Positions 1 through 64,000 of a stretch of 64,000 nt of DNA are shown here, piece after piece (within the stretch, counting starts at the first letter, position 1; each line of letters starts with the position of its first letter). The notes under the pieces are model-generated. The model ran no database searches. It was not told the DNA's origin and worked only from the letters and a program-made list of their open reading frames with translations. A program made the position numbers and the translations under genes. The stretch comes from an uncultured virus (IMG/VR IMGVR_UViG_3300037517_002797). Lineage: Duplodnaviria; Heunggongvirae; Uroviricota; Caudoviricetes. The DNA lies in the IMG/VR virus record IMGVR_UViG_3300037517_002797; one strand, given 5' to 3'.

Positions 1-111
1 GTGGCCCCAGGCTTGCATCGGCATTTCAATTCCAACGTACTTGTAAGACTCGATGACTAAGCTTCGAGAGTCAACGAGAACTCCGTCAATGTCTGAACAC
101 CATGTTGCCAT
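1..111 (-). CDS. HAD-superfamily phosphatase, N-terminal part (runs off the window edge)
   Basis: Manual translation MATWCSDIDGVLVDSRSLVIESYKYVGIEMPMQAWGH contains the HAD motif I DxDGVLVDS; ATG lies 2 nt after the stop of the upstream kinase gene. Confidence 0.8.
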   Translation of the reverse strand, partial: MATWCSDIDGVLVDSRSLVIESYKYVGIEMPMQAWGH

Positions 112-113
112 AC

Positions 114-875
114 TTAATTCCTTTCAATAGCTCTGTGTAGTACTTCAATTACGCGAGGCAGCGAGTCGGGTATGTTTCGTTTGACATACGGAATTGCACG
201 CATTACGTGAACAACCGCCCATGCCTCTCCAACCTCAAATAGCTCTTCATCATTTACAATGTCTGCAATGTCATTGTGGCTGTACGCAAGCATTCCATTG
301 TTGTACTTGGCGTGCTCCCATCCATAGGCGCTTTGAAGCATTTTGCCAACATCAACAGCAGGAGAGTCTGGTACGACTTCAGTTGCTCTGATTGGATCAA
401 TCAACACGTTGCCATAGCCAAGACGAAACATGACATTTTCTGCCGTAGGATCCCCGTGAGTCAATGCATGCTTGAGTCTGTACGCGCCTACAGCCGCTTT
501 TGTTGCGTCTGCAATGATAGCGTCGGCTGCAGTGCTACTGATAAGTCCAGAAAGATGACGATCAATAGTTGCTTGCATCTTTTCTTTAAGAAGATTATGT
601 GTGTTTGTCGTTGGCGGAACCACCGCGGGCTGCGACCACACATGGCGAAGAAGAGCTACGTGAACAAATGAGTTGTCAATATTCCAGTAGTCAATGTACT
701 CAAGCTTTTCCATGACATAGCCATCGTCAAGAAGACTGACAATGCTTGGAAAAACATGACTTCCATGCTGAATGATCCATTCGCCTTGCTCGCGTGTTCG
801 CTCTGGAATTCCACCTGACTTGGTAACAGTGCCATCGCCATTATCAATGACAATGGCGCCAGATAGACCCCTCAC
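114..875 (-). CDS. APH/choline-kinase-like phosphotransferase (probable sugar kinase)
   Basis: GLSGA..VTK N-lobe, HGDPTAEN catalytic loop, LIDP, DVGKMLQS. Confidence 0.75.
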   Translation of the reverse strand: MRGLSGAIVIDNGDGTVTKSGGIPERTREQGEWIIQHGSHVFPSIVSLLDDGYVMEKLEYIDYWNIDNSFVHVALLRHVWSQPAVVPPTTNTHNLLKEKMQATIDRHLSGLISSTAADAIIADATKAAVGAYRLKHALTHGDPTAENVMFRLGYGNVLIDPIRATEVVPDSPAVDVGKMLQSAYGWEHAKYNNGMLAYSHNDIADIVNDEELFEVGEAWAVVHVMRAIPYVKRNIPDSLPRVIEVLHRAIERN

Positions 876-2122
876 GAGAAAGCGCTTTCAATCAATATCT
901 CTGCACTCTTGCGTGGATCATTTCGTGTCCTAAGTACTTCGCGGTTGTGCTTTGCGATACTAAAGCGATCAGCATCTGAAATCTCAAGACATTGTTCAAA
1001 CGCTTCTTTGCACTTGCGAATAATCTCAAGGCCGTCTTCTTTAACCAATCGTGATTGCGTTGGCGATCCTTTGTACCAGTCAAGAACAAGCATTCTGAAC
1101 TGTGGATCAGATAAGTGACCTGGGACAATGCACATTGCACCAGCGTCTGCTGCCTCGAGCGACGAATACTCAACAAGTCCTCGTGCAAAATTGTGCGCAG
1201 TAAGGTTCATGTGAACACGGAACCTTGATGCAATAGCTGCTGAGTCCATGTAGTTTCCAAGATAGCGAACTAGCGCGTGTCCAGGAATTCGTGCGTCCCA
1301 CGGGTAAGGCGTGATGATGTTTCCATCAGCGCCCTTTGTTGGATCAACACGCTGAGCATAGCGTTTTGTCTGCGCTCCAAAGTGGTCACGAAGTTGCTCG
1401 TAGACAATGTATGTTGGCGATGGACCAAGCCCTACTGAACACGATCCCCAGATTTCAACAGTGACGTGCTCTGGAAGCTGTGCGCCGGCCAATGCAACAA
1501 CTGGCTGTCCCTTGTTGTATATGAAGCGCCCAGAGGTGCCAACAGTCCAGTCATTTGTTATCGGCGCGTCAATGTCAAACTTTGGAATGTATGGCATGCA
1601 GCCTTTGATCCAGTCCATTGACTTAAAAAGCTCATTGCTATCTCGAGCAGAGTCATCGCTCATCGTGACGAGTTTTGCGCCTCGTGACGGCGACTCAAGA
1701 AGCTGCGGCACGAATGGAATGTCTTTTTCTGGATAAAACGATCCATGAAGTGACGTAGTCCACTTTGTCTTTGTTCTGCGCAATGCATCAACGTATTCTG
1801 GAAGCACTGGCTGGCCAGTCTTCGCGGATTCTTTGATTGCTGTTTTGTCGTGCAATGGCACCTTAATTTCAGGAAGCACAATCATGTCATAGGTGTCAAG
1901 CGTCTCAACAAGATGCGCTGTCTTTACAACAACATCTGGCGCTTCACTCCACCATCGGCCACCTGGTTGTGGCTTTCCCCAAGATGCTCGGGTCTTTCCA
2001 CTCTTTGTAAACGAAACAACATCGCACTCATGTCCGAGTTGTTGAAAACCATATCGTAAGCGAAATGCCCAGGCTGTTGGTCCTTTTACCCCTGGCTCTG
2101 GTTCAAGAATTGCTACGCGCAT
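872..2122 (-). CDS. GT-B fold glycosyltransferase, similar in motifs to phage DNA alpha-glucosyltransferases
   Basis: N-terminal MRVAIL...LGHECDVVS, GRFIYNKG, and VEYSSLEAADAGAMCIV (recalls the EYTxLE motif of T4 AGT). Confidence 0.7.
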   Translation of the reverse strand: MRVAILEPEPGVKGPTAWAFRLRYGFQQLGHECDVVSFTKSGKTRASWGKPQPGGRWWSEAPDVVVKTAHLVETLDTYDMIVLPEIKVPLHDKTAIKESAKTGQPVLPEYVDALRRTKTKWTTSLHGSFYPEKDIPFVPQLLESPSRGAKLVTMSDDSARDSNELFKSMDWIKGCMPYIPKFDIDAPITNDWTVGTSGRFIYNKGQPVVALAGAQLPEHVTVEIWGSCSVGLGPSPTYIVYEQLRDHFGAQTKRYAQRVDPTKGADGNIITPYPWDARIPGHALVRYLGNYMDSAAIASRFRVHMNLTAHNFARGLVEYSSLEAADAGAMCIVPGHLSDPQFRMLVLDWYKGSPTQSRLVKEDGLEIIRKCKEAFEQCLEISDADRFSIAKHNREVLRTRNDPRKSAEILIESAFS

Positions 2123-2176
2123 AAATCTCTCCGTTGTGTTAGTCGTGTGTAAATGATATCACGATTCAATCATAGA

Positions 2177-2206
2177 GGGCGTGCCTATCTTGCGACAGAC
2201 ACGCCC
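2177..2206 (-). terminator. Stem-loop, probable intrinsic terminator
   Basis: Minus strand GGGCGTGTCTGTC-GCAA-GATAGGCACGCCC (13-bp stem with G-U pairs, GNRA loop) just after the stop of 2234..2815; weak U-tract. Confidence 0.6.
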
Positions 2207-2233
2207 GCCTATGAACAATATGTTCTGACTAGA

Positions 2234-2815
2234 TCAGAACGGTGCTGGCGGCGGAGTGTCCGTCGCTGGAGCAGGTGCTGCTTCCTGTGGAGCAGGAGCC
2301 GCTGCCGCTGGTGCAGGAGCAGGGGCCGGTGCCGGTGCTGGAGCAGGAGCAGGTGCTGGAGCGGGCGCTGGAGCAGCTGCAACAGTAGGTACTGCAGATG
2401 CAGCATTAGCTACAGTGTAGTACGCCTTGATTTCATTCTTCTTCTGACCTTGCCAAGTGCGTGAACCGACTTGTGCACGGAAGAACTTGCTCTTCATTGC
2501 AGCTTCAATTTGCGCGTTGGTTGGGCTTGTTGCGAAGAACTCACGGCCGAGACCAAGTGCGTTCATCTTACGGAAGAAGATTCCGAGTGCTGTTGGGTTG
2601 TCAGTTGAAACAACAAGGTTGTCCCAGACAAGACGCTTTGCGTGCGCACCAGTCTGGACCTGTGCCTTGACTTTGAACATTGTCTTTCCTGATTGCGAAA
2701 CAGCAGCTGTGGCTTCAACGATTTGAAGATCGTAGTCGCCATCCGGTAGTGGATCAAACCCACCAGCGGTATCGCCTGCTTCTTTGATTAGGTCGCCCCA
2801 ATTGAGGGTACTCAT
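2234..2815 (-). CDS. DUF669-like ssDNA-binding protein with (PA)n tail
   Basis: FDPLPDGDY, SQSGKTM, LVWDNL, NEIK motifs; low-complexity tail ending in PF; follows the AAA gene as is typical. Confidence 0.7.
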   Translation of the reverse strand: MSTLNWGDLIKEAGDTAGGFDPLPDGDYDLQIVEATAAVSQSGKTMFKVKAQVQTGAHAKRLVWDNLVVSTDNPTALGIFFRKMNALGLGREFFATSPTNAQIEAAMKSKFFRAQVGSRTWQGQKKNEIKAYYTVANAASAVPTVAAAPAPAPAPAPAPAPAPAPAPAPAAAAPAPQEAAPAPATDTPPPAPF

Positions 2816-2844
2816 AGTTATTACCTATGCTTTCTTTGTTGTTG

Positions 2845-3600
2845 TTATTTGGATGTTTCTTGCGGACGCTGTCCGAACACGATGTCGAGCATTCGCTCAA
2901 TACCGAGATTTTCTTGCTCGACAACCTTGCCGAGCCTGCCTTGAACGCGCTCGCCAGCTTCATACTGGTTTGTGCGCTCAACGTACATACGACGTGCCTT
3001 GTACGGTGCCTGAGTAGGGTCACCAGGGAACACGTCCTCAACGGTAATTGCGCCGAGGATGTCGTAGAAGTATGGTGCTTGAATTGCAAGTTGACCTTGC
3101 AGGTACGGACGGTAACGACCGTCTTTATCCTGACGAGCCATCGCAGTAAGAACTACTGCTTCAAGCGGTGCCGTTGGGTGCATTGTCAAGTCACGCAGGT
3201 CTCGCAAAAGCGCGCCCATGTGACGAAGCAACTCGCCCCACTGTTGCATCTGCATCTGGTTAGTGCCGGCGATGTTATCCATGCACTTAACCTGAAGTTC
3301 AGATACAGAGTCAATGATCAACGACTTGAACTGATGCCTACCAAGTTGCAACCATTGGTATGCCTTGAGCACTGTGTCGTACTCAGTGACGTTCACAACG
3401 CAGGTGTCCCATGTGCCATCGGCAACAGGCGGCTCCTCACGCAGTGGATCCCAATACTTAACATTGATAGGCAAGAACCGATGTCCTCCTTCAACGTCAA
3501 GCATAAGCCGTGGGTATGGTGCAGTGACCGCAAATGATGATTTACCAACCTTTGACTCGCCGTAGACCATGATGGTCAATGAGCGTTGTACTTCTCCCAT
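2845..3600 (-). CDS. AAA_24/Sak4-like ATPase (ssDNA annealing)
   Basis: Walker A YGESKVGKS, LDVEGG, Walker B LIIDS, QQWG. Confidence 0.8.
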   Translation of the reverse strand: MGEVQRSLTIMVYGESKVGKSSFAVTAPYPRLMLDVEGGHRFLPINVKYWDPLREEPPVADGTWDTCVVNVTEYDTVLKAYQWLQLGRHQFKSLIIDSVSELQVKCMDNIAGTNQMQMQQWGELLRHMGALLRDLRDLTMHPTAPLEAVVLTAMARQDKDGRYRPYLQGQLAIQAPYFYDILGAITVEDVFPGDPTQAPYKARRMYVERTNQYEAGERVQGRLGKVVEQENLGIERMLDIVFGQRPQETSK

Positions 3601-4580
3601 TATTCGTTTCCTTTCTTCTCTTCTGTCTTGTAGTAACCATACGGGTCGGCGACCGCGTACATCTCGCTTATTGCATGTTCGGCGGCGCTTCCGTCGTCAA
3701 ACAGTGGGCAAATCGCAAAGAACTGACATTTCCACTTGCAATCTCGGCTTGGCCGTGGATAAACAACTCCGTAATGATCTTGTCCTTCGTCAAGCGCGCC
3801 TCTGACGGCCAGCATATCCTTGATGGTGCCATGAATACGTGACGCAAACGCACGAAGTGCAAATTGATTATGTCTGACTTCCATTTGCTCGTAGAACGGA
3901 GGCTTTGCATTTGCAGTGCGCTTTACTTTCTTAAGCATCGTAAAGATGCCACCTTCGCTTCGCTCGCCAGCGTTCTTGCCAAGTTCTTTGTTTTGATGGT
4001 CCTCGAGAAGCATGTATGTAAGGATCTGCTCATTCATGTGAGCAAGACTTGCAAACTCTGCAAACGAGCCGCCAACAGTTTTGAAGTCGCGGAACATACG
4101 CACGCCGTCGCCTTTGCGGCGAACTCGCATGTCAAGCTTTCCTTGAAGCTCAACCTCGCCGTCAAACATCGGCATCGAGATAATTTCTTCAGTTGAAATC
4201 ATCTCAAGCTCGGCGTCAACTCCGTTCTCTTCTACCCACTGAAGGTATCCTTCGAGCATGATACGACCAAGCTCAGCTTCACTATCCAAGTCAACTGTGT
4301 CTCGGTAGCTGTCAATAAGAATTTGCTTATCTATCTTGACGAGCTCAGCGTGCGCCTCAAGAAGTGGGACACCGAGGCCGTAGTGAGCATCAAGAGCACC
4401 GTGAATTCGTGTTCCAAGCGCAAGTGCGCCAGTCATGTTCTGTGTTTTTGGTTGAAGTCGTCTGTAGTAGGTTAGCCACCACTTACGACGGCAGTCCTTA
4501 AACGTCTGAATCTCTGAGTTAGAGATCTTTATCGGCCGTGGTGTAACAACCACTGGCATTGCTGGTGCATCAAATGACAT
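3600..4580 (-). CDS. PD-(D/E)xK Cas4-like exonuclease
   Basis: ISNSEI..F..C, LGTRIHG, GKLD, DFKT, Q..Y, C-terminal CKWKCQF..IC cysteine cluster. Confidence 0.85.
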   Translation of the reverse strand: MSFDAPAMPVVVTPRPIKISNSEIQTFKDCRRKWWLTYYRRLQPKTQNMTGALALGTRIHGALDAHYGLGVPLLEAHAELVKIDKQILIDSYRDTVDLDSEAELGRIMLEGYLQWVEENGVDAELEMISTEEIISMPMFDGEVELQGKLDMRVRRKGDGVRMFRDFKTVGGSFAEFASLAHMNEQILTYMLLEDHQNKELGKNAGERSEGGIFTMLKKVKRTANAKPPFYEQMEVRHNQFALRAFASRIHGTIKDMLAVRGALDEGQDHYGVVYPRPSRDCKWKCQFFAICPLFDDGSAAEHAISEMYAVADPYGYYKTEEKKGNE

Positions 4581-4582
4581 GC

Positions 4583-6376
4583 TTAACTCGCTTTCTCATC
4601 TTTTAGGATTTTAAGAAGTTGTGTCTTGTCGCGCACAATCTGCTCAAAATTATCGGCTTTTGTATCTAGAACATCAATTACGCGCTCTTCAATTGTTCCT
4701 TCTGTGACGTAGTCCATAATGACAATTGAGTCGTGTATTTCACTACCAATACGGTGAACACGATCCATGGCTTGCTTGTGATCAACGAGTGACCACGGAC
4801 GCTGAAGCATTACAAGTCTGCGTGCCGCCGTAAGAGTAATACCGACGCCGCCTGCCTGTGCTGTAAATAGCACCCATTTGATCTTTCCAGACTGGAAATC
4901 ATCAACTGCTTGCTGGCGCTCATCTTCGTCCTGCGCGCCAGTGATAAGACCGTGCGGGATCTTCGCCTTGGTCATTTCCTCACTGAGTAGCTCAATAAGC
5001 TGGCGCGACACTGCGCATACTGCAACTGAATCATCGCCAAAGTCGCCATTTGCGATGTCGTCCATAAGCGCATCAACTTTACACGATGGACCAATAAGCT
5101 TTACTCTGCTTTCGCCTGTTATTTCATCAAAAGTCATTTCAGCGTACGAACTTGCAAATTGCAGCAAACGTGTCGTTTGCGTAAGCGGACTTGGCGCAAC
5201 TACAGCCTCACCGCCTTCAAGTTCGGCAATCATAAGCTCGCGCATTTGTTCGTACGCTTTCTTTTGCTTTGCCGACATCTCAATGTCGCGGCGCTCCTTG
5301 AGTACGGGTGGAAGCCACGGCAATACTCGTGCCTTAAGCATTCGGCGCATTCGTGGATTTATCGCCGCGTAAAACTCATCTGTCATATTAGGCTTTACAC
5401 CAATCACAATCATTCCGCCGAATGCATTCATCATCGTGTCAACCATGCGATCAATCCACCTAGTCTTGCTTGGCCACTCACTTGGTGACAGCCAGTGAAG
5501 AATTGGCCACAGATCCAAGACGTTGTTGGCTATTGGAGTTCCAGTAAGCGCAAAGCGAACATCTGCGTCGCCTGTTGCTGCCCACAACGCACGTGTTTGC
5601 TTTGACTTTGGATCTTTTGATCTGTGAATTTCGTCAGCAACCACGGCCTTAAAATCAATACCATTTAGTTCGCGCAAGTGAACTTCGCAGCGATTTTCTG
5701 TAACTTTTTCGTCGTGACCTCCGCACTCTGTGCATCGAGCAAGCGCCACTGATCCGTAAGGCGCAAGACGCGAGTGCGAGCGCAGTGACTCCCAGTTAAT
5801 GACATACACGTCGGCTTCTACTTCAAATTGCTTGCGTCGTTGGCCTGCAGATCCGCGAATAATTTGAACGCTGGCTTCTGGCCACCACCTTGCAAACTCA
5901 CGCTTCCAGTTTTTCTTAAGCGTGTTTGGGCAAACAATCAACGCTGGCAGTGAACCACCACCTGTTTCATTAAGCTGCTTAAGCGCACGAATAGCCTGTG
6001 CTGTCTTTCCTAGACCAGGCTCGTCTGCAAGTAGCGCACGTCGTGCTGTTGATAAGAAAGCAACACCGGCTCGCTGGTGAGGAAACAACGCTTCATCACC
6101 GTCGTACGTGTCAAGATCGCGTAGGTCATTTGCTGGTGTTACTCTCGTGGCAAGCTCGTTTGCTGCCCACGCGGACAACGCTGGTCCAATTGCAAGCTCG
6201 TTCTTAAATACTGAACGAAGCGCGAGACATGACGACCAACCAAGTGGAACTCTCCACGCTTGATCGCCTGCATTCCATGTCGCTCCAGGTATGCTTTTGC
6301 ATAGCTCTTTGAAACGCCACTCTGTCTCAATACGGATGTACTCACCCGTTGGGTTGAGATCAACATTTACTGGCAC
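4583..6376 (-). CDS. SNF2-family (SF2) DNA helicase
   Basis: LADEPGLGKT, DEIH, LTGTPIAN, GGVGITLTAA, QAMDRVHRIG. Confidence 0.92.
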   Translation of the reverse strand: MPVNVDLNPTGEYIRIETEWRFKELCKSIPGATWNAGDQAWRVPLGWSSCLALRSVFKNELAIGPALSAWAANELATRVTPANDLRDLDTYDGDEALFPHQRAGVAFLSTARRALLADEPGLGKTAQAIRALKQLNETGGGSLPALIVCPNTLKKNWKREFARWWPEASVQIIRGSAGQRRKQFEVEADVYVINWESLRSHSRLAPYGSVALARCTECGGHDEKVTENRCEVHLRELNGIDFKAVVADEIHRSKDPKSKQTRALWAATGDADVRFALTGTPIANNVLDLWPILHWLSPSEWPSKTRWIDRMVDTMMNAFGGMIVIGVKPNMTDEFYAAINPRMRRMLKARVLPWLPPVLKERRDIEMSAKQKKAYEQMRELMIAELEGGEAVVAPSPLTQTTRLLQFASSYAEMTFDEITGESRVKLIGPSCKVDALMDDIANGDFGDDSVAVCAVSRQLIELLSEEMTKAKIPHGLITGAQDEDERQQAVDDFQSGKIKWVLFTAQAGGVGITLTAARRLVMLQRPWSLVDHKQAMDRVHRIGSEIHDSIVIMDYVTEGTIEERVIDVLDTKADNFEQIVRDKTQLLKILKDEKAS

Positions 6377-6461
6377 TAATACTCCTCGTCATTTGGTATG
6401 TGTCACTGTATCATATACTAAGACAAAAAACGTGCAGTTTTGCAAATTTTTTTCTTAGTAT

Positions 6462-6929
6462 CTATTGAAGTAGTCTTTTTGGCGTCCAGCCATGCTTTGC
6501 AAGATACAGAAGACCATGACGAATGGCGTCTAAAGCGTGGCCTTCTCCACCTTTGTGCCAATACCCGAGCTTCTTTATCGCTTCGTTTGGAAACAACCTT
6601 TTTGCATCTACTGGTGCTTGAAACACTAACTCGCTTGCAACTCCATTGCTTTCTCGTATGAGGTGCTTTAGAACTCCAATTTGCTCAAGTGAGTACGGGG
6701 CCTGCGAGTTCTTTGCTGTTTGCGCTGTGATAGTAAAACGCTCACAAGCTACCTCAAGTGATGTCTCTCTCATCTGTGCATGGGCAATCGCTGACCTAAT
6801 GACCCAAGCAAACTCATCTGCTTGATACTCACCAGACCAGAGTAGTTCTGGTTCTCCGTTTTCGTACAAAAATAAGCATATTCCAGTTGCTTTGCCAGGA
6901 TCTACTGCAAGAATAAGTCGGCCTGTCAT
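6462..6929 (-). CDS. RuvC-like Holliday junction resolvase
   Basis: ILAVDPGKATG, VACERF, HALDA motifs. Confidence 0.75.
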   Translation of the reverse strand: MTGRLILAVDPGKATGICLFLYENGEPELLWSGEYQADEFAWVIRSAIAHAQMRETSLEVACERFTITAQTAKNSQAPYSLEQIGVLKHLIRESNGVASELVFQAPVDAKRLFPNEAIKKLGYWHKGGEGHALDAIRHGLLYLAKHGWTPKRLLQ

Positions 6930-8752
6930 CGGTATTTATCTCCCCAGCTTTCTAGTGGACCATCAACGTCAGCAGTAAGCGGCACGTTCCAGCCTTCGGT
7001 TGTTGTCATGCACTTGCGAACAAGTTGCTTGATCTCTTCAGCACTTTCTCGTGGAGCATTGAGCACTATTTCGTCATGCACTGGAACGATAAGTAGCTCA
7101 GTAAGATCCGCCTGGTCAAGCTTTACAAGATTACTCTTAAACACTTCTGCCGCGCCACCTTGGATCAGATAGTTGACCAAAGTATACACGCGGTTGTCGT
7201 CACATGGAAGCCTGCGACCAGTCCAAGTGTACACGTAGCCTTGACCTTCAGCTTTAAATCTACGCATGCCAACATCTTCAATGCTTCGTTGGAAGTGGGT
7301 CATTCCAGGAAATCTGGCATCAAACGCATCTGATACTGATTTCATCTGTACTTCATGAACTCCTGCTGTGAGCGCCTGCTTAGCGACACCTGCGCCGTAC
7401 AAACGACCATAAACCATGCTCTTGATGAGGTTACGGCGCTTATCAGACTTTTGCATTGTTGGATCTGCGTAGACCTCGCGGCCAATTTCAGTAAACGGAT
7501 CTGACCCGGTTGAGTCTGCGATGTTAAACATTGCAGTCAAGTTTGGGTCATCTGCAAGACTTGCGAACATGCGGAACTCAACTTGGTCAAGGTCTGACGT
7601 GACAATGACATGATTCTCGTCTTTGGGTATGAATGCACGGCGCACGACATCGTCGCCCTTAGGCAGTGTCTGAAGCGCTGGATTCGTGATTGACATTCGG
7701 CTCGTTCGTGCGCCGAGAGTTCGCACTGACGGGTGCACAAGTCCGTTTATGTTTCCATTTATGAAATTAGAAAAGTATGTATTGGCAAGTTTATCTGCTT
7801 TGCGCTGCTTAAGCACTGAGTCCGCGAGCTGCTTTACTTCGTCATTGCCGTCACGGATAAGCATTTTAAGCTGATCCTTTGTGCAAGACTTTTGGCCAGT
7901 AGGAGTGTATTCGGTAATCTCGGCACCGATGCTTTCAAACAGACGGACAAGTTGCTGGTTACTTGTTATTGATACTCCGTTATACGTTTTCTTTGCCCAG
8001 TCTTTTACCAAGTCGCTGTAGTCTGTAAGTTCGCTGAATTTTCGCTTTGAGTAATCAAGATCAACTCGCGCACCGTTCAACTCCATGCGCGTGACAATGC
8101 GACGTGTTGCCATCTCAAGTTCGTATGGCTTTCTATATGGACCGTCTGGTCCGCACTGCTCGTAGAACTTTTCCCAAAGCCGTGTGGTCAACACGCAGTC
8201 GAGCGCGCCGTACGACCAATATGGTTGAAAGTTTGTTGGAACAGTTCCCCATGTCCAACCGTTCTTTGCAAGTTCAGCATCGAGAGTTTCCTGCAAAGCC
8301 ACTGCACGACCGTCAACATGAAGCGCGGCTAGTCGCTTAAGCGCGCCTGCGCCAAGTGGATCAATGACGTGCGCCATAATCATCGTGTCATGTGCACGAT
8401 GCCACGGCAACTGCCACCGAGACTGAACGTCAAACCAACGTGCTTCAAACGCAATGTTGTGACAGATTATTGGGCCATCAAACTTGTCCATTGCTTCGTA
8501 GAAAACGCCTGACCATTCGCCCCATGGTATTGACCAACCCTGCATTCCGTCGCCAACTTGCACAAGACGAAGCTGTCCGTGCCACGGCGAGAACGCGTGA
8601 TCACGGGGATTACCAGGAAGTTCGCCTGTTTCTGTGTCAACTGACAGAGCGTTATGCGGTCTACGCTCGCTCAGCCAAGCCAAGAAATCAGCCGCGCGTT
8701 CAACACTGTCTACTAAATGAAGCTGCACGCCTTGCAAGTTGTCAGTTGACAT
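6926..8752 (-). CDS. polA: Family A DNA polymerase (3'-5' exonuclease + polymerase)
   Basis: ExoI VDTETG, HNIAFE, DTM; motif A DLDQVEFR, motif B KSMVYGRLYG, motif C VHDE. Confidence 0.95.
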   Translation of the reverse strand: MSTDNLQGVQLHLVDSVERAADFLAWLSERRPHNALSVDTETGELPGNPRDHAFSPWHGQLRLVQVGDGMQGWSIPWGEWSGVFYEAMDKFDGPIICHNIAFEARWFDVQSRWQLPWHRAHDTMIMAHVIDPLGAGALKRLAALHVDGRAVALQETLDAELAKNGWTWGTVPTNFQPYWSYGALDCVLTTRLWEKFYEQCGPDGPYRKPYELEMATRRIVTRMELNGARVDLDYSKRKFSELTDYSDLVKDWAKKTYNGVSITSNQQLVRLFESIGAEITEYTPTGQKSCTKDQLKMLIRDGNDEVKQLADSVLKQRKADKLANTYFSNFINGNINGLVHPSVRTLGARTSRMSITNPALQTLPKGDDVVRRAFIPKDENHVIVTSDLDQVEFRMFASLADDPNLTAMFNIADSTGSDPFTEIGREVYADPTMQKSDKRRNLIKSMVYGRLYGAGVAKQALTAGVHEVQMKSVSDAFDARFPGMTHFQRSIEDVGMRRFKAEGQGYVYTWTGRRLPCDDNRVYTLVNYLIQGGAAEVFKSNLVKLDQADLTELLIVPVHDEIVLNAPRESAEEIKQLVRKCMTTTEGWNVPLTADVDGPLESWGDKYR

Positions 8753-9233
8753 CTGGATCCTTAATAACAGTCAATTCAATCATACATTTTTCTAGATACT
8801 CAAGCACCATCGCAGGGTCGCGGTGACTGTCTTGTTTTCTCCAACGGCAGACTACTCTGGTAATTCCAGAATTAGAAATAAGTTTGGCGCACTGCGTGCA
8901 CGGTGGCGCAGTAATGTACATTGTACCGCCCTGGCTTCTTGACCGATCAACATACATAAGCGCATTAGCCTCGGCGTGAATTGCGGGGCATGCATCGTAA
9001 ATATTGTCAAGTGGAGCAGTCCCTTTGGCTCTGTCACACCAATTCATACATTCACCTGACTCTGGCCAAGTTGCCGCTGGACCGTTGTACCCGGTTGCAA
9101 CAATGTGTTGGTCGTGCGAAACAATAGCAGCGCCCATCTGAGCACGCGAGCATCGTGAACGCTTTGAAACAGTTTCAGCTACAGCAAGCCAGACTTCGTC
9201 CCAGGACGGACGAGAGTCAGTCATTGTCATCAT
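8742..9233 (-). CDS. dCMP deaminase
   Basis: RSRC..GA, TGYNG, HAEANA, PCTQC zinc motifs. Confidence 0.9.
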   Translation of the reverse strand: MMTMTDSRPSWDEVWLAVAETVSKRSRCSRAQMGAAIVSHDQHIVATGYNGPAATWPESGECMNWCDRAKGTAPLDNIYDACPAIHAEANALMYVDRSRSQGGTMYITAPPCTQCAKLISNSGITRVVCRWRKQDSHRDPAMVLEYLEKCMIELTVIKDPDVN

Positions 9234-9399
9234 TCTTTTGGTTGTTCAGTGCTTCGTTGATAGTTCCAGCCATAATTCTTGCCAACAACTCGATGGCGTC
9301 CTTGCGCGAGAAGCCAGCCTCTTTTAGGGTTGTGTACAGCTCGTGCATGCTGATAGCCGCATCTTTCATCGGCGATGAGTATTCTCTATCGTTTGACAT
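9217..9399 (-). CDS. Small hypothetical phage protein (about 60 aa)
   Basis: ORF overlapping both neighbours; MHELY..L.EAGFS..A..L pattern; start placed at MSNDR. Confidence 0.6.
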   Translation of the reverse strand: MSNDREYSSPMKDAAISMHELYTTLKEAGFSRKDAIELLARIMAGTINEALNNQKNDDND

Positions 9400-10252
9400 T
9401 ATTGCCTCTGTTCTTTTCAATGGCCTTAAGCATTGCTTCTGCGTACCAACGCTCGTTAGGAGAAAGTCTGTTCAACAGCTTACCGTCTGACGTTGCTTGC
9501 AGTGCGATAAGCGCAGATGACTCAACCTCGCGCCATGTTCTTCCAGTAATTGAAGGAACCTCAGCAATATTGTTTGTTTTGCGAAGCGCGGCTGCAGCAT
9601 CGTAGTTTTCTTCGTAAATATGTAACGACCCGACATGATGCGAATATGAGCCAGGCTCGATGCCAAGAATAGACGCAATGGCGATTTGTACGCGAGTGAA
9701 CTGAAAGAAATCGTATGCCGCGCCGAGCCACACGTCATTTGATCGCATGTACACGCTCATGTTTAGGCGGTTCCTGCGAACACGAAACTGATGGAGGATC
9801 GTGCAAGGATAGTCACGCTTTTTCTCAAGCATGTCGCGCTCGGGGTTCCAAATAGTTACAACTGCTTGACGCGTGTCTGGATCTTTCTTGAGCCGATCAA
9901 CCATGACATCGTACTGACCTTTTGTTCTTGTTCCATACGAACCGTGGAACATTCCATCGTCTTCTGTATAGTTCGCAAATTGTGGGCCAATGTCAATTAC
10001 GAGTTTTGGAAAGCTAGTTCCAGAAAGAAGTTGACATGCTTCAACTGCGCCAATACCTGGAACAGTGCCACGGTTTACACTAAGTGGAAGCGCGTCTACA
10101 GCATTGTGGATATGGATTGTCGCGTCCTCAATTTCAAGTGTGTTTAGTCCACGCGGAGCAGCAGGCTCACCATGCTTAAGTACGTGATTTACAAGATCAA
10201 CATAGCCATTTACACCGTCTTCAATATCAATGTGTTTTACCGAAGAATCCAT
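9386..10252 (-). CDS. Thymidylate-synthase homolog with Asp at the specificity position (probable dCMP hydroxymethylase/methylase)
   Basis: DPDTRQA, catalytic YPCT, MRSNDVWLGAAYD, HHVGSLHIYE. Confidence 0.85.
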   Translation of the reverse strand: MDSSVKHIDIEDGVNGYVDLVNHVLKHGEPAAPRGLNTLEIEDATIHIHNAVDALPLSVNRGTVPGIGAVEACQLLSGTSFPKLVIDIGPQFANYTEDDGMFHGSYGTRTKGQYDVMVDRLKKDPDTRQAVVTIWNPERDMLEKKRDYPCTILHQFRVRRNRLNMSVYMRSNDVWLGAAYDFFQFTRVQIAIASILGIEPGSYSHHVGSLHIYEENYDAAAALRKTNNIAEVPSITGRTWREVESSALIALQATSDGKLLNRLSPNERWYAEAMLKAIEKNRGNNVKR

Positions 10253-11235
10253 TTATCTTCCTTATCTGCTCCAATGTGAATAAATCTTTCAATCGCGTTT
10301 CCGTACTCTACACGGTCGTGATGGTGAAACCTGCGAACGTACTGCGGGTGCGGAACTACGATCACGTCTTCGTCTGGAATTCCAAACATCTTTAAACGAA
10401 CAGCGGCCTTTCGACCAAGCGCAATAACTGTTGGGCTACCGAGAGCTTCCCAGAGATCCACGCACCTATCGCCAAACACATCATCTGAGTTTATGATTCC
10501 AATTTCTCGCCAAAGTGTCTTTGGCAGTGCTGACATTAGATAGTCACCAGAGTTCTTGTCAACAGGCATGAACGGAAGGATCGTCACGTCCTTGTGGTTG
10601 CGATTATCGCCAACAAGAAGCGCTGTCGGCGCAGGTGCGCCAATGTATTCTGGAAACGGAACAAGATGCTTTACACTTTTGGCGACTTCTTCTGCTGTTT
10701 CAATGATACGAGCTGCCAGTCTTGGAATATCGTCAAAGCTGTCTGGTTTTGGCGTAATCATTGCCTCAAGAGTATGGACTGAAAGAGCTGCTTTTTCATA
10801 AAGCTTTAGAATTACTTCAAGATCTTCTTCTGACACAAAGTCATCGCCACGGCCGCGCAGACGAGACTGAATTACATCAAGCGGTTGGTAAAGCCAAAAC
10901 TGCGCCATTCCACGTGACGCCATGAACATCTCAACCCATCGCCACCCAGGAATACCTAAAAGGCCATAGTCATCTTCTATACACGTGTGAGGGCGCTTTA
11001 GAGGGGCGTATGTGACCTCGCCCCAGTGCCATCGGTCAGCAACAACGTGCTCTTCTGTAAAGTTGCGGCGCTCAATATCAATTGCGTATTCGTGAAGTGC
11101 CCACCTGCGAGTTTCCTCTGCTGGTCGCCCTTTGTGTGGAGTCTCCACTGGACCGCGCTCTTTGAGTTGGCGGACAACTTCAGCGCAGAGAGAAGTTTTT
11201 CCTGATGCGTCGGTTCCTTCAATTGCTATAAACAT
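10237..11235 (-). CDS. dNMP (thymidylate-like) kinase fused to a uracil-DNA-glycosylase-like domain
   Basis: P-loop IEGTDASGKT, DRWHWGE; C-terminal LLVGD..PF..SG..L..VIALG..A..VPHP UDG pattern; start moved to MFIAIEG (AAAGGA RBS). Confidence 0.75.
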   Translation of the reverse strand: MFIAIEGTDASGKTSLCAEVVRQLKERGPVETPHKGRPAEETRRWALHEYAIDIERRNFTEEHVVADRWHWGEVTYAPLKRPHTCIEDDYGLLGIPGWRWVEMFMASRGMAQFWLYQPLDVIQSRLRGRGDDFVSEEDLEVILKLYEKAALSVHTLEAMITPKPDSFDDIPRLAARIIETAEEVAKSVKHLVPFPEYIGAPAPTALLVGDNRNHKDVTILPFMPVDKNSGDYLMSALPKTLWREIGIINSDDVFGDRCVDLWEALGSPTVIALGRKAAVRLKMFGIPDEDVIVVPHPQYVRRFHHHDRVEYGNAIERFIHIGADKEDKWILR

Positions 11236-11285
11236 TTGCGTCCTTTGTCGTTTGATGATCAACTATATCAATAAGTATTGCTCAA

Positions 11286-11756
11286 TTACGGGATCATCTC
11301 GATTTTATAGATTGATTCAATTCCAGCGTCAACAGCTGCAGCTTCTTCAAGAAGTCGTTGCGCGACATTAGTTAAATACCTTGCGCCAGCATTGTCATAC
11401 TTGTATAGCGCTTCAAGTACAGCGCCTGGATCTTCACTAACCTGTGCCCAATAGCGATCTTTTTCTGGAAAAACTAGCCCTGCTTCAACAGATGGGCCAC
11501 AGTCTGGACACGGAACTGCGTCGTTTTTAAGTAGCTCAGGTGCGATTTCTTGAAGACCGTAGCGCTTTACAAGATGGCATGCTGCGCCATGAAATGTAAC
11601 TGACACACCGACACGAGAAAGAACATATGAGCCGCTTTCTGTCTTATAGAGTTCAAACTCAATCCAACGAGTTGAGCCAGATTTCCAAGACGACGATGCG
11701 CCTAGAAGATTGCCGTTAAATTGAAGTGTTCGCGATCCATCTTTTACTTGTATCAT
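11286..11756 (-). CDS. Hypothetical protein with CxxC
   Basis: 156-aa ORF co-oriented with neighbours; CPDC motif. Confidence 0.6.
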   Translation of the reverse strand: MIQVKDGSRTLQFNGNLLGASSSWKSGSTRWIEFELYKTESGSYVLSRVGVSVTFHGAACHLVKRYGLQEIAPELLKNDAVPCPDCGPSVEAGLVFPEKDRYWAQVSEDPGAVLEALYKYDNAGARYLTNVAQRLLEEAAAVDAGIESIYKIEMIP

Positions 11757-11834
11757 TTGGGGTCTTTTCTGTATCGTTGTGTGCTTATATAGACGCTATC
11801 AAAGCTTATGAGCCGTAATGGTTACTTACGGCAG

Positions 11835-12776
11835 CTAACAAACCACGTTCTGTAGACTTTCTTTGTAGTTGAATCCTAGGTTTTCAATGTACTTGTCATA
11901 CATCTCGTGGTCTTTTGCTCCGTAATAGCCAAACTCGTTTCCCATGAGTATTTCTTTGAAGAACAGCCTATGAGAATGCGATAAAGGCGCCAATGCACCG
12001 AACTTCTTAGATTCCGTAACAAAGTCAATTTCAACTGATTCTAGGTACTCGGGAGTTTTATGAAGTGTGTAGGAAACGTTGTTATGTATTGAGAAGATAC
12101 GAAATCCGCGGGTCCAAGCTCGCATCGGGTACACATATTCTTCCCCAAAGAATATCAGTCTTGGGTCAGGCATAACTTCAAAAAAGTAATCGTAGGTTGA
12201 GAATACTTCCCCAGCGGCGATAAGAAAATGTTCAACATAGTTCTTACTCGGATCTGGGTCTACTGCTGGGCTGTTGATGATGTATGAACTATCAAAACGA
12301 GTAAGCAACTCTCGCTGAATATCTACTCCATGGCGATAGTCGTACCTTTTTGTTTGAAATGTCTTTTCGCCGTTTTTGCCTTTTTCGTAAGTGCTTGGCC
12401 TATGTGAAATTATGATCTTATTGTGCTCGGTTTCTTTTTCTATTTTTTCGTAGTTCTCTTTAAGCAGGGTGTCCCAGTTTTTTACGAAAACAGTATGAGC
12501 ATCTACTCGTAAAACATAGTATTGATCTTTCCATAGATACAGGGCTTCAAGCATGGCGATACCCAAACCTCGTGGAGACGGCGACGTAATGTTTGAAACT
12601 GCGACATTTTCAAACATTGAGAAGTCTTCAAAACTTCCATATATTTTTTGATTACAAACGCCAATAAAAACATTAGAAGGCGAACTCGCATTCTCAAACG
12701 CACTTATCACAGTGTCCATGAGATCAGGCTCATGGAACGACGGAAGCATTATAAATACGTCGTCATTTCGCTTCAT
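11835..12776 (-). CDS. GT-A glycosyltransferase, Skp1-hydroxyproline GlcNAc-transferase (Gnt1)-like
   Basis: VFIMLPSFHEPDL..T, VFIGVCNQ, YVLRVDAHT.F..NWD..L, DP...FFGEE...RAWTRG. Confidence 0.75.
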   Translation of the reverse strand: MKRNDDVFIMLPSFHEPDLMDTVISAFENASSPSNVFIGVCNQKIYGSFEDFSMFENVAVSNITSPSPRGLGIAMLEALYLWKDQYYVLRVDAHTVFVKNWDTLLKENYEKIEKETEHNKIIISHRPSTYEKGKNGEKTFQTKRYDYRHGVDIQRELLTRFDSSYIINSPAVDPDPSKNYVEHFLIAAGEVFSTYDYFFEVMPDPRLIFFGEEYVYPMRAWTRGFRIFSIHNNVSYTLHKTPEYLESVEIDFVTESKKFGALAPLSHSHRLFFKEILMGNEFGYYGAKDHEMYDKYIENLGFNYKESLQNVVC

Positions 12777-12817
12777 ATGAGTACCGCTCTACGACTGCTA
12801 ATCAGCAACAAGTCAAG

Positions 12818-12979
12818 TTACTTTTGCGCTGTCAGCTGATCTTGAAGCGATTTAATGACAGATTTCAATATTGCGTTGTCCCTGGCGTAGTTTGCAACCT
12901 GCAAACTAAGCTCATTTATTACAACACCGTAGTCAATTTCAGAGACTGCCACAACCTGTGGCGTGATTTTTTCATTCAT
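12818..12979 (-). CDS. Small coiled-coil protein (53 aa)
   Basis: GGAG RBS before MNEKITP; heptad pattern. Confidence 0.55.
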   Translation of the reverse strand: MNEKITPQVVAVSEIDYGVVINELSLQVANYARDNAILKSVIKSLQDQLTAQK

Positions 12980-12981
12980 TG

Positions 12982-14352
12982 TTACACTCCATTTGTCGTT
13001 CCTCCTGCGTAGTTGTACCATCTAACAGCAGCGTAGCGTATTCCGCTAGCAACTGGTTTGACACTGTGCATATTTTCAAAGCCTGCGCCAAACACTACAA
13101 TTTTGCCTGCGCCTCTTGAAACTTTTATTTTCTTGTGCTTAAACACTAGATCTCCGCCAGTGTAGCTATCATTAAGAAGTATTGAAACAGCCACTACTCT
13201 TGGAAACTCTATGCAGTCGTCAACATGATCATGAAAAGCGCCGTCTCGCTCGTACCTTGTGAGCTGCCAATTATGTGATTGAAGCTCTGGTATGCTATAC
13301 ATTTTTCTAAAGTCTTCAATAATTGGAGCAATACCAACTTCAAGGCTTTCGTACAGTCTGCGGATTGGATCGTGCACATGACACGAAAGCTGCGTGCTAT
13401 TTATGAACTTGACATAGCATGTTCTCGCTAGGTAGTTCACGGCTGGTTCTCTTTCATTGTCCAGTACCTGGGCCGGCGCCCAAAGCTTAAAGCACGCGTT
13501 CTGCGTAAGTCCTTTTAGAACTTGAGCTGACTCCCGCGAGATTTGATATTCAACTATTCCAGGCGCCAGCACTTTCTTATCAACGACAGACATATCAACT
13601 AGCTCGATTTCATCGTCAATGTAGTTTCCAAGAATGTTGTCGTACAAAGACAAGACTCCAGCGTAGTTGTGGCACGCGCATACTGGCTGATTTACTGGCG
13701 CATCTGGCATTGGAATGTAGCGATTTCTATTGAAAAATCTAATGTCTCCATCGCTCCCATATCGCCCGATGCCGTGTTCTTTTGATTTCTTTTGTATCCA
13801 GTGATCAGGCCTTGTAAAGTGCATGAACACTACAGTAGTGTGCACGTCGGTTCGTCTAGACGGAAACGGGGGTCTAGCATGAATATGCTGTTGTCCAGCA
13901 AAGATGATTCCTTCATTTTCATTTTGCTCATATTGGTTTCCTTCAACAAGCAAATTCCATTTTGCGGTATTTTCAATTGTAAGATCAATAGTCGTCTGTG
14001 TTCCGTTTTGATCAGTGTGCTCCCAAAGATGTGGAATACAGCCATCAACTGATTGGTACCTAACCGCGTAAAAGTAGGCTTTTAGAAGCGTGTCATCATT
14101 AAACAGTTCTCTTGCTTTAGCCAGCGCGTAGTCTTCAATGTCTTTTGAAAAACCTACAGGAGACTCCCAGCGCCCGATCATGGTGTGGTATTTAAGCGGG
14201 CCGTCAGGTCCCATTTTTAAGTTGTCTACTGTTTGTTTTATACGAGAAAACATCTCGTCTGGAAAGAATGACTTGATGACTACTGGTTCGCTAATTAGCG
14301 GATCTGGTAGTTCAAATTCAATCTTTCCATTTCTCATATCACCACTTACCAA
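12982..14352 (-). CDS. Tandem double 2OG-Fe(II) oxygenase, prolyl-4-hydroxylase-like
   Basis: Domain 1: HTD...H.R; domain 2: Y...G.FHDHVD, YTGGDL.F, MHSVKPV.SGIRY. Confidence 0.8.
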   Translation of the reverse strand: MVSGDMRNGKIEFELPDPLISEPVVIKSFFPDEMFSRIKQTVDNLKMGPDGPLKYHTMIGRWESPVGFSKDIEDYALAKARELFNDDTLLKAYFYAVRYQSVDGCIPHLWEHTDQNGTQTTIDLTIENTAKWNLLVEGNQYEQNENEGIIFAGQQHIHARPPFPSRRTDVHTTVVFMHFTRPDHWIQKKSKEHGIGRYGSDGDIRFFNRNRYIPMPDAPVNQPVCACHNYAGVLSLYDNILGNYIDDEIELVDMSVVDKKVLAPGIVEYQISRESAQVLKGLTQNACFKLWAPAQVLDNEREPAVNYLARTCYVKFINSTQLSCHVHDPIRRLYESLEVGIAPIIEDFRKMYSIPELQSHNWQLTRYERDGAFHDHVDDCIEFPRVVAVSILLNDSYTGGDLVFKHKKIKVSRGAGKIVVFGAGFENMHSVKPVASGIRYAAVRWYNYAGGTTNGV

Positions 14353-14575
14353 GAGGGCATTTTGCGTTTAGCAACCGTGTCTTCATGTTCATAAAGCACC
14401 CGCATTCGAGACACTGCTTTGTTAAATGTAGAAATCGCTCACAGCCGTTGCAGACCGAAAGCCTTGAACTTGACAGCTCTTCATTTGCTCTTGGAGCATG
14501 TGGATTTATTAGATCAAGTGGAGTTACTCCACCGTTCTTTTCCTTAAACTTCTCCCAGCGAGACTTATCACTCAT
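14339..14575 (-). CDS. Small Cys-rich protein (DUF6171-like)
   Basis: R..C..C...C..CGCFM..K......CP.GKW. Confidence 0.7.
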   Translation of the reverse strand: MSDKSRWEKFKEKNGGVTPLDLINPHAPRANEELSSSRLSVCNGCERFLHLTKQCLECGCFMNMKTRLLNAKCPLGKW

Positions 14576-15008
14576 CTGTTCCTACTACAACATTTCCCAT
14601 TCCATCAATACGACGCTCAACGCCGCCGACAGTCTGCATTATGTAGAAACCTTTTTCATCATGCTTCCAGCCAGCCGCAACTTGAAGGCTTTTATCACGC
14701 GTTATTCTAATTGCAGTCGGCTCACTCAGCAGAACAGAAGTTAGAAGCTCGTCAAGGATCATGTCAGTTGAAGTGTCGCCAACCGTGGCTGTAATCACTT
14801 CAACTTGCTCTCCATTGATCTCTTCCATTCGCGCCGTGTACGCCGGGTTTGCTAAGAAGATGTTGTCTCCGATTGGCGGTGAAAAAGCTTCGGCAGCTAC
14901 AACTTCTCCGTTGATCACAAAAGCAACAGGAGTTGCTGGTCTGTCAGTTGTAGTTGAGTCTCCATCGCGCTCTTGTAAGTAAAAAATGTCTGTTGCTGTA
15001 AGTATCAT
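14568..15008 (-). CDS. Hypothetical tail-fibre-associated protein
   Basis: 146-aa ORF right after the tail fibre; VAFVINGEV and GWKHD..GF patterns. Confidence 0.55.
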   Translation of the reverse strand: MILTATDIFYLQERDGDSTTTDRPATPVAFVINGEVVAAEAFSPPIGDNIFLANPAYTARMEEINGEQVEVITATVGDTSTDMILDELLTSVLLSEPTAIRITRDKSLQVAAGWKHDEKGFYIMQTVGGVERRIDGMGNVVVGTDE

Positions 15009-15056
15009 GAGTATACCTTATCATTTTAGATTAGTGAAATGTTGACCAAAGCACGA

Positions 15057-16685
15057 CTAGCACACACCACCAGATGCGTTGCTTGCACCGCACTGTCCAG
15101 GGAAGCTACATCCAGCGAATCCAATGTCACCTGGGTTACACGTTCTGCCTGATGGTGGCGGTGTTACTGGTGGAGTTACTGGTGGAGTTACTGGTGGAGT
15201 TACTGGTGGAACTACTGGTGGAACTACTGGTGGAACTACTGGTGGAACTACTGGTGGTGTAACTGGTCCTGCAGGCGAAGTACATGTGCCGCCTGAAGCG
15301 GCTGGATCAACGCACTGGCCAGGTGCCGAGCAACCGAAGAATCCAACGTCGCCTGGGTTGCAGAACTTATTTGAAGGAACAACTGGTGCTGTAACTGGAG
15401 CGGTAACTGGAGCAGTAACTGGAGCGGTAACTGGAGCAGTAACTGGAGCAGTCACAGGAGGTGATGCTGGTGAAGTGCACGTGCCGCCTGAAGCGGCTGG
15501 ATCAACGCAGTCACCAGGTGCCGAGCAACCGAAGAATCCAACGTCGCCTGGGTTGCAGAACTTGAGCGTCGGAGCAACTGGTGCTGTAACTGGTGCTGTA
15601 ACTGGAGCGGTAACTGGAGCGGTAACTGGAGGAGTAGGCGTGCATGTGCCGCCTGAAGCAGTTGTTGAGACGCAGTCACCAGGCGCGTAGCACCCGTGGA
15701 AGCCGATGTCTCCTGGGTTACAGAATTTGTAGACTACAGCAACAGGAGATACAGGAGCAACAGGTGACACAGGGGCAACACCACAACTCTGAATGCAGTA
15801 CGAGTCTGTAGTACCGTTGCTGTAGAGAATATTGCAATAGAGATTTGATCCGTCGTAGTTAAGTGAGTACGTGTTCGTGTCGTTTTGCGCATCATAGCGT
15901 ATTCCAGTTGGAAGAAGCTCTGTCTGATTGTTTGCTTCGTTATACGAGACAACTCCATCGTAGGTAAATGCGGTGACGTTTCCTGGCCAGTTGCCGCCTC
16001 CTCCTGGCAGCGGGCCAGAAGGACCATTGACGAGCATTCCTGCGATTGCGCCTGTCCAGCCAGCGTCCCCGAGGTTGCCAATGTACATGTTTCCTAGGAA
16101 TGTTCCACCAGTAAACAACGTGTCGCCGACAATTGTCCAACCAGCAATTGAACTACCTTCACCGCCAAATCCTTGACCAATTTGAATGTCAATACCTGTC
16201 AAAGTTCCTACGGTAATGTTTCCAGCGTCAAGGTTTGACACTGTAATAACACTTGCGTCAATCGTTCCTGCTGTAATCTTATTTGCGCTTACAGACGCAA
16301 TGGCGTTGTCGCCAAGCGCGTTGGCCTGCCACACTGTACCTGTCCAGCGATAAATCTTATTTCCGTTGTCTGTTTCAAACCAAATGTCGCCTACAGCGGT
16401 CGCTGTCGGCTCATCGGCCTGGTGGAACGCTTTATTTTTGCCGTCTGCAGTCGTAATTGCGTAGGCAATGTTAGAACTTACTGTATTGCTAAGATTGTTT
16501 TCTTGTACAGCATTATTTGCCAATTCGTAGTTTGTTACCGCCTGCCTAACGATTGCCGTTGTTGGAACAGAGCGAACTTGCAATTGCGTAGGGACAGCAC
16601 GCTTTTGAACAGTGCGCAGCCTTGAGTCCATATGCGTAATCATTCGGCCAACGCTTCGAAGGCTTCTACGACGAATGCTAGCCAC
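15057..16685 (-). CDS. Tail fibre/tip protein with C-terminal Cys-rich repeats and Pro/Thr/Val linkers
   Basis: ADGKN...P....GDIWF.T..GN..YRW.G..W, SANKITAGTIDAS tail motif; position after minor tail genes. Confidence 0.7.
   Translation of the reverse strand: MASIRRRSLRSVGRMITHMDSRLRTVQKRAVPTQLQVRSVPTTAIVRQAVTNYELANNAVQENNLSNTVSSNIAYAITTADGKNKAFHQADEPTATAVGDIWFETDNGNKIYRWTGTVWQANALGDNAIASVSANKITAGTIDASVITVSNLDAGNITVGTLTGIDIQIGQGFGGEGSSIAGWTIVGDTLFTGGTFLGNMYIGNLGDAGWTGAIAGMLVNGPSGPLPGGGGNWPGNVTAFTYDGVVSYNEANNQTELLPTGIRYDAQNDTNTYSLNYDGSNLYCNILYSNGTTDSYCIQSCGVAPVSPVAPVSPVAVVYKFCNPGDIGFHGCYAPGDCVSTTASGGTCTPTPPVTAPVTAPVTAPVTAPVAPTLKFCNPGDVGFFGCSAPGDCVDPAASGGTCTSPASPPVTAPVTAPVTAPVTAPVTAPVTAPVVPSNKFCNPGDVGFFGCSAPGQCVDPAASGGTCTSPAGPVTPPVVPPVVPPVVPPVVPPVTPPVTPPVTPPVTPPPSGRTCNPGDIGFAGCSFPGQCGASNASGGVC
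15060..15790 (-). repeat. Four ~28-aa Cys4 repeats separated by 12-bp tandem repeats encoding (PVTA)n, (PVVP)n, (PVTP)n
   Basis: Tandem GTAACTGGAGCA/G and ACTGGTGGAGTT/ACT units visible in the DNA. Confidence 0.9.
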
Positions 16686-18684
16686 GTTTATCTACTTCGT
16701 ACTCTGAGATCAAGTTGAGGTCAACTTTTTCTGGAAACGTTGGAACATCTGGCACAGAAACAGTAAATGAGTCAATCTTACGGACAATGACAGTGTCGCG
16801 CGGTTCAAGATCACTCGCTAGACGTGCGCGAAAAAACTCGTCGTTAACATTCAATGCGCACCAATCGCCTGGATCATACTCGCCTACTTTTGGAGAAAGA
16901 GATCCGTTTACACTAACTTTAATGTCAGCAATTGGTGGTCTAAACTCATCTAGGTACCGCTTGGCGTATTGATATATGGTTGCCTCACTGGCCGCATCAA
17001 CAAACCTTACGTTGTCAGATAGCGTAGGTGTTTGCTGGTCAAGCGCGTCGTCAGCGTCGAGTAGCGGCCAACCTGCTTCTAAAAGATCATGCGCAACTGC
17101 TGCTGCGTACGGCTGACTTACGTCTTGTCCCAAGTCTCCAGTGTTGCCAACAACAAAAAATCTAGTTGCTGCGTTTTCAGCAGACTCGTCTACACTAATG
17201 TCAATGATGCTTCCCGGGTAATCAAACACGAGTTGATCGGCGCCGAACCTGCTAATCGGCGAGACCTCACCCGGAGCAGGAGGGTCTGGAAAGTTTATTG
17301 AAATCAAGACAAGTGTTCTTGTAAATGAGTCTGTGGCAGCATCATAGGCGCAGTCAATACGGTACTCAAAGCCGTCAATTGTGTCTGAGTACTTATCGAG
17401 TTCTTCACCAACTGAAGCAAGCTCATATCCGCGGTACGTTCTATTTTGAACATTACTTCCGCTGTATGCTGCAGTTGAGTATCCTATTCCAATATCAGCG
17501 TTTGCCGGATACGGGCCGTACGTGTTTGCGTAAACATACGGTGTCTTTGTCGCAGTGCCAGAGCTTGCCTGCGGAAGTATGTCCGTGACAGCGAACGAAG
17601 TAAATGTAAATGATGTTGACGATGGCACGGTGACAACTGTATGAAGACCGTCAAACACAAGAATTGTTGAGTTCGCATCGTCAACTCCAGACACTTCAAC
17701 AGTGTCTCCGACAGAAAACCCGTGTGAAGTTGATGTAGTTATCGTCGCAACAGACGCTATTAGTTGCTTGTTTGAAATTGACACAACCGTTGGCGTGGCA
17801 GCAGCAAGTGCCTGATTTGCTGAAACAAGGTCAAAAGTAAATGTAGATAGGTTTGGAGTACTTGTCACTTCATGATCTCCGTTGTACGGAGCGACACTAT
17901 TTACAATCTGCACTAGTTGACCTGGAAGCAGAGTATGGTCATGCTGCGCAACAATTGTTGCGACATTTGATGTTAGTTGCGTTGTAGATATTTCAATTGC
18001 AGTTGAAAGCCCAGGCTCAATTTCATCATTTGGAAAATCTATGTTTGTGAAGTCAATTGCCATCGTGTCGAGTAGCTGACGAATATAGTCGTAGGTGTCA
18101 ACACGAACGTAGACAGTTGCATTCAAATATGTGCCGTTTGGAAGAGTCGGTATAGACACGGTGCAGCTTGTTGCGCTTGGTGCCGTAAGAACTGTGTAGT
18201 ACCCGTTGTACTGAAACTCGCCTACTTCATAGAAAATAATTTGGATTGTGGATCCGATTGGAAAATCAAATGAGTACAGGTCAAGAGAAACTGTAGTTGT
18301 TCCAGAAGCTTTAGTAATAGTTGCACCAAAACTGTGCGAGTACGTTTTCCATATATTTCTATGGTAGAAGTAGCTTGTAAACTCTGCTCCAGAAACCTGC
18401 AGCACACGAGATTCAACTGAATACGAGCGCGACCAAATAATTCCACCCCATACGCACTGCCCGTCGCGAACAACGTACAGCCCAGTTTTTCCAGGCATCG
18501 TGCTTGAGTACAAGTCAAACGACACGGTTTCTGGAATGTAAGGAATTGATCCAGAGAACTTTCCAGCGCCTTTGATTGCACGCTCGTATTGAACTGACTT
18601 AAACGGAATTTCCCCGATGACCTGATTAGACAGCAGGTCAGTTACGAAGTATCTGTATATCGGTGCGTATTCTGTTATTGACAT
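16678..18684 (-). CDS. Minor tail protein (ReqiPepy6 gp37-like/Tal-type) with three inserted beta modules
   Basis: YVVRDGQCVWGGIIW, FDYPG.I, GWPLLD, GEYDPGDW; located after Dit. Confidence 0.7.
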   Translation of the reverse strand: MSITEYAPIYRYFVTDLLSNQVIGEIPFKSVQYERAIKGAGKFSGSIPYIPETVSFDLYSSTMPGKTGLYVVRDGQCVWGGIIWSRSYSVESRVLQVSGAEFTSYFYHRNIWKTYSHSFGATITKASGTTTVSLDLYSFDFPIGSTIQIIFYEVGEFQYNGYYTVLTAPSATSCTVSIPTLPNGTYLNATVYVRVDTYDYIRQLLDTMAIDFTNIDFPNDEIEPGLSTAIEISTTQLTSNVATIVAQHDHTLLPGQLVQIVNSVAPYNGDHEVTSTPNLSTFTFDLVSANQALAAATPTVVSISNKQLIASVATITTSTSHGFSVGDTVEVSGVDDANSTILVFDGLHTVVTVPSSTSFTFTSFAVTDILPQASSGTATKTPYVYANTYGPYPANADIGIGYSTAAYSGSNVQNRTYRGYELASVGEELDKYSDTIDGFEYRIDCAYDAATDSFTRTLVLISINFPDPPAPGEVSPISRFGADQLVFDYPGSIIDISVDESAENAATRFFVVGNTGDLGQDVSQPYAAAVAHDLLEAGWPLLDADDALDQQTPTLSDNVRFVDAASEATIYQYAKRYLDEFRPPIADIKVSVNGSLSPKVGEYDPGDWCALNVNDEFFRARLASDLEPRDTVIVRKIDSFTVSVPDVPTFPEKVDLNLISEYEVDKRG

Positions 18685-18710
18685 GTGTGATCCGTCCTTA
18701 GGCTAGTAAA

Positions 18711-19910
18711 CTATCCGATCCAGCCGGACCTGTAGTACACGTCCATAGTTGCGGCGCCAGTTGCGTCGGTATCGTCTGTGAATGTTATCACGTTGTCTCC
18801 TGGCTCAAGTCTGATCCAGTCAGTAAGAACCTCAAGCATTGACCGTGTCCCAGTGGTTTGACTGTTAAAAACTACAGATCGGTCATAAGTGTCAATTTCA
18901 AGAATATCAGCGTCAATTGCAGCAGTTCCACTGGCAGCGCCGTACGCAACGTTTGCGGCAACTTTGTCATATGTAAATGTTGAAGTTGTTGGGACACTGG
19001 CAATTGTATGCGTTCCGTCAAACGTTGCATTTGAAATGCTAACAGTGACAAGATCTCCGGCAATGAATCCATGTGTCGTGCTTGTCGTAATCGTAGCAAT
19101 ATTGCTTGCAAGTTGGCTGTTTGAGACACTTTTTGAAGTGGCTGCTCGAAGTGGTTGAATAATTGTAATGAACTCTTCATTTGCCGCGTTGTAGATTGTC
19201 CCTGGTCCAGCAAGCGGGCCTTCAACGACAAACACTGCTGAGACTCGTGTGTTTCCATCATTTGAAATTGTGCGCGTTCCAGTCTCACTTACCGCGCTAT
19301 TAGCAGAAGGAATTGTAGTGATGTCGTAGCCATCTGGCTCGGCGGTATTCCACGAGTACTTAATTGGATCAGCGGCGCGTAGACCAATTGAAAAGTCAAT
19401 GCGGCCTCGAGGACTTACTGATGTGATGCTTGGGCGTCCACTAAGTCGTACCTTAGAGGCTTTGATTGGATTTTCATGAACCTTAAGCCAGCCATACGTG
19501 TACACCAGACTTGTTGATGTAATTAGTTCATTTCGAGCTGCAGGTGCAAGACTTGGATCTGGAGTAAGAATTGAGCCGTTCAATGTCAACTGGCGAGCAA
19601 GCCAACGACCGCGGACGTCATATGATCCGTCGCCGTAGCCGCGCTCAATATCTGGAACCATTGGATCTGGGTGAACCCACCAACCTTCAATATCTGTGCA
19701 CACCCACACAACGTTGTTTTCATCAATTCTGTTGAGGACAAGATCATTTATCTCGATGTCATTCTTTAACTTCATTCCCGTAAACCACGGGCGCGGTAAA
19801 GCAGTTAGCGACCTGTTTACAGCTACGTTTTCATTTGCCTGCGATGGGGCGTCAGTATATTCTCCTGCGCCGTATTCTCCAGCTCCGTAAGCTAATTCTG
19901 CTGCTGCCAT
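18711..19910 (-). CDS. Distal tail (Dit)-like protein
   Basis: IEGWW, R.LTL.G, L.AADPIKYS, N.G....F.V.GP, LEIDT, W..LEPG.N, YRSGW. Confidence 0.7.
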   Translation of the reverse strand: MAAAELAYGAGEYGAGEYTDAPSQANENVAVNRSLTALPRPWFTGMKLKNDIEINDLVLNRIDENNVVWVCTDIEGWWVHPDPMVPDIERGYGDGSYDVRGRWLARQLTLNGSILTPDPSLAPAARNELITSTSLVYTYGWLKVHENPIKASKVRLSGRPSITSVSPRGRIDFSIGLRAADPIKYSWNTAEPDGYDITTIPSANSAVSETGTRTISNDGNTRVSAVFVVEGPLAGPGTIYNAANEEFITIIQPLRAATSKSVSNSQLASNIATITTSTTHGFIAGDLVTVSISNATFDGTHTIASVPTTSTFTYDKVAANVAYGAASGTAAIDADILEIDTYDRSVVFNSQTTGTRSMLEVLTDWIRLEPGDNVITFTDDTDATGAATMDVYYRSGWIG

Positions 19911-19937
19911 GATGTGTCCTTACTTCCCCTGCGCGAA

Positions 19938-21218
19938 CTAGCCGATGTTTCCAACTGTTGGTCCTGCGCCCATGTCAATGTACATGAAGTTGCTTCCAAC
20001 TGCAGATGTAACAGTTCCAGAAGAGCAGTTAACAACAAGACCAAGCCGTGTGTCCGCTACTGGAACGACGGTGCCAAGAATTCTGGCAACCATGTTTGTC
20101 GCGTCTGAAACAACAAAAGAAGCAGCCGATGTGGTTGTTGCAGCTCCAGTTGCATTTATGTTAGTGATGTTTCCGTTTGTTCCAGTTGTCAGTGTAGTGC
20201 CAACTGTCATAAGTTCAATGATTCCAATTAAGTCAAGGTTTGTCGCCGCCGAGTTCGCAAACGAAAAAGTAATTGTCCCAGACGTTGCCTTTGTGAACTT
20301 AAGGTAGTACTCAAACTTGTATAAACGACCAGCGAGCAATGCAGGGCGAACCGTTGAAGTAAAGAAGTGACCTCCAGAAGCAACGCTAGCGCCAGACGTA
20401 ATCTCACCCATCTGCGGAGCCATAACAATTCCTCGACCAGTGCCGTTTGTTGTATCGCCGGTAACAAACATCGTGTTTCCGTCAAACTCAATTGCACCCT
20501 GAGTAGGAGAAGTAAGGTTTGTGCCGTTGTTCAACTTAATTGCAGCTGCTGAAGTAGTTCCAGCAGTAATCGTTGGTGCTGTCAATGTTTTAGTTGTCAA
20601 AGTTTGGTTGTCAGATGTACCAACAATTGTTCCAGTTGGCACAGTCTTGCCGAGGACCTCTGTCGCGCTGAGCACGGTGGATCCGTTGATCTCATAGACT
20701 TTGCCAGACACGAGGTTAAAGTCTTCAGATGATGTCCAAGCCGCTGTCGAGTTTACCCAGTTAAGTGTCTTATCAGTGGCACCCTTAAGCGTGATTCCGC
20801 CGCCGTCTGCCGTGGTGTTTGACGGTGTTGTGACAGACCCAAGCTCGAGGTTCTTATCGTCTACAGAAATAGTGGTGCTGTTCACTGTAGTTGTGGTTCC
20901 GTCTACAGTCAAGTTTCCGGTGAGGACAATGTTTCCAGTAACACTTGCGTTTCCAGTAACTGTTAGTGACCCACCGACTGAGGCGTTTCCACTAATCGTG
21001 ACGTTGCTAAGAGTACCTACGCTTGTCAGACTTGATGTTGTCACGTTAGACGAGAGCGTTGTTCCGACAACACCGTTTGCCGCAGCTTTGATTGCCCAGG
21101 TGTTCGAGCTTAAGTGCGCAAAGCGATTATCAATTGCCGTAATCGCAGCGTTCAGTACCGTACCCCAACCAGTGTCTCCGTTGTCTGGAACCGGTGTGCC
21201 ATCTATTAATGTTGTCAT
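19938..21218 (-). CDS. Virion fibre-like protein, Thr/Ser/Gly-rich
   Basis: P..GD..WG..LN.A N-terminus, GNLTV.GTTTT.NST...VDDKN.ELG, QTLT.KTLTAP. Confidence 0.6.
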   Translation of the reverse strand: MTTLIDGTPVPDNGDTGWGTVLNAAITAIDNRFAHLSSNTWAIKAAANGVVGTTLSSNVTTSSLTSVGTLSNVTISGNASVGGSLTVTGNASVTGNIVLTGNLTVDGTTTTVNSTTISVDDKNLELGSVTTPSNTTADGGGITLKGATDKTLNWVNSTAAWTSSEDFNLVSGKVYEINGSTVLSATEVLGKTVPTGTIVGTSDNQTLTTKTLTAPTITAGTTSAAAIKLNNGTNLTSPTQGAIEFDGNTMFVTGDTTNGTGRGIVMAPQMGEITSGASVASGGHFFTSTVRPALLAGRLYKFEYYLKFTKATSGTITFSFANSAATNLDLIGIIELMTVGTTLTTGTNGNITNINATGAATTTSAASFVVSDATNMVARILGTVVPVADTRLGLVVNCSSGTVTSAVGSNFMYIDMGAGPTVGNIG

Positions 21219-21235
21219 ATTTTTCTCCTAGTTGC

Positions 21236-24200
21236 TTATGCTGCTCCGCGCCGTAGTTGAAGCGCAAGTTGGCGCGAAACAACTGACGCTAGTTCTATCT
21301 CGTCCATACCTGGCGATGGGTTCACATTTACAGTAATTCCACCCTGTCCTCCAGATAGCATTGTAATGATCGCTCTATCACGCTTAGAGAGACCGCTTTC
21401 GTCAAGCGGTTCTACACGTTCAGCACGCCCTGCCTCGCCTATGCGTGCGAGAGTGCCGCCTGGTGACGGCATAATGACGCCTCCTTCAGCAAGCTCTGGA
21501 ATGTCTGGAAGGCCAAGAGTAAATCCGCCAACAGTTACTCCAAATATCTTTGCAGATGGAATCCTAAACTCCATTCTGTTCCAGGCACGAATGATGAAGT
21601 TGATCGCGGACTTAAATGTATCTCTAATTGCATCGCCAATTCGTCCAAATATCTGTCGAGCGCCGCTAACTACTCCAGTAATGAAGTTCCACGCATTAGT
21701 AAACGCTGTCCTAATGCCGTTCCATACGTTACCCCAAATTGTACCGATGAGTCCAAAGATTGGCTTAATTACGTTGTTCCAGTAGAATTCCACTAGCGTA
21801 GAAACGTAGCGCCATACTGTAGAAAACACGGCTTGAATTCCATTCCATACGCCGCCCCATACAGTGCCAATAAACCCAAACACTGGCTTGATTATGTTGT
21901 TCCAAGCAAACTCAATTCCACCGGTAATTAAGTTCCACACAGTCGTGTAGTACAGCAGAATGCCATCCCAGATTAGACCCCACACAGCACCAATAAGACC
22001 AAATATCGGTTGAATTACGTTGTTCCAAGCAAAGTCAATAGAGGTGGTAATTATGTTCCAAGCTGTTTCAAATGCAACCTGCATTGCTCCCCACACAGCA
22101 CCAACAACGACACCAAAGATCTCAAATATCGGTCTGATTATGTTGTTCCATGCAAATTGAATTGAATTGTAGATTGCCGGCCACACGAGGTCCCACGCCG
22201 CTTGAATACCTCTCCAAATTGCAATTATGCCTAGCCCCATTAGAATAAATGGCAGCATGATTAGTCCAACAGCGATCTTAAAAGCGATTACAAGTCCAGG
22301 CCACACTGCGTCCCACGCTGCCCTGATTCCATTCCAAATTCCAGAAAAGAATCCGCCAATCAGTCCACCGACAAACTGGATACCTTCCCATAGGAAATCT
22401 ATGCCTGCCTTAATTCCTTCCCATGCAATGAGGGCTACTGCTTGGATTCCATTCCAAATAGGAGCAAAAAACCCGGCAATTAGTCCGCCGACATATTGGA
22501 TGCCTTCCCAAAGAGCATCGAGTCCTGCCTTAATCCCGCGCCATACTGCGTCAACGATGTCACGAACAAACTCAAACCTCTTATACAGTACAACAAGTAT
22601 TGCGATCAAAGCAACAATGCCAAGAACCCACCACGTGATTGGACTTTTCCACATTGTCATGTTTAGAATTCGCTGCGCAATCGTTGTTTGCTTGATGTTG
22701 AATGCAAGCTGCTTTAGCTGGCCAGGAACATTTTTAAGTGCAGTAATTCCAGCTTTAATCTTGTCCTGAGCGTACATTGCCTTAAGTGCTGCGGTTTCCA
22801 TAGCGCTCTTAAACTTCGCTATGTTTGCTGCTGAAAGTATCATGCTGCCCTTGATGTACAGCCCTGTTAGCTGTGCAACGCGACCAAGAACTCCAAAAGC
22901 CGCTCGTGCAGCATGGATCATTGCCAACATTTTGAAGACTTCTCCAACAAGTGGTATTGCCAAGAACCCGGTTAGCACGTCCATGGCTTTTGAAAGAATA
23001 CCAAAGAATACTTGCACGCTGCCAGACTCGATGAACGCCGCGGTCATCTTTAGGAAGCTTTCTATAGCTTTAGCAAAGGTCTCACCACCTTTGATTAGCT
23101 CTGGCATCTTGTCAAGAATTGCGTCAATTCCTGATCCAACTCGTTTCATCGATCCTTCAAATGATTCATCACCACCAGCACGAAGGATTGCTGCAACAAT
23201 CCTCCCAAGAATGCTAAGAATCTCTTGAAAGCCGGCCCAAGCAACTTGAAAATACTCTTGTAGCTTTCCACTGGCAAGGTGCTTTGCTGTAAAGTCTTCA
23301 AACCTCTGCGACAGATCAATGAACCAGTCCATCATTGTTTGGCCTGCGCCACCCTGGCCTGAAATAGCTCTACCAATGTTCATAAACGCGCCGACAATGT
23401 TTCCAAGAATTGTGCCAAAGTCGGCGGCAATCTCACCAGACCTGTTGAACATGTCTGTTAGTCCGCTGATGTTTCCTTCAGCGTCCTTTGCCCAGCCGCC
23501 AGTGAGTGCGACAATCCAGTCAGTAAACTTGCGAATAAGTGGATCAGCAGCAACAAGAAGCGCAGAGATCAGTCTTGTAATGTTTCCAAGTACTTTACCT
23601 GTGTTTTCAAGAACATAGTTGTTTGTATCCATGTTCTTGCCAATGTTCTGAATTGCGGTAGGGCTAGTGATTGCTGCTGCAAAATCTTTTGAAGCTTTAC
23701 CGAGAGCAATGCCAGTCTCTCTTAGCTTTGTTTCAATAGTTGGGAAAAGCTTAGTAACAACTAAACTAATTGCATCTTGCAATGCTGGAAGAAGACCTTC
23801 GCTAACTGCGAGCTTGAGCTTGTCAATTTGCGGCTTAAGTCCGGCAATGAACTTAGCAAATTCAATTTGAAATTCGTTTAGGCCAGCAAATGGGTCTTGT
23901 CCGCCGCCGCCTTTTCCAGCCTTTGCGTCTTTGACTTCTTTATCTGCAAGAAGCTTATCATCAGCCGCTCTGTTTAAGTCTCTTCTAGCCGCCGTTTCAG
24001 CCTCGATAGCGTCTAGAACAGTCCTTGAGTTTGCGACTTGTTGCTCAGTACTCCACTGACCATTGTTAGTTGCTTTATTGAGATCTTTGTTAAGCTCTTG
24101 CACGCTAGTTCGTGATCTGCGTAAGTTAAGATCAGCTTCAGCAAACGCAAGTTCGGCTTCGCGGCGGGCACGGTTATTTGGTGGAAGGTCCTGTACACGA

Positions 24201-24850
24201 AGCAAAGCTTCACGAGCTTTTTCAAGTTCAATTACCGCGCGCTTTTCACTGATGACAGCGTCTTCGCTGTCGTATTTAAGTTTTTTGAGCGCTCTATCTG
24301 CTTCTTCGTACGCATCTGTGACAGCCCTCTGCGCCTTTTCAAGTCGCAATTGGCTATCAAGCCAACGATCAGTTGCGTCACGGGCAGCGCGAAGCAATTG
24401 CGGCATTCTGTCAACACCACCACCAGGCTTTGTTATCGCACCAATTGCTTTTCCAATACCACTAAACGCGAGCTTGAATGCTGCCATGCCCTGGATAAAA
24501 GCAGAGATAACACCGCCAAGAACTATGAAAGATGGCGCGGCGGCAGCGGCTTGAAACGCCATGACAGAAAGACCCGCAGCAGCTGAGCCAAGGGCAGGAG
24601 CGAGTAGTCCAACAGCACCCTGCAACTTATAACCAGACTTAATTAACTCATTGATTGCTTTGTATGTTTCTACCGCGTCTTGCTCAACTCGTGTAAACCC
24701 ACTTGAAGAGCCTTTGCTAAAACTTCTACCAAGCGTGGAACCAAGCTTTGAGAACCGCGACTCAAGGCCATCAATGATGTCTTCAATATCGTCTTTAAAT
24801 CCAGTTGTAATTGCATTAACAACGATGTAGGCACTACCGACTACGGCCAT
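21236..24850 (-). CDS. Tape measure protein (1204 aa)
   Basis: VVG.AY N-terminus, helical Ala-rich body, 11-residue Trp/Phe periodicity, IP.LA.GG..GEAG..E C-terminus; follows the chaperones. Confidence 0.9.
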   Translation of the reverse strand: MAVVGSAYIVVNAITTGFKDDIEDIIDGLESRFSKLGSTLGRSFSKGSSSGFTRVEQDAVETYKAINELIKSGYKLQGAVGLLAPALGSAAAGLSVMAFQAAAAAPSFIVLGGVISAFIQGMAAFKLAFSGIGKAIGAITKPGGGVDRMPQLLRAARDATDRWLDSQLRLEKAQRAVTDAYEEADRALKKLKYDSEDAVISEKRAVIELEKAREALLRVQDLPPNNRARREAELAFAEADLNLRRSRTSVQELNKDLNKATNNGQWSTEQQVANSRTVLDAIEAETAARRDLNRAADDKLLADKEVKDAKAGKGGGGQDPFAGLNEFQIEFAKFIAGLKPQIDKLKLAVSEGLLPALQDAISLVVTKLFPTIETKLRETGIALGKASKDFAAAITSPTAIQNIGKNMDTNNYVLENTGKVLGNITRLISALLVAADPLIRKFTDWIVALTGGWAKDAEGNISGLTDMFNRSGEIAADFGTILGNIVGAFMNIGRAISGQGGAGQTMMDWFIDLSQRFEDFTAKHLASGKLQEYFQVAWAGFQEILSILGRIVAAILRAGGDESFEGSMKRVGSGIDAILDKMPELIKGGETFAKAIESFLKMTAAFIESGSVQVFFGILSKAMDVLTGFLAIPLVGEVFKMLAMIHAARAAFGVLGRVAQLTGLYIKGSMILSAANIAKFKSAMETAALKAMYAQDKIKAGITALKNVPGQLKQLAFNIKQTTIAQRILNMTMWKSPITWWVLGIVALIAILVVLYKRFEFVRDIVDAVWRGIKAGLDALWEGIQYVGGLIAGFFAPIWNGIQAVALIAWEGIKAGIDFLWEGIQFVGGLIGGFFSGIWNGIRAAWDAVWPGLVIAFKIAVGLIMLPFILMGLGIIAIWRGIQAAWDLVWPAIYNSIQFAWNNIIRPIFEIFGVVVGAVWGAMQVAFETAWNIITTSIDFAWNNVIQPIFGLIGAVWGLIWDGILLYYTTVWNLITGGIEFAWNNIIKPVFGFIGTVWGGVWNGIQAVFSTVWRYVSTLVEFYWNNVIKPIFGLIGTIWGNVWNGIRTAFTNAWNFITGVVSGARQIFGRIGDAIRDTFKSAINFIIRAWNRMEFRIPSAKIFGVTVGGFTLGLPDIPELAEGGVIMPSPGGTLARIGEAGRAERVEPLDESGLSKRDRAIITMLSGGQGGITVNVNPSPGMDEIELASVVSRQLALQLRRGAA

Positions 24851-24904
24851 ATGTCTTCACCTCCTTCCATCATAGTGTCTACGTCTATTCTAAAACATCT
24901 ACAA

Positions 24905-25330
24905 CTACCTGAGTGGGGCATCTAATGCGCGGCCAAACGGTAGTGGTGAGTTTTCATCTGGAAGTGACGCTGAAATATAAGGCTTTGTTTCTCCAGAGCG
25001 AGCAAACGGATCTACTGGCATTGGAATGTCATCATCGTCTGCAAGAGGAGGCTCGATATTGCGCGTAGACGACGAGCTATTAGTAGCGTACTTGTACTCT
25101 GTGTTGTACAGTTCTCTGTAGATTACTTGCCTAAACTTGCCCTTCGCCTCGAGCGCTTCACCAGACGCAGCGTTCAACGAATCTTCTTCAAATAAGAAAT
25201 GAAGAAAATCAACCGCGTCAGCGGCGTCTAATTGTCGGATATCAACACCAAGGGAAATTGCCTTGCCGTTGACATACGGCCAGAGATCAACTGCCCAAGC
25301 TAGGAAGCTGCTGGCGGCTGCGTAGGGCGG
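24905..25330 (-). CDS. Tail assembly chaperone, frameshift extension (G-T type)
   Basis: -1 frame is open from 25330 to the stop at 24905 (PYAAASSFLAWAVDLWPYVNG...), overlapping the end of 25300..25641. Confidence 0.7.
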   Translation of the reverse strand, partial: PPYAAASSFLAWAVDLWPYVNGKAISLGVDIRQLDAADAVDFLHFLFEEDSLNAASGEALEAKGKFRQVIYRELYNTEYKYATNSSSSTRNIEPPLADDDDIPMPVDPFARSGETKPYISASLPDENSPLPFGRALDAPLR

Positions 25331-25641
25331 TCAGAGTACTGCTCCACCAACCAAGCAACAATGTTGCTCAACTGCTCAACTTCAACAATCTTGTCATCGC
25401 TCTGTACTAGCGCGTCAAATCGTTCGTAGCTTTCTGCAATAAGAACAAGCTTAAAGAACTTGTTGATGATTGCAGCTGCCTCACCTGGATTGTCTTGCGC
25501 TGACGACGCAGCGACAAGGTCAAGAAGAACTTTTCCTTGCATCTTTGGCTTGCATGAAAAGTCTTCTCCATGAAGCTTAAATGAAAGTGGCTCTGCTGGT
25601 TTGTCTTGATCTCCAGCGCCAAAATCTTTGAATCTTGCCAT
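25300..25641 (-). CDS. Tail assembly chaperone
   Basis: 113 aa directly before the TMP region; WLVEQY..RPT end. Confidence 0.8.
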   Translation of the reverse strand: MARFKDFGAGDQDKPAEPLSFKLHGEDFSCKPKMQGKVLLDLVAASSAQDNPGEAAAIINKFFKLVLIAESYERFDALVQSDDKIVEVEQLSNIVAWLVEQYSDRPTQPPAAS

Positions 25642-25678
25642 ATGTGTTTTCTCCGTATGTTTGTGTTATCTGTCGTTA

Positions 25679-26065
25679 TTACTTTACCATGTACAAAAAG
25701 GTAGTTAGGTACCTATTCGGTCTGGTTCCCGGGTGCGCTACTTGTCGCGAGTAAACTATTCTTCCTCTAGAGGAAAACCTAAGAAGTCCTCCACTGTCTG
25801 CTCTAATAATGTGTGGACGCGTACCTTCGTGGTGCATGTACGCATATGACAATGGCGAACCGATTGTCATCTTTTGGCCAGTTGGAGTTGGCTCTTGTGA
25901 CATATTGATAGATGCTGCTAGCGCACCTGTTCTTTTTCCAACCTTCATCTTTGCAGCCGCAGTAATTCGTAAACCACGGCCAAACATGTGACGACCAACG
26001 TCGCCAGTTGGATCTTTTAATAGACGAAATAAGGCTGGTTCGTTCCAAACAATGTAGTGTGCCAT
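25679..26065 (-). CDS. HK97 gp10-like neck/tail completion protein
   Basis: RTGAL.ASI, YAY.HHEGT.PH.I, V.HPGT.PN.YL. Confidence 0.8.
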   Translation of the reverse strand: MAHYIVWNEPALFRLLKDPTGDVGRHMFGRGLRITAAAKMKVGKRTGALAASINMSQEPTPTGQKMTIGSPLSYAYMHHEGTRPHIIRADSGGLLRFSSRGRIVYSRQVAHPGTRPNRYLTTFLYMVK

Positions 26066-26568
26066 TACGGTATCGCCATCGTAAGTTGCATCGTGACAAG
26101 TTGAAACCCGCCTTCTGGAGGTGGAATGTCAACAGTTGCGATTGTACCTACACCAAAAGTACCTGGTTCCCACTGGTCAAGTACGTTAATTGACTGCATA
26201 AGAACCCAGGCGTCTATTGCCGAAATTTCAGCGCCTTCTGAGATCTTTTCAGCAGACGGTGGACGACCGTTCACTCCAACTACTGGTATCTCTCGAGCGA
26301 TCAATATAGTCATAACTGCGCTTCTAGGCATGTTGCACTTTTGCGGAGCAGAAGCTTGGTCTCCTGGAGCACCCAAGTAAATCTGAACTAAAGATACAGA
26401 AAGTTGTTCACAATCAATTGCGACCTGTCCGACGTTCCAGTACCGCCTATTTGGCAGTGGAACATTGTGAGACTCAAAGATTGACACAACGCTGTCAAGA
26501 ACATTTTGAAGTAAGTTCTTTACATTAAGAGCATCGTCTGAAACGTCTGCGATAGATGTGATTGCCAT
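26065..26568 (-). CDS. Head-tail connector/tail terminator-like protein
   Basis: Position in neck module; DC.QL.V, P.GG motifs. Confidence 0.6.
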   Translation of the reverse strand: MAITSIADVSDDALNVKNLLQNVLDSVVSIFESHNVPLPNRRYWNVGQVAIDCEQLSVSLVQIYLGAPGDQASAPQKCNMPRSAVMTILIAREIPVVGVNGRPPSAEKISEGAEISAIDAWVLMQSINVLDQWEPGTFGVGTIATVDIPPPEGGFQLVTMQLTMAIP

Positions 26569-26570
26569 GG

Positions 26571-27713
26571 CTAGTCGCCAATCGTAACAATTGGATTTAA
26601 CTGAGGTGTTGACATGTTGATTCTCAGGTTTCCAGATGCTACATAGACAGTCTCAATTTGACCTTCGTATTCAATGCTCGGCCGCGATGCGTACATATCC
26701 CACGTGCCTGGGTCAACAAGACCAACTATCGCAAGGGCGTCTTCGTATTGGACATTGATTTGAACAGAGTTGTCGTCCTCGAGTAGTAGTACTGATCCTT
26801 CACCAAGGTCACGAGACTTTACGTTTGCCCAGTCATTGATAGTTACTCGTGGTATCCAACCAGTTCCATCAAGCAACCACCACGCGTTGAGGTAGTCGTA
26901 GGTGATTGCAACTGAACCGTAGCTTCCATTCACAATTGTGATGTCTTGAATTGACTTAACGAGCTTGTCATCTTTTGGTGTAAGCCTTCGTGCGCGGGCG
27001 AGGTCAGGACTAAATACTCGGGCGCGGTTCTTTGCATTGTCTGGGTTTACTGACTTTAAGAACAAGTCAACAAAGTAGATGCCAGTACGGCCTTGAGCAA
27101 CAAACTCTTGTGGGTCAAGAATTGTGTAAGAAACACCTTGACGTGCAATACTCGTTACGCGCTGTGGAAGCTCGCAATCTTCTCCAGACCACATCTTGCA
27201 GAACTCAATAGCAAGCATTCGTGCGGCCATCTTTCCCATTGCTGGGGCCTCAACACCATACGTGTATGTAACTTCAACGTTGCATGGTCTCCATGGGACA
27301 CCACGAACTGGTTGAATAACAGAATGGTCTGAAAGGTAGTAATAGTTCGGGTTAATGATCTCGCCGAGGTGATCACGAATTGCGTGAACTTTTGTCACTG
27401 GCTTTCCGCGCAAACGAAGTCGTGAACCTGTTGTAATTCCATCAGACGCTGTTTCATAAAAGTCATAGGCAGTCAGTGGAATGTTCTGCACGTCGCCATT
27501 GACGAGTGCTGCAGTAGTTGTTCCCCGAGCAAGGCCGTAGTTGTGTCCGCGCGTTGCGCAGACATATCGCTCTGTTACCGTCGTTGCGCCACTGTACTTT
27601 CGTCCCGACAATTGGAAAAGAAGCTGCGATGCTACTTTTGCTGCGTCGTACGAGAACTCTGAGTCTGAGTAGCTGCCAAGATCTGAAGTGCTTACCCAGA
27701 GGTTTGTCATCAA
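26571..27713 (-). CDS. Head-to-tail adaptor
   Basis: ASQLL..LSGR, VTYTYG..P, C.LPQRVTSI.RQGVS, TGI..VD.F...NP. Confidence 0.75.
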   Translation of the reverse strand: MMTNLWVSTSDLGSYSDSEFSYDAAKVASQLLFQLSGRKYSGATTVTERYVCATRGHNYGLARGTTTAALVNGDVQNIPLTAYDFYETASDGITTGSRLRLRGKPVTKVHAIRDHLGEIINPNYYYLSDHSVIQPVRGVPWRPCNVEVTYTYGVEAPAMGKMAARMLAIEFCKMWSGEDCELPQRVTSIARQGVSYTILDPQEFVAQGRTGIYFVDLFLKSVNPDNAKNRARVFSPDLARARRLTPKDDKLVKSIQDITIVNGSYGSVAITYDYLNAWWLLDGTGWIPRVTINDWANVKSRDLGEGSVLLLEDDNSVQINVQYEDALAIVGLVDPGTWDMYASRPSIEYEGQIETVYVASGNLRINMSTPQLNPIVTIGD

Positions 27714-27741
27714 AGTTCCTTGTCTATTCAGTGCTCGTAAG

Positions 27742-27785
27742 TGAGCGTGGCGCGTAAGTACATACTACTACGAGCGCCACGCTCA
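27742..27785 (-). terminator. Inverted-repeat hairpin after the major tail gene
   Basis: TGAGCGTGGCGC...GCGCCACGCTCA perfect 12-bp arms. Confidence 0.6.
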
Positions 27786-27796
27786 GATTACGTGAA

Positions 27797-28846
27797 TTAC
27801 GCTGTTGGATCCTCCGAGGAAGCGATGATGAAGTCAATTGCTTCGTCAGCGTTGTATTCGGTGTTACCAGGTACGTTGTACTCAGTTGTTGAACCCTGCG
27901 ACGTAAAGTCAGTAACTGCCCAGCTATTTGCAAGAACAACTGCCGTACCAGTTTCTACGCCAGATGTAATTGTTCCGCTTGTTGCCGTGGTGTACGTGAA
28001 CGTTGTAGTGGTTGGTACCCCTGTGATTGTATACGTACCGTTAAGAGCGGCCGCGTTAGTTACTGCAGTGACTGTCACGCTGTCTCCTACACGGAAACCG
28101 TGCGCTGTTGACGTTGTAAGTGTAGCCGTTGTTGTGGAGCGAGCAGCGTTCGAGATCGTCTTTGAAAGATCTCCGTGCCATTCGTAGAAGCCCTTGCGAC
28201 CAGTTGGTGCCCACGAAGCACGAGCGTACGAGTACGGACGCTCTGTTGCCAATGGGAATTCCCAACGCTCATCAAGGCCGTCACCAAACAACGAGTTGCC
28301 GATGCTGTAGCCTTCAAATGTGCTTGCGAGCATTCCGTTCTCAATCACGCGGTCACCAGACTGACGCATACGGCAGTATGGGAAGACCCAGTGGAAGTAA
28401 GGAAGTGTTGCTGCGCGCTTGCCGTCCTTAACTGCGAATGACCAACACTCAATTGCAACACCGTTGCCGGCTGGGTCGTCACCAATACCTGGCGATGACC
28501 AACCGATGCTCTTTCGGTCAGGTGAAGCGAATGTTCCGAGGTTCTTGCGAAGCAAGAGACCACCAGACATAAGCTCTGTCAATTCAGGATCTGGTTCGCA
28601 AATAGCAAGTTCCATTGTCACACGCTTGAGTGTGTCTGGTGCCTTGTATGAAACGCAGATTGTTCCGTTTGCCGACTTCTCAACGATTTCATCGCCTTCT
28701 TCGTATTCAGGTGTGAACGAGATACGCATGAATGCGCTGGTCGTGTAACTGTCGCCAGGATTGTTGAGCAAGTTGCCAGCTGCATCAAGACGCGTGACGC
28801 GAATTGAAACACCTTGAATACTTGCTGCGTAGTCTTGGGTTGCCAT
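27797..28846 (-). CDS. Major tail (tube) protein with C-terminal accessory domain
   Basis: RVTRLD, PEYEEG.EI....A.G..C, C..DPEL, Y.HWVFP, IENG. Confidence 0.8.
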   Translation of the reverse strand: MATQDYAASIQGVSIRVTRLDAAGNLLNNPGDSYTTSAFMRISFTPEYEEGDEIVEKSANGTICVSYKAPDTLKRVTMELAICEPDPELTELMSGGLLLRKNLGTFASPDRKSIGWSSPGIGDDPAGNGVAIECWSFAVKDGKRAATLPYFHWVFPYCRMRQSGDRVIENGMLASTFEGYSIGNSLFGDGLDERWEFPLATERPYSYARASWAPTGRKGFYEWHGDLSKTISNAARSTTTATLTTSTAHGFRVGDSVTVTAVTNAAALNGTYTITGVPTTTTFTYTTATSGTITSGVETGTAVVLANSWAVTDFTSQGSTTEYNVPGNTEYNADEAIDFIIASSEDPTA

Positions 28847-28868
28847 GTTTTTATTTTCTCCTTAGGGA

Positions 28869-29744
28869 TTAGACTGTCAGGTCTACTCTGACTGCTAGAT
28901 GAATTGTTGTATCAAAGTAAACCGCCGCTGGGCGAATTGCCTTGAGCTTCATGTCGTTTTGGTTTCCGCTGACATCGTACGCTTGGCCGTTGCTGTCGTT
29001 TACAACATCAACTTTTCCAACGTATGTATGCACTGATCCAGTGCCATACATCCATTTGTTTCCGTCAGTTGCAGTTGCACCAGTTGCACCCGTTGGTCCA
29101 GTGCCCGAATATCCAGATCCAACGATGATTGGTGTTCCAGATATTGTCTCAAGACGGCCATCAGCCGTATGAAAAATCATGTAGCTGCTAGACAAAAGCG
29201 CTGCTGTGTCGCGTGTCATGTGGATAACACCCTGCTCTCCACAAGGAGATGTTGACCCAATCTTAAAGTCAAGAAGTGCAATTGCCCTAGCCGCGTTAAG
29301 TGCTGTTCCACTGTTTAGAATAGTTGCTGTAGCAGCTGACAGTGCAAGGTTGTCGTGCGACTCTCCCTCACGGACTGCGCCGTCCCAGAGTTCTTGCTCT
29401 ACTGCTTTTTGCGTAACGCCCTTGATTTGTCGCGAAATTCTTTCAAAGCGATCAAGTGCTGTGTAGCCAAATGTTGAAATCTGTTCTTCTACTTCAATAA
29501 AAAATGGCTTGATTTGTGTAAATCGTGTTGGGGTTGCGTCTGACGCAATGGACGCTGACGTTGTATCTGTGTCGTCCCAATTCTTAGCTGAGTAAAGACT
29601 TGTATCCCACTCTTGTGCGAATGTGCGGATCCATCGGTCCTCGTCAGATAGCGTAGTCCGTGCAGGCTTAGCCACCGAAAACAGACCACAGTCTGCTGGC
29701 TCAATTGCAGGTGCGACTACAACTCCATCTTTTGGAAATGCCAT
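28869..29744 (-). CDS. Second capsid protein (candidate pentamer capsomer protein)
   Basis: Immediately after the major capsid gene; PF..E, VE.ELW.G, GVIHM, GTP...GSGY, W.Y.TG motifs. Confidence 0.6.
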   Translation of the reverse strand: MAFPKDGVVVAPAIEPADCGLFSVAKPARTTLSDEDRWIRTFAQEWDTSLYSAKNWDDTDTTSASIASDATPTRFTQIKPFFIEVEEQISTFGYTALDRFERISRQIKGVTQKAVEQELWDGAVREGESHDNLALSAATATILNSGTALNAARAIALLDFKIGSTSPCGEQGVIHMTRDTAALLSSSYMIFHTADGRLETISGTPIIVGSGYSGTGPTGATGATATDGNKWMYGTGSVHTYVGKVDVVNDSNGQAYDVSGNQNDMKLKAIRPAAVYFDTTIHLAVRVDLTV

Positions 29745-29791
29745 TTTTGTTCCTAACTTAAGTTCCGCGTTATATGTTTCTTACTTGTATT

Positions 29792-29817
29792 GGGGGCACC
29801 CATTTCTGGGTACCCCC
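29792..29817 (-). terminator. Hairpin after the major capsid gene
   Basis: Minus strand GGGGGTACCCA-GAAA-TGGGTGCCCCC. Confidence 0.65.
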
Positions 29818-29844
29818 TCTACGAGTTTTTGCTTTAGCTTCGGT

Positions 29845-31719
29845 TTAGTACTCGATAGCTGCTGCGGTTGCACCACCTGTGGTGTCACGGAGGGCTGCTG
29901 CCACACCGTTTACCGAGATGGTTGAGGTTACAACGAGTGACTCAACGCCAATCTTTGCAATGCCTTCGAATGTTTCTACGAACATCTTGTAGTCGTTGGT
30001 TCCAACGAGTGAAGAGTCGCGGATAATTCCGAGGTCCAAGGTGCCACCATCAAGGAACAAGAATGTTCCTTCTGCGAAGATGTACCATGTGAATGTGTCT
30101 GAGAACTCGTTGAGTGCTGCGGAGCCAGACTGCGCGCCGTAAACATTCAAGTCGTGTGAGTAAGTGATGTCAACACCGCGTGCTGCGAGGTATCCATCAA
30201 TTTCTCCAGTTGCATTCATTGTTGCATCACCAGGCATTGCCAATGTGAGGTCGGCAACCATTGCGTCCTTGATCCAAGCTGGAGCGATTACTCGCAACTT
30301 CTGATCTGGGGACAAACGGTGACGGCTACGCATTGCAACTGCTGCGCGTCCAACCTGGACGAGGAAGTCACGAGCAACGCCGATGAGGCTTGTTGTCGTA
30401 ACAGCTGTCGAGCCAGATGTCAACTTGCCAGCGAGGTACTGCTCTGCTTCACGTGCGTGCTGGATAAGAGCAAGTTCGTTGTGACGAGCAATCAACTCTG
30501 GATACGCACGTGTCATCAAGTTACCAAATTGCAGTTGCAAAGTAACAGCGTCGGTAGCGACGGTTGTTTCACTTGCTGCTGTAATGGTGAGGCTTGACTT
30601 AACGTCTGTGCCAGGGCTTGTGTCTGTTACGTTTGTCCAAACGCCAACTGCGTTGCCGTAATCAGCAAGCACTGGTGGGACGATGTAACGGATACCACCA
30701 CGGTCTGCTGCAAAGCGTGGAAGCGAGTCGCGGATCGGACGGTCTGTTGTTCCTAGACCGAAGATGTCATACTTGACTTCAAACGGTGCGGAGTGACCAC
30801 CCGAAGCTACGAGTGCTTCTGGCGATGCAACGGCCTTGATTTTGGCAACGTTGCTGTCGGTGTCCTGTGTAAGAACACGGGACTCTGGGTACTTGGTTGT
30901 GATTGAAGCAACGATGTGCTGTTCGCCGTCGCCACCCTTAACACGGCGAAGACCGTGCAAGCGTGAAGCCATAGCTTCTGCAATTTCGTTTGCATCTTTC
31001 ATTTGTGCACCGGCCGTGTAGCCAGGGATGTCTGCGCCAGCAGTGATTGCTACTGGTGCTGTTTCCTTCTGACTTGGTTGACGGTCGGCTGGAGCTTGGA
31101 ATTCTACTTCCAAGTTCGTGTTGTCTGCCGCGGCAGTCATGGTTGCCTCCTGGGCTTCCTGCTCTTGTGGAGCATTGATAATTTCTGTTGATGTGCTTGC
31201 TTCAGCTTCAACTGGTGCTTCAATAACTGCTTCAGCTACAACTTCTTCCACTACTGCGGCTTCTGTTGTTGCTTCTGGAGCTACTGTTGCTTCAGCTGTT
31301 GCTGTTTCTTCTGTGGTTGAAAGTTCAGAACCTTCTACTGCTTCAGCGGATGCTTCCATTGGCATTTCCTTCTTCTCCTCTTCAGGAGCTTCAGGTGCTT
31401 CTTCCATTGGCATTTCTGCATCTGGCGCCGGCATTTCCTCTGGCATTTCTTCCATGTCACCTTCGGCTTCACCCTTAACACGCATTGTAGCTTCAGCCGC
31501 GCGTGTGGCGAGCTCTTGTGCAAGAGCTTCGCGACGCTTGGATTCACCACGAACTGTGTCAAGCATGTCCGCAAGTTGCGTCATGGCATCTACTGTTTCT
31601 GTAGTTGGATCTTGACCCTCAACCGTTTCAAACTCGGTAACGATTTCAGCTTGAAGAGCGACGATTTGATCGTCTGTCAAGTCTCCAATCGTGTCGAGTT
31701 GTTGTTTGATACGGTCCAC
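29845..31719 (-). CDS. Major capsid protein with N-terminal acidic scaffold region
   Basis: GGAGGAGG RBS before GTG at 31719; ALVASGG.AP....Y, LP...A.RGG, GGTLDLGIIRDS.L...NDY..F.ETFEG. Confidence 0.85.
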   Translation of the reverse strand: MDRIKQQLDTIGDLTDDQIVALQAEIVTEFETVEGQDPTTETVDAMTQLADMLDTVRGESKRREALAQELATRAAEATMRVKGEAEGDMEEMPEEMPAPDAEMPMEEAPEAPEEEKKEMPMEASAEAVEGSELSTTEETATAEATVAPEATTEAAVVEEVVAEAVIEAPVEAEASTSTEIINAPQEQEAQEATMTAAADNTNLEVEFQAPADRQPSQKETAPVAITAGADIPGYTAGAQMKDANEIAEAMASRLHGLRRVKGGDGEQHIVASITTKYPESRVLTQDTDSNVAKIKAVASPEALVASGGHSAPFEVKYDIFGLGTTDRPIRDSLPRFAADRGGIRYIVPPVLADYGNAVGVWTNVTDTSPGTDVKSSLTITAASETTVATDAVTLQLQFGNLMTRAYPELIARHNELALIQHAREAEQYLAGKLTSGSTAVTTTSLIGVARDFLVQVGRAAVAMRSRHRLSPDQKLRVIAPAWIKDAMVADLTLAMPGDATMNATGEIDGYLAARGVDITYSHDLNVYGAQSGSAALNEFSDTFTWYIFAEGTFLFLDGGTLDLGIIRDSSLVGTNDYKMFVETFEGIAKIGVESLVVTSTISVNGVAAALRDTTGGATAAAIEY

Positions 31720-31851
31720 TGTCCCTCCTCCGGGATCAGTCACGATAGACCCACTTTAGGTCTATCTGGGGCTTCTGTCCATGGAGAGGGACTCTGACAC
31801 GATGTGCAGAGGCACTCACCTATGGAATACATTAACATGATTATAAATGTC

Positions 31852-34800
31852 TTATGTCAGTAGTCTTAGAAGCTTGCTCATCTCAGATGATACCTCACCT
31901 TGAGAGTAAACATCACTTCCAGACTTGTAGCTACGAAGCGACTTTGTCGCCTCGTCTGCGTCTTCTTTTCCGATCTTTGCCTCAACCTTAGTAATCATGT
32001 CATCAATAAGATCCCTGAGTACTGGCGGTAGATCGCTAAAGCGAACTTTATCTGTTTGTTTTCCGAAAGGCAGCGGAAGGTTGGAAATCACTGTTCCCAA
32101 TAGTTTCGCGGCTTCGCGGACGTTTTCAAGCGATGTAGCATCTAAAGCACCGCTGTCTAACCGCGCGATTAGGTCAAGTAAACCTGCGGCGCCGGCAGCG
32201 GCGGCGTCGTAGTTTCCAGCATTTACAAGCGCATCTGTTTCTTCAATCTTGTCCATTACGCCTTGAAGACCGCTTTGTCCAAGATTCTGTTTCAACCTTG
32301 CAAGTACATCGCGGAACTTTCCTTTGGTATCTCGCGGTTGGTTTACGCCAGAAATGTATTTGTTTCCTCGTGTGGAAACTGCTTCTGGATTTGCCTTAAC
32401 TTCACTCGCTTCTGTCGGTTCCATCGGTGAGGCCGCTAAAAGCCCCTCCTTGGCCGAGGCCACACGGGCGCGAAGCTCTTCAATTTTCTGAGCGTTGTCA
32501 GCCTTGGTGCTTTCCGCGGTTGACTTTGCAGCCGCTACTCGAGCTTGAATGTCTGTAACAACTTCATCGTCAATAAGACCTGCAGTTTTCCACTGCTCTG
32601 GGACCAATTCTGACTTTCCAAGCCCACGTGCTTTTTTGATGATGTGGCGACGAACTGCTGCTCGCTTGCCAGGCTTTGAACGACCATACGCTTGAATTGC
32701 GTTTTTAAGATCTTCAGTGTTGCGAATTGGATATGAACCATCTGGAAGAGCTTTGCCTTCCTGAGCAAGACGCTCGCGCATCGCCTTTGACATATATCCA
32801 AAGGTGTCATAGTCAAACGATGAACGAAGTCTGTTTGAGAGCTCTTCAGCTTTTGCTGCAAGCTCTGGATTTGCTGCTTGACGCTTTTCAAGGCGATCAA
32901 TACGCGCTGCAAGTTCTTGCATTGGGTCTTCTTTTATCTGAGCAAGTGAAGCAGCACCTGCCGCGACAAGCGCGTAGATCTGACCAGATGCAACACGTGC
33001 TCGAGCAATTGGGAATCCTGGCACGTTTACTTGGCAAACTGCAACAAGTTCAAGCGAGCCATTGATTGGTCGCCAGTCGCCCGACGGAGCAGATGCGCGG
33101 AGGGCACGGATCTGTTCTGGTGACGCACTTGGACGAAGCGCGCCTGCAACCCAGATACCAAACTGATCTTCACCAGCGTGAACGTCCGCGATAGCAGAAC
33201 CAGTGTCGTCGTAGTGACGAGCAGCTTCAAGCGCACTTGCCTCAAGCGACGCGTGTCCACCTGCAAGTGTCAACTGACCGACTGTGTAGTCTTTGCCATC
33301 GTCAGCGCGAACAACACCAGTGTGGAAGTACGCATAGCCTGTGCGACTCTTTGGTGCACGTGTTCCAGACCGCATACCAATGTGGTCGGTCTTCCACGAA
33401 GCGACGTGGCCAAATACACGGCCATCATCATCAACTGTCAGTGGCGTAGGGCCAGACAATTCTGGGTTTGCAAACCATTGAGCAGGTGGAACTGTTGGGA
33501 TCGCGCCTGCGATCATTCCACAAGCCAGAAGCGCTGCCGCCTCGATTGATGCAACGCCGTCGCCGTCTTCAATATAGACGCCGTCTGGTAGATTTTCCAT
33601 TGGTTCCTCCTGCATATCTTCAGTTTGTACAGTATCCTCCAAATAGATCTTGCATTCTTCAAATGCAGGCTTTGGAACGATTGTTACTGCCATTACTCGT
33701 GATTTTGTAATTGTGATCTTATCTCCGCCAATTTTCTTGGCTTTCATTTCATCTGTGTCGTCGCCTGCCTCGTCTTTAGCATCTTCGCTCGCCTCAAACT
33801 TGTCAAGGTCTGCTGAAACGCCTCGGATAAATCCATCGCGAACCATACGTTCTGCTTCTTTACCATACGCGCTGGTGTCAAAAACGCCATGTGCGTTTCC
33901 GATTCCTCCATCAACTCTTTCCATATGGTCAATGCGACCAACAACTACTGAGCCAGAGTGGCCGTCAGCTGTCTTGATTTGCCAAAGTAGCGGAAGAGGT
34001 AACTCACGGACTGTGATTGCACCTTTCTTAAACTTTCGGCCGTCGCCAGACTCTGTTTCTTCTGGAATAACCAAAGGAATTCTAAACTTTGCGCCGTAGC
34101 TAGGCGTGTCAATTGATGCCATAAGAACTCTATCCTTTGCCTCTTGCATTCCAGCCTGTGCAAACAGCATCTCAAAGATCTCTTGTTCATCTCTAATTGC
34201 GTCGCCACTTCCAATGATGTTCTTGTTTTTCTTCCCGACGTTGTACTTGCTGCCTGGCCACACACCAGTCATTTCTTTATGACGAAGTGAGCAGTATCCT
34301 TTTGCTCGAGGACCCATATACTTCATCAACTGACGATAGCAACGTGTCCAGTCGCCAGGTGTATTCCAACGAATCTTTAGTCCACCTCTGCCAATAGTCC
34401 AGTAGCGACGAAGCTTCTCAGCGTTCCCTCTGTTGCGGTCGAGTCCACCCTCAACGCCAACTGCAACAAGCGCACTGTCAGAATTTGCAGAAAAATCTTC
34501 AACAGCTTCTTCAACAGAGTTGTATTTCTTTGTTTTCTTCTTTGGAGCTATTGGATAGACCTCGTACACTGGCTCTGCCAATGTAAGTTCTTTTTTGCTG
34601 ATGCTAACAACGCCATCTGGAATGAGTGCAAATCGGCAGTAGCCACCAGGCTCAACTTCGGCTGCAATAATCTTGCACGATGAGCCGCCTTCATACAAAA
34701 TGCAATTTGCGCAAGTGACTCCGATATCTTTGATTTCATTTTCAGCAGCCGACTCGTAACCAGCCCATACTCCTGTATCATCGCTGTTGAATTTTCCGTA

Positions 34801-36912
34801 CTTCTGTGTGATCTCAATTAGAGCGTCAGCAAGATCACGTTCTTCTGGAACAATAATTCCAGCGGCAGTGATAGCGTAATGCGCTGATGCTGTCGTTGTT
34901 CCATCAACTTGAGATAACACATCCAAGAAATCGTCGCCATGCAGCGGGACAACTGGAGGTGGAGTAGGCGAAGTTAGATCATTCAATATTTTTTGATCTG
35001 GAACCCACTTTTTATCAACGCGCTTGAAAATAGAAGGCTGTGTTGAATTTGTACCAGCAGGGACAAGTGAGATTAGATCAAAGACAGCTGCAGGATCGTC
35101 TGGCGAAACAATTGCCATGTACATTGGCTGAACGTCTGAAGTATCTGGAGTAAGTGGCTCACCTACACCTTTATCCTTCATTCCAGCTTCTTCAACAACC
35201 TCTTTGATTGATTTTTTTGGCTCAACAGAAGCCATAAAGCTTTTTGGGTTGTAGTACAAGTTGTAAATTGGATTTTTCTTAAAGACATCTTTAAACAGCG
35301 GGTGTTGGCGAAGATCGCCTTTGAGTTCTTTTGTTCCAGATATTTTTTCGCGCTCGCGCATGTACGAGTCAGCGTAGTTACGGACGCCAGCGCGTATTTC
35401 ATCGTCTGTTTTTGGCTTTGGTGGAGTGTACATTTCAGCCATACCAGCATCGCGCTGGTCTTTTACCCAAGCTGGGTAGTTGTACATAACCTGTTGAAGT
35501 TGATCAGAAGTTAGCGCTGGTAGTGTTCCAGGAATACGAGCGTTTGGCGTTGTCATTGGGGTTCTTGGCATTGCAAGAATTCCAGACGTGTCAAGCGGCA
35601 TTCCTTCTTGCGGAGCCGATGTAACACTTGGTTGATTTACGTCTTCAACAGCCTGTGTTTGATTGCCAGGCACGCGGATAGACTCACCAGAGTCCATCTT
35701 GACTACAACACTTTGTGTTGCGCGATCAATTGACGTGATACTTCCTTGCTTTGAAATATCGCCACCAACTGCAACTCGTGAGCCAGCCTGCGAAAACTTT
35801 CCGCTCCTATCGCGAACTTGTTTTTGCGCGTTTGCTGATCGCTCTTTCGGCGTGTACACACCGTCGCCTTGGTCTACAGCACCAGCAGATGCATCGCTGG
35901 CTGCCGTGACTGCCATGTCTGGAATTGTCCAGTCAATTTCATCAAGCGCGAGTGAGACAATTTCGGCTTCGTCTGGGTGCAAATCGTAGACACCAATGGC
36001 GCCATGCGGATTCTCTTGAAAGTACGCAGAAAGAATTAGCGCGGACTCTGGATCAATTGGGATATGAACCTTCTCAACCCTGTCGTACGGATCGTCTAAT
36101 GACTTATCGTATGTTGAAATGTCACTGTCAACGTGGCCAAGGTCGTCCCATCCAGCCTCGTCCCATACGTGTACATTTCCACTAAGATCAACCATGTACA
36201 GACGGTCAATCGCACCGTGGTCCATGCGAACACGCGCAACGAACTCTGGAGCTTCTGAGTCATTTAGTTCTTGCGCAAGTTTGAATGCACCAAGGTCAGC
36301 GAGGTAGTCTTGTTTGATTTCATAGTCGCTGTAGTCATCGTCAGAAACGTACCCATCTGCGCGCATTCCTTTTTTGTTTTCGCGCTCGACAATCTGCTGT
36401 GCCCAGCGCCATGCAGCATCGCCGCCCCAAAGAGCCCACGCGATACGACCGGCCGACGGAAAACCATCTTCGCCTGGCTTGTAGCCTTTCCCCCGTTTGT
36501 CAACTTCGTGGCGTGGAAAGTACTTTGCAATGTGACGAACTTTTTTGATACCAATCTGTCCGCCGTTTGCAAGAATCCGTGCGCTGTTTACGCCAACAGG
36601 CGTTCCACCACGTTTATGCTCTTTGCGCCACTCAAGACCGCGCTTGGCCTCTTCTTGTGCTGCCTTGGGGATCGTGTACATTCTTCCAGAAGCGGTGATT
36701 GTACTAATGCTTAGGTCTGCGAGTGCTCCAGACGCAAGTTCTGAAACTACAGCAGGTGCTTCTGTTGTTGGCGTTTCCCATGGTTGGATGTGCGACAACG
36801 CACTAAAGTGGCCGACTTCATCAACCATATTTGTTGTTGAGTCAACAACAACGGCCATATTGCCATCAGTAAAGAGGAAGTAGCTTCCACGAACGCCAGA
36901 GAAATTGATCAT
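31852..36912 (-). CDS. Multidomain capsid maturation protease (1686 aa)
   Basis: PE..SGDGR.F, PLPL.WQ...H..S.VVG.ID, GVSADLD, V..PAF protease core; second GHVA.W...SGDWR...VN.PGF domain. Confidence 0.8.
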   Translation of the reverse strand: MINFSGVRGSYFLFTDGNMAVVVDSTTNMVDEVGHFSALSHIQPWETPTTEAPAVVSELASGALADLSISTITASGRMYTIPKAAQEEAKRGLEWRKEHKRGGTPVGVNSARILANGGQIGIKKVRHIAKYFPRHEVDKRGKGYKPGEDGFPSAGRIAWALWGGDAAWRWAQQIVERENKKGMRADGYVSDDDYSDYEIKQDYLADLGAFKLAQELNDSEAPEFVARVRMDHGAIDRLYMVDLSGNVHVWDEAGWDDLGHVDSDISTYDKSLDDPYDRVEKVHIPIDPESALILSAYFQENPHGAIGVYDLHPDEAEIVSLALDEIDWTIPDMAVTAASDASAGAVDQGDGVYTPKERSANAQKQVRDRSGKFSQAGSRVAVGGDISKQGSITSIDRATQSVVVKMDSGESIRVPGNQTQAVEDVNQPSVTSAPQEGMPLDTSGILAMPRTPMTTPNARIPGTLPALTSDQLQQVMYNYPAWVKDQRDAGMAEMYTPPKPKTDDEIRAGVRNYADSYMREREKISGTKELKGDLRQHPLFKDVFKKNPIYNLYYNPKSFMASVEPKKSIKEVVEEAGMKDKGVGEPLTPDTSDVQPMYMAIVSPDDPAAVFDLISLVPAGTNSTQPSIFKRVDKKWVPDQKILNDLTSPTPPPVVPLHGDDFLDVLSQVDGTTTASAHYAITAAGIIVPEERDLADALIEITQKYGKFNSDDTGVWAGYESAAENEIKDIGVTCANCILYEGGSSCKIIAAEVEPGGYCRFALIPDGVVSISKKELTLAEPVYEVYPIAPKKKTKKYNSVEEAVEDFSANSDSALVAVGVEGGLDRNRGNAEKLRRYWTIGRGGLKIRWNTPGDWTRCYRQLMKYMGPRAKGYCSLRHKEMTGVWPGSKYNVGKKNKNIIGSGDAIRDEQEIFEMLFAQAGMQEAKDRVLMASIDTPSYGAKFRIPLVIPEETESGDGRKFKKGAITVRELPLPLLWQIKTADGHSGSVVVGRIDHMERVDGGIGNAHGVFDTSAYGKEAERMVRDGFIRGVSADLDKFEASEDAKDEAGDDTDEMKAKKIGGDKITITKSRVMAVTIVPKPAFEECKIYLEDTVQTEDMQEEPMENLPDGVYIEDGDGVASIEAAALLACGMIAGAIPTVPPAQWFANPELSGPTPLTVDDDGRVFGHVASWKTDHIGMRSGTRAPKSRTGYAYFHTGVVRADDGKDYTVGQLTLAGGHASLEASALEAARHYDDTGSAIADVHAGEDQFGIWVAGALRPSASPEQIRALRASAPSGDWRPINGSLELVAVCQVNVPGFPIARARVASGQIYALVAAGAASLAQIKEDPMQELAARIDRLEKRQAANPELAAKAEELSNRLRSSFDYDTFGYMSKAMRERLAQEGKALPDGSYPIRNTEDLKNAIQAYGRSKPGKRAAVRRHIIKKARGLGKSELVPEQWKTAGLIDDEVVTDIQARVAAAKSTAESTKADNAQKIEELRARVASAKEGLLAASPMEPTEASEVKANPEAVSTRGNKYISGVNQPRDTKGKFRDVLARLKQNLGQSGLQGVMDKIEETDALVNAGNYDAAAAGAAGLLDLIARLDSGALDATSLENVREAAKLLGTVISNLPLPFGKQTDKVRFSDLPPVLRDLIDDMITKVEAKIGKEDADEATKSLRSYKSGSDVYSQGEVSSEMSKLLRLLT

Positions 36913-36915
36913 TGA

Positions 36916-37650
36916 TTAGACACCTCTGTTAGATTGTACTTTATCTTTTACAGGGCCACCAGCGACCCAGGCGTCACATGTCCGCGAAGCAGCGCATTTA
37001 AAGTCAAAAGCTTCGCAATATCCAAGCTCTGCAACATCAATTGCGTCCCAAGCATTTTGCTCACCTGAACCGCCTTGTTCAAGGCCAGCAGCGATACAAC
37101 GCCGCATTTCATTGGTAATTATGAATACCGCGCAGTTTCCACAGAGACTCTGCGTCGCCTCATCAACTGGAACGGACCACATATCAGCCTTCTCTTGCCA
37201 GAACTCGTCGTTTGGAAGTGCTGGATTTAGAGGCCCATAACCTGCGGAATCAATTGCTTTTTGTCTGTTCTTTAGATTCAAAGAAATGTCACTAGTTGCT
37301 GGTGGGCATTCTTTTGGAGGCGGCACTGCCGCGGCGGCTGCGATGGCAGTTGCGGTGTTTTCGCTTAGCTCATACGGAACTTTAGCGCCTGTAGCTGCGA
37401 TTGCGTCATAATAGCGAATGAAATCAACGCCAACTTGGTAGTCGTAGAGATCCTGGTCTTCAACATCTTTAAAAAACATGCCATTTAGCGGAACCCAATT
37501 GCCATTGTCTCGCACTAAAGTTCTCTTCTTCTCGTCACTTGCGAAGATTAGATAGCCGACGTACTCCTCACGATCAACCATTGCGTAGAGCTCGTCGTTT
37601 TCTCCAAGCTCAGTCGGCCAAATACCAATGTTTATTTCATTTTTTGCCAT
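36916..37650 (-). CDS. Head-module protein with Cys-rich metal-binding domain
   Basis: CPPAT.DI..NL.NRQ, CGNCAVF, GYCEAFDFKC...RTCDAW. Confidence 0.65.
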   Translation of the reverse strand: MAKNEINIGIWPTELGENDELYAMVDREEYVGYLIFASDEKKRTLVRDNGNWVPLNGMFFKDVEDQDLYDYQVGVDFIRYYDAIAATGAKVPYELSENTATAIAAAAAVPPPKECPPATSDISLNLKNRQKAIDSAGYGPLNPALPNDEFWQEKADMWSVPVDEATQSLCGNCAVFIITNEMRRCIAAGLEQGGSGEQNAWDAIDVAELGYCEAFDFKCAASRTCDAWVAGGPVKDKVQSNRGV

Positions 37651-37655
37651 AGTCC

Positions 37656-40600
37656 CTACGCTCGTTCCTGCGCCAGCTTCTTATCAGAAGGCCGTGGTGC
37701 TCTAATCATATACTGTGTTCCGTTACTTGAGAACTTCATCTCGTTTGTTTCTGGATCTACTACAAGTGAAGTACCTTTGTCGAGTAAGTACTGTCCAACT
37801 CCTTCTCGATCTGTTTCAACCATGACGTATGTCTGAACTACGTTCATATTCTCATCAACAGTTGGTTCAACACCGACATAGTAGACAGGACGAATGACGC
37901 CTTCAGTGTCTCCATCAATGGTCTCAATTACTGCCTTGCCCATGTCATCTAGGCTAATGTAGTTTTTGTAGACCATGAATTCATCGTAATCTACCTTGCT
38001 CAATTTTCGTGAATCCTTTCTCTTATTTCCAGCTGAAATTAGAGGTTTATCTGGACTAAGGGAGAGAATCTTATTCCTAATCATAAGTAGATTTTCTGAA
38101 ATTACACTGCGAAGTGACCGGCCGTTACTGTCAACAACGTCTCCGATGTCCGACATGAATAGGCTAAATAGCCTACTAAATTGGCCAGAATACATAGCAA
38201 CCTTTTCATCGTTATCTTTGCCTGCTCTTGTTGCTTTTAGAATAGATTCAATGTATTTAGTGTACGACTCAAATGTATTTTGCGACTTATTATTCACTGG
38301 AAGGCCAGCTTCTTTTTGGCCAGCAACAGTTATCGCCGTACCACTAAACGAAAGCCATTCTGGATCCATTTCTTCATATTCATTGTAGTCTTTGACTGAC
38401 ACTCTTCCACTGAAAGGAAGAATGGAGTGAACTTTGCTATCGTCTGTGATAACGCCAAGCACGTCGTTAGTCCAGTCAGAATCCATGAATGAGACAGTAG
38501 CGCCTCCGCTGCTCTGCGCAAGTATCTCTGGCTCAAGTGCGTACATCGCTCCGTTTGGATGTAACACGTAAAGACGAGGCAAAGTCAGGCCGTTGTTCAA
38601 CGCTACGTCAGATCGGTCAGACTTCTTCACTGTCCCAGCAGCGTCCCAGCCAGCCGCAATAACTTTTGAATCTTTTGGAAGGTAACCGTACGTGTGTGCC
38701 GCGCCTGACATCAGCAAGAGTGCTTGTACTTCGCCAAGAGTCAGCGCGTTGACATTGCCTCCTACAGACTCGACTGCAGAAGTAACTTCTGGTTCAACAC
38801 TTTTTGTATTCTTTGTCTGGCCTTTTTCCTTAAGTGCACCAGAGTTGACAATGACGTCTGCAATTGGAGTTCCATTTATTTCAGATATTCCCATGTCATC
38901 GAGCATTTCCATAACTCGACCATAAAACTGTGGTGGAAGTTCAACTATGTTTCCAGGAGCAATTACATCAATACCGTGCTTGAGCATTGTTTCGTATCCA
39001 CCAGGCGCTGAGTTGCTAATTGAGTTTGCTCCGATGATTCTCTGACCGTACTTATCGTTTCTATTGGCATAGAGGTCAGTTCTTGAATACACATTCTTAG
39101 GATCTATCCATATTTTTACATCGTTGTCGTACTTGATTAGAGAGTGGCCTTCGTTGAATTTATAACCGTGCGGGCTGAGATAGATGTAATCTGCTCCGCC
39201 TGTGGCCATGTCCTGATTTTCTGACATTCCAGAGTATGGCAGTCCTTCATTAAACCTATTTACAGTTGAAATAAGTCCTTTAGTAACTAGGTTAACAACT
39301 GTCTTAGCTACTTCATCAATTATTGGTTTTTCTGGGCCAGAGAAAGGATTACCAAAGTAGCTTCCAGCCGGCTTTACAAATCCTGAGCCTTCACTACCGT
39401 ACTTAGTATTTACTTTTTTAATGATGTGGTGAATTGACACCATGTGCATAAACACTTCTGTGCCTGTCTCGCTGGCAATTTGTTCTGCAACACCTTCTGG
39501 AAGTACGTAGTTGATACGTCCGTGTTTCCCAGGTACAAGATTGACATTATCTACTGTAACTCCGTAGTCTTCTTTGATTTTCTGGAGCATTGAAGCGCGT
39601 AACGCCTGCGAACTAACATTGTTAGCAGGATCGTTTTCGTTAGAAAATAGCGATAACAACTTGTTTTCAATGACAATGTCAATGTCATCTGACGAAGCGC
39701 TAGTGACGTCATTTACTCCTGCTGTCTTCATTGCTTCAGAAATGTCGTCTAATGTTGCATCAATTGGAAGATCTATCACGACTTGACCGTGGAATGCAGC
39801 AGGGGCGTCGTCGTACGTGCTGTTGGCTATTTGAGCGGTGCCTTTTATCTTTTGCGCAGAAGTTATTGTAATGCTTGCTTTTGCATTGTTGTCCTCCGCG
39901 TCATACACCCACTCTGTGCCTCGACCAAATCCTCGGCCTTCTTCGTCTACTACAATGTCTCCAGTGTCAGTGAGCTGCGTGCGCTTTAGCAATGGAGTTG
40001 CCTCTGACCATTTGCCGGCGTCACTAGTTTTGAGTGCCTTAGCATCTTGCAGTTTTGTTTCTTGTGCAAGCATTGCCCACGGCGTAAGCTTAAATCGTAG
40101 TCTAAGTTTTCTCTCGCCGTCTGGGGTAATGATTGTTGACGCGTGAACATCAAGATCTTCAATGTCAGTGCTGTCAACAAGCGCGGACTTTCCAAGAAGT
40201 CCGTCATCTTCTCTCTTTGCAACGGCGTACTCAACAATCTCTGAAAGAGACGGAACTCCATCAACGTAACTTCTAGTAAGCGGGAATTTTTCTGGCGATT
40301 TTTCAACTTTAGGACGGCCTGATGGGCTAATTCCAGATTTTTCAAGCCTTTCTTGTTTTCCTTTATTAAATCCATCAACAAATACATCTGCTGACCTTGA
40401 AGAATAAAATTGTATTGCATCAAACAGTTGTCTAGCTGTCTCGTCAATAAACTTTTTGTCACGTTCGGCCATGTCTGAACGCCAGTCTTCCGATGCGGAC
40501 CTCTGAAGAATTCCACGGTAGCTCGCTATTAGCTGCCTAACACGGTCAAATGCCGTGTAATCTAGGTCGTCAAACCGTCGCATATCGCCTTCAAAATCTC

Positions 40601-43600
40601 GAAGCATCTCGTATTCTTCTGATTCTTTTTTATTATTAAGTTCATAAAAGGCTAACGTGTTTGTAAGCGCGCTCTTTGCTGACTCAAACATAGCGCCTGC
40701 CTGACGTGTTTCGTCATCGTCTGGGCTTGAGTTGTCTTCAAGACTCTTTGCAAATAGATCAAACGCGGGATCAAAACCTCTAAGAGCTTCGTCCATGTTT
40801 GCGTACATGTCTTTAGCTTCTACCTCGACGCTGCTTTCAGTAATTGTTTTGATTTGCTTAACGACAGAATCAATGTTCTTTTGATGCTGCTCTTGTCCGC
40901 CGCCGTACCCTGTAACAGTTCCAGGCATGCTTTCGTTTACCTGCTCAAAAAGATACTCAAGATTGCCCTGACCTTCACTGTCAACTTCTACGAGATCTTT
41001 TCTCTTGAGAGCATCTGGGAATTGGCCATTTAACCATTCTGCGACTGCGCGTAGTTCTGGAGAATTATGATACTCGCTAATAGCTTGTTCAGTAAGTCCC
41101 TTGTTGAACCAGCCATTGACTGGCGATATTCCAAAAATTGGATACCACTTTCCTGCGTCAACATTCTTTTTTCCGCCGGCGCCTGTGCTCATGTAGAACG
41201 GAACTTTTACTCCGTTGATGCCTATCATGACGATTGGACGGCCGGCATACTTAAACATGTATGAAGACTGAACATTGCCTTTTTCATCAACTGGAACAAC
41301 TGTCTGTGCAGCAGTAACAACTATTCCTGGAATTACTCTTGGCAATTCTGAACTAATGTTAGTCAGTGTCCAAGTTTCATTTGATCCCTGCTCTTTATTT
41401 TCTGCAGGAACTACCTCTGGTTTAGATGTAATGTCTGGTTCTATATTTGGAATTCCAAGTTCTAACAGATTCATCGGCTTTGGATCTTGGCCTACGATTT
41501 CAACAAAAGTTACTGGAACATTTCCAAGATACTCATGTTTTTCGTTTCCTTTTCCGACAACACGGAATTTAGTTCCTCTTTGAAGAACAAACTCGAGCTC
41601 GTCTTTTTCGTCTTTAGCAGCGTCAATGTAAATGCCACGTGTGCCTGCTGGAGCAACCATCTTTAGCAAACCTTTATTTTCATCAGCAATATTTAGTATA
41701 AACATTGCCTTGTCTTTATCAAGACTTGTTGAAGAGAATCCTTCATTTACGAATTCATCACCTACATTAAGCTCGTTGATCGCTCTTCCAACTCCACCAT
41801 AGCCTTTTACGGCCCTGTATAGAAGCGTATCTTCGCTAAGAGGATCAACTTTGTTAATCGCATCTGTAATATCGGTGATAATTCCTACGTACTCTGCAAG
41901 TTGGAATTCATCTTCAAATCCGTCAGCGGCCCGCTCTTGATCCTTAGGGTCAGGTGACACCATCTGAGAAGCTGTGATGTTTACGCTTGCCGACTCGTCT
42001 TGGTACACATCAATGGCACCGAGGAATCCTTTTGCAGGTTCGCCTTGACTCTTATATTCTTCTACAAGACGTTTGTGCGTTGATAGCTTTTTCTGACTCT
42101 TTTCAGCGCTTCTTATTGCGGCTTCTTTTTTGGCGTCAGCTTCCTCATCGTCAGCGTTGTCATTTTGCTTTTCTTCTACTTCAGAAAAGATTACAGCGGC
42201 AGAGTCTTGAAACGCGCTATGAAGTTTTCCATCGCTGCCCATCTTCATAATTTCGTCAGCAGTAAACCAGCCAACTTCAGAGTTCTCTCCATCTTTAGGA
42301 GACAGGTCCCCAAGTTCTCCTGGCCCTACTTCAAACACAACTGTCTCGTACGACCAATCTGGCGATGGTTTACCACTATGAATAAAGACTGGGCTAAGTC
42401 CGCTAATGTCACCGCCGACTTCTTCCATAAATTCTTCTTTGGCAGTTGCAGTTGGAGTGTCTGCCATTTTCTTATTTGTATGCGCTCCGCCTGGGAACCC
42501 CCACTTGCCTCCGCCACTTGAAAGATTGCTCGAGCGCTTAGCGAGGAAGTACTCGTAGTTTCCATCTTTATTCTTGCGGCGGACAAGCGCGCCTTCTGCA
42601 CCAAACCTACCCCAGTACCGCTTTCCATCTGATGCAAAGTAGTAACCTTCACCAGTTTCTTGATCGTTTCCACCGCCAAGAGGCGCGAAGAATGGAAGGT
42701 TTGGAGGAGTTAAAGTCCCGTTGCGCAGAAGTTGAACGTCTGAGCTAGAGATGTTTTCTGCATAGTAGACGCCGTCATCTCCCTTACTAATGGTGTAATC
42801 ATTCCATTTGCTTGTTGGAGCTTCAGAAACTGGAGCCCCTGACGGGGCATCAGCTTTTGGGAGGTCGCCGCCAGACTGTTCGCCACCTTCAGGATAGATA
42901 GGAGTCCAAACTTCAAGTGTTGGAACATCAAATGTTGGGAATCCTTTTTGTTCACGAATTGCATTGATCTGGTTGATCAGTCGTGCATTGCGCTCTTTTG
43001 AAGCAAGAACAAGAGCTCGAAGTGGAGCTTCGTATTTTGTTCCCTTAAATGCTTCAGCAAGCCAGGTTGCATGACCAAATGCTATAGGCGTTGTTCCCTT
43101 GATGATGTCTGGAATTGTAATCCATCGCGCTCCAGTAGCATCATCTCCTGCTGCAAGAGGAGTGTCCCTTGGAACTTCGTAAGCAACTGCGCCGACGTAG
43201 GCTCCCTTGTACGCTCGTGGATCCCAGTCGTTTGCGTCAACCTCGCCGAGGAACGTGCGACTGGTGGCTTGGTCGGACGAGATCCCAACTTCTTCCATCA
43301 TCTCACGATCTGCTGCTGCTCCAAACGACTCACCTGCGTCTCTAAATCCACCAGGGAGCGCGTGCGCTCCCTTGAATGGACCGTGCAAGCGAGAGATCAT
43401 TAACACCATTGGAGTTCCGTTATCGTCGCTTGTGATGATCACCGCGTCAGAGGCAACGATCTTGCTTTCTTTTGACAGTGAGAACTCATTAGTTGCGTCA
43501 TCAATATCTTGATCGTCGTAGCTATCGTCAAAGTATGAGCTGATGTTTGCTTTTGTTTTCTTTGATTCACGTACGAGGTCAGCGCTAGGCTTCATCAATG

Positions 43601-46600
43601 CGAGGCCTGCTGGCATTGGAGGCACAGGTTCTCCGTTTAGCTCTGCCTGACGTGCTGCTGCTTCGTAGTCACGAGCTGCCTTGAGCTTTGCCCAGTCTTT
43701 CTTCTGCTTATCTACGATGTCCTGTGGAAGCTTCTTAGACGCTGGAGTTGTTGGAAGATCAATCCATGGATCTGTATCGTCTTCTGGATTAAGAACCGTA
43801 AGTGTGCTTGGGTTCATTGACTTACGTGCGACACCTGGGCCCCAGTTGCCTTTCTTAACACTGGCAGGGTCACGTGGGTCAATGTCGTAGCGAATATAAA
43901 CATTGATCCAATCTTTTTCGTTGTAGCCCTCAACGGTTCCAGAGTAGCCCCACTTATCGCGAACGCGCATTCCAGGAGTGATGAATGTCTTTCCATCACG
44001 TGAGTATCCAACAGGACGTCCACTTGGATCAACTGCATCGAGTGGTGGCAGGCTCTTTCCTGTTGGGCGCCAGTAGTACTGGCCAGTAAGAACTTCAACG
44101 ATACCCTCAAGCATGTCGCGGAAGAAGTTGTTGTCAATTGATGTTGCGCTGTCGGCAGGCTTGTGCGGGAACTTGTCAAGAATTGCATTGAGTTGGGCAA
44201 GTGCCTCTTGTTCTGACATTGTTCCTTCGCCAAGTGCTTTGCGAATTTCAGCAACCTGAGCTGCTGCTTCACGAACGCGCTTGCGGTCCGATGCCATCAG
44301 TGACGTGTCTTCACCTGTGACAAGTTCAACTGCTTCGTCAAACTCATCAAACTTCTGCTGCAGGTCAGCTGCCTTGTTGGCATCGCTTCTGAACGCTTTA
44401 TTCTTTTCCTCTGCCGACTGCTGTGCTGTCTTTGGAGCATCTGCATCTGGAAGAACATCGTCTGGAGCCTCTGCAACTCCAGTCGGCATTGCGCCTTGTG
44501 GAGCAGCGACGTCATCTGGACGCCACTCTGGATCAAGAGCTTTTGCTGGCGCGGCTTCTGGCGCAGTTGGTTCTGCAGCCTTAGGCGCTGTCTTGCTGAT
44601 GCGGATCGCATCGGCTGCATCAGCTGCCTGAAGCATAAGACTCTGTAGATCTCCTGCGCCTACTTCTGAATAAGGCTCGAGGAACTCTGCTGCCTCTCGG
44701 AACTTCTCCTCGGTGTCAACATACAGTTCACCGCTATAGGCGTACAGCGCGTCTTTAACTGCCTCGCGGAACTTCTTGATGTTCTTCTCATCCTTTGCGC
44801 TGCGATCAGCGTAGTCATCAAGAATGTCTTCAGCATCACTGACAGCCTGTTTTACAGACTTAATAATCTGCTCGTTGTTGTCGCCACCTTCTGCTGGTGT
44901 TGGTGTTGGTGCTGGTGGCTCTTCAACTCCACCGCCGCCTTCGCCTTCGGTAGTTGGCTCAGGTGTTGGCGCAGAAACTTCTTCTTCTTCTGCTGCTGGA
45001 ACTTCAGGCTTAACAAAACTGTCAATCCAGTTGAGTGGCCCAAGATCAACCATCTTCTTTGCACGTGTTACTGCAACATATGCGATCTTAAGTTCAGTTG
45101 GTTCAGGCATAATGACTTCGCCAGTTACTTTGTCAACTCGAGGGCCCCAGAAGTCGTTCCACATAGTGGCGTAATCCCATTCAAGGCCTTTAGCTTGGTG
45201 AACTGTCGTGATCATGACGTCAATAGCGCCGCTATCTACTTCAGTAGGTTCAGCTTTCTTAAGCCCAAGCGCCGTGCTGAGATCGTTAAGCAAATCAAAT
45301 GTGTCTGCCTCACTCGTAAACGGTGCGTCCCAAGTCTTAGTAACTCCGTTATACTTAAAGCGCTTTGTTTCTTTGATTGCATCTTTATTTCCGTACGTGT
45401 TTCCAGAGAGCGAGACATACGAACCTGAGACAGCGTACGTGATTCCTTTGCCAAGTTCACCAGTTGCACCAGGCGCTGTATCGCCAACATCTGCCTGCGT
45501 GTCGTCTTCTGACATATCGCGGATTTCGCCAGAGCCCTTGACAAGCTTTAGCTTGTCAATCATTTCACGAATTGCAGGAATTCCTTCAGCGTCAACCATG
45601 TCTGCAAAGATTTGAAGCTTTTTGCTGTCAATCAGTTCATCTGCAATTGCTTTTTGAACTTCAGACCATGACTTAAATGGAGCAAGATCCTCATGAAGTT
45701 GGCTTGGTTTATTTTGTCCAGTGATCAGATACTCTGCTGTATCTGTAAGACTTACGAGATCTCCTCTGTAATTCTTTGTCACACCAACTACTCGGCCTCG
45801 GCCAAGTTGATCGGCAATTGCTGCAAATCCTCCACCATTGGTACGGACGAGAATTGCATTTGTAGTGTCGAGCATCGAGCCAGTAGGCACAACCGTGCCT
45901 GGATCTGATCCAGCACCGATAACTCGAAGATCAGTGCCAAGGAGTTGCAGCCACTTGTTTGCTTCTTTTGCGATGTTCTCGCCGAAGCGGAACGACTTGG
46001 TCAAAGGCAAACGCTGTACTGCTCTGTCAACTTTTTCTAGTTGGTTTTCTCCACCGCGGAATGCGTAGATCGCTTGGTTGTTGTCTCCAACGTACACAAC
46101 CTGAAGTGGTTGCTCGCCGATGACTTTTCCAGATACTGGGTTGATGTCCTGAGCTTCGTCAAAGAATATGAAGTTGTTTGCGAACTTTGTTCCAGAGCCA
46201 ATCTTAGAAAGGTCTGGCTTTGAAAGTGCCCACATCTTTGTAACAACTGTGTTGTTGATCTTTGCATTGCCATTTGGATCTTGGTAGTCGCTCCAAATGT
46301 TATTGGCGGTGGCCATCATCCAATTTGGAACGTCACCACTCCATCCAGCTGCGATGAAGTGTTGCTCGCCAATCTCATCGTCGGCACTGATCATAAACTT
46401 GTTGACAACTTCTTTGAAGAACTTAGTTGCCTCAAAGAGCGAGACTGTCTCGTCGTTGTTGCCTTGGAACTCAGTGATGCCAAACGCCTCGGCAAATTTC
46501 TTGTAATACGCGAGTGGGTTTGACTTCTTCAGGCGCTGCATCTTTTTCTTGACTTCATCAGAAGCCCAGCGGTACGCAATTGCGTCGTTTGTGACGACTT

Positions 46601-49600
46601 CAATGTTTGTCAGACCAGCTTCAGCAAACTTTCGCTCTGCTTCGAGCTGTGCGCTCTTATTAAATGCAATGTATACACCACGTTCTGTTGGACGCTCTTT
46701 CTTTTTGCGCTTTCCAGCTATCAAAAGAGTTGATGTCTTGCCAGTTCCAGCAAGCGCCTCAACAACAACGTCATTGCCAGAAAGAATTGCGTCAAGAATT
46801 GCACGCTGTTCTTCTGTTGGCATAAACGGCTCGTCCTTGTACGGATCGTTCGTGTCAACGCCGTCGTACTTAGGATTATCAATTTCTTGAGTATCGGCCA
46901 TTGATGTTGGCTTAGAGGTACTTCCACCTTCAACGCCTTCTGGATCAATCTCACCGATTGGCAGTGGTGTTGCCTCACGGACCATCTTTTCAACATCAGG
47001 TACAGAGCAAGGTCCGTTTGCAGGTCCAACGGCTGCTGTCAGTCCAGAACCACCACAGTTCCAAGCGGCGGCAATTGCTTTAGCAGCAACATATTCAGCG
47101 AGGTCTGCTTCGTACTTGGCGTACTCATTTTCGTAGTCAGCAAGTTCTTTTTGTTTAGCCTCAAACGCGCCATCAACATTAAGAAGTGTTGTTGGTGTCG
47201 TATCTGGATTTTCAATTGCGCGGTCGAGCATTGCATCGGTGATTTCCCACGACGCTTCAGCGTCTGCGTCCGCACGGTGCCAGTCTGGTAGTTGGACTTG
47301 AAGGAAGTCGGCAATTGGTCCAAGACTATTTGATGCACGGCGCTTGCCATCTTTTTCACTTACCTGGCTTGCTCCAAACTTTGTCTTTGAGTTCCACTTA
47401 GGCAACGTGCCTTGGGCAAGATCTTTTGAGTCAATTGTTCCAACAATGTTCAGTGACAGCCCGTTTTCACTAAGAACTCGGTTAAGAATTTCAAGATCAA
47501 ATGGCGTGTACTGCCCACCAAGAATTACATCGCCACCGACGTTTTCGTTGACAAACGCGAGGAACTGCTCGTGCGCTTCCTTCATTGACGGTTGTGTTGC
47601 AAGCCATTCTTCTGTTACAGGCGAGCCGTCCATCTGCTTAAGATTCTTAGCTGACCAATCGGAAAGCTCATGCTCTGGATTCATGTATGAGCTAAACCGA
47701 GCATTGACCTTTCCATCCAAAGCAACAATTGCGCCGATCTGCACCGGATTGTTCTTTCCGCCTTTTTCTGGACCAGGAAGACCTGTTGATTCGTAGTCAA
47801 AGAAGACAATCGGAGTTTTGCGGATAATTGCTGCAGCCTCTTCCCATGTCTTAGCATCTTTGAGAAGCTCGGCCATCTTGCCGTTGAACGCGCCCGGTGA
47901 AGGCTTGCGCGGTGCCTTAGGACGGTGCAGTGCTGGCTTGTCGCCCTTAGGTGGAATTGTGCCACCACGAGCAGCAGGAATGATTGTTGTTTCATTCCAC
48001 TCTTTACGCTGCGACTCGTGTCCTGGGAAGTAGCCTTGTACGCTGACCTTGTTTTTTGGAGTATCTCCATCGCGGAAGATACGCTCGATAACAAACGAGT
48101 CATCGCCAATCACATCGCCTGGTTGCAGATCCTGTGCTTCGTAGCCAATGCTATCTGTAAGTGGAATGCGCTCTGCGAACGGATCAACCGTTGTATCCTT
48201 AATTCCAAGCTGATCAAGAATGTTTGAACGGCGACGCTTGAGGACGTCCTTGAGCATTTCACGGTCTGTTGGATCTGAAATTACTGAGTCAACAATGTCG
48301 TCAATTTGACTTGGTGTGATGTTAAGAAGCTTGCGACCACTCTCGACAATCTGCTCTGGCGTCATTTTTCCGAATACTGAGCCAGCACTTTGGTTTATGT
48401 CCCTATCGCGCATCGAGTCAAGTTCACCAACCTCTGGACCAAACCAGTCTTTTGGTTTACCCTGTGCGCGCCACTTCAACGCGCCACCTGGGTCAATTCG
48501 GTATGTGTTACCTTGTTCGTCAACAACAATGTTGTCGTAGACAAGACCGATCACATCGTAGTTTGAAAGCCATGCGTCAATTGCAAAACCGTCATGAAGT
48601 TGCGATGTAATTGCTTCGTCAGATCGGCTACTTTGAAGAGTTTCAGTGCCAGGAATCATCGGTGTGACAATCCTGTCAGATCCAAATGAGCCAGCGGCTG
48701 GGTTGTATGTGCCTGGCTCGCTATCTTTCTGGTCGTCTCGTGTTGCAAGTCCAACTTCTGATGAAGGAATTTCAAAGTGACGATAGAAAGCTGAAGCAAG
48801 TGCTTCGTTTTCAGCGTGCGACTGAGACTTTGCTCTCTTTACATAGAACTGACGACCGTTTTCGTCTTCGTAAACGCCGCCTTCGTTTGAACCGCTTTGT
48901 CCACCAACTTGTTTCCAGCCTGAGATGTCGCCATAGTATGGAACTGTTGGTGATGCTTGTGCTGGTGCTGGTGCTACCTGCTCTGGAGCAACTTGCTCTG
49001 CAGGCTGCGCTTGTTCGGCGGGAGTAGCCCTACGCAAGACAACTTCGTAAACTCGTTCACGAATTGGCTCTACTCTTTCAATTGTAAACGTGCCGTATCC
49101 AAAGTATTCTTCTTCGCCAGGAAGCCATGAGTAGTTTCGTGTTCGTACAGCATCAATTTCTCCAGGCGCAAACGAAAAGATGATTTTGGCTTGACCTTCC
49201 TTGGATGGAGTGCTGCCGTAGTCTGTTTCGTCTGCCACTTGATCAATTGAAGACATTGATCGTGGATCAATATCAATTGTGTTTCCAACTGTTGTTTGAT
49301 CTGTAAAGTCTTTTGAATCTGTTTGAACATAGATTCTTCTCTGCAGTTCAACATCATTTGGTATTGCAGACTCAGCGACAAGCCTGTACATTGCTGCGGT
49401 TGAAGTGTCTGCAGTAAGGTCGTCTACTCCTTTTGAAATTCGCTGACGGCCTTCGGCAAAGTCTTTGTAATCTCCATACTTCTTAACGATTTCTTTGACA
49501 AACACCTCTCTTCCAGCGTCTTCAAAGGTATCGCCAGTGCGCCTAGCAATTTCCTCAACCATTCCTCGGTAAAAATCTGTAATGTCCCAATTGATCCCGC

Positions 49601-52600
49601 CTGCATCGTTTCCGTCGGCGGCCATCTGGAGACCCCAGAATGCTCGGAACGCCTCTTGCTTTTCTGGATCATCGCTTAGGGCCCAGTCAATGTACTTAGC
49701 GATTAGCTTAGCGCCTTGCTCTGGACTTTCAGTCTCAATCGTGTCAACGTCTTCTGAGCTTTCAATTTCCCTAGCAAGTTTGATTATGAACGGATTTGTC
49801 TCGTTATGGTTTTTGACAAGTTTAACTGCGTTAGCTGTGTAGTCTGGCGCGCCAAGCATTCCATTTATCTTAGCGGCGTTTGATGAAGTAATCTTTCCAT
49901 ACGGAGTATCTTCAACAACTTTTTGGATATTTTTTGTGGCGTTGTTTGCAGCTGTTTTTTGTTCTGGAGTTTTCGCAAGTCGTGCATACGCTCCAGAAAG
50001 AAGAACGCCCTTGTCAAGTCCAGTAAGTTCAAGTGCTTCAAGAAGAGCCTCGACTGGAACGTCTTCCATTCCAGCATCAAACTTAAGACGCGCCATTCCA
50101 TTGCGCTCGTCGGCGTTCATAAGCCCCTGCGTCATTGACATCGCAAGTTGCGCTGTGTTGAACTTCCTACTCAATACTGCTGGATCGTCAGTGTAGTCAC
50201 TGCTTTCCTGAGTGGTTCGTCCCTTAGGACGATACACACCGAAGATGTTTGGCTTGTACGCACCGTCTGGAGCAGCAAACATTGAATCAAATGCCTCTTC
50301 ATCAAATGCTGTAGCTTCGCCCTCGTCAGTGTCACCTTCAAATGTGCCATCGTCTTCTGGCCCAGTAAGCTCACCTGAAACATTTTCAGATCCATCGGCA
50401 TCGCCGTTGTACCACTTAGCAAATTCTTCTTCGCTTCCTTCTGGAACTGAGAACTCAACTACTGGCCAGCCGCCTCCTTCGCCTTCTGGACTGACGATGT
50501 TTACGTCTCCGTCAGGGAATACTTCCTTAAAGCGACCAATGACCTCATCAAGAGTTTCATCTTCAGATGCGACATCAACTGTAAAGCTCGTACCTGCTTC
50601 TCCGTTTGGAAGCTCTGTGCTTTGTCCATCTGAAATGCCGTACTCATCTTCAAGTACTTGTGCTTGCTCTTGCTTTTGTGCACGAGACTCGTTGTAAGCC
50701 TTTCCAGCTTCATTCAAGCTGCCGTCTGCATCGTAGAACAAGTCAAGTTGACGCTCAAACGAAGGAGCTGTATCTGTAACTTCAGGACGTGCGTCTGGAA
50801 GAGGACGCATTGTGCGCGCTTCTTCACCAAGGTAGTCTTCAATTGGGTTGCCGTCAATTGTTGGCATAACTGGAGCAGCGATCTTGCTTGCGAGCCAGTC
50901 GGCTTCTTGCTTTCCATTGAGCTTTTCAAATGCGCGGCCCTTAACAAACTTGCCAACTGCGCTGCCGATTGATTCGGCCTTTCCAATTGCATCAACGTCA
51001 GCCGGGTTGACATTTGGATAGAGGTACGTTCCTCCACCCTTTCCATCGCGAGACTTAAACTTGATGAGCAATTCGCCAGTAGCTGGGTCAAACGACATCT
51101 CTTCAACTGATGAACTTGCTGATGTCTTGATCCTACGGAATGTTTGTTGACCTTCAGGTGCTGAAGGCTGCTGAGCTCCACCTGGCCATGCTGCATCAAC
51201 AAGACGGTCAAGTTCGTCCTGCGGCATATTGACGATGTCATCTACCTTGACATTTGTGTCAGGTGCAGGCTTATTTATCTTGTCAATGGTGAACGTGCGA
51301 TCTTCACCGTCGGTCTTGCTGAAACCTTTAAGTTGCTTTTTGCCAGCTTTGTTTTCAATGATTTGCTCTGGTGTAACTACGCGCAGTTTGTCATTGAAGT
51401 CAAAAGCGACGTCTTTCTTTTCTTCGATTGACTTCTCAATGATTGCTGGAAGATCTGCCGTAGGCGTGTTGCGCATGTCATTTGCTGCGTCAACAAGACG
51501 TTGGATCTCTGGTGAGATCTCTGGTGGTTCAGCAAACAGTGTTGGCTGACTCTCGTCTCGTAAAAGCTGGATCTTGGGTGGTTCCCCTGGAATCAGTCTC
51601 CCGTCAGGTCCAATCCTGAAATCCCCGTCGGGCAAATTCGTCCACTTGGGTGGTTCCCCTGGAATCAGTCTCCCGTCAGGTCCAATCCTGTACTCCTCGT
51701 CGGGCAAATTCGTCCAGGGCAAAGGCTCGCCAAGGCTCGGGTCAATAATCCGTTTTCCGTCAGGTCCAAGCTTGTAAATATCGTATGGCGGCTCGACCAG
51801 TTTCGGGTCAATAATCCGTTTTCCGTCAGGTCCAAGCTTGTAAATATCGTATGGCGGATCATAGATAGCTGATGTGTAGTCGGATCGCAGCTCTGGATAC
51901 TCGTCAAAGTCTGGCATTGGACCGCTGTATCGCCATTCACCGCCTACTGGTGGAATGCCAAATGGTACAAATGTCCAATTGTCAGGGTCATCGAGCTGTT
52001 CTCGGAATCTTTCTCGCTGCCTCTTTAGTTTCTCTTGACGCCTTGCTTCTCTTTCAACACTGCGCTCATCTTTACCAAAGCGTTCGTCTAAGAAATCTTT
52101 AAACTTCTCGTCTTCAAAAAATGTATCTTTAGGAGGCATTGACGTAATGCCTGGAGCTTCAGATGGCGCAACAATCTTGTCCCAAGCGAAGTTCTTGCTT
52201 GTTCCGTCAGAGTCTGTTGCCTTTAGGTTTGTACGACCTGTTTGACCATTTTGCCAAACACTTTTTGGAGTAACAACGCGATCTTTGCCGCTGTATGTGA
52301 AGCGAAGCTTTTGGTCGTTATCAATAGCGTCTTGAACAAACTTCTTGATGTCTGCAATCTTGTTGACTTCTTTTGGATTGAGATCAATTACGTCTCTTAT
52401 AGCAGCCGGTGCCTGGACTGGTGCAGGTGCTACATCTGAAGGCGTCATCTTATCTACAATGAACGTGCGATCTTCGCCGTCTGTTTGACTAAATCCAACT
52501 ACGTTTGTAGTTCCTGTCTTAGGATTTTTGTAGATGCGCTCTGGCGTAAATACACGGTTCTTTCCACTGTACTTAAAGCTGATTGGATACTGACCGTCAA

Positions 52601-55600
52601 TTGCCTTCTGCACATCGGCAACAACATCTTGTAGATTTGTTGACGTGATTGGTTGAGGTTCTTTACCTGAAACTGCTTCAACATTGCGTGGAGCTTCAGT
52701 GACCTTTGCCTTTTCAGGTATTGGCGCTTCCATCTTTGAAACGTTGTAAGTACGCTCTTCTCCAAGGGCGTGATCAAACGTCACGATGTTTGTTTCACCG
52801 TTCTTTTTGTTTACATATATGTTGCCTGGCTGAACCTGTCGGTTTTTGCCGTTGTAGCTAAAGTTGATGAGGTTTCCTTCTCCACGAGCTTTCTTGATGG
52901 AGTTTTTCTTTTCCTCTAACGTTGAACCTGCAAGATCGGACACACCGCCAGATGGATCTGCGTAGCGGCGGTACTTCTGCATTCTGTTGCCGCTTCGCAC
53001 AGCTCCAGTCTCGCGGAAACCGTCTTTTGTTGCGTCGTACACAGCGTCTTCGCTGAACCAGTACGTGCTGTCGCCGTCTGTCATCTCGTATTGTGTAGGA
53101 CCAGTTACGAGTTTTTCGTGTGTGATGCCTTCAACGGCCTTCTTCATTGCTTCTACGTCAAACGGAGCCCTTGCTCCAGTAGGCGCTTCAGGCTCTTCTG
53201 GCGTAACTTCTTCCTTAGGCATATTCTTTTCGCGAATTGCCTGTGCATTTGGCATGTCAGCTTTAACAGCCTCGGCTGCCTTGGCAAGTGTGTCAGTTGT
53301 TGCGACACGCTTGTTGTCACCTTCACCGATAAATATGCCTTTACGCCATACATCAAACTTGCTGTTTCCGTCGCTGTCAATGCTCTCAGTAATGCTGTGG
53401 TCTGAACCGTACTCGTCTGCTGGTGGAATGTGCGTCCACTCGTTTGGCTCTCCAAATTTTGTACCAGCGACTCGGGTTTCCCAGCCTTCAGGCGCAGTGC
53501 CTGGCTCTGTAGTCGCTGGCATAGGAGTGACTGGTCGCTCGAGTTCTTTTGTGGGTGCGCTGATTGCTTTCTTAGTTGCTGGTGTTTCAACTGTCACTGG
53601 CGCAGTTGGCTTGCCATCAGATTCCATCTTTGCAGAATCCATGATGTAGTCAGTGGCGTTGTAGTCGCCGTCGGTTGCTTTGTCAATTGCGTTACGGAGG
53701 TTGTCCTCTGTGCCCGACATCTTGACAGTGCCGTCGTCCATAAGCTTGGCTGTAACGCCTGGAGCAAACTCTTGTGTCCAAGCATCGAGGCCTTCTTGAT
53801 CTACTGGGCCGTCTTCTGTTTGCCAGTTGAGGCGAACAGATTGTGTTGGTGCGGCAACACCGCCTGGCTCACGGCGAGGTTCATCTGGAGATGCAGGTGC
53901 TAGTGCTTTTCCAGGTGGAGTTGTTGGCGGCTTTCCAGGTCCAGAAGCTGATGGAACAACTGCGGTTCCTCGCTTGTTTTTTGCAAAAGAAACGTCTGAT
54001 GTTTCTGATTTAACTACCTTTGCGTCTGTCCTAGGGTTGCCGTCAAGGTCGTCGTAAAACTCTGCAGTGCCGTCTTTTTTATAGATGTCTGAGACAGCGT
54101 CTCCACCATGAATTGCTGCAATCTTTCCATCTGACTCTTTTATCTCAAGAAGCTTCATTCCTGGCGTTGGATCAGCTTTATAGACGCCACTTTCAAGTTT
54201 GTCATCTACACTTGATGATTCATCGCCCATCTTTTCATGAGGACTTAGTCGTGGAATAAAGACACCGCGATCAAAGAACCATGGATCGTCTTTTGTTTTT
54301 ACACCGCTGACAGTTGATTCTCTGTCGCCAAGCCAACCGTCTCCACCACGGCCCCATCTCGCAATGCGACCGTCCTCGTGACGAAGGTACACTGAACCTG
54401 GATCTAATGCAGTTCCGCGAGCACCACTAGTTCCAGGCGTACGTGTTCTAAAGACAGTGTCAATCTTTCCAGACTCAAGCGCTTCGCGCACTGACTCTGG
54501 CATATCTTTTTCAATGTCTGGAGCGATTGCGCGTGCAACCTCAAACATGTCACGTGATTTTTCTGGGCTAAGCTTAAATGCAGATACAGTTGTAGCTTTT
54601 TCATCTGCTAAACGCTTGTTCTCTGCATCAACTAGTTTTTGAACAGAGTCAGGAACTACTGCAGGTGGGCGGTCGCCTGGAGCTTTCTTATCAAATGCTG
54701 ACTTAAACTTATCTTCACCGATGTCTTCTTGAACAACATCAACACCCCAGCCACCCTTGCTGAGTGCCTTCTGACCTTCAGGAGAATTTAAGTACGTTTG
54801 ATAGCTGTCCTGGTCCATAAGCGCCGCGCTCTCTGCACGGTCCCAGCCATCAATGTTATTGGCAATCATCTGGTTTCCAACTGCACGGCGCAGTGTTCCA
54901 CGATTTACACCAGAAAAATCTGCCTCGCCTTTATCATTTGCAGGGACATCAAGACGGTAGCCGTCAGCTGTTGTAAACGAAACCATCTTTGGATCGCTAC
55001 TTTGAACTTTCTTCCAAGCTGAAGGAGAGTCCATGCGCTTAAGCGCATTTGAGTCAATTGAATACTTTCGTTGCTCAGGATCAACTTCAACGTCGCGGTC
55101 GGGCAGACCTTTTAGCGCACTCTTTTTAAGAGTGGCTTTTGCTGCAATACCGCGGGAAGCAGGAACTGCGTACACTCCGTTTGGTACATATTTGTTGTCA
55201 CGAACTTCAACTTCAACGTCGTCAACACCTGACTGACCGACAACCTTTCCAGTTACTCCCCGATGTGAACCATCTGGAAAGCGAACACTGAAGTTCCAGC
55301 TTCCACCTTGAAATGCAAATCGTCCTTTACGGTCACGGCGCTGCAAACGTGCGCGAGCAGAACGCGCAGCACGTGAGTTGCCGCCAAGGCCAAGGCCGAG
55401 TACAGCGATGATTGGTTCAAGATCAACAGCAGCTGTGATTGGAACAAGACCTGGTCCCATAGCAGCAAGACGTGCAAATGCATGCCTGCGTTCAATCGAG
55501 CCTGGTTCAAGTGAGTGTGCTGAAGCTACAAGAGCACGAGCAGCTTCGCTGTTAATGTGCGTGTCTGCAGCAATCCATTGTGCACGAGCGTGGCGAAGTG

Positions 55601-55931
55601 CGGCCTCGTCCATCTTGTGAAACTTTGTTGAAAGCGGGTGACCGATAGAAAGAAGATCAGAGTTTTGCAGTGATGCGGTCGTAATTTTGTTTCTTGAGGC
55701 AAGTGAAACGAACGCAGAGACTGCACGCAGTGCTCCATAGATACGAGCGTCTGCAGATCCAGTCGTGTTCTTACGAATTTCGCGCTCTGCTACTGTAAGT
55801 GCAGCACCGAACGAAACTTGTCGCTCTGGAAGAATGTTCTCGTTGGATTTTTCAACGAGACTCTGTACCTTATAGTAAAGACTGAGTTGCTGGATCTTAC
55901 TAAGTTCTCTGCGCTTTTTTTCGTTTGACAT
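37656..55931 (-). CDS. Giant polyvalent protein (6091 aa): 4 WYL-like, KTSC, ART, PI3/4-kinase/HipA-like kinase, DEDDh exonuclease, UvrD helicase, 2 Nudix, VIP2-like ART, further domains
   Basis: Single uninterrupted ORF; motifs FDYESTG/HRADAD, ALAGTGKT/DEAQD/YVAVTRA, LPGG..E......RE..EE.G, YR...FSSTS...ELE. Confidence 0.85.
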   Translation of the reverse strand: MSNEKKRRELSKIQQLSLYYKVQSLVEKSNENILPERQVSFGAALTVAEREIRKNTTGSADARIYGALRAVSAFVSLASRNKITTASLQNSDLLSIGHPLSTKFHKMDEAALRHARAQWIAADTHINSEAARALVASAHSLEPGSIERRHAFARLAAMGPGLVPITAAVDLEPIIAVLGLGLGGNSRAARSARARLQRRDRKGRFAFQGGSWNFSVRFPDGSHRGVTGKVVGQSGVDDVEVEVRDNKYVPNGVYAVPASRGIAAKATLKKSALKGLPDRDVEVDPEQRKYSIDSNALKRMDSPSAWKKVQSSDPKMVSFTTADGYRLDVPANDKGEADFSGVNRGTLRRAVGNQMIANNIDGWDRAESAALMDQDSYQTYLNSPEGQKALSKGGWGVDVVQEDIGEDKFKSAFDKKAPGDRPPAVVPDSVQKLVDAENKRLADEKATTVSAFKLSPEKSRDMFEVARAIAPDIEKDMPESVREALESGKIDTVFRTRTPGTSGARGTALDPGSVYLRHEDGRIARWGRGGDGWLGDRESTVSGVKTKDDPWFFDRGVFIPRLSPHEKMGDESSSVDDKLESGVYKADPTPGMKLLEIKESDGKIAAIHGGDAVSDIYKKDGTAEFYDDLDGNPRTDAKVVKSETSDVSFAKNKRGTAVVPSASGPGKPPTTPPGKALAPASPDEPRREPGGVAAPTQSVRLNWQTEDGPVDQEGLDAWTQEFAPGVTAKLMDDGTVKMSGTEDNLRNAIDKATDGDYNATDYIMDSAKMESDGKPTAPVTVETPATKKAISAPTKELERPVTPMPATTEPGTAPEGWETRVAGTKFGEPNEWTHIPPADEYGSDHSITESIDSDGNSKFDVWRKGIFIGEGDNKRVATTDTLAKAAEAVKADMPNAQAIREKNMPKEEVTPEEPEAPTGARAPFDVEAMKKAVEGITHEKLVTGPTQYEMTDGDSTYWFSEDAVYDATKDGFRETGAVRSGNRMQKYRRYADPSGGVSDLAGSTLEEKKNSIKKARGEGNLINFSYNGKNRQVQPGNIYVNKKNGETNIVTFDHALGEERTYNVSKMEAPIPEKAKVTEAPRNVEAVSGKEPQPITSTNLQDVVADVQKAIDGQYPISFKYSGKNRVFTPERIYKNPKTGTTNVVGFSQTDGEDRTFIVDKMTPSDVAPAPVQAPAAIRDVIDLNPKEVNKIADIKKFVQDAIDNDQKLRFTYSGKDRVVTPKSVWQNGQTGRTNLKATDSDGTSKNFAWDKIVAPSEAPGITSMPPKDTFFEDEKFKDFLDERFGKDERSVEREARRQEKLKRQRERFREQLDDPDNWTFVPFGIPPVGGEWRYSGPMPDFDEYPELRSDYTSAIYDPPYDIYKLGPDGKRIIDPKLVEPPYDIYKLGPDGKRIIDPSLGEPLPWTNLPDEEYRIGPDGRLIPGEPPKWTNLPDGDFRIGPDGRLIPGEPPKIQLLRDESQPTLFAEPPEISPEIQRLVDAANDMRNTPTADLPAIIEKSIEEKKDVAFDFNDKLRVVTPEQIIENKAGKKQLKGFSKTDGEDRTFTIDKINKPAPDTNVKVDDIVNMPQDELDRLVDAAWPGGAQQPSAPEGQQTFRRIKTSASSSVEEMSFDPATGELLIKFKSRDGKGGGTYLYPNVNPADVDAIGKAESIGSAVGKFVKGRAFEKLNGKQEADWLASKIAAPVMPTIDGNPIEDYLGEEARTMRPLPDARPEVTDTAPSFERQLDLFYDADGSLNEAGKAYNESRAQKQEQAQVLEDEYGISDGQSTELPNGEAGTSFTVDVASEDETLDEVIGRFKEVFPDGDVNIVSPEGEGGGWPVVEFSVPEGSEEEFAKWYNGDADGSENVSGELTGPEDDGTFEGDTDEGEATAFDEEAFDSMFAAPDGAYKPNIFGVYRPKGRTTQESSDYTDDPAVLSRKFNTAQLAMSMTQGLMNADERNGMARLKFDAGMEDVPVEALLEALELTGLDKGVLLSGAYARLAKTPEQKTAANNATKNIQKVVEDTPYGKITSSNAAKINGMLGAPDYTANAVKLVKNHNETNPFIIKLAREIESSEDVDTIETESPEQGAKLIAKYIDWALSDDPEKQEAFRAFWGLQMAADGNDAGGINWDITDFYRGMVEEIARRTGDTFEDAGREVFVKEIVKKYGDYKDFAEGRQRISKGVDDLTADTSTAAMYRLVAESAIPNDVELQRRIYVQTDSKDFTDQTTVGNTIDIDPRSMSSIDQVADETDYGSTPSKEGQAKIIFSFAPGEIDAVRTRNYSWLPGEEEYFGYGTFTIERVEPIRERVYEVVLRRATPAEQAQPAEQVAPEQVAPAPAQASPTVPYYGDISGWKQVGGQSGSNEGGVYEDENGRQFYVKRAKSQSHAENEALASAFYRHFEIPSSEVGLATRDDQKDSEPGTYNPAAGSFGSDRIVTPMIPGTETLQSSRSDEAITSQLHDGFAIDAWLSNYDVIGLVYDNIVVDEQGNTYRIDPGGALKWRAQGKPKDWFGPEVGELDSMRDRDINQSAGSVFGKMTPEQIVESGRKLLNITPSQIDDIVDSVISDPTDREMLKDVLKRRRSNILDQLGIKDTTVDPFAERIPLTDSIGYEAQDLQPGDVIGDDSFVIERIFRDGDTPKNKVSVQGYFPGHESQRKEWNETTIIPAARGGTIPPKGDKPALHRPKAPRKPSPGAFNGKMAELLKDAKTWEEAAAIIRKTPIVFFDYESTGLPGPEKGGKNNPVQIGAIVALDGKVNARFSSYMNPEHELSDWSAKNLKQMDGSPVTEEWLATQPSMKEAHEQFLAFVNENVGGDVILGGQYTPFDLEILNRVLSENGLSLNIVGTIDSKDLAQGTLPKWNSKTKFGASQVSEKDGKRRASNSLGPIADFLQVQLPDWHRADADAEASWEITDAMLDRAIENPDTTPTTLLNVDGAFEAKQKELADYENEYAKYEADLAEYVAAKAIAAAWNCGGSGLTAAVGPANGPCSVPDVEKMVREATPLPIGEIDPEGVEGGSTSKPTSMADTQEIDNPKYDGVDTNDPYKDEPFMPTEEQRAILDAILSGNDVVVEALAGTGKTSTLLIAGKRKKKERPTERGVYIAFNKSAQLEAERKFAEAGLTNIEVVTNDAIAYRWASDEVKKKMQRLKKSNPLAYYKKFAEAFGITEFQGNNDETVSLFEATKFFKEVVNKFMISADDEIGEQHFIAAGWSGDVPNWMMATANNIWSDYQDPNGNAKINNTVVTKMWALSKPDLSKIGSGTKFANNFIFFDEAQDINPVSGKVIGEQPLQVVYVGDNNQAIYAFRGGENQLEKVDRAVQRLPLTKSFRFGENIAKEANKWLQLLGTDLRVIGAGSDPGTVVPTGSMLDTTNAILVRTNGGGFAAIADQLGRGRVVGVTKNYRGDLVSLTDTAEYLITGQNKPSQLHEDLAPFKSWSEVQKAIADELIDSKKLQIFADMVDAEGIPAIREMIDKLKLVKGSGEIRDMSEDDTQADVGDTAPGATGELGKGITYAVSGSYVSLSGNTYGNKDAIKETKRFKYNGVTKTWDAPFTSEADTFDLLNDLSTALGLKKAEPTEVDSGAIDVMITTVHQAKGLEWDYATMWNDFWGPRVDKVTGEVIMPEPTELKIAYVAVTRAKKMVDLGPLNWIDSFVKPEVPAAEEEEVSAPTPEPTTEGEGGGGVEEPPAPTPTPAEGGDNNEQIIKSVKQAVSDAEDILDDYADRSAKDEKNIKKFREAVKDALYAYSGELYVDTEEKFREAAEFLEPYSEVGAGDLQSLMLQAADAADAIRISKTAPKAAEPTAPEAAPAKALDPEWRPDDVAAPQGAMPTGVAEAPDDVLPDADAPKTAQQSAEEKNKAFRSDANKAADLQQKFDEFDEAVELVTGEDTSLMASDRKRVREAAAQVAEIRKALGEGTMSEQEALAQLNAILDKFPHKPADSATSIDNNFFRDMLEGIVEVLTGQYYWRPTGKSLPPLDAVDPSGRPVGYSRDGKTFITPGMRVRDKWGYSGTVEGYNEKDWINVYIRYDIDPRDPASVKKGNWGPGVARKSMNPSTLTVLNPEDDTDPWIDLPTTPASKKLPQDIVDKQKKDWAKLKAARDYEAAARQAELNGEPVPPMPAGLALMKPSADLVRESKKTKANISSYFDDSYDDQDIDDATNEFSLSKESKIVASDAVIITSDDNGTPMVLMISRLHGPFKGAHALPGGFRDAGESFGAAADREMMEEVGISSDQATSRTFLGEVDANDWDPRAYKGAYVGAVAYEVPRDTPLAAGDDATGARWITIPDIIKGTTPIAFGHATWLAEAFKGTKYEAPLRALVLASKERNARLINQINAIREQKGFPTFDVPTLEVWTPIYPEGGEQSGGDLPKADAPSGAPVSEAPTSKWNDYTISKGDDGVYYAENISSSDVQLLRNGTLTPPNLPFFAPLGGGNDQETGEGYYFASDGKRYWGRFGAEGALVRRKNKDGNYEYFLAKRSSNLSSGGGKWGFPGGAHTNKKMADTPTATAKEEFMEEVGGDISGLSPVFIHSGKPSPDWSYETVVFEVGPGELGDLSPKDGENSEVGWFTADEIMKMGSDGKLHSAFQDSAAVIFSEVEEKQNDNADDEEADAKKEAAIRSAEKSQKKLSTHKRLVEEYKSQGEPAKGFLGAIDVYQDESASVNITASQMVSPDPKDQERAADGFEDEFQLAEYVGIITDITDAINKVDPLSEDTLLYRAVKGYGGVGRAINELNVGDEFVNEGFSSTSLDKDKAMFILNIADENKGLLKMVAPAGTRGIYIDAAKDEKDELEFVLQRGTKFRVVGKGNEKHEYLGNVPVTFVEIVGQDPKPMNLLELGIPNIEPDITSKPEVVPAENKEQGSNETWTLTNISSELPRVIPGIVVTAAQTVVPVDEKGNVQSSYMFKYAGRPIVMIGINGVKVPFYMSTGAGGKKNVDAGKWYPIFGISPVNGWFNKGLTEQAISEYHNSPELRAVAEWLNGQFPDALKRKDLVEVDSEGQGNLEYLFEQVNESMPGTVTGYGGGQEQHQKNIDSVVKQIKTITESSVEVEAKDMYANMDEALRGFDPAFDLFAKSLEDNSSPDDDETRQAGAMFESAKSALTNTLAFYELNNKKESEEYEMLRDFEGDMRRFDDLDYTAFDRVRQLIASYRGILQRSASEDWRSDMAERDKKFIDETARQLFDAIQFYSSRSADVFVDGFNKGKQERLEKSGISPSGRPKVEKSPEKFPLTRSYVDGVPSLSEIVEYAVAKREDDGLLGKSALVDSTDIEDLDVHASTIITPDGERKLRLRFKLTPWAMLAQETKLQDAKALKTSDAGKWSEATPLLKRTQLTDTGDIVVDEEGRGFGRGTEWVYDAEDNNAKASITITSAQKIKGTAQIANSTYDDAPAAFHGQVVIDLPIDATLDDISEAMKTAGVNDVTSASSDDIDIVIENKLLSLFSNENDPANNVSSQALRASMLQKIKEDYGVTVDNVNLVPGKHGRINYVLPEGVAEQIASETGTEVFMHMVSIHHIIKKVNTKYGSEGSGFVKPAGSYFGNPFSGPEKPIIDEVAKTVVNLVTKGLISTVNRFNEGLPYSGMSENQDMATGGADYIYLSPHGYKFNEGHSLIKYDNDVKIWIDPKNVYSRTDLYANRNDKYGQRIIGANSISNSAPGGYETMLKHGIDVIAPGNIVELPPQFYGRVMEMLDDMGISEINGTPIADVIVNSGALKEKGQTKNTKSVEPEVTSAVESVGGNVNALTLGEVQALLLMSGAAHTYGYLPKDSKVIAAGWDAAGTVKKSDRSDVALNNGLTLPRLYVLHPNGAMYALEPEILAQSSGGATVSFMDSDWTNDVLGVITDDSKVHSILPFSGRVSVKDYNEYEEMDPEWLSFSGTAITVAGQKEAGLPVNNKSQNTFESYTKYIESILKATRAGKDNDEKVAMYSGQFSRLFSLFMSDIGDVVDSNGRSLRSVISENLLMIRNKILSLSPDKPLISAGNKRKDSRKLSKVDYDEFMVYKNYISLDDMGKAVIETIDGDTEGVIRPVYYVGVEPTVDENMNVVQTYVMVETDREGVGQYLLDKGTSLVVDPETNEMKFSSNGTQYMIRAPRPSDKKLAQERA
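51573..51860 (-). repeat. Intragenic tandem duplications (2x72 bp and 2x66 bp) encoding GPDG(K/R) repeats
   Basis: CTTGGGTGGTTCCCCTGGAATCAGTCTCCCGTCAGGTCCAATCCTG at 51573 and 51645; CGGGTCAATAATCCGTTTTCCGTCAGG... at 51738 and 51804. Confidence 0.9.
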
Positions 55932-55933
55932 AT

Positions 55934-57163
55934 TTAGCTTTCAACTTGTGGTAGCAGGTCGGCATCTTCACTGTCGTATGTCATTACTGCGAGTTCACGA
56001 GCGCGGTCAAATCCGCTCTCGTTGTTGTCAACTCCACGCTTCCACGCTGCGCGCAGAGCAGGAATTACTTCATAACCAAGACCACTGTATTCTGCAAATT
56101 CTGTAATTGCATGTTCAGTTGTCTCGTATTCGTTCTGTGGGCGAAGCTCGATGTACAGCTCGTCTGCTGCCAGTGCACTGGCAACAATAGATGCCGTGGA
56201 CTTTGGATGTGCTTGTGGAAGCAAGTCATTGTCTTGCTTGTAATTTGGATTTGATGGACGACCTGCGCTAAGCAAATGCAAATACGCATTTACGCGTGCC
56301 ATCGCCCACTGATCACGAGTCTTGCCTGGTCGGTGCGAGCTTGAAAACGCGCCTGCGCCTCGGCGGTACACTGCCTTTAGTTGAGCAAGTGTTGCCTTAC
56401 GACCAGCCTTAGCATCTTTGTTGTGCTCTTTAACTTTGTTCATCAACGCTGTTTCTGTTTTAGCTGAAAACTTAATGCTTCGTCCGCCTGCTGCAGATCC
56501 TTTTGGATTCTTTTTTGATCCTTTGATTCTGTCTTTTTTAGGTGCAGGCTTTGACGCTGCTGCTAAGAATCCAAAATCATCGTAGGCTTCTTCATCGTCT
56601 CCAAAGCTGTCGTCCATGCCATCTTCATAGACATATACTTCAACTTGTTCTTGCTCTGGCATTGCGACTAGCTTTCCACCAGTCTGCATTCCAGTGATTG
56701 CGCGCAACTGCCATGCCCACTTCTTATGCATGTCATCACGTGTTGCTAAGAGATCGCAGATGCCCTGCTGGTTTGCTTCAGACGCGAGTCTAAATGACTC
56801 AAGAATACATTCATTGAGAATGTTGTTTGCCTCAAGAAGGTTAGCGCTCATTAGCACTGGATCATCAACCATGTCGTTGTCGGTGTTTTGAATCTTTGAA
56901 AACGAAGACATTGATGACAACGTTGCTGGCGAGTCGTAGCCAAGCTTAAGAATGCTTTCAGCAATTGGATCAACTGCGCCTTGTGCATCTGCGTAGATTT
57001 CACCAAACAACTCGTGAAACTCAGAAAAGTCCGGCCCTTTAACATTCCAATGAAATCCGATTGCCTTTGTGTAAAAAGCAAATGTCGTACCGAGGCAATG
57101 ACCGAGGCTCATTGCGAGCTTGGCATTGGCTTCTTGCGACTGGTTTGGGTTGTTCATAATCAT
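55934..57163 (-). CDS. dps: Dps/ferritin-like domain fused to a basic helical head-protein domain
   Basis: FHWNVKGPDF..FHELF.E.Y......D.IAE, H.KWAWQL; C-terminal VYRRG.GA...HRPG...QWAMARVN. Confidence 0.8.
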   Translation of the reverse strand: MIMNNPNQSQEANAKLAMSLGHCLGTTFAFYTKAIGFHWNVKGPDFSEFHELFGEIYADAQGAVDPIAESILKLGYDSPATLSSMSSFSKIQNTDNDMVDDPVLMSANLLEANNILNECILESFRLASEANQQGICDLLATRDDMHKKWAWQLRAITGMQTGGKLVAMPEQEQVEVYVYEDGMDDSFGDDEEAYDDFGFLAAASKPAPKKDRIKGSKKNPKGSAAGGRSIKFSAKTETALMNKVKEHNKDAKAGRKATLAQLKAVYRRGAGAFSSSHRPGKTRDQWAMARVNAYLHLLSAGRPSNPNYKQDNDLLPQAHPKSTASIVASALAADELYIELRPQNEYETTEHAITEFAEYSGLGYEVIPALRAAWKRGVDNNESGFDRARELAVMTYDSEDADLLPQVES

Positions 57164-57177
57164 AATGTTCTCTTTTG

Positions 57178-58959
57178 TTATTGAACCGGTGTGACACTAA
57201 TTGGTTGTGCTTCTGTCGCTGGTGTAGGTGTGTCTTCAACTGGCCCAGGCACAACAAGTGGTGCCCCTTGCGGTGTAGGTGCAGGTGCTGCCTCTGCTTC
57301 TGGTGCAGGGGCTTCTGGTGCAGGGGCTTCTGGCTGTACGCCTTGCAGCATCTGCTGAACTTCTGGTGGAATTGGCGCAACGCTTTGTGCTTGCTGTGCA
57401 GCACGAGTTGCTTCAATAACTTCAGGAGCAACTGCCGCGAGCATCGCTTCAGTAAGCTCTGGAGTAATTGCACCTTTCTCCATAAGAATTCGTAGTGCCA
57501 TTTCTGTTGGCGTTGGCGCGTCGGCTTCAGAGAATCCATGCGCACGGCGCCATGTATCAAAGCTTACTGCCATGCGATCAAATCCACTGTCAGCGTCCAT
57601 TGCACGGTCGTTACGAGTTGCAACTGCGCTTGGGTCGTACCAAATTGTCATACGCTCTACATCTGATGGGTCAAAACCATTTGCCAAGAGATACGGACGC
57701 AAGTACACAACTGTGAGCGCGTCTGCGATAAGCAGCATCATTGGCTCGATGTGTGCCTTATACAGTGCTTCGTCAATCTGAAGCGCGTTGCTGTACTTTA
57801 CGTTTGCAAGACCTGTGACGATATCTTTTGGAACATCGAGACCTTGCAAGATACGCTCGAGAACGCGATCAGCACGTTGTGCAAGTGCTGGGTCAAATGA
57901 ACGCTCAAACTTGAACTGCTTGATCTTGTCACCAAGTTCAGCAGGTCCACGAATAATCAAAGGCACAACTGCTGATGCAGAGTCCTCGTCACGAATAGGC
58001 GTGGTCATCGCATCAATGAGTTGATCTTCAAATTCGTCAGCTGCTTCTTCAGGATTGAATCCTGGGTTGAGGTCGCCAACTTCATCAAATGGATAGTTCG
58101 GATCTGGAGTTGCTGCAACACTCAAGCCGTCTGGAAGGTACAGTGCACCAGCATTCAAACGTGAACGCGCCGTTGAACGGAACGTGCGGTTAAGCAACAA
58201 AAGCTCTGCGCACATGTCAAGCATTCCTCGTAGTGAAGAATCAGCCTCTTCAGAAAAGCGTGGGTGTGCGCGCCAGATGCGACCAACGAAAGCAGATCCT
58301 GGAAGTGCAGTGATGCCCTTGCCAGTTTTTCCACCAATTGATTGGCCACCCATCAAAATATCGCGGCGTGAGATAATTCCATAGTTGTTCTTTGAGTCAA
58401 CTTGAACTTCATCAACTGAACGAATATCCCATGACTCTGGAATTCCAGTTCCGATGCGCGCTGGCATCTGAACTAAGAAGCATTCACCGGCTACGCTAAG
58501 GTTGAGCGCGGCATCTCGGAGAAGTCCCGCTTGTCCACCGTATGCTGAGTCAAGTCGTGAGAGTGCGCGTTCTGCTGCTGCCGCGAGTCGCGCATCAACG
58601 ACCGCTGACGAGCGGACCGATACAGGTGCCTCTGCCGGGTTCTCGACGACCGCAGCATATAAACGTATGCGGCTAACAACAGAAGCAACAAGGTTAAAAG
58701 CATACTTGATCTCTCCAATCGCATCGTAGTATTCCCAAGCTTCACCCTGCCATGCACTCGATGTTGCTTGGCGACGAGCGCGGAAATGTTCTGCTTCTGT
58801 TTTGTCATTAAGCTTAACTTGAACTGCTGCTGCGGTCAATCCGCGCGGCGAAGAAAAAGGAGCGGCCTCTGCAAACGAATAACCAGACGGAGGAACCAAG
58901 CGTGTAGGCGGTGTCGATGTCCGACGGGTTGGTGCAATACTTTTGCGAAAAACAGCCAC
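57178..58959 (-). CDS. Portal protein
   Basis: WQ.EAW.YYD.IGE, L.V.GE, W..HPR, A.SRL.AG.L, GLD.P; position in head module. Confidence 0.85.
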   Translation of the reverse strand: MAVFRKSIAPTRRTSTPPTRLVPPSGYSFAEAAPFSSPRGLTAAAVQVKLNDKTEAEHFRARRQATSSAWQGEAWEYYDAIGEIKYAFNLVASVVSRIRLYAAVVENPAEAPVSVRSSAVVDARLAAAAERALSRLDSAYGGQAGLLRDAALNLSVAGECFLVQMPARIGTGIPESWDIRSVDEVQVDSKNNYGIISRRDILMGGQSIGGKTGKGITALPGSAFVGRIWRAHPRFSEEADSSLRGMLDMCAELLLLNRTFRSTARSRLNAGALYLPDGLSVAATPDPNYPFDEVGDLNPGFNPEEAADEFEDQLIDAMTTPIRDEDSASAVVPLIIRGPAELGDKIKQFKFERSFDPALAQRADRVLERILQGLDVPKDIVTGLANVKYSNALQIDEALYKAHIEPMMLLIADALTVVYLRPYLLANGFDPSDVERMTIWYDPSAVATRNDRAMDADSGFDRMAVSFDTWRRAHGFSEADAPTPTEMALRILMEKGAITPELTEAMLAAVAPEVIEATRAAQQAQSVAPIPPEVQQMLQGVQPEAPAPEAPAPEAEAAPAPTPQGAPLVVPGPVEDTPTPATEAQPISVTPVQ

Positions 58960-59003
58960 TACTTGTTGTCTCCTCGTTCGTTTGCTACGGAATTAACAAA
59001 AAC

Positions 59004-59291
59004 TTAGTCAATGCGGTAGAGTAATCCAACCACTGCTGAGATTGCAAATATGCAAGATACAACAACGGTTGTTTCACTAGCTATTGTATACATACCTACA
59101 AGACCTGATGCGACCCAAAGTCCCATACACCATTCGCACGTGATCAAATATCCGAGGCCAATTCCTTCTGGCTTTGACCATTTCCAAATCCACTCTCGGA
59201 TTGGATTAAGAATGTGATCGGTCGTGATCAGCCGAACAATGCGATACGCGGCCAGTGACAAGATGACTAATTCAAGTACGTTGATGTTCAT
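59004..59291 (-). CDS. DUF1360-like membrane protein
   Basis: LA.YR..RLIT.D.I..P.R, LITC.WC.G.W; hydrophobic helices. Confidence 0.75.
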   Translation of the reverse strand: MNINVLELVILSLAAYRIVRLITTDHILNPIREWIWKWSKPEGIGLGYLITCEWCMGLWVASGLVGMYTIASETTVVVSCIFAISAVVGLLYRID

Positions 59292-59668
59292 TCAACTGGA
59301 TCCTTTGATGAGTGCATTGTTCGTGATGGATTCCATGTCCGCAAACGGCTTCCACAACCGCAATTCTCGTCCTTTTCTACGGACAAAAACTTGCCGGTGA
59401 CGGTCGTTAGGGTTGCGCGCTTTTTTGTTTTGTCGAGAGTTGCTGGGTCGTATTTCTCTTGGAAGATCAAAACTGGGCCAGAGTTACTGTCAGCGGCGAT
59501 CATTACAGTGTCTCGAGTCAGCACTACGCGAACGGCCTCAACTCGGCGAGAGTGCTGTACGTGTATGGCCTCTGCCCAGGAAAAAGTGCTTTGGCTTTCT
59601 GCTGAAACAAGCGTTGAGTCAGGGCAAACTACAACGCGGGCAGGAAAGAGATCAAAGATACTGCTCAT
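59288..59668 (-). CDS. Hypothetical protein (CGCGSRLR motif)
   Basis: Start at MSSIF gives an ATGA overlap with the upstream stop. Confidence 0.65.
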   Translation of the reverse strand: MSSIFDLFPARVVVCPDSTLVSAESQSTFSWAEAIHVQHSRRVEAVRVVLTRDTVMIAADSNSGPVLIFQEKYDPATLDKTKKRATLTTVTGKFLSVEKDENCGCGSRLRTWNPSRTMHSSKDPVE

Positions 59669-60192
59669 TTTCCTACTCCAATTCTTCGGGCCATCGCGCG
59701 GTATGTCACATTGGCTGCTGACGCTAGTTCTATCACAGAAGCTCCCGCGCGGTAAAGCGAAATGCACAGTTGCGTAAGTTCTTCATTTGCCAAGGCGTAC
59801 GAACCAGTTGGATTTGCGCGGGCGCGGTAGCGGCGGGCAAGGGGTGCAAGTTGCGCTATTCTTTTTGCGTCATCATTCGAGATCTTTGGAAATGACGGAC
59901 TATAGAAACGACGTGCGCGTGAGTGCCTGTGGCGTGATTTTTCCGCTGCGGCTAAGTGAGATGAATGCGAAGAGGAAGAAGGAGGAGAGGGAACAATTGG
60001 GAGGGGGGATTTGGTTGGTTGTTGGGAGAGGGCACGGATTGACGAGCGTTGCTTGGGCGGCGTCCACGCGTCGGCGATTGCCGCGAACGTCCAGCCTGCC
60101 TCGCGAAGTGCACGTATCCGTGCACGAAGCACGTCGCCCGAACAAGAAACCAAAACCTTAACCTCATCATCTGGAAGCTTCATCTCTGGCAT
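59665..60192 (-). CDS. Double helix-turn-helix DNA-binding protein
   Basis: LREAGWTFAAIADA and LYRAGASVIELASAANVTYRAMARR; start uncertain. Confidence 0.65.
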   Translation of the reverse strand: MPEMKLPDDEVKVLVSCSGDVLRARIRALREAGWTFAAIADAWTPPKQRSSIRALSQQPTKSPLPIVPSPPSSSSHSSHLAAAEKSRHRHSRARRFYSPSFPKISNDDAKRIAQLAPLARRYRARANPTGSYALANEELTQLCISLYRAGASVIELASAANVTYRAMARRIGVGK

Positions 60193-60617
60193 CGTATCAT
60201 TCGTACACTGCACGTCGGCGCAGCGGAACATTTATGTACGAGATATACATTAAGGTTAGATGAGCTCGTAACTTCTGTACAAGAGGACGAATAGTACATT
60301 ATAGTAGTTGATTTTGGCCTGATAGACGGCTGTCGTTATTGAACGACATGTGTCAAATCGTTCCCACACGCATGTCTATGGCCTGTGTTTTCTGGCGCAG
60401 GAACGAGCGAGCAATGTGCGAGACACGTGATGACGTGTTAGTTGTATGAGCTACGACGTGCTTGGATTAGTACAGAGGTTGACATGGTTGTTGTCAAGGT
60501 GGCCTATGAGCAATGTCAGGTCACAATTAGTACATGAGGTAGTAACGAGTAGCCAAGGCGAGCACAAGCCAGCCAAAAGTAGTTCACTGATATATGAGAA
60601 GAATATTCACAGGTGAC

Positions 60618-60646
60618 TTGCTATTGTGCTAAAAGTTTGGTATATT
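60618..60646 (+). promoter_or_regulatory. Sigma70/SigA-type promoter
   Basis: TTGCTA-N17-TATATT with TG extended -10. Confidence 0.7.
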
Positions 60647-60689
60647 GATATCATCAGGTAATCGCCTGATACGACGAAAGGACAATAAC

Positions 60690-60890
60690 ATGAAGGCAAA
60701 TAAAAAGCACACGAAGAATCTAGAGGCAGTCCAAGCAAGAATCTCGGTCTTGCGTTACGAGATCTCTGTACGAAAAGAAGAACTCGAAGAACTTGCCAAC
60801 CACCTCGCTGATTTTGAACTTTCCCTCAATGTAGATATCCGAGGCCTAAAGGACGAGTTCGGGATCGTAGCAACTGGTTGGAACATCTGA
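60690..60890 (+). CDS. 66-aa coiled-coil hypothetical protein; the only credible plus-strand gene
   Basis: GAAAGGA RBS at 60676-60682, ATG at 60690, own promoter and terminator. Confidence 0.8.
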   Translation: MKANKKHTKNLEAVQARISVLRYEISVRKEELEELANHLADFELSLNVDIRGLKDEFGIVATGWNI

Positions 60891-60905
60891 AATAATAAAG
60901 CAAAC

Positions 60906-60932
60906 AGCGGGGGCGAAAGCCCCCGCTTTTTT
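60906..60932 (+). terminator. Rho-independent terminator
   Basis: AGCGGGGGC-GAAA-GCCCCCGCT followed by a T run. Confidence 0.9.
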
Positions 60933-61173
60933 GTTGTATAACGTGACCCGCATGAACATGTGTGCGACGTAACGAGTACCCGCATATGTATTGATGTTAC
61001 CCGCAAGGGCTAAGTCGTTACAAACGAGTACCCGCATAGGCATTGCGAATGACCAATATGTATTTGTACGAGTACGAGTACTCGATGACTAGTGGTATTA
61101 CCTCTCATGTCACCGCGCGTGGCTAAGGAGGCCACCTACTTACCGCGCAATGTCACCCGCACTAATGCCAAGG

Positions 61174-61288
61174 GTCTTGGCTATAGTTGATACCCGCATA
61201 CTATAGTTGGGCGCTTCAACTATAGTTGAGCGTCTTGGCTATAGTTGGGCGCTTCAACTATAGTTGAGCGTCTTGGCTATAGCTGGGC
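61174..61288. repeat. Tandem array of CTATAG palindromes, 19-bp period (38-bp unit x2)
   Basis: CTATAG at 61181, 61201, 61220, 61239, 61258, 61277; 61201-61238 equals 61239-61276. Confidence 0.9.
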
Positions 61289-61307
61289 ATGCCCGCATAT
61301 GTTGATG

Positions 61308-61784
61308 CTAGGCGAGATGGACAGTTACGTTCTGGTCACCATCAAAGAGGGCAACGAACGTCTCTGAGTTCATACAACCTTCACCCGCAATCGAGCGATC
61401 TTTTTGGAAGGAGGCGACTGCGATGTGAGTTAGTTCGCCATACCAGCCATCCTTGTCACTACCCGCATCGTGATACCCCAACTCGACGAGACGACGTTGG
61501 GCATGGTGGACTGTGAGCGACTTACGAGCGTACTTATTCATATACACGCACTTATCAAGATACACGTCGTCAGTGTCACCACCGCTTACGACGTGGCGCA
61601 CAGGCGATGGTGTCCCACCGCGTGTAGGCTTGCTGACCTTGGCTGGCTCTTCAATGACCGCAACTGGTTCTTCGGCAACCACTACTGGTTCTTCGGCTAC
61701 GACCACTGGTTCAGGCGTTACTTCAGCAACAACTTGTGCCTCAACGACTTCCTCAACGACTTCATTTGTTACTTCATCACTCAT
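61308..61784 (-). CDS. Peptidoglycan-binding domain protein with acidic EPVVVAE N-terminus
   Basis: V...QRRL.ELGY....DG.YG..T..AV..FQ....I..EG......T. Confidence 0.75.
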   Translation of the reverse strand: MSDEVTNEVVEEVVEAQVVAEVTPEPVVVAEEPVVVAEEPVAVIEEPAKVSKPTRGGTPSPVRHVVSGGDTDDVYLDKCVYMNKYARKSLTVHHAQRRLVELGYHDAGSDKDGWYGELTHIAVASFQKDRSIAGEGCMNSETFVALFDGDQNVTVHLA

Positions 61785-61811
61785 TTTTCTTACTCGCTTT
61801 CGTTGTTACTT

Positions 61812-63245
61812 TTAACGATTTGGATTGAATACACGACCACCGCGTCCACTGCCGCCAGCCGCCCCGCCATTACCGCGCCACGCTGGCATACGTCTACCCG
61901 CATGCGATCTTGCCGTAATTGTACCACCTACGAAGCCGCTTGGTGGCTTGATCATTAACGCAGTAAGCGCGTGAACGAGCGCATCAACTCTGTCTGGCGA
62001 CTTACCTTCGCCCGGAATCCACGAACACATTTGGGATTCAAGGTCGGCTAGGTAGTTGATGTGATGAATACGTCCTTGCTCGTAGGCCAATGTAACTGGT
62101 TCTGCCCGCAACGCTTTACCGTATTTTGAATGGACTTCAAGGACTTTAATGTGAGGATCAATTGCGTTGATTGCATTACGAACGAGTGCGCCACCTTGGT
62201 TAACTTCAGCAACGACTGGACAACCATACTTACGTGCCATCGCAACAACCGCATTTGCCCAGACTTCTGGCGAACCATGAATTGTTGCGTCTTCCATTAC
62301 CCATGCTTGACGTTTATACAAATCGTGATCTGCAGTTGATGCGCATACAACGATCCCGCATTCGTCACGTGGGTTCTCTGCGACTGACGGGTCAACGCCG
62401 ACTACACGAAGTGGCGCGCCTACTGGAAATACGTCTTGCCTGCTTTTTTCAATCAATTCAATTGTCCAAAGCGCACCTTCAACGTCGCTCAACATTTCGC
62501 CATAAAGTTCTTGCGCGGCCAGACGAGTACCCGCATATACGCCTGTGATTGCGTCAAGATAGGTTTCAGATAGGTTACCCGCATTGTCCATCGTTGAACC
62601 TTTTGAAATAACGACACGACCAGTCTTTTCAGCTTCATTGATTAGTGCGTACAAAACAGGAACTCTTTTTGGGGTTGTTGTGCAAATGATCTGTGGCGAG
62701 CTGCCAAGTCGCGTTCCCACTCGTAAGTTATCCCATGACGTCATGCCCGCAGCGTCGGGCGACTGACGCCACGCAGCGATTTCATCTGCCCAAGCATAGT
62801 GGAATTGAGGACCGCGTAAACCATCTGGTTCATCGGCAGTAAAACATGTAGCCGTATTACCATTTGGCCATGTTAGTCGGCGCTTTGATGGTTCGTACAG
62901 TGGTCGTTCGCTTGGAGGTGACACGTTGATGATACCTGACTCACCTTCAACGATAACGTCACGCACGTCAGCTGCAGTACGTGCAACAAGCGCGAACCGC
63001 AATTGACCTTTGTCAGTTCGCTTTGCCATATCGCGTACCCACTCAGCGGCTGCACGTGTCTTGCCAGCACCACGACCAGCTAGGTACATCCATATCGCCC
63101 AATCATCACCCGCAGGCGGTAACTGTTCTGGCCGAGCCCACGCTTTCCAGTCCCATATCAACTGTTCCATGTCAAGACCTTCAAGCACGGCACGTTGTTG
63201 ATCAACTGGAAGCAGTGCAATCTGCTCCATTACGCTTTTACCCAT
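61812..63245 (-). CDS. terL: Terminase large subunit
   Basis: AGRGAGKT, LRGPQF, WADE, TTTP, VGVDP, EVNQGG, SPDRVDA. Confidence 0.95.
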   Translation of the reverse strand: MGKSVMEQIALLPVDQQRAVLEGLDMEQLIWDWKAWARPEQLPPAGDDWAIWMYLAGRGAGKTRAAAEWVRDMAKRTDKGQLRFALVARTAADVRDVIVEGESGIINVSPPSERPLYEPSKRRLTWPNGNTATCFTADEPDGLRGPQFHYAWADEIAAWRQSPDAAGMTSWDNLRVGTRLGSSPQIICTTTPKRVPVLYALINEAEKTGRVVISKGSTMDNAGNLSETYLDAITGVYAGTRLAAQELYGEMLSDVEGALWTIELIEKSRQDVFPVGAPLRVVGVDPSVAENPRDECGIVVCASTADHDLYKRQAWVMEDATIHGSPEVWANAVVAMARKYGCPVVAEVNQGGALVRNAINAIDPHIKVLEVHSKYGKALRAEPVTLAYEQGRIHHINYLADLESQMCSWIPGEGKSPDRVDALVHALTALMIKPPSGFVGGTITARSHAGRRMPAWRGNGGAAGGSGRGGRVFNPNR

Positions 63246-63280
63246 GCGCTAATTGTATACCGCGTTAGACGCAGTGTGGG

Positions 63281-63442
63281 TTAATCGTTGTCCCACGCCT
63301 CGTATTCGTCATCGCCCATCAGGTTACGCAAATATCTTTCATTACTATCCGCGTCACGCTTTGCGATACGACGTAGTTCACGTTGGTCGTCCTCAACCGT
63401 GGTTGGACCACCTTCAAGTCTTAGGTATTCTGGTTCATTCAT
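63281..63442 (-). CDS. Small acidic hypothetical protein (53 aa, below the ORF-track cutoff)
   Basis: Manual translation MNEPEYLRLEGGPTT...EAWDND; GAGG RBS. Confidence 0.55.
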   Translation of the reverse strand: MNEPEYLRLEGGPTTVEDDQRELRRIAKRDADSNERYLRNLMGDDEYEAWDND

Positions 63443-63497
63443 GTATTGCCTCGTGCTTACTTATGTTGGTGAGTACATTGTATCGTCTTGAGTTTCA

Positions 63498-63653
63498 TTA
63501 ACGAACCGCAAGCGATGATTCTTCGTACCTTTCACGAGCGACCTTTTCAATCAATACTTGGTCATGGTATTGACCGCGTTCAACTAAACCATGATACGCG
63601 CTTTCGCATAACCGCTTACGTGTATCCTCGTCAAGGTCTTCCCAACGCTTCAT
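63498..63653 (-). CDS. Small hypothetical protein (51 aa, below the ORF-track cutoff)
   Basis: Manual translation MKRWEDLDEDTRKRL...SSLAVR; AAAGGAG RBS. Confidence 0.6.
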   Translation of the reverse strand: MKRWEDLDEDTRKRLCESAYHGLVERGQYHDQVLIEKVARERYEESSLAVR

Positions 63654-63666
63654 GCGTCTCCTTTAT

Positions 63667-63936
63667 TTATGGATTACTTGGTAGAAATAGTTGCTGCCCT
63701 GGATAGATCTCTGTGAAACCGTACTCTTGAACCAGGTCGTCAACCGCGTTGACTACGTTACCTGAACAATTTGCGTGGGCTATTTCCCACATTGTGTCGC
63801 CTTCTTGGACGATCACTGGCTTGGTATTGCAGACGTACGCATTGAATTGATTGTTCATGCTATTCCAAATAGCAAATGCAGCTGCGATTACCGCAATGAA
63901 TACCGCATACATCACTTTTTCAAGTACCTTTGTCAT
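63667..63936 (-). CDS. Membrane-anchored LysM protein (YneA/ChiZ-like architecture)
   Basis: N-terminal TM helix; VQEGDTMWEIA...IYPGQQL.LP; AGGAG RBS. Confidence 0.75.
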   Translation of the reverse strand: MTKVLEKVMYAVFIAVIAAAFAIWNSMNNQFNAYVCNTKPVIVQEGDTMWEIAHANCSGNVVNAVDDLVQEYGFTEIYPGQQLFLPSNP

Positions 63937-64000
63937 TTCATCTCCTGTCGTAATCCGCCTGAGTTAATTGTACAATCCTTAGTTCGTACTTGCCTTCGTC

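Follow-up and report, generated by a model that had tools for sequence, protein, structure and literature searches.

What use might a phage make of a 666-kDa protein that is encoded in the midst of its head genes? The question is raised by a 64,000-nucleotide stretch of DNA (hereafter the window) from an uncultured Caudoviricetes virus (IMG/VR IMGVR_UViG_3300037517_002797). According to the open reading frame listing and its translation, a frame at 37656..55931 on the minus strand begins with ATG, has no internal stop codon, and encodes 6,091 amino acids with a computed pI of 4.8. It occupies 18,276 of the 64,000 bases (28.6%), in agreement with the initial annotation of this locus, which had described an 18-kb gene for 6,091 residues filling over a quarter of the window. 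The head genes follow the order TerL, portal, 409-aa gene, giant gene, 244-aa gene, protease fusion and capsid protein, and the giant gene is flanked by these features:

57178..58959, minus strand: portal protein gene (phrog_776, E 3.5e-103)
55934..57163, minus strand: 409-aa gene, ferritin/Dps-like and DUF5824-like (Pfam Ferritin E 2.6e-13, DUF5824 E 5e-8)
36916..37650, minus strand: 244-aa Cys-rich gene, 46% identical to WJZ48512 of the Actinomycetia phage DSL-LC01, with no Pfam or PHROG match
31852..36912, minus strand: 1,686-aa head maturation protease fusion (phrog_18402 E 2.9e-58, phrog_859 E 8.8e-99)
29845..31743, minus strand: major capsid protein (phrog_777 E 2.6e-83), sharing 80% identity with its DSL-LC01 counterpart

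The giant gene had first been placed between the portal and protease genes, and it does lie between the two, but it adjoins neither because the 409-aa and 244-aa genes intervene. Likewise, its assignment to a MuF position is correct insofar as this part of the head-gene block is the slot of MuF-type polyvalent proteins, but the MuF domain itself is absent: Phage_Mu_F (PF04233) is found in none of 40 windows of the giant protein at E<=1 and in none of 36 N-terminal modules at E<=0.1. The arrangement recurs in related IMG/VR loci, where a portal homolog lies upstream of the giant's homolog in 64/65 cases and an adjacent homolog of the 409-aa gene does so in 64/65, with a protease downstream in every locus that reaches that far.

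The 18-kb gene of this lake-water actinobacterial phage is real. Three further IMG/VR contigs, drawn from three datasets, contain its entire frame and differ from it by no more than one mismatch. When compared with the window, contigs L003, L004 and L006 are 100% identical across 19,269 nt, L069 has 1 mismatch in 20,040 nt, and L070 (13,522 nt) and L071 (20,040 nt) are again 100% identical. Logan contigs from four of four runs tile window positions 37000-56500 with zero indels and zero joints, and unbroken single contigs cover 37000-51602 and 51828-56500. A chimera, named in the first description of the frame as something that would refute it, is therefore not borne out. Logan contigs break solely at 51589-51857, in all four runs, and this is the sole assembly-fragile spot of the frame:

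51573..51860, minus strand: in-frame tandem repeat of four 22-24-aa units with (I/L)GPDG(R/K), starting at aa 1366, 1388, 1416 and 1440 (TRF period 72, 95% matches)

Since the period of 72 nt is a multiple of three, an error in copy number would keep the frame intact. All 24 runs listed are lake-water metagenomes that contain the window's stretch; none of them is an RNA dataset, which has no bearing on expression. Every one is flagged as a possible source and so cannot count as independent of the window.

To place the rest of the chain, we compared 58 giant proteins, among which is a representative one residue off the window's protein and hence 57 others, to which the coverage values below refer. 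From the N-terminus onward, the giant protein is composed as follows:

54747..55931, minus strand: N-terminal module that defines the family, aa 1-395, conserved in relatives (alignment A3, 36 sequences)
52932..54746, minus strand: region of low conservation, aa ~396-1000, whose linkers are rich in P/A/E/T/S (covered by 0-17/57 relatives; no family match)
52170..52900, minus strand: three WYL-like domains (Pfam WYL E 4e-8, strongest at aa 1103-1163)
51270..51445, minus strand: fourth WYL-like domain, same motif at aa 1510-1524, matching the WYL region of DSL-LC01
50934..51116, minus strand: KTSC domain, aa 1606-1666 (Pfam PF13619, E 5.8e-6; 26.4 bits, where the cut-off is 25)
49632..50306, minus strand: conserved module, aa 1876-2100 (covered by ~22-41/57 relatives, 30 loci by tblastn; no family match)
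49032..49403, minus strand: candidate ADP-ribosyltransferase (ART) 1, aa 2177-2300 (R2198, R2224-S2225, E2273-x-E2275)
48198..48938, minus strand: atypical protein kinase domain, CtkA/CotH/HipA-like, aa 2332-2578, assigned by fold
47241..47807, minus strand: DEDDh 3'-5' exonuclease, aa 2709-2897 (Pfam RNase_T E 6e-10; NCBIfam DnaQ/PolC-exo type; phrog_192)
45048..46814, minus strand: UvrD-type superfamily 1 helicase, aa 3040-3628 (Pfam UvrD-helicase E 5e-13, UvrD_C E 4e-11)
43692..44534, minus strand: conserved module, aa 3800-4080, shared with DSL-LC01 (covered by ~26-34/57 relatives)
43062..43445, minus strand: Nudix hydrolase 1, aa 4163-4290 (Pfam NUDIX E 1.9e-13; canonical box at aa 4195-4216)
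42249..42566, minus strand: Nudix hydrolase 2, aa 4456-4561 (Pfam NUDIX E 1.3e-7; PDB RenU 6uuf E 1.6e-7)
41556..41882, minus strand: ART 2, aa 4684-4792 (Pfam ADPrib_exo_Tox E 2e-10; phrog_3895)
38832..40385, minus strand: conserved C-terminal module, aa 5183-5700 (covered by ~34-38/57 relatives; alignment A5)
37659..38831, minus strand: C-terminal tail, aa 5701-6091 (~8-14/57 relatives; no family match)

The N-terminus had been described as a head-type module. A conserved module is indeed present, covered by 51-55 of the 57 relatives, but it matches no known head-protein family and has no counterpart in Pfam, PDB or BFVD, and searches with aa 1-1000 return nothing from Pfam, PHROGs or NCBIfam. 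The module comprises a helical part (aa 1-170), a basic disordered stretch (aa ~172-206) with the motif RLQRRDRKGRF, and a beta-rich part (aa ~207-360). Its AF2 model has a pLDDT of 81 and a pTM of 0.48, and fold searches give no significant match, which leaves room for a very remote likeness to MuF. A bolder and speculative reading is that the first ~120 helical residues are sigma-factor-like; in one relative a sigma-70 region 4 directly follows the module. Beyond aa 395, the linkers lie at aa 660-690, 777-827 and 895-911.

HMM searches also detect parts of the N-terminal module in neighboring head proteins. The DUF5824-like domain of the 409-aa protein resembles the first ~100 residues of the giant (HMM positions 10-100, E 1.9e-8), and a weak copy of the basic motif is found at aa 348-384 in the N-terminal extension of the protease fusion (HMM positions 164-200, E 3e-4). 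Parts of the module occur as well in gp79 of the Arthrobacter phage Mimi, in gp70 of the Microbacterium phage Cece, and in WJZ48507 and WJZ48513 of DSL-LC01.

Most of the enzymes and binding modules that the initial annotation had listed are matched, at the positions it gave, by family models, motifs or fold. The four WYL-like domains share one motif in copies at aa 1024, 1119, 1211 and 1510 (cores of the first three at 52818-52862, 52533-52577 and 52257-52301), and the KTSC domain scores above its cut-off. The kinase claim agrees with the predicted fold, which is protein-kinase-like, places the domain with the CtkA, CotH, HipA and actin-fragmin kinases, and includes a Gly-rich loop, the Lys (K2365) and Glu (E2376) residues, and the catalytic D/N and metal-binding D positions (D2452, N2457, D2459, D2480 present), although Pfam lends no support (HipA_2 E 0.27). 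The catalytic motifs of the exonuclease are intact, with DxE, D and H-x4-D at aa 2710-2717, 2810-2816 and 2884-2892, as are those of the helicase, with Walker A, DEAQD, GDxxQxIYxFRG and motif VI at aa 3061, 3257, 3282 and 3576. The helicase further matches phrog_1967 (E 2.5e-75) and FBH1 in the PDB (E 2e-16). In the module at aa 3800-4080, the window's slice finds no Pfam family at E<=1, and slices from 4 relatives give DUF4947 as their best match (E 1.5e-4), below its cut-off.

Both Nudix domains and the second ART likewise agree with family models. The box of Nudix 1 is an exact G-x5-E-x7-R-E-U-x-E-E-x-G-U, and its nearest NCBIfam models are a NadM-type Nudix and NtrR. The box of Nudix 2, as read from the sequence, is divergent, with two glutamates kept and the R replaced; both domains score above the Pfam cut-off. 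ART 2 reaches 40.8 bits against a cut-off of 23.4 and has R4706, S4733-T-S and E4778-x-E4780. PHROG families named portal or head maturation protease match Nudix 2 and ART 2 through C-terminal extensions. In a scan of 20 short relatives, 10 match an ART-type family.

The first of the annotated ARTs stands in part: its R, R and E-x-E residues are invariant in 9 sequences, but its profile match is weak. Using hhalign, the alignment to a known-ART profile extends over 117 columns with P 0.007 (P of controls 0.042-0.31) and a probability of only 5.5%, and that to the family's own ART 2 profile has E 0.44. Pfam matches 0/9 of these sequences, a PDB profile search yields 3 rows at E<=10, none of them ART-related, and an Atlas search provides a lead only. 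A possible third ART (aa 5477-5694) is not supported. Five slices of the region give no ART-type Pfam match and nothing else credible; the window's slice of the C-terminal module matches only SecA_PP_bind (E 0.027). The PDB profile search returns a single ribosomal-protein row (E 0.82), the ART profile aligns over 17 columns (hhalign P 0.4), and in alignment A5 the conserved R and S are merely 11 residues apart. The Atlas places an OspC-family cluster at rank 30 with a score of 0.87, and recognition is below the guide value. A search for near-length homologs of the C-terminal module found just 3 fragments.

The proteins with this N-terminal module make up no fewer than 100 protein clusters, with lengths up to 7,986 aa, in a family that combines a constant N-terminus with variable payloads: an exonuclease-helicase core, ART and Nudix domains, ArdC with a peptidase, or GNATs. 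In precomputed Pfam lists, RNase_T is present in 49/58 giants and UvrD in 48/58, whereas an ADPrib_exo_Tox-type ART is found in 24/58 and the pair ArdC-N and MPTase-PolyVal (a polyvalent-protein metallopeptidase) in 14/58. The Nudix and ART regions are covered by just 13-23 of the 57 relatives. Close relatives are 79-82% identical over aa 1844-4385, then carry divergent or swapped content past aa ~4385, where the G+C content of the giant gene is 0.43 against 0.47-0.50. A scan of 13 proteins from the same slot recognized UvrD in Mimi, several GNATs in L039, a Nudix domain in L041 and a sigma-70 region 4 in L051, with no Pfam match in the other 9. The domain combination had been thought unlike that of any described protein. 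We found no publication describing it, but it is not unique, since RNase_T, UvrD, ART and Nudix occur together in 15/58 giants. Nor is this the largest phage protein, given that 8/58 giants exceed 6,091 aa.

Our literature search found no published account of the family, although the supplement of the study by Iyer, Burroughs, Anand, de Souza and Aravind (2017; PMC5512222) may contain related architectures. The polyvalent proteins described there resemble the giant in uniting numerous enzyme domains of unrelated kinds in a single chain and in being encoded among virion genes of portal-terminase phages. Here, WYL x4, KTSC, kinase, DEDDh, UvrD, Nudix x2 and ART share one chain, whose gene is flanked by those for TerL, portal, protease and capsid. 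Both groups often have ART domains, and this is the polyvalent hallmark that the giant carries; MuF, MPTase and ArdC-N are not in it, although its relatives have ArdC-N with the metallopeptidase. The giant also differs in having no MuF, portal or peptidase domain, its presumed anchor being an unannotated N-terminal module instead, and in a conserved family core of DEDDh exonuclease and UvrD. In the available text of that study, UvrD is named for a 12,242-aa Streptomyces plasmid protein alone, and the kinases are of a different, C-terminally truncated clade from Verrucomicrobia-Chlamydia and Bacteroidetes phages.

A similar comparison can be made with MuF-fused effectors, which include the MuF polymorphic toxins (PMC5576092) and the MuF-VIP2 fusions of Microbacterium phages Percival, Goodman and Johann (PMC7302621). 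These share with the giant an ART payload and a place in the head-gene block, where phages of canonical order have their MuF-like minor capsid genes between portal and capsid protease, and the giant's kinase-like module recurs in P0094, a protein that also has Phage_Mu_F and ART domains. In contrast, the giant is free of MuF, exceeds them in length about five- to tenfold, and has many payload domains where the described fusions have one C-terminal toxin. Microbacterium cluster EK phages and Burro offer another parallel, with 13-kb genes for proteins of >4,400 aa that take up a large share of the genome and whose product is suggested to be processed and virion-associated (PMC7302621). Those proteins, however, are said to hold few informative domains, and tblastn with the three thirds of the giant returned no EK or Burro phage among the matches listed.

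True homologs, sharing the N-terminal module or just its beta part, occupy the same post-portal slot in Mimi (gp77, 2,709 aa, annotated 'DNA helicase'; module HMM E 6.5e-112), Cece (gp68, 1,654 aa; E 7.7e-37) and DSL-LC01 (WJZ48510, 3,289 aa; E 7.7e-15). We found no functional discussion of them in the literature available, and the accessible text of the DSL-LC01 publication does not mention the 3,289-aa gene. The DSL-LC01 protein has in common with the giant its WYL repeats, the stretch aa 1875-2577 (at 38% identity), a further stretch at aa 3851-4067, and also the C-terminal module. All three are shorter, however: DSL-LC01 is without the exonuclease, UvrD and Nudix domains and ART 2, UvrD alone is recognizable in Mimi, and nothing is recognizable in Cece.

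Large proteins are known to be packaged in virions, as exemplified by the DarB helicase-methylase of phage P1. Polyvalent proteins in general are predicted to be packaged and injected, with T4 Alt and the N4 virion RNA polymerase cited as examples (PMC5512222), and ART and Nudix domains packaged in phage heads have been described (PMC9503650). Like the N4 polymerase, T4 Alt and P1 DdrB (PMC5512222), the giant would be a large enzymatic head cargo acting early in infection. Those proteins are not homologs of the N-terminal module and have one or two activities where the giant has about ten, and their packaging is proven, whereas that of the giant is a prediction from its gene context and domains.

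Taken together, these observations lead us to consider it likely, though well short of certain, that the giant is a polyvalent effector packed in the head and delivered into host cells by injection, with a new, non-MuF anchor. The intact enzymes, the gene order, the fixed N-terminus with variable payload, the links to head proteins and the existing precedent were all counted in favor of this hypothesis. The N-terminal module (aa 1-395) would draw the giant into the assembling capsid beside the portal, the prohead protease may cleave it there, and the remainder of the chain would be a swappable payload that is ejected into the host cell together with the DNA. The core of this payload, retained in most relatives, would be the CtkA-like kinase followed by the DEDDh exonuclease and UvrD-type helicase, to which the phage of the window would have added five binding modules (four WYL-like, one KTSC), two ADP-ribose/NAD-type Nudix domains and one or two ARTs. 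Inside the host, the kinase and ART could modify host proteins, the Nudix domains could clear molecules derived from NAD or ADP-ribose, and the exonuclease-helicase could act on DNA ends, all before phage genes are expressed. We infer these steps and all of the targets from domain content and gene position.

Several observations count against packaging and injection. The giant has no MuF domain, and the basic-motif match in the protease fusion is weak. Moreover, a 666-kDa chain would have to be unfolded for passage through the tail or be cleaved beforehand, and we found no peptidase domain in the giant itself. The exonuclease-helicase core could equally serve replication, repair or packaging in a cell that is already infected.

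This last point leads to an alternative that we judge unlikely yet worth weighing, namely that the giant is a late protein that is never injected and works in the cell that made it or remains in the capsid. It might be a portal-associated DNA-handling machine whose exonuclease-helicase works in packaging, end processing or ejection, or an internal core or scaffold whose enzymes have the DNA or nucleotides of the phage itself as substrates. The exonuclease and helicase are the most conserved payload, the cultured Mimi retains the helicase alone among recognizable domains, and the gene is located beside that of the portal. Furthermore, the conserved C-terminal module (aa 5183-5700) forms the extreme C-terminus of shorter relatives, suggesting a structural role for both ends of the protein. 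However, ART, protein kinase, ArdC and GNAT domains are typical host-directed effectors rather than packaging factors, and the turnover of payloads among close relatives is more in keeping with conflict genes than with a core assembly machine. The N-terminal module is also much less conserved than the portal in the same loci, with identities to the window of 31-86% and 68-93%, respectively.

Far less probable is the idea that the giant is an ART-bearing toxin directed against eukaryotic grazers that eat infected cells. Such a Trojan-horse function has been proposed for VIP2-like ARTs of freshwater phages (PMC6802176), and it would fit the lake-water origin in 24/24 runs listed and the match of ART 2 to the ADPrib_exo_Tox/VIP2-type family. 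But this ART is a small part of a chain dominated by a nucleic-acid enzyme core, its family is present in just 24/58 giants, and no scan revealed a translocation or receptor-binding component. Finally, we give almost no credence to the proposal that the frame is a chimeric assembly or several genes fused by sequencing error, because the breaks of Logan contigs at the repeat and the dependence of the 24 runs on the window are outweighed by the separately assembled contigs, the indel-free coverage on both sides of a repeat whose period is divisible by three, and a module order common to 57 other giants (3,353-7,986 aa) from many assemblies.

If the giant is indeed a packaged effector, a more specific and rather speculative proposal is that the N-terminal module is a previously unrecognized, MuF-independent cargo-loading device of actinobacterial siphoviruses that brings in a constant kinase and exonuclease-helicase unit for injection. 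By analogy with encapsulins, whose HK97-fold shells are loaded with ferritin-like proteins by means of cargo peptides, the sub-parts of the module found in the giant, the ferritin/Dps-like protein and the protease fusion may be capsid-targeting signals. The capsid would then serve to deliver exchangeable enzymes, amounting to up to ~0.9 MDa in each chain, and the kinase and exonuclease-helicase would strike DNA ends or defense complexes before phage transcription begins.

The family is abundant in lakes: the window's stretch is found in all 24 lake-water runs listed, and the N-terminal module in at least 100 protein clusters. Because homologs exist in the cultured SEA-PHAGES isolates Mimi and Cece, packaging can be tested by ordinary virion proteomics. 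If the giants are packaged, then very large modular enzyme cargoes of phage heads exist outside MuF phages and are held by a new anchor, and a conserved exonuclease-helicase-kinase core would be delivered at the start of infection. Since payloads differ among close relatives, the family represents a natural catalog of candidate enzymes for taking over freshwater actinobacteria and countering their defenses, and these hosts are difficult to grow in culture.

The giant protein examined here, 6,091 residues in length, is encoded on the minus strand at 37656..55931 by a reading frame that starts with ATG and is translated without an internal stop. The gene occupies 18,276 of the 64,000 bases, confirming the earlier estimate of more than a quarter of the window, and the computed mass and pI of its product are 666 kDa and 4.8. 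The window derives from a tailed phage in which every long ORF lies on one strand, and the gene does reside between portal and protease, where the initial annotation had placed it.

Head-gene order in the window
61812-63245, minus strand: TerL, first in the order
57178-58959, minus strand: portal, after TerL and before the 409-aa gene
55934-57163, minus strand: 409-aa gene
37656-55931, minus strand: the giant
36916-37650, minus strand: 244-aa gene
31852-36912, minus strand: 1,686-aa protease fusion, after the giant and the 244-aa gene
29845-31743, minus strand: capsid protein, after the protease fusion

Several neighbors are unusual in their own right. The 409-aa protein combines a domain resembling DUF5824 with one resembling ferritin/Dps (Pfam E 2.6e-13), and a ferritin-like protein within a head-gene block is reminiscent of encapsulin cargo. 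The C-terminal half of the 244-aa protein is Cys-rich; no family match was found for it, its homologue in Actinomycetia phage DSL-LC01 is annotated as 'high potential iron-sulfur protein', and in some relatives its homologue lies between the portal and ferritin-like genes instead. The protease fusion includes an N-terminal extension of ~950 residues, and in DSL-LC01 the matching region is divided among three genes. Beyond the capsid gene the window holds tail and DNA-metabolism genes. One minus-strand cluster (8742-14352) encodes a dCMP deaminase, a homologue of thymidylate synthase, a 341-aa protein that weakly matches thymidylate kinase, a glycosyltransferase of the GlcNAc type and a protein with a 2OG-Fe(II) oxygenase domain, and could represent a DNA base hypermodification pathway. 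At the replication-gene end (114-875, minus strand), a 253-aa protein weakly matches APH phosphotransferases (E 2.4e-5; 24.6 bits, cut-off 23.2).

The capsid protein shares 80% identity with that of DSL-LC01 and about 50-55% with the capsid proteins of Microbacterium and Arthrobacter phages of ~190 kb. A large gene fills the same slot in DSL-LC01 (3,289 aa), Microbacterium phage Cece (1,654 aa) and Arthrobacter phage Mimi (2,709 aa, annotated 'DNA helicase'). Among 65 IMG/VR loci retrieved with the giant's N-terminal module (residues 1-395), 64 have a portal homologue upstream and 64 likewise a homologue of the 409-aa gene, and homologues of the 244-aa gene and protease follow downstream wherever the locus extends that far.

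Most of the domains proposed in the initial annotation were recovered, namely WYL, KTSC, DEDDh exonuclease, UvrD, two Nudix domains, the second ADP-ribosyltransferase (ART 2) and a kinase, whereas the first and third ARTs did not stand as stated.

Domains of the giant matched by family models (residue positions; all encoded on the minus strand)
1103-1163 as the best stretch, with copies at 1024, 1119, 1211 and 1510: WYL, Pfam E 4e-8
1606-1666: KTSC, 26.4 bits, cut-off 25
2709-2897: RNase_T / DEDDh exonuclease
3040-3628: UvrD and UvrD_C, phrog_1967 E 2.5e-75; nearest solved chain F-box DNA helicase 1, E 2e-16
4163-4290: Nudix 1, nearest NCBIfam models NadM-type Nudix and ADP-ribose-responsive NtrR
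4456-4561: Nudix 2, nearest solved chain RenU
4684-4792: ADPrib_exo_Tox (ART 2)

Catalytic motifs are intact in the exonuclease (DEDDh triad) and helicase (Walker A and motifs II, III and VI). The Nudix box is exact in Nudix 1 and divergent in Nudix 2, and ART 2 retains R / S-T-S / E-x-E. For the kinase region, family-model support was not found in Pfam (HipA_2, E 0.27). Residues 1876-2700, used as a HMMER query against the full library, match 4,294 proteins at E<=0.001, and the widespread part spans residues ~2305-2585. Because a Gly-rich loop, Lys, Glu, D-x4-N-x-D and a later Asp are all invariant across 20 aligned sequences, and because of the AlphaFold model (pLDDT 87, pTM 0.82), we assign this region as an atypical protein kinase, bearing out the original proposal.

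The two remaining ART proposals fared differently. Candidate ART 1 (residues 2177-2300) is plausibly an ADP-ribosyltransferase, judging from its R…(R)S…E-x-E pattern, which is invariant across nine sequences, and from an in-register alignment with the family's ART 2 profile (E 0.44). Against a wider known-ART profile it scores P 0.007 over 117 columns, compared with 0.042-0.31 for five control profiles. None of nine slices matched Pfam, a PDB profile search returned no ART-related match, and its protein-language-model look-alikes serve as a lead only. The possible third ART (residues 5477-5694) drew no support from Pfam, PDB profile, look-alike or ART-profile comparisons; the segment falls within a conserved C-terminal module (residues 5183-5700) without a recognised fold.

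The N-terminal module is modeled (pLDDT 81, pTM 0.48) as a helical segment (residues 1-170), a disordered basic stretch bearing the near-invariant sequence RLQRRDRKGRF, and a beta-rich segment (residues ~207-360). Searches found no Pfam family (MuF matched 0 of 36 members), no solved chain by sequence and no significant fold match. Profile positions ~157-317 correspond to the extreme N-termini of the slot proteins Cece gp68 (E 7.7e-37) and Mimi gp77 (E 7.7e-15), and recur in Mimi gp79, in DSL-LC01 WJZ48507 and in the protease N-extensions of Cece and DSL-LC01. In the window's protease fusion, the N-terminal extension carries a weak match to the basic motif (residues 348-384 of the fusion, E 3e-4). 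Positions 10-100 match the DUF5824-like C-terminal half of the 409-aa protein (E 1.9e-8), and DLLPxxHPxST is common to that protein and the giant's first ~100 residues. Mainly because its parts are shared with neighboring head genes, and also because of its position, we infer that the module is a head-incorporation device.

A census with residues 1-400, limited to targets of 3,350-10,660 aa, returned 58 proteins, including a 6,091-aa representative one residue off the window's giant. Eight exceed 6,091 aa, the longest reaching 7,986 aa, and a further 42 shorter proteins, mostly of 1,900-3,200 aa, share the N-terminus.

Domains among the 58 giants (precomputed Pfam lists, which are incomplete; for example, KTSC and WYL are missing for the window's own cluster)
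RNase_T: 49
UvrD: 48
ADPrib_exo_Tox: 24
NUDIX: 22
KTSC: 16
ArdC-N + MPTase-PolyVal: 14
RNase_T + UvrD + ART + NUDIX jointly: 15

Coverage of the giant by its 57 relatives
Residues 1-350: 51-55
Residues 1900-2600: about 40
Residues 2600-3600: 42-51
Nudix/ART stretch: only 13-23
Residues 5200-5700: 34-38

The domain combination, which had initially been matched to no described protein, thus recurs widely in public data, as the joint count attests. The uneven coverage points to a family with a constant frame and changeable content. Relatives that are 79-82% identical across residues 1844-4385 carry other sequence beyond residue ~4385, and their last 900 residues are only ~40% identical. G+C content is 0.43 at 38000-42000, the 3' third of the gene, versus 0.47-0.50 in its remainder; this low-G+C segment is the part that differs most among close relatives, which suggests its recent exchange. 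In a Pfam scan of 13 slot proteins, matches were a UvrD helicase (Mimi), several GNATs (related locus L039), Nudix (L041) and sigma-70 region 4 (L051), with none found for the other nine.

We consider it fairly probable that the giant is packaged with the head and delivered into the host as an enzyme payload. Nudix 2 and ART 2 match C-terminal extensions of PHROG families annotated as portal protein or head maturation protease, indicating that direct fusion of these same payloads to head proteins occurs in other phages. The kinase-like module also occurs within MuF+ART proteins (represented by the protein P0094), and an ART-type family was matched in 10 of 20 short relatives scanned. PMC5512222 describes a polyvalent-protein framework that predicts such packaged, injected use, and PMC9503650 describes ART and Nudix domains packaged in the head that counteract immunity based on NAD/ADP-ribose. 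Alternatively, the giant, with its helicase and exonuclease, might be a DNA-handling or internal structural protein that is not injected, which we judge unlikely. Far less credible is that it acts as a 'Trojan horse' anti-grazer toxin, an idea raised for freshwater phage ARTs in PMC6802176.

That the ORF is an artefact is barely conceivable. The stretch 30981-64000 recurs in three IMG/VR contigs, which come from three datasets. Loci L003, L004 and L006 are 100% identical across 19,269 nt, L069 has one mismatch in 20,040 nt, and L070 (13,522 nt) and L071 (20,040 nt) are 100% identical. Logan contigs from all four runs examined cover 37000-56500 with zero indels and zero joints, and in two runs a single contig spans 37000-51602. 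The sole site of contig breaks in all four is a tandem repeat (51589-51857) with a period of 72 nt, such that a copy-number error would leave the frame intact. The suspicion of an assembly chimera is thereby removed. Sampled words of the window occur at a share of 1.00 in 24 of 24 runs listed, each a lake-water metagenome; these runs are flagged as possible sources and thus do not offer independent support on their own.

The giant resembles, and qualifies as, a phage polyvalent protein in the three features compared, with its packaging being predicted, and the concept of a head-slot polyvalent effector is already known. It is not a MuF fusion, as a search of the giant for the domain that defines these found none. 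Among deposited phages, the giant's true homologues are Mimi gp77, Cece gp68 and DSL-LC01 WJZ48510, which are annotated as helicase or hypothetical, and discussion of them was not found in the accessible portions of their literature. In 2020 (PMC7302621), the >4,400-aa proteins of Microbacterium cluster EK phages were described as larger than any others in actinobacteriophages; the giant's family surpasses these in length, but only in metagenome assemblies. As far as the literature searched extends, the predicted non-MuF anchor, the conserved core of kinase plus exonuclease-helicase, and the family's size and breadth are new. If the giant is indeed a packaged payload, it would be made late, together with the head proteins, and carried into the procapsid by its N-terminal module, where the prohead protease may cut it at linkers rich in P/A/E/T/S (residues 660-690, 777-827, 895-911, 2307-2323, 3642-3677 and 3772-3811). 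It would then enter the host alongside the DNA, and its enzymes would act there ahead of phage gene expression.
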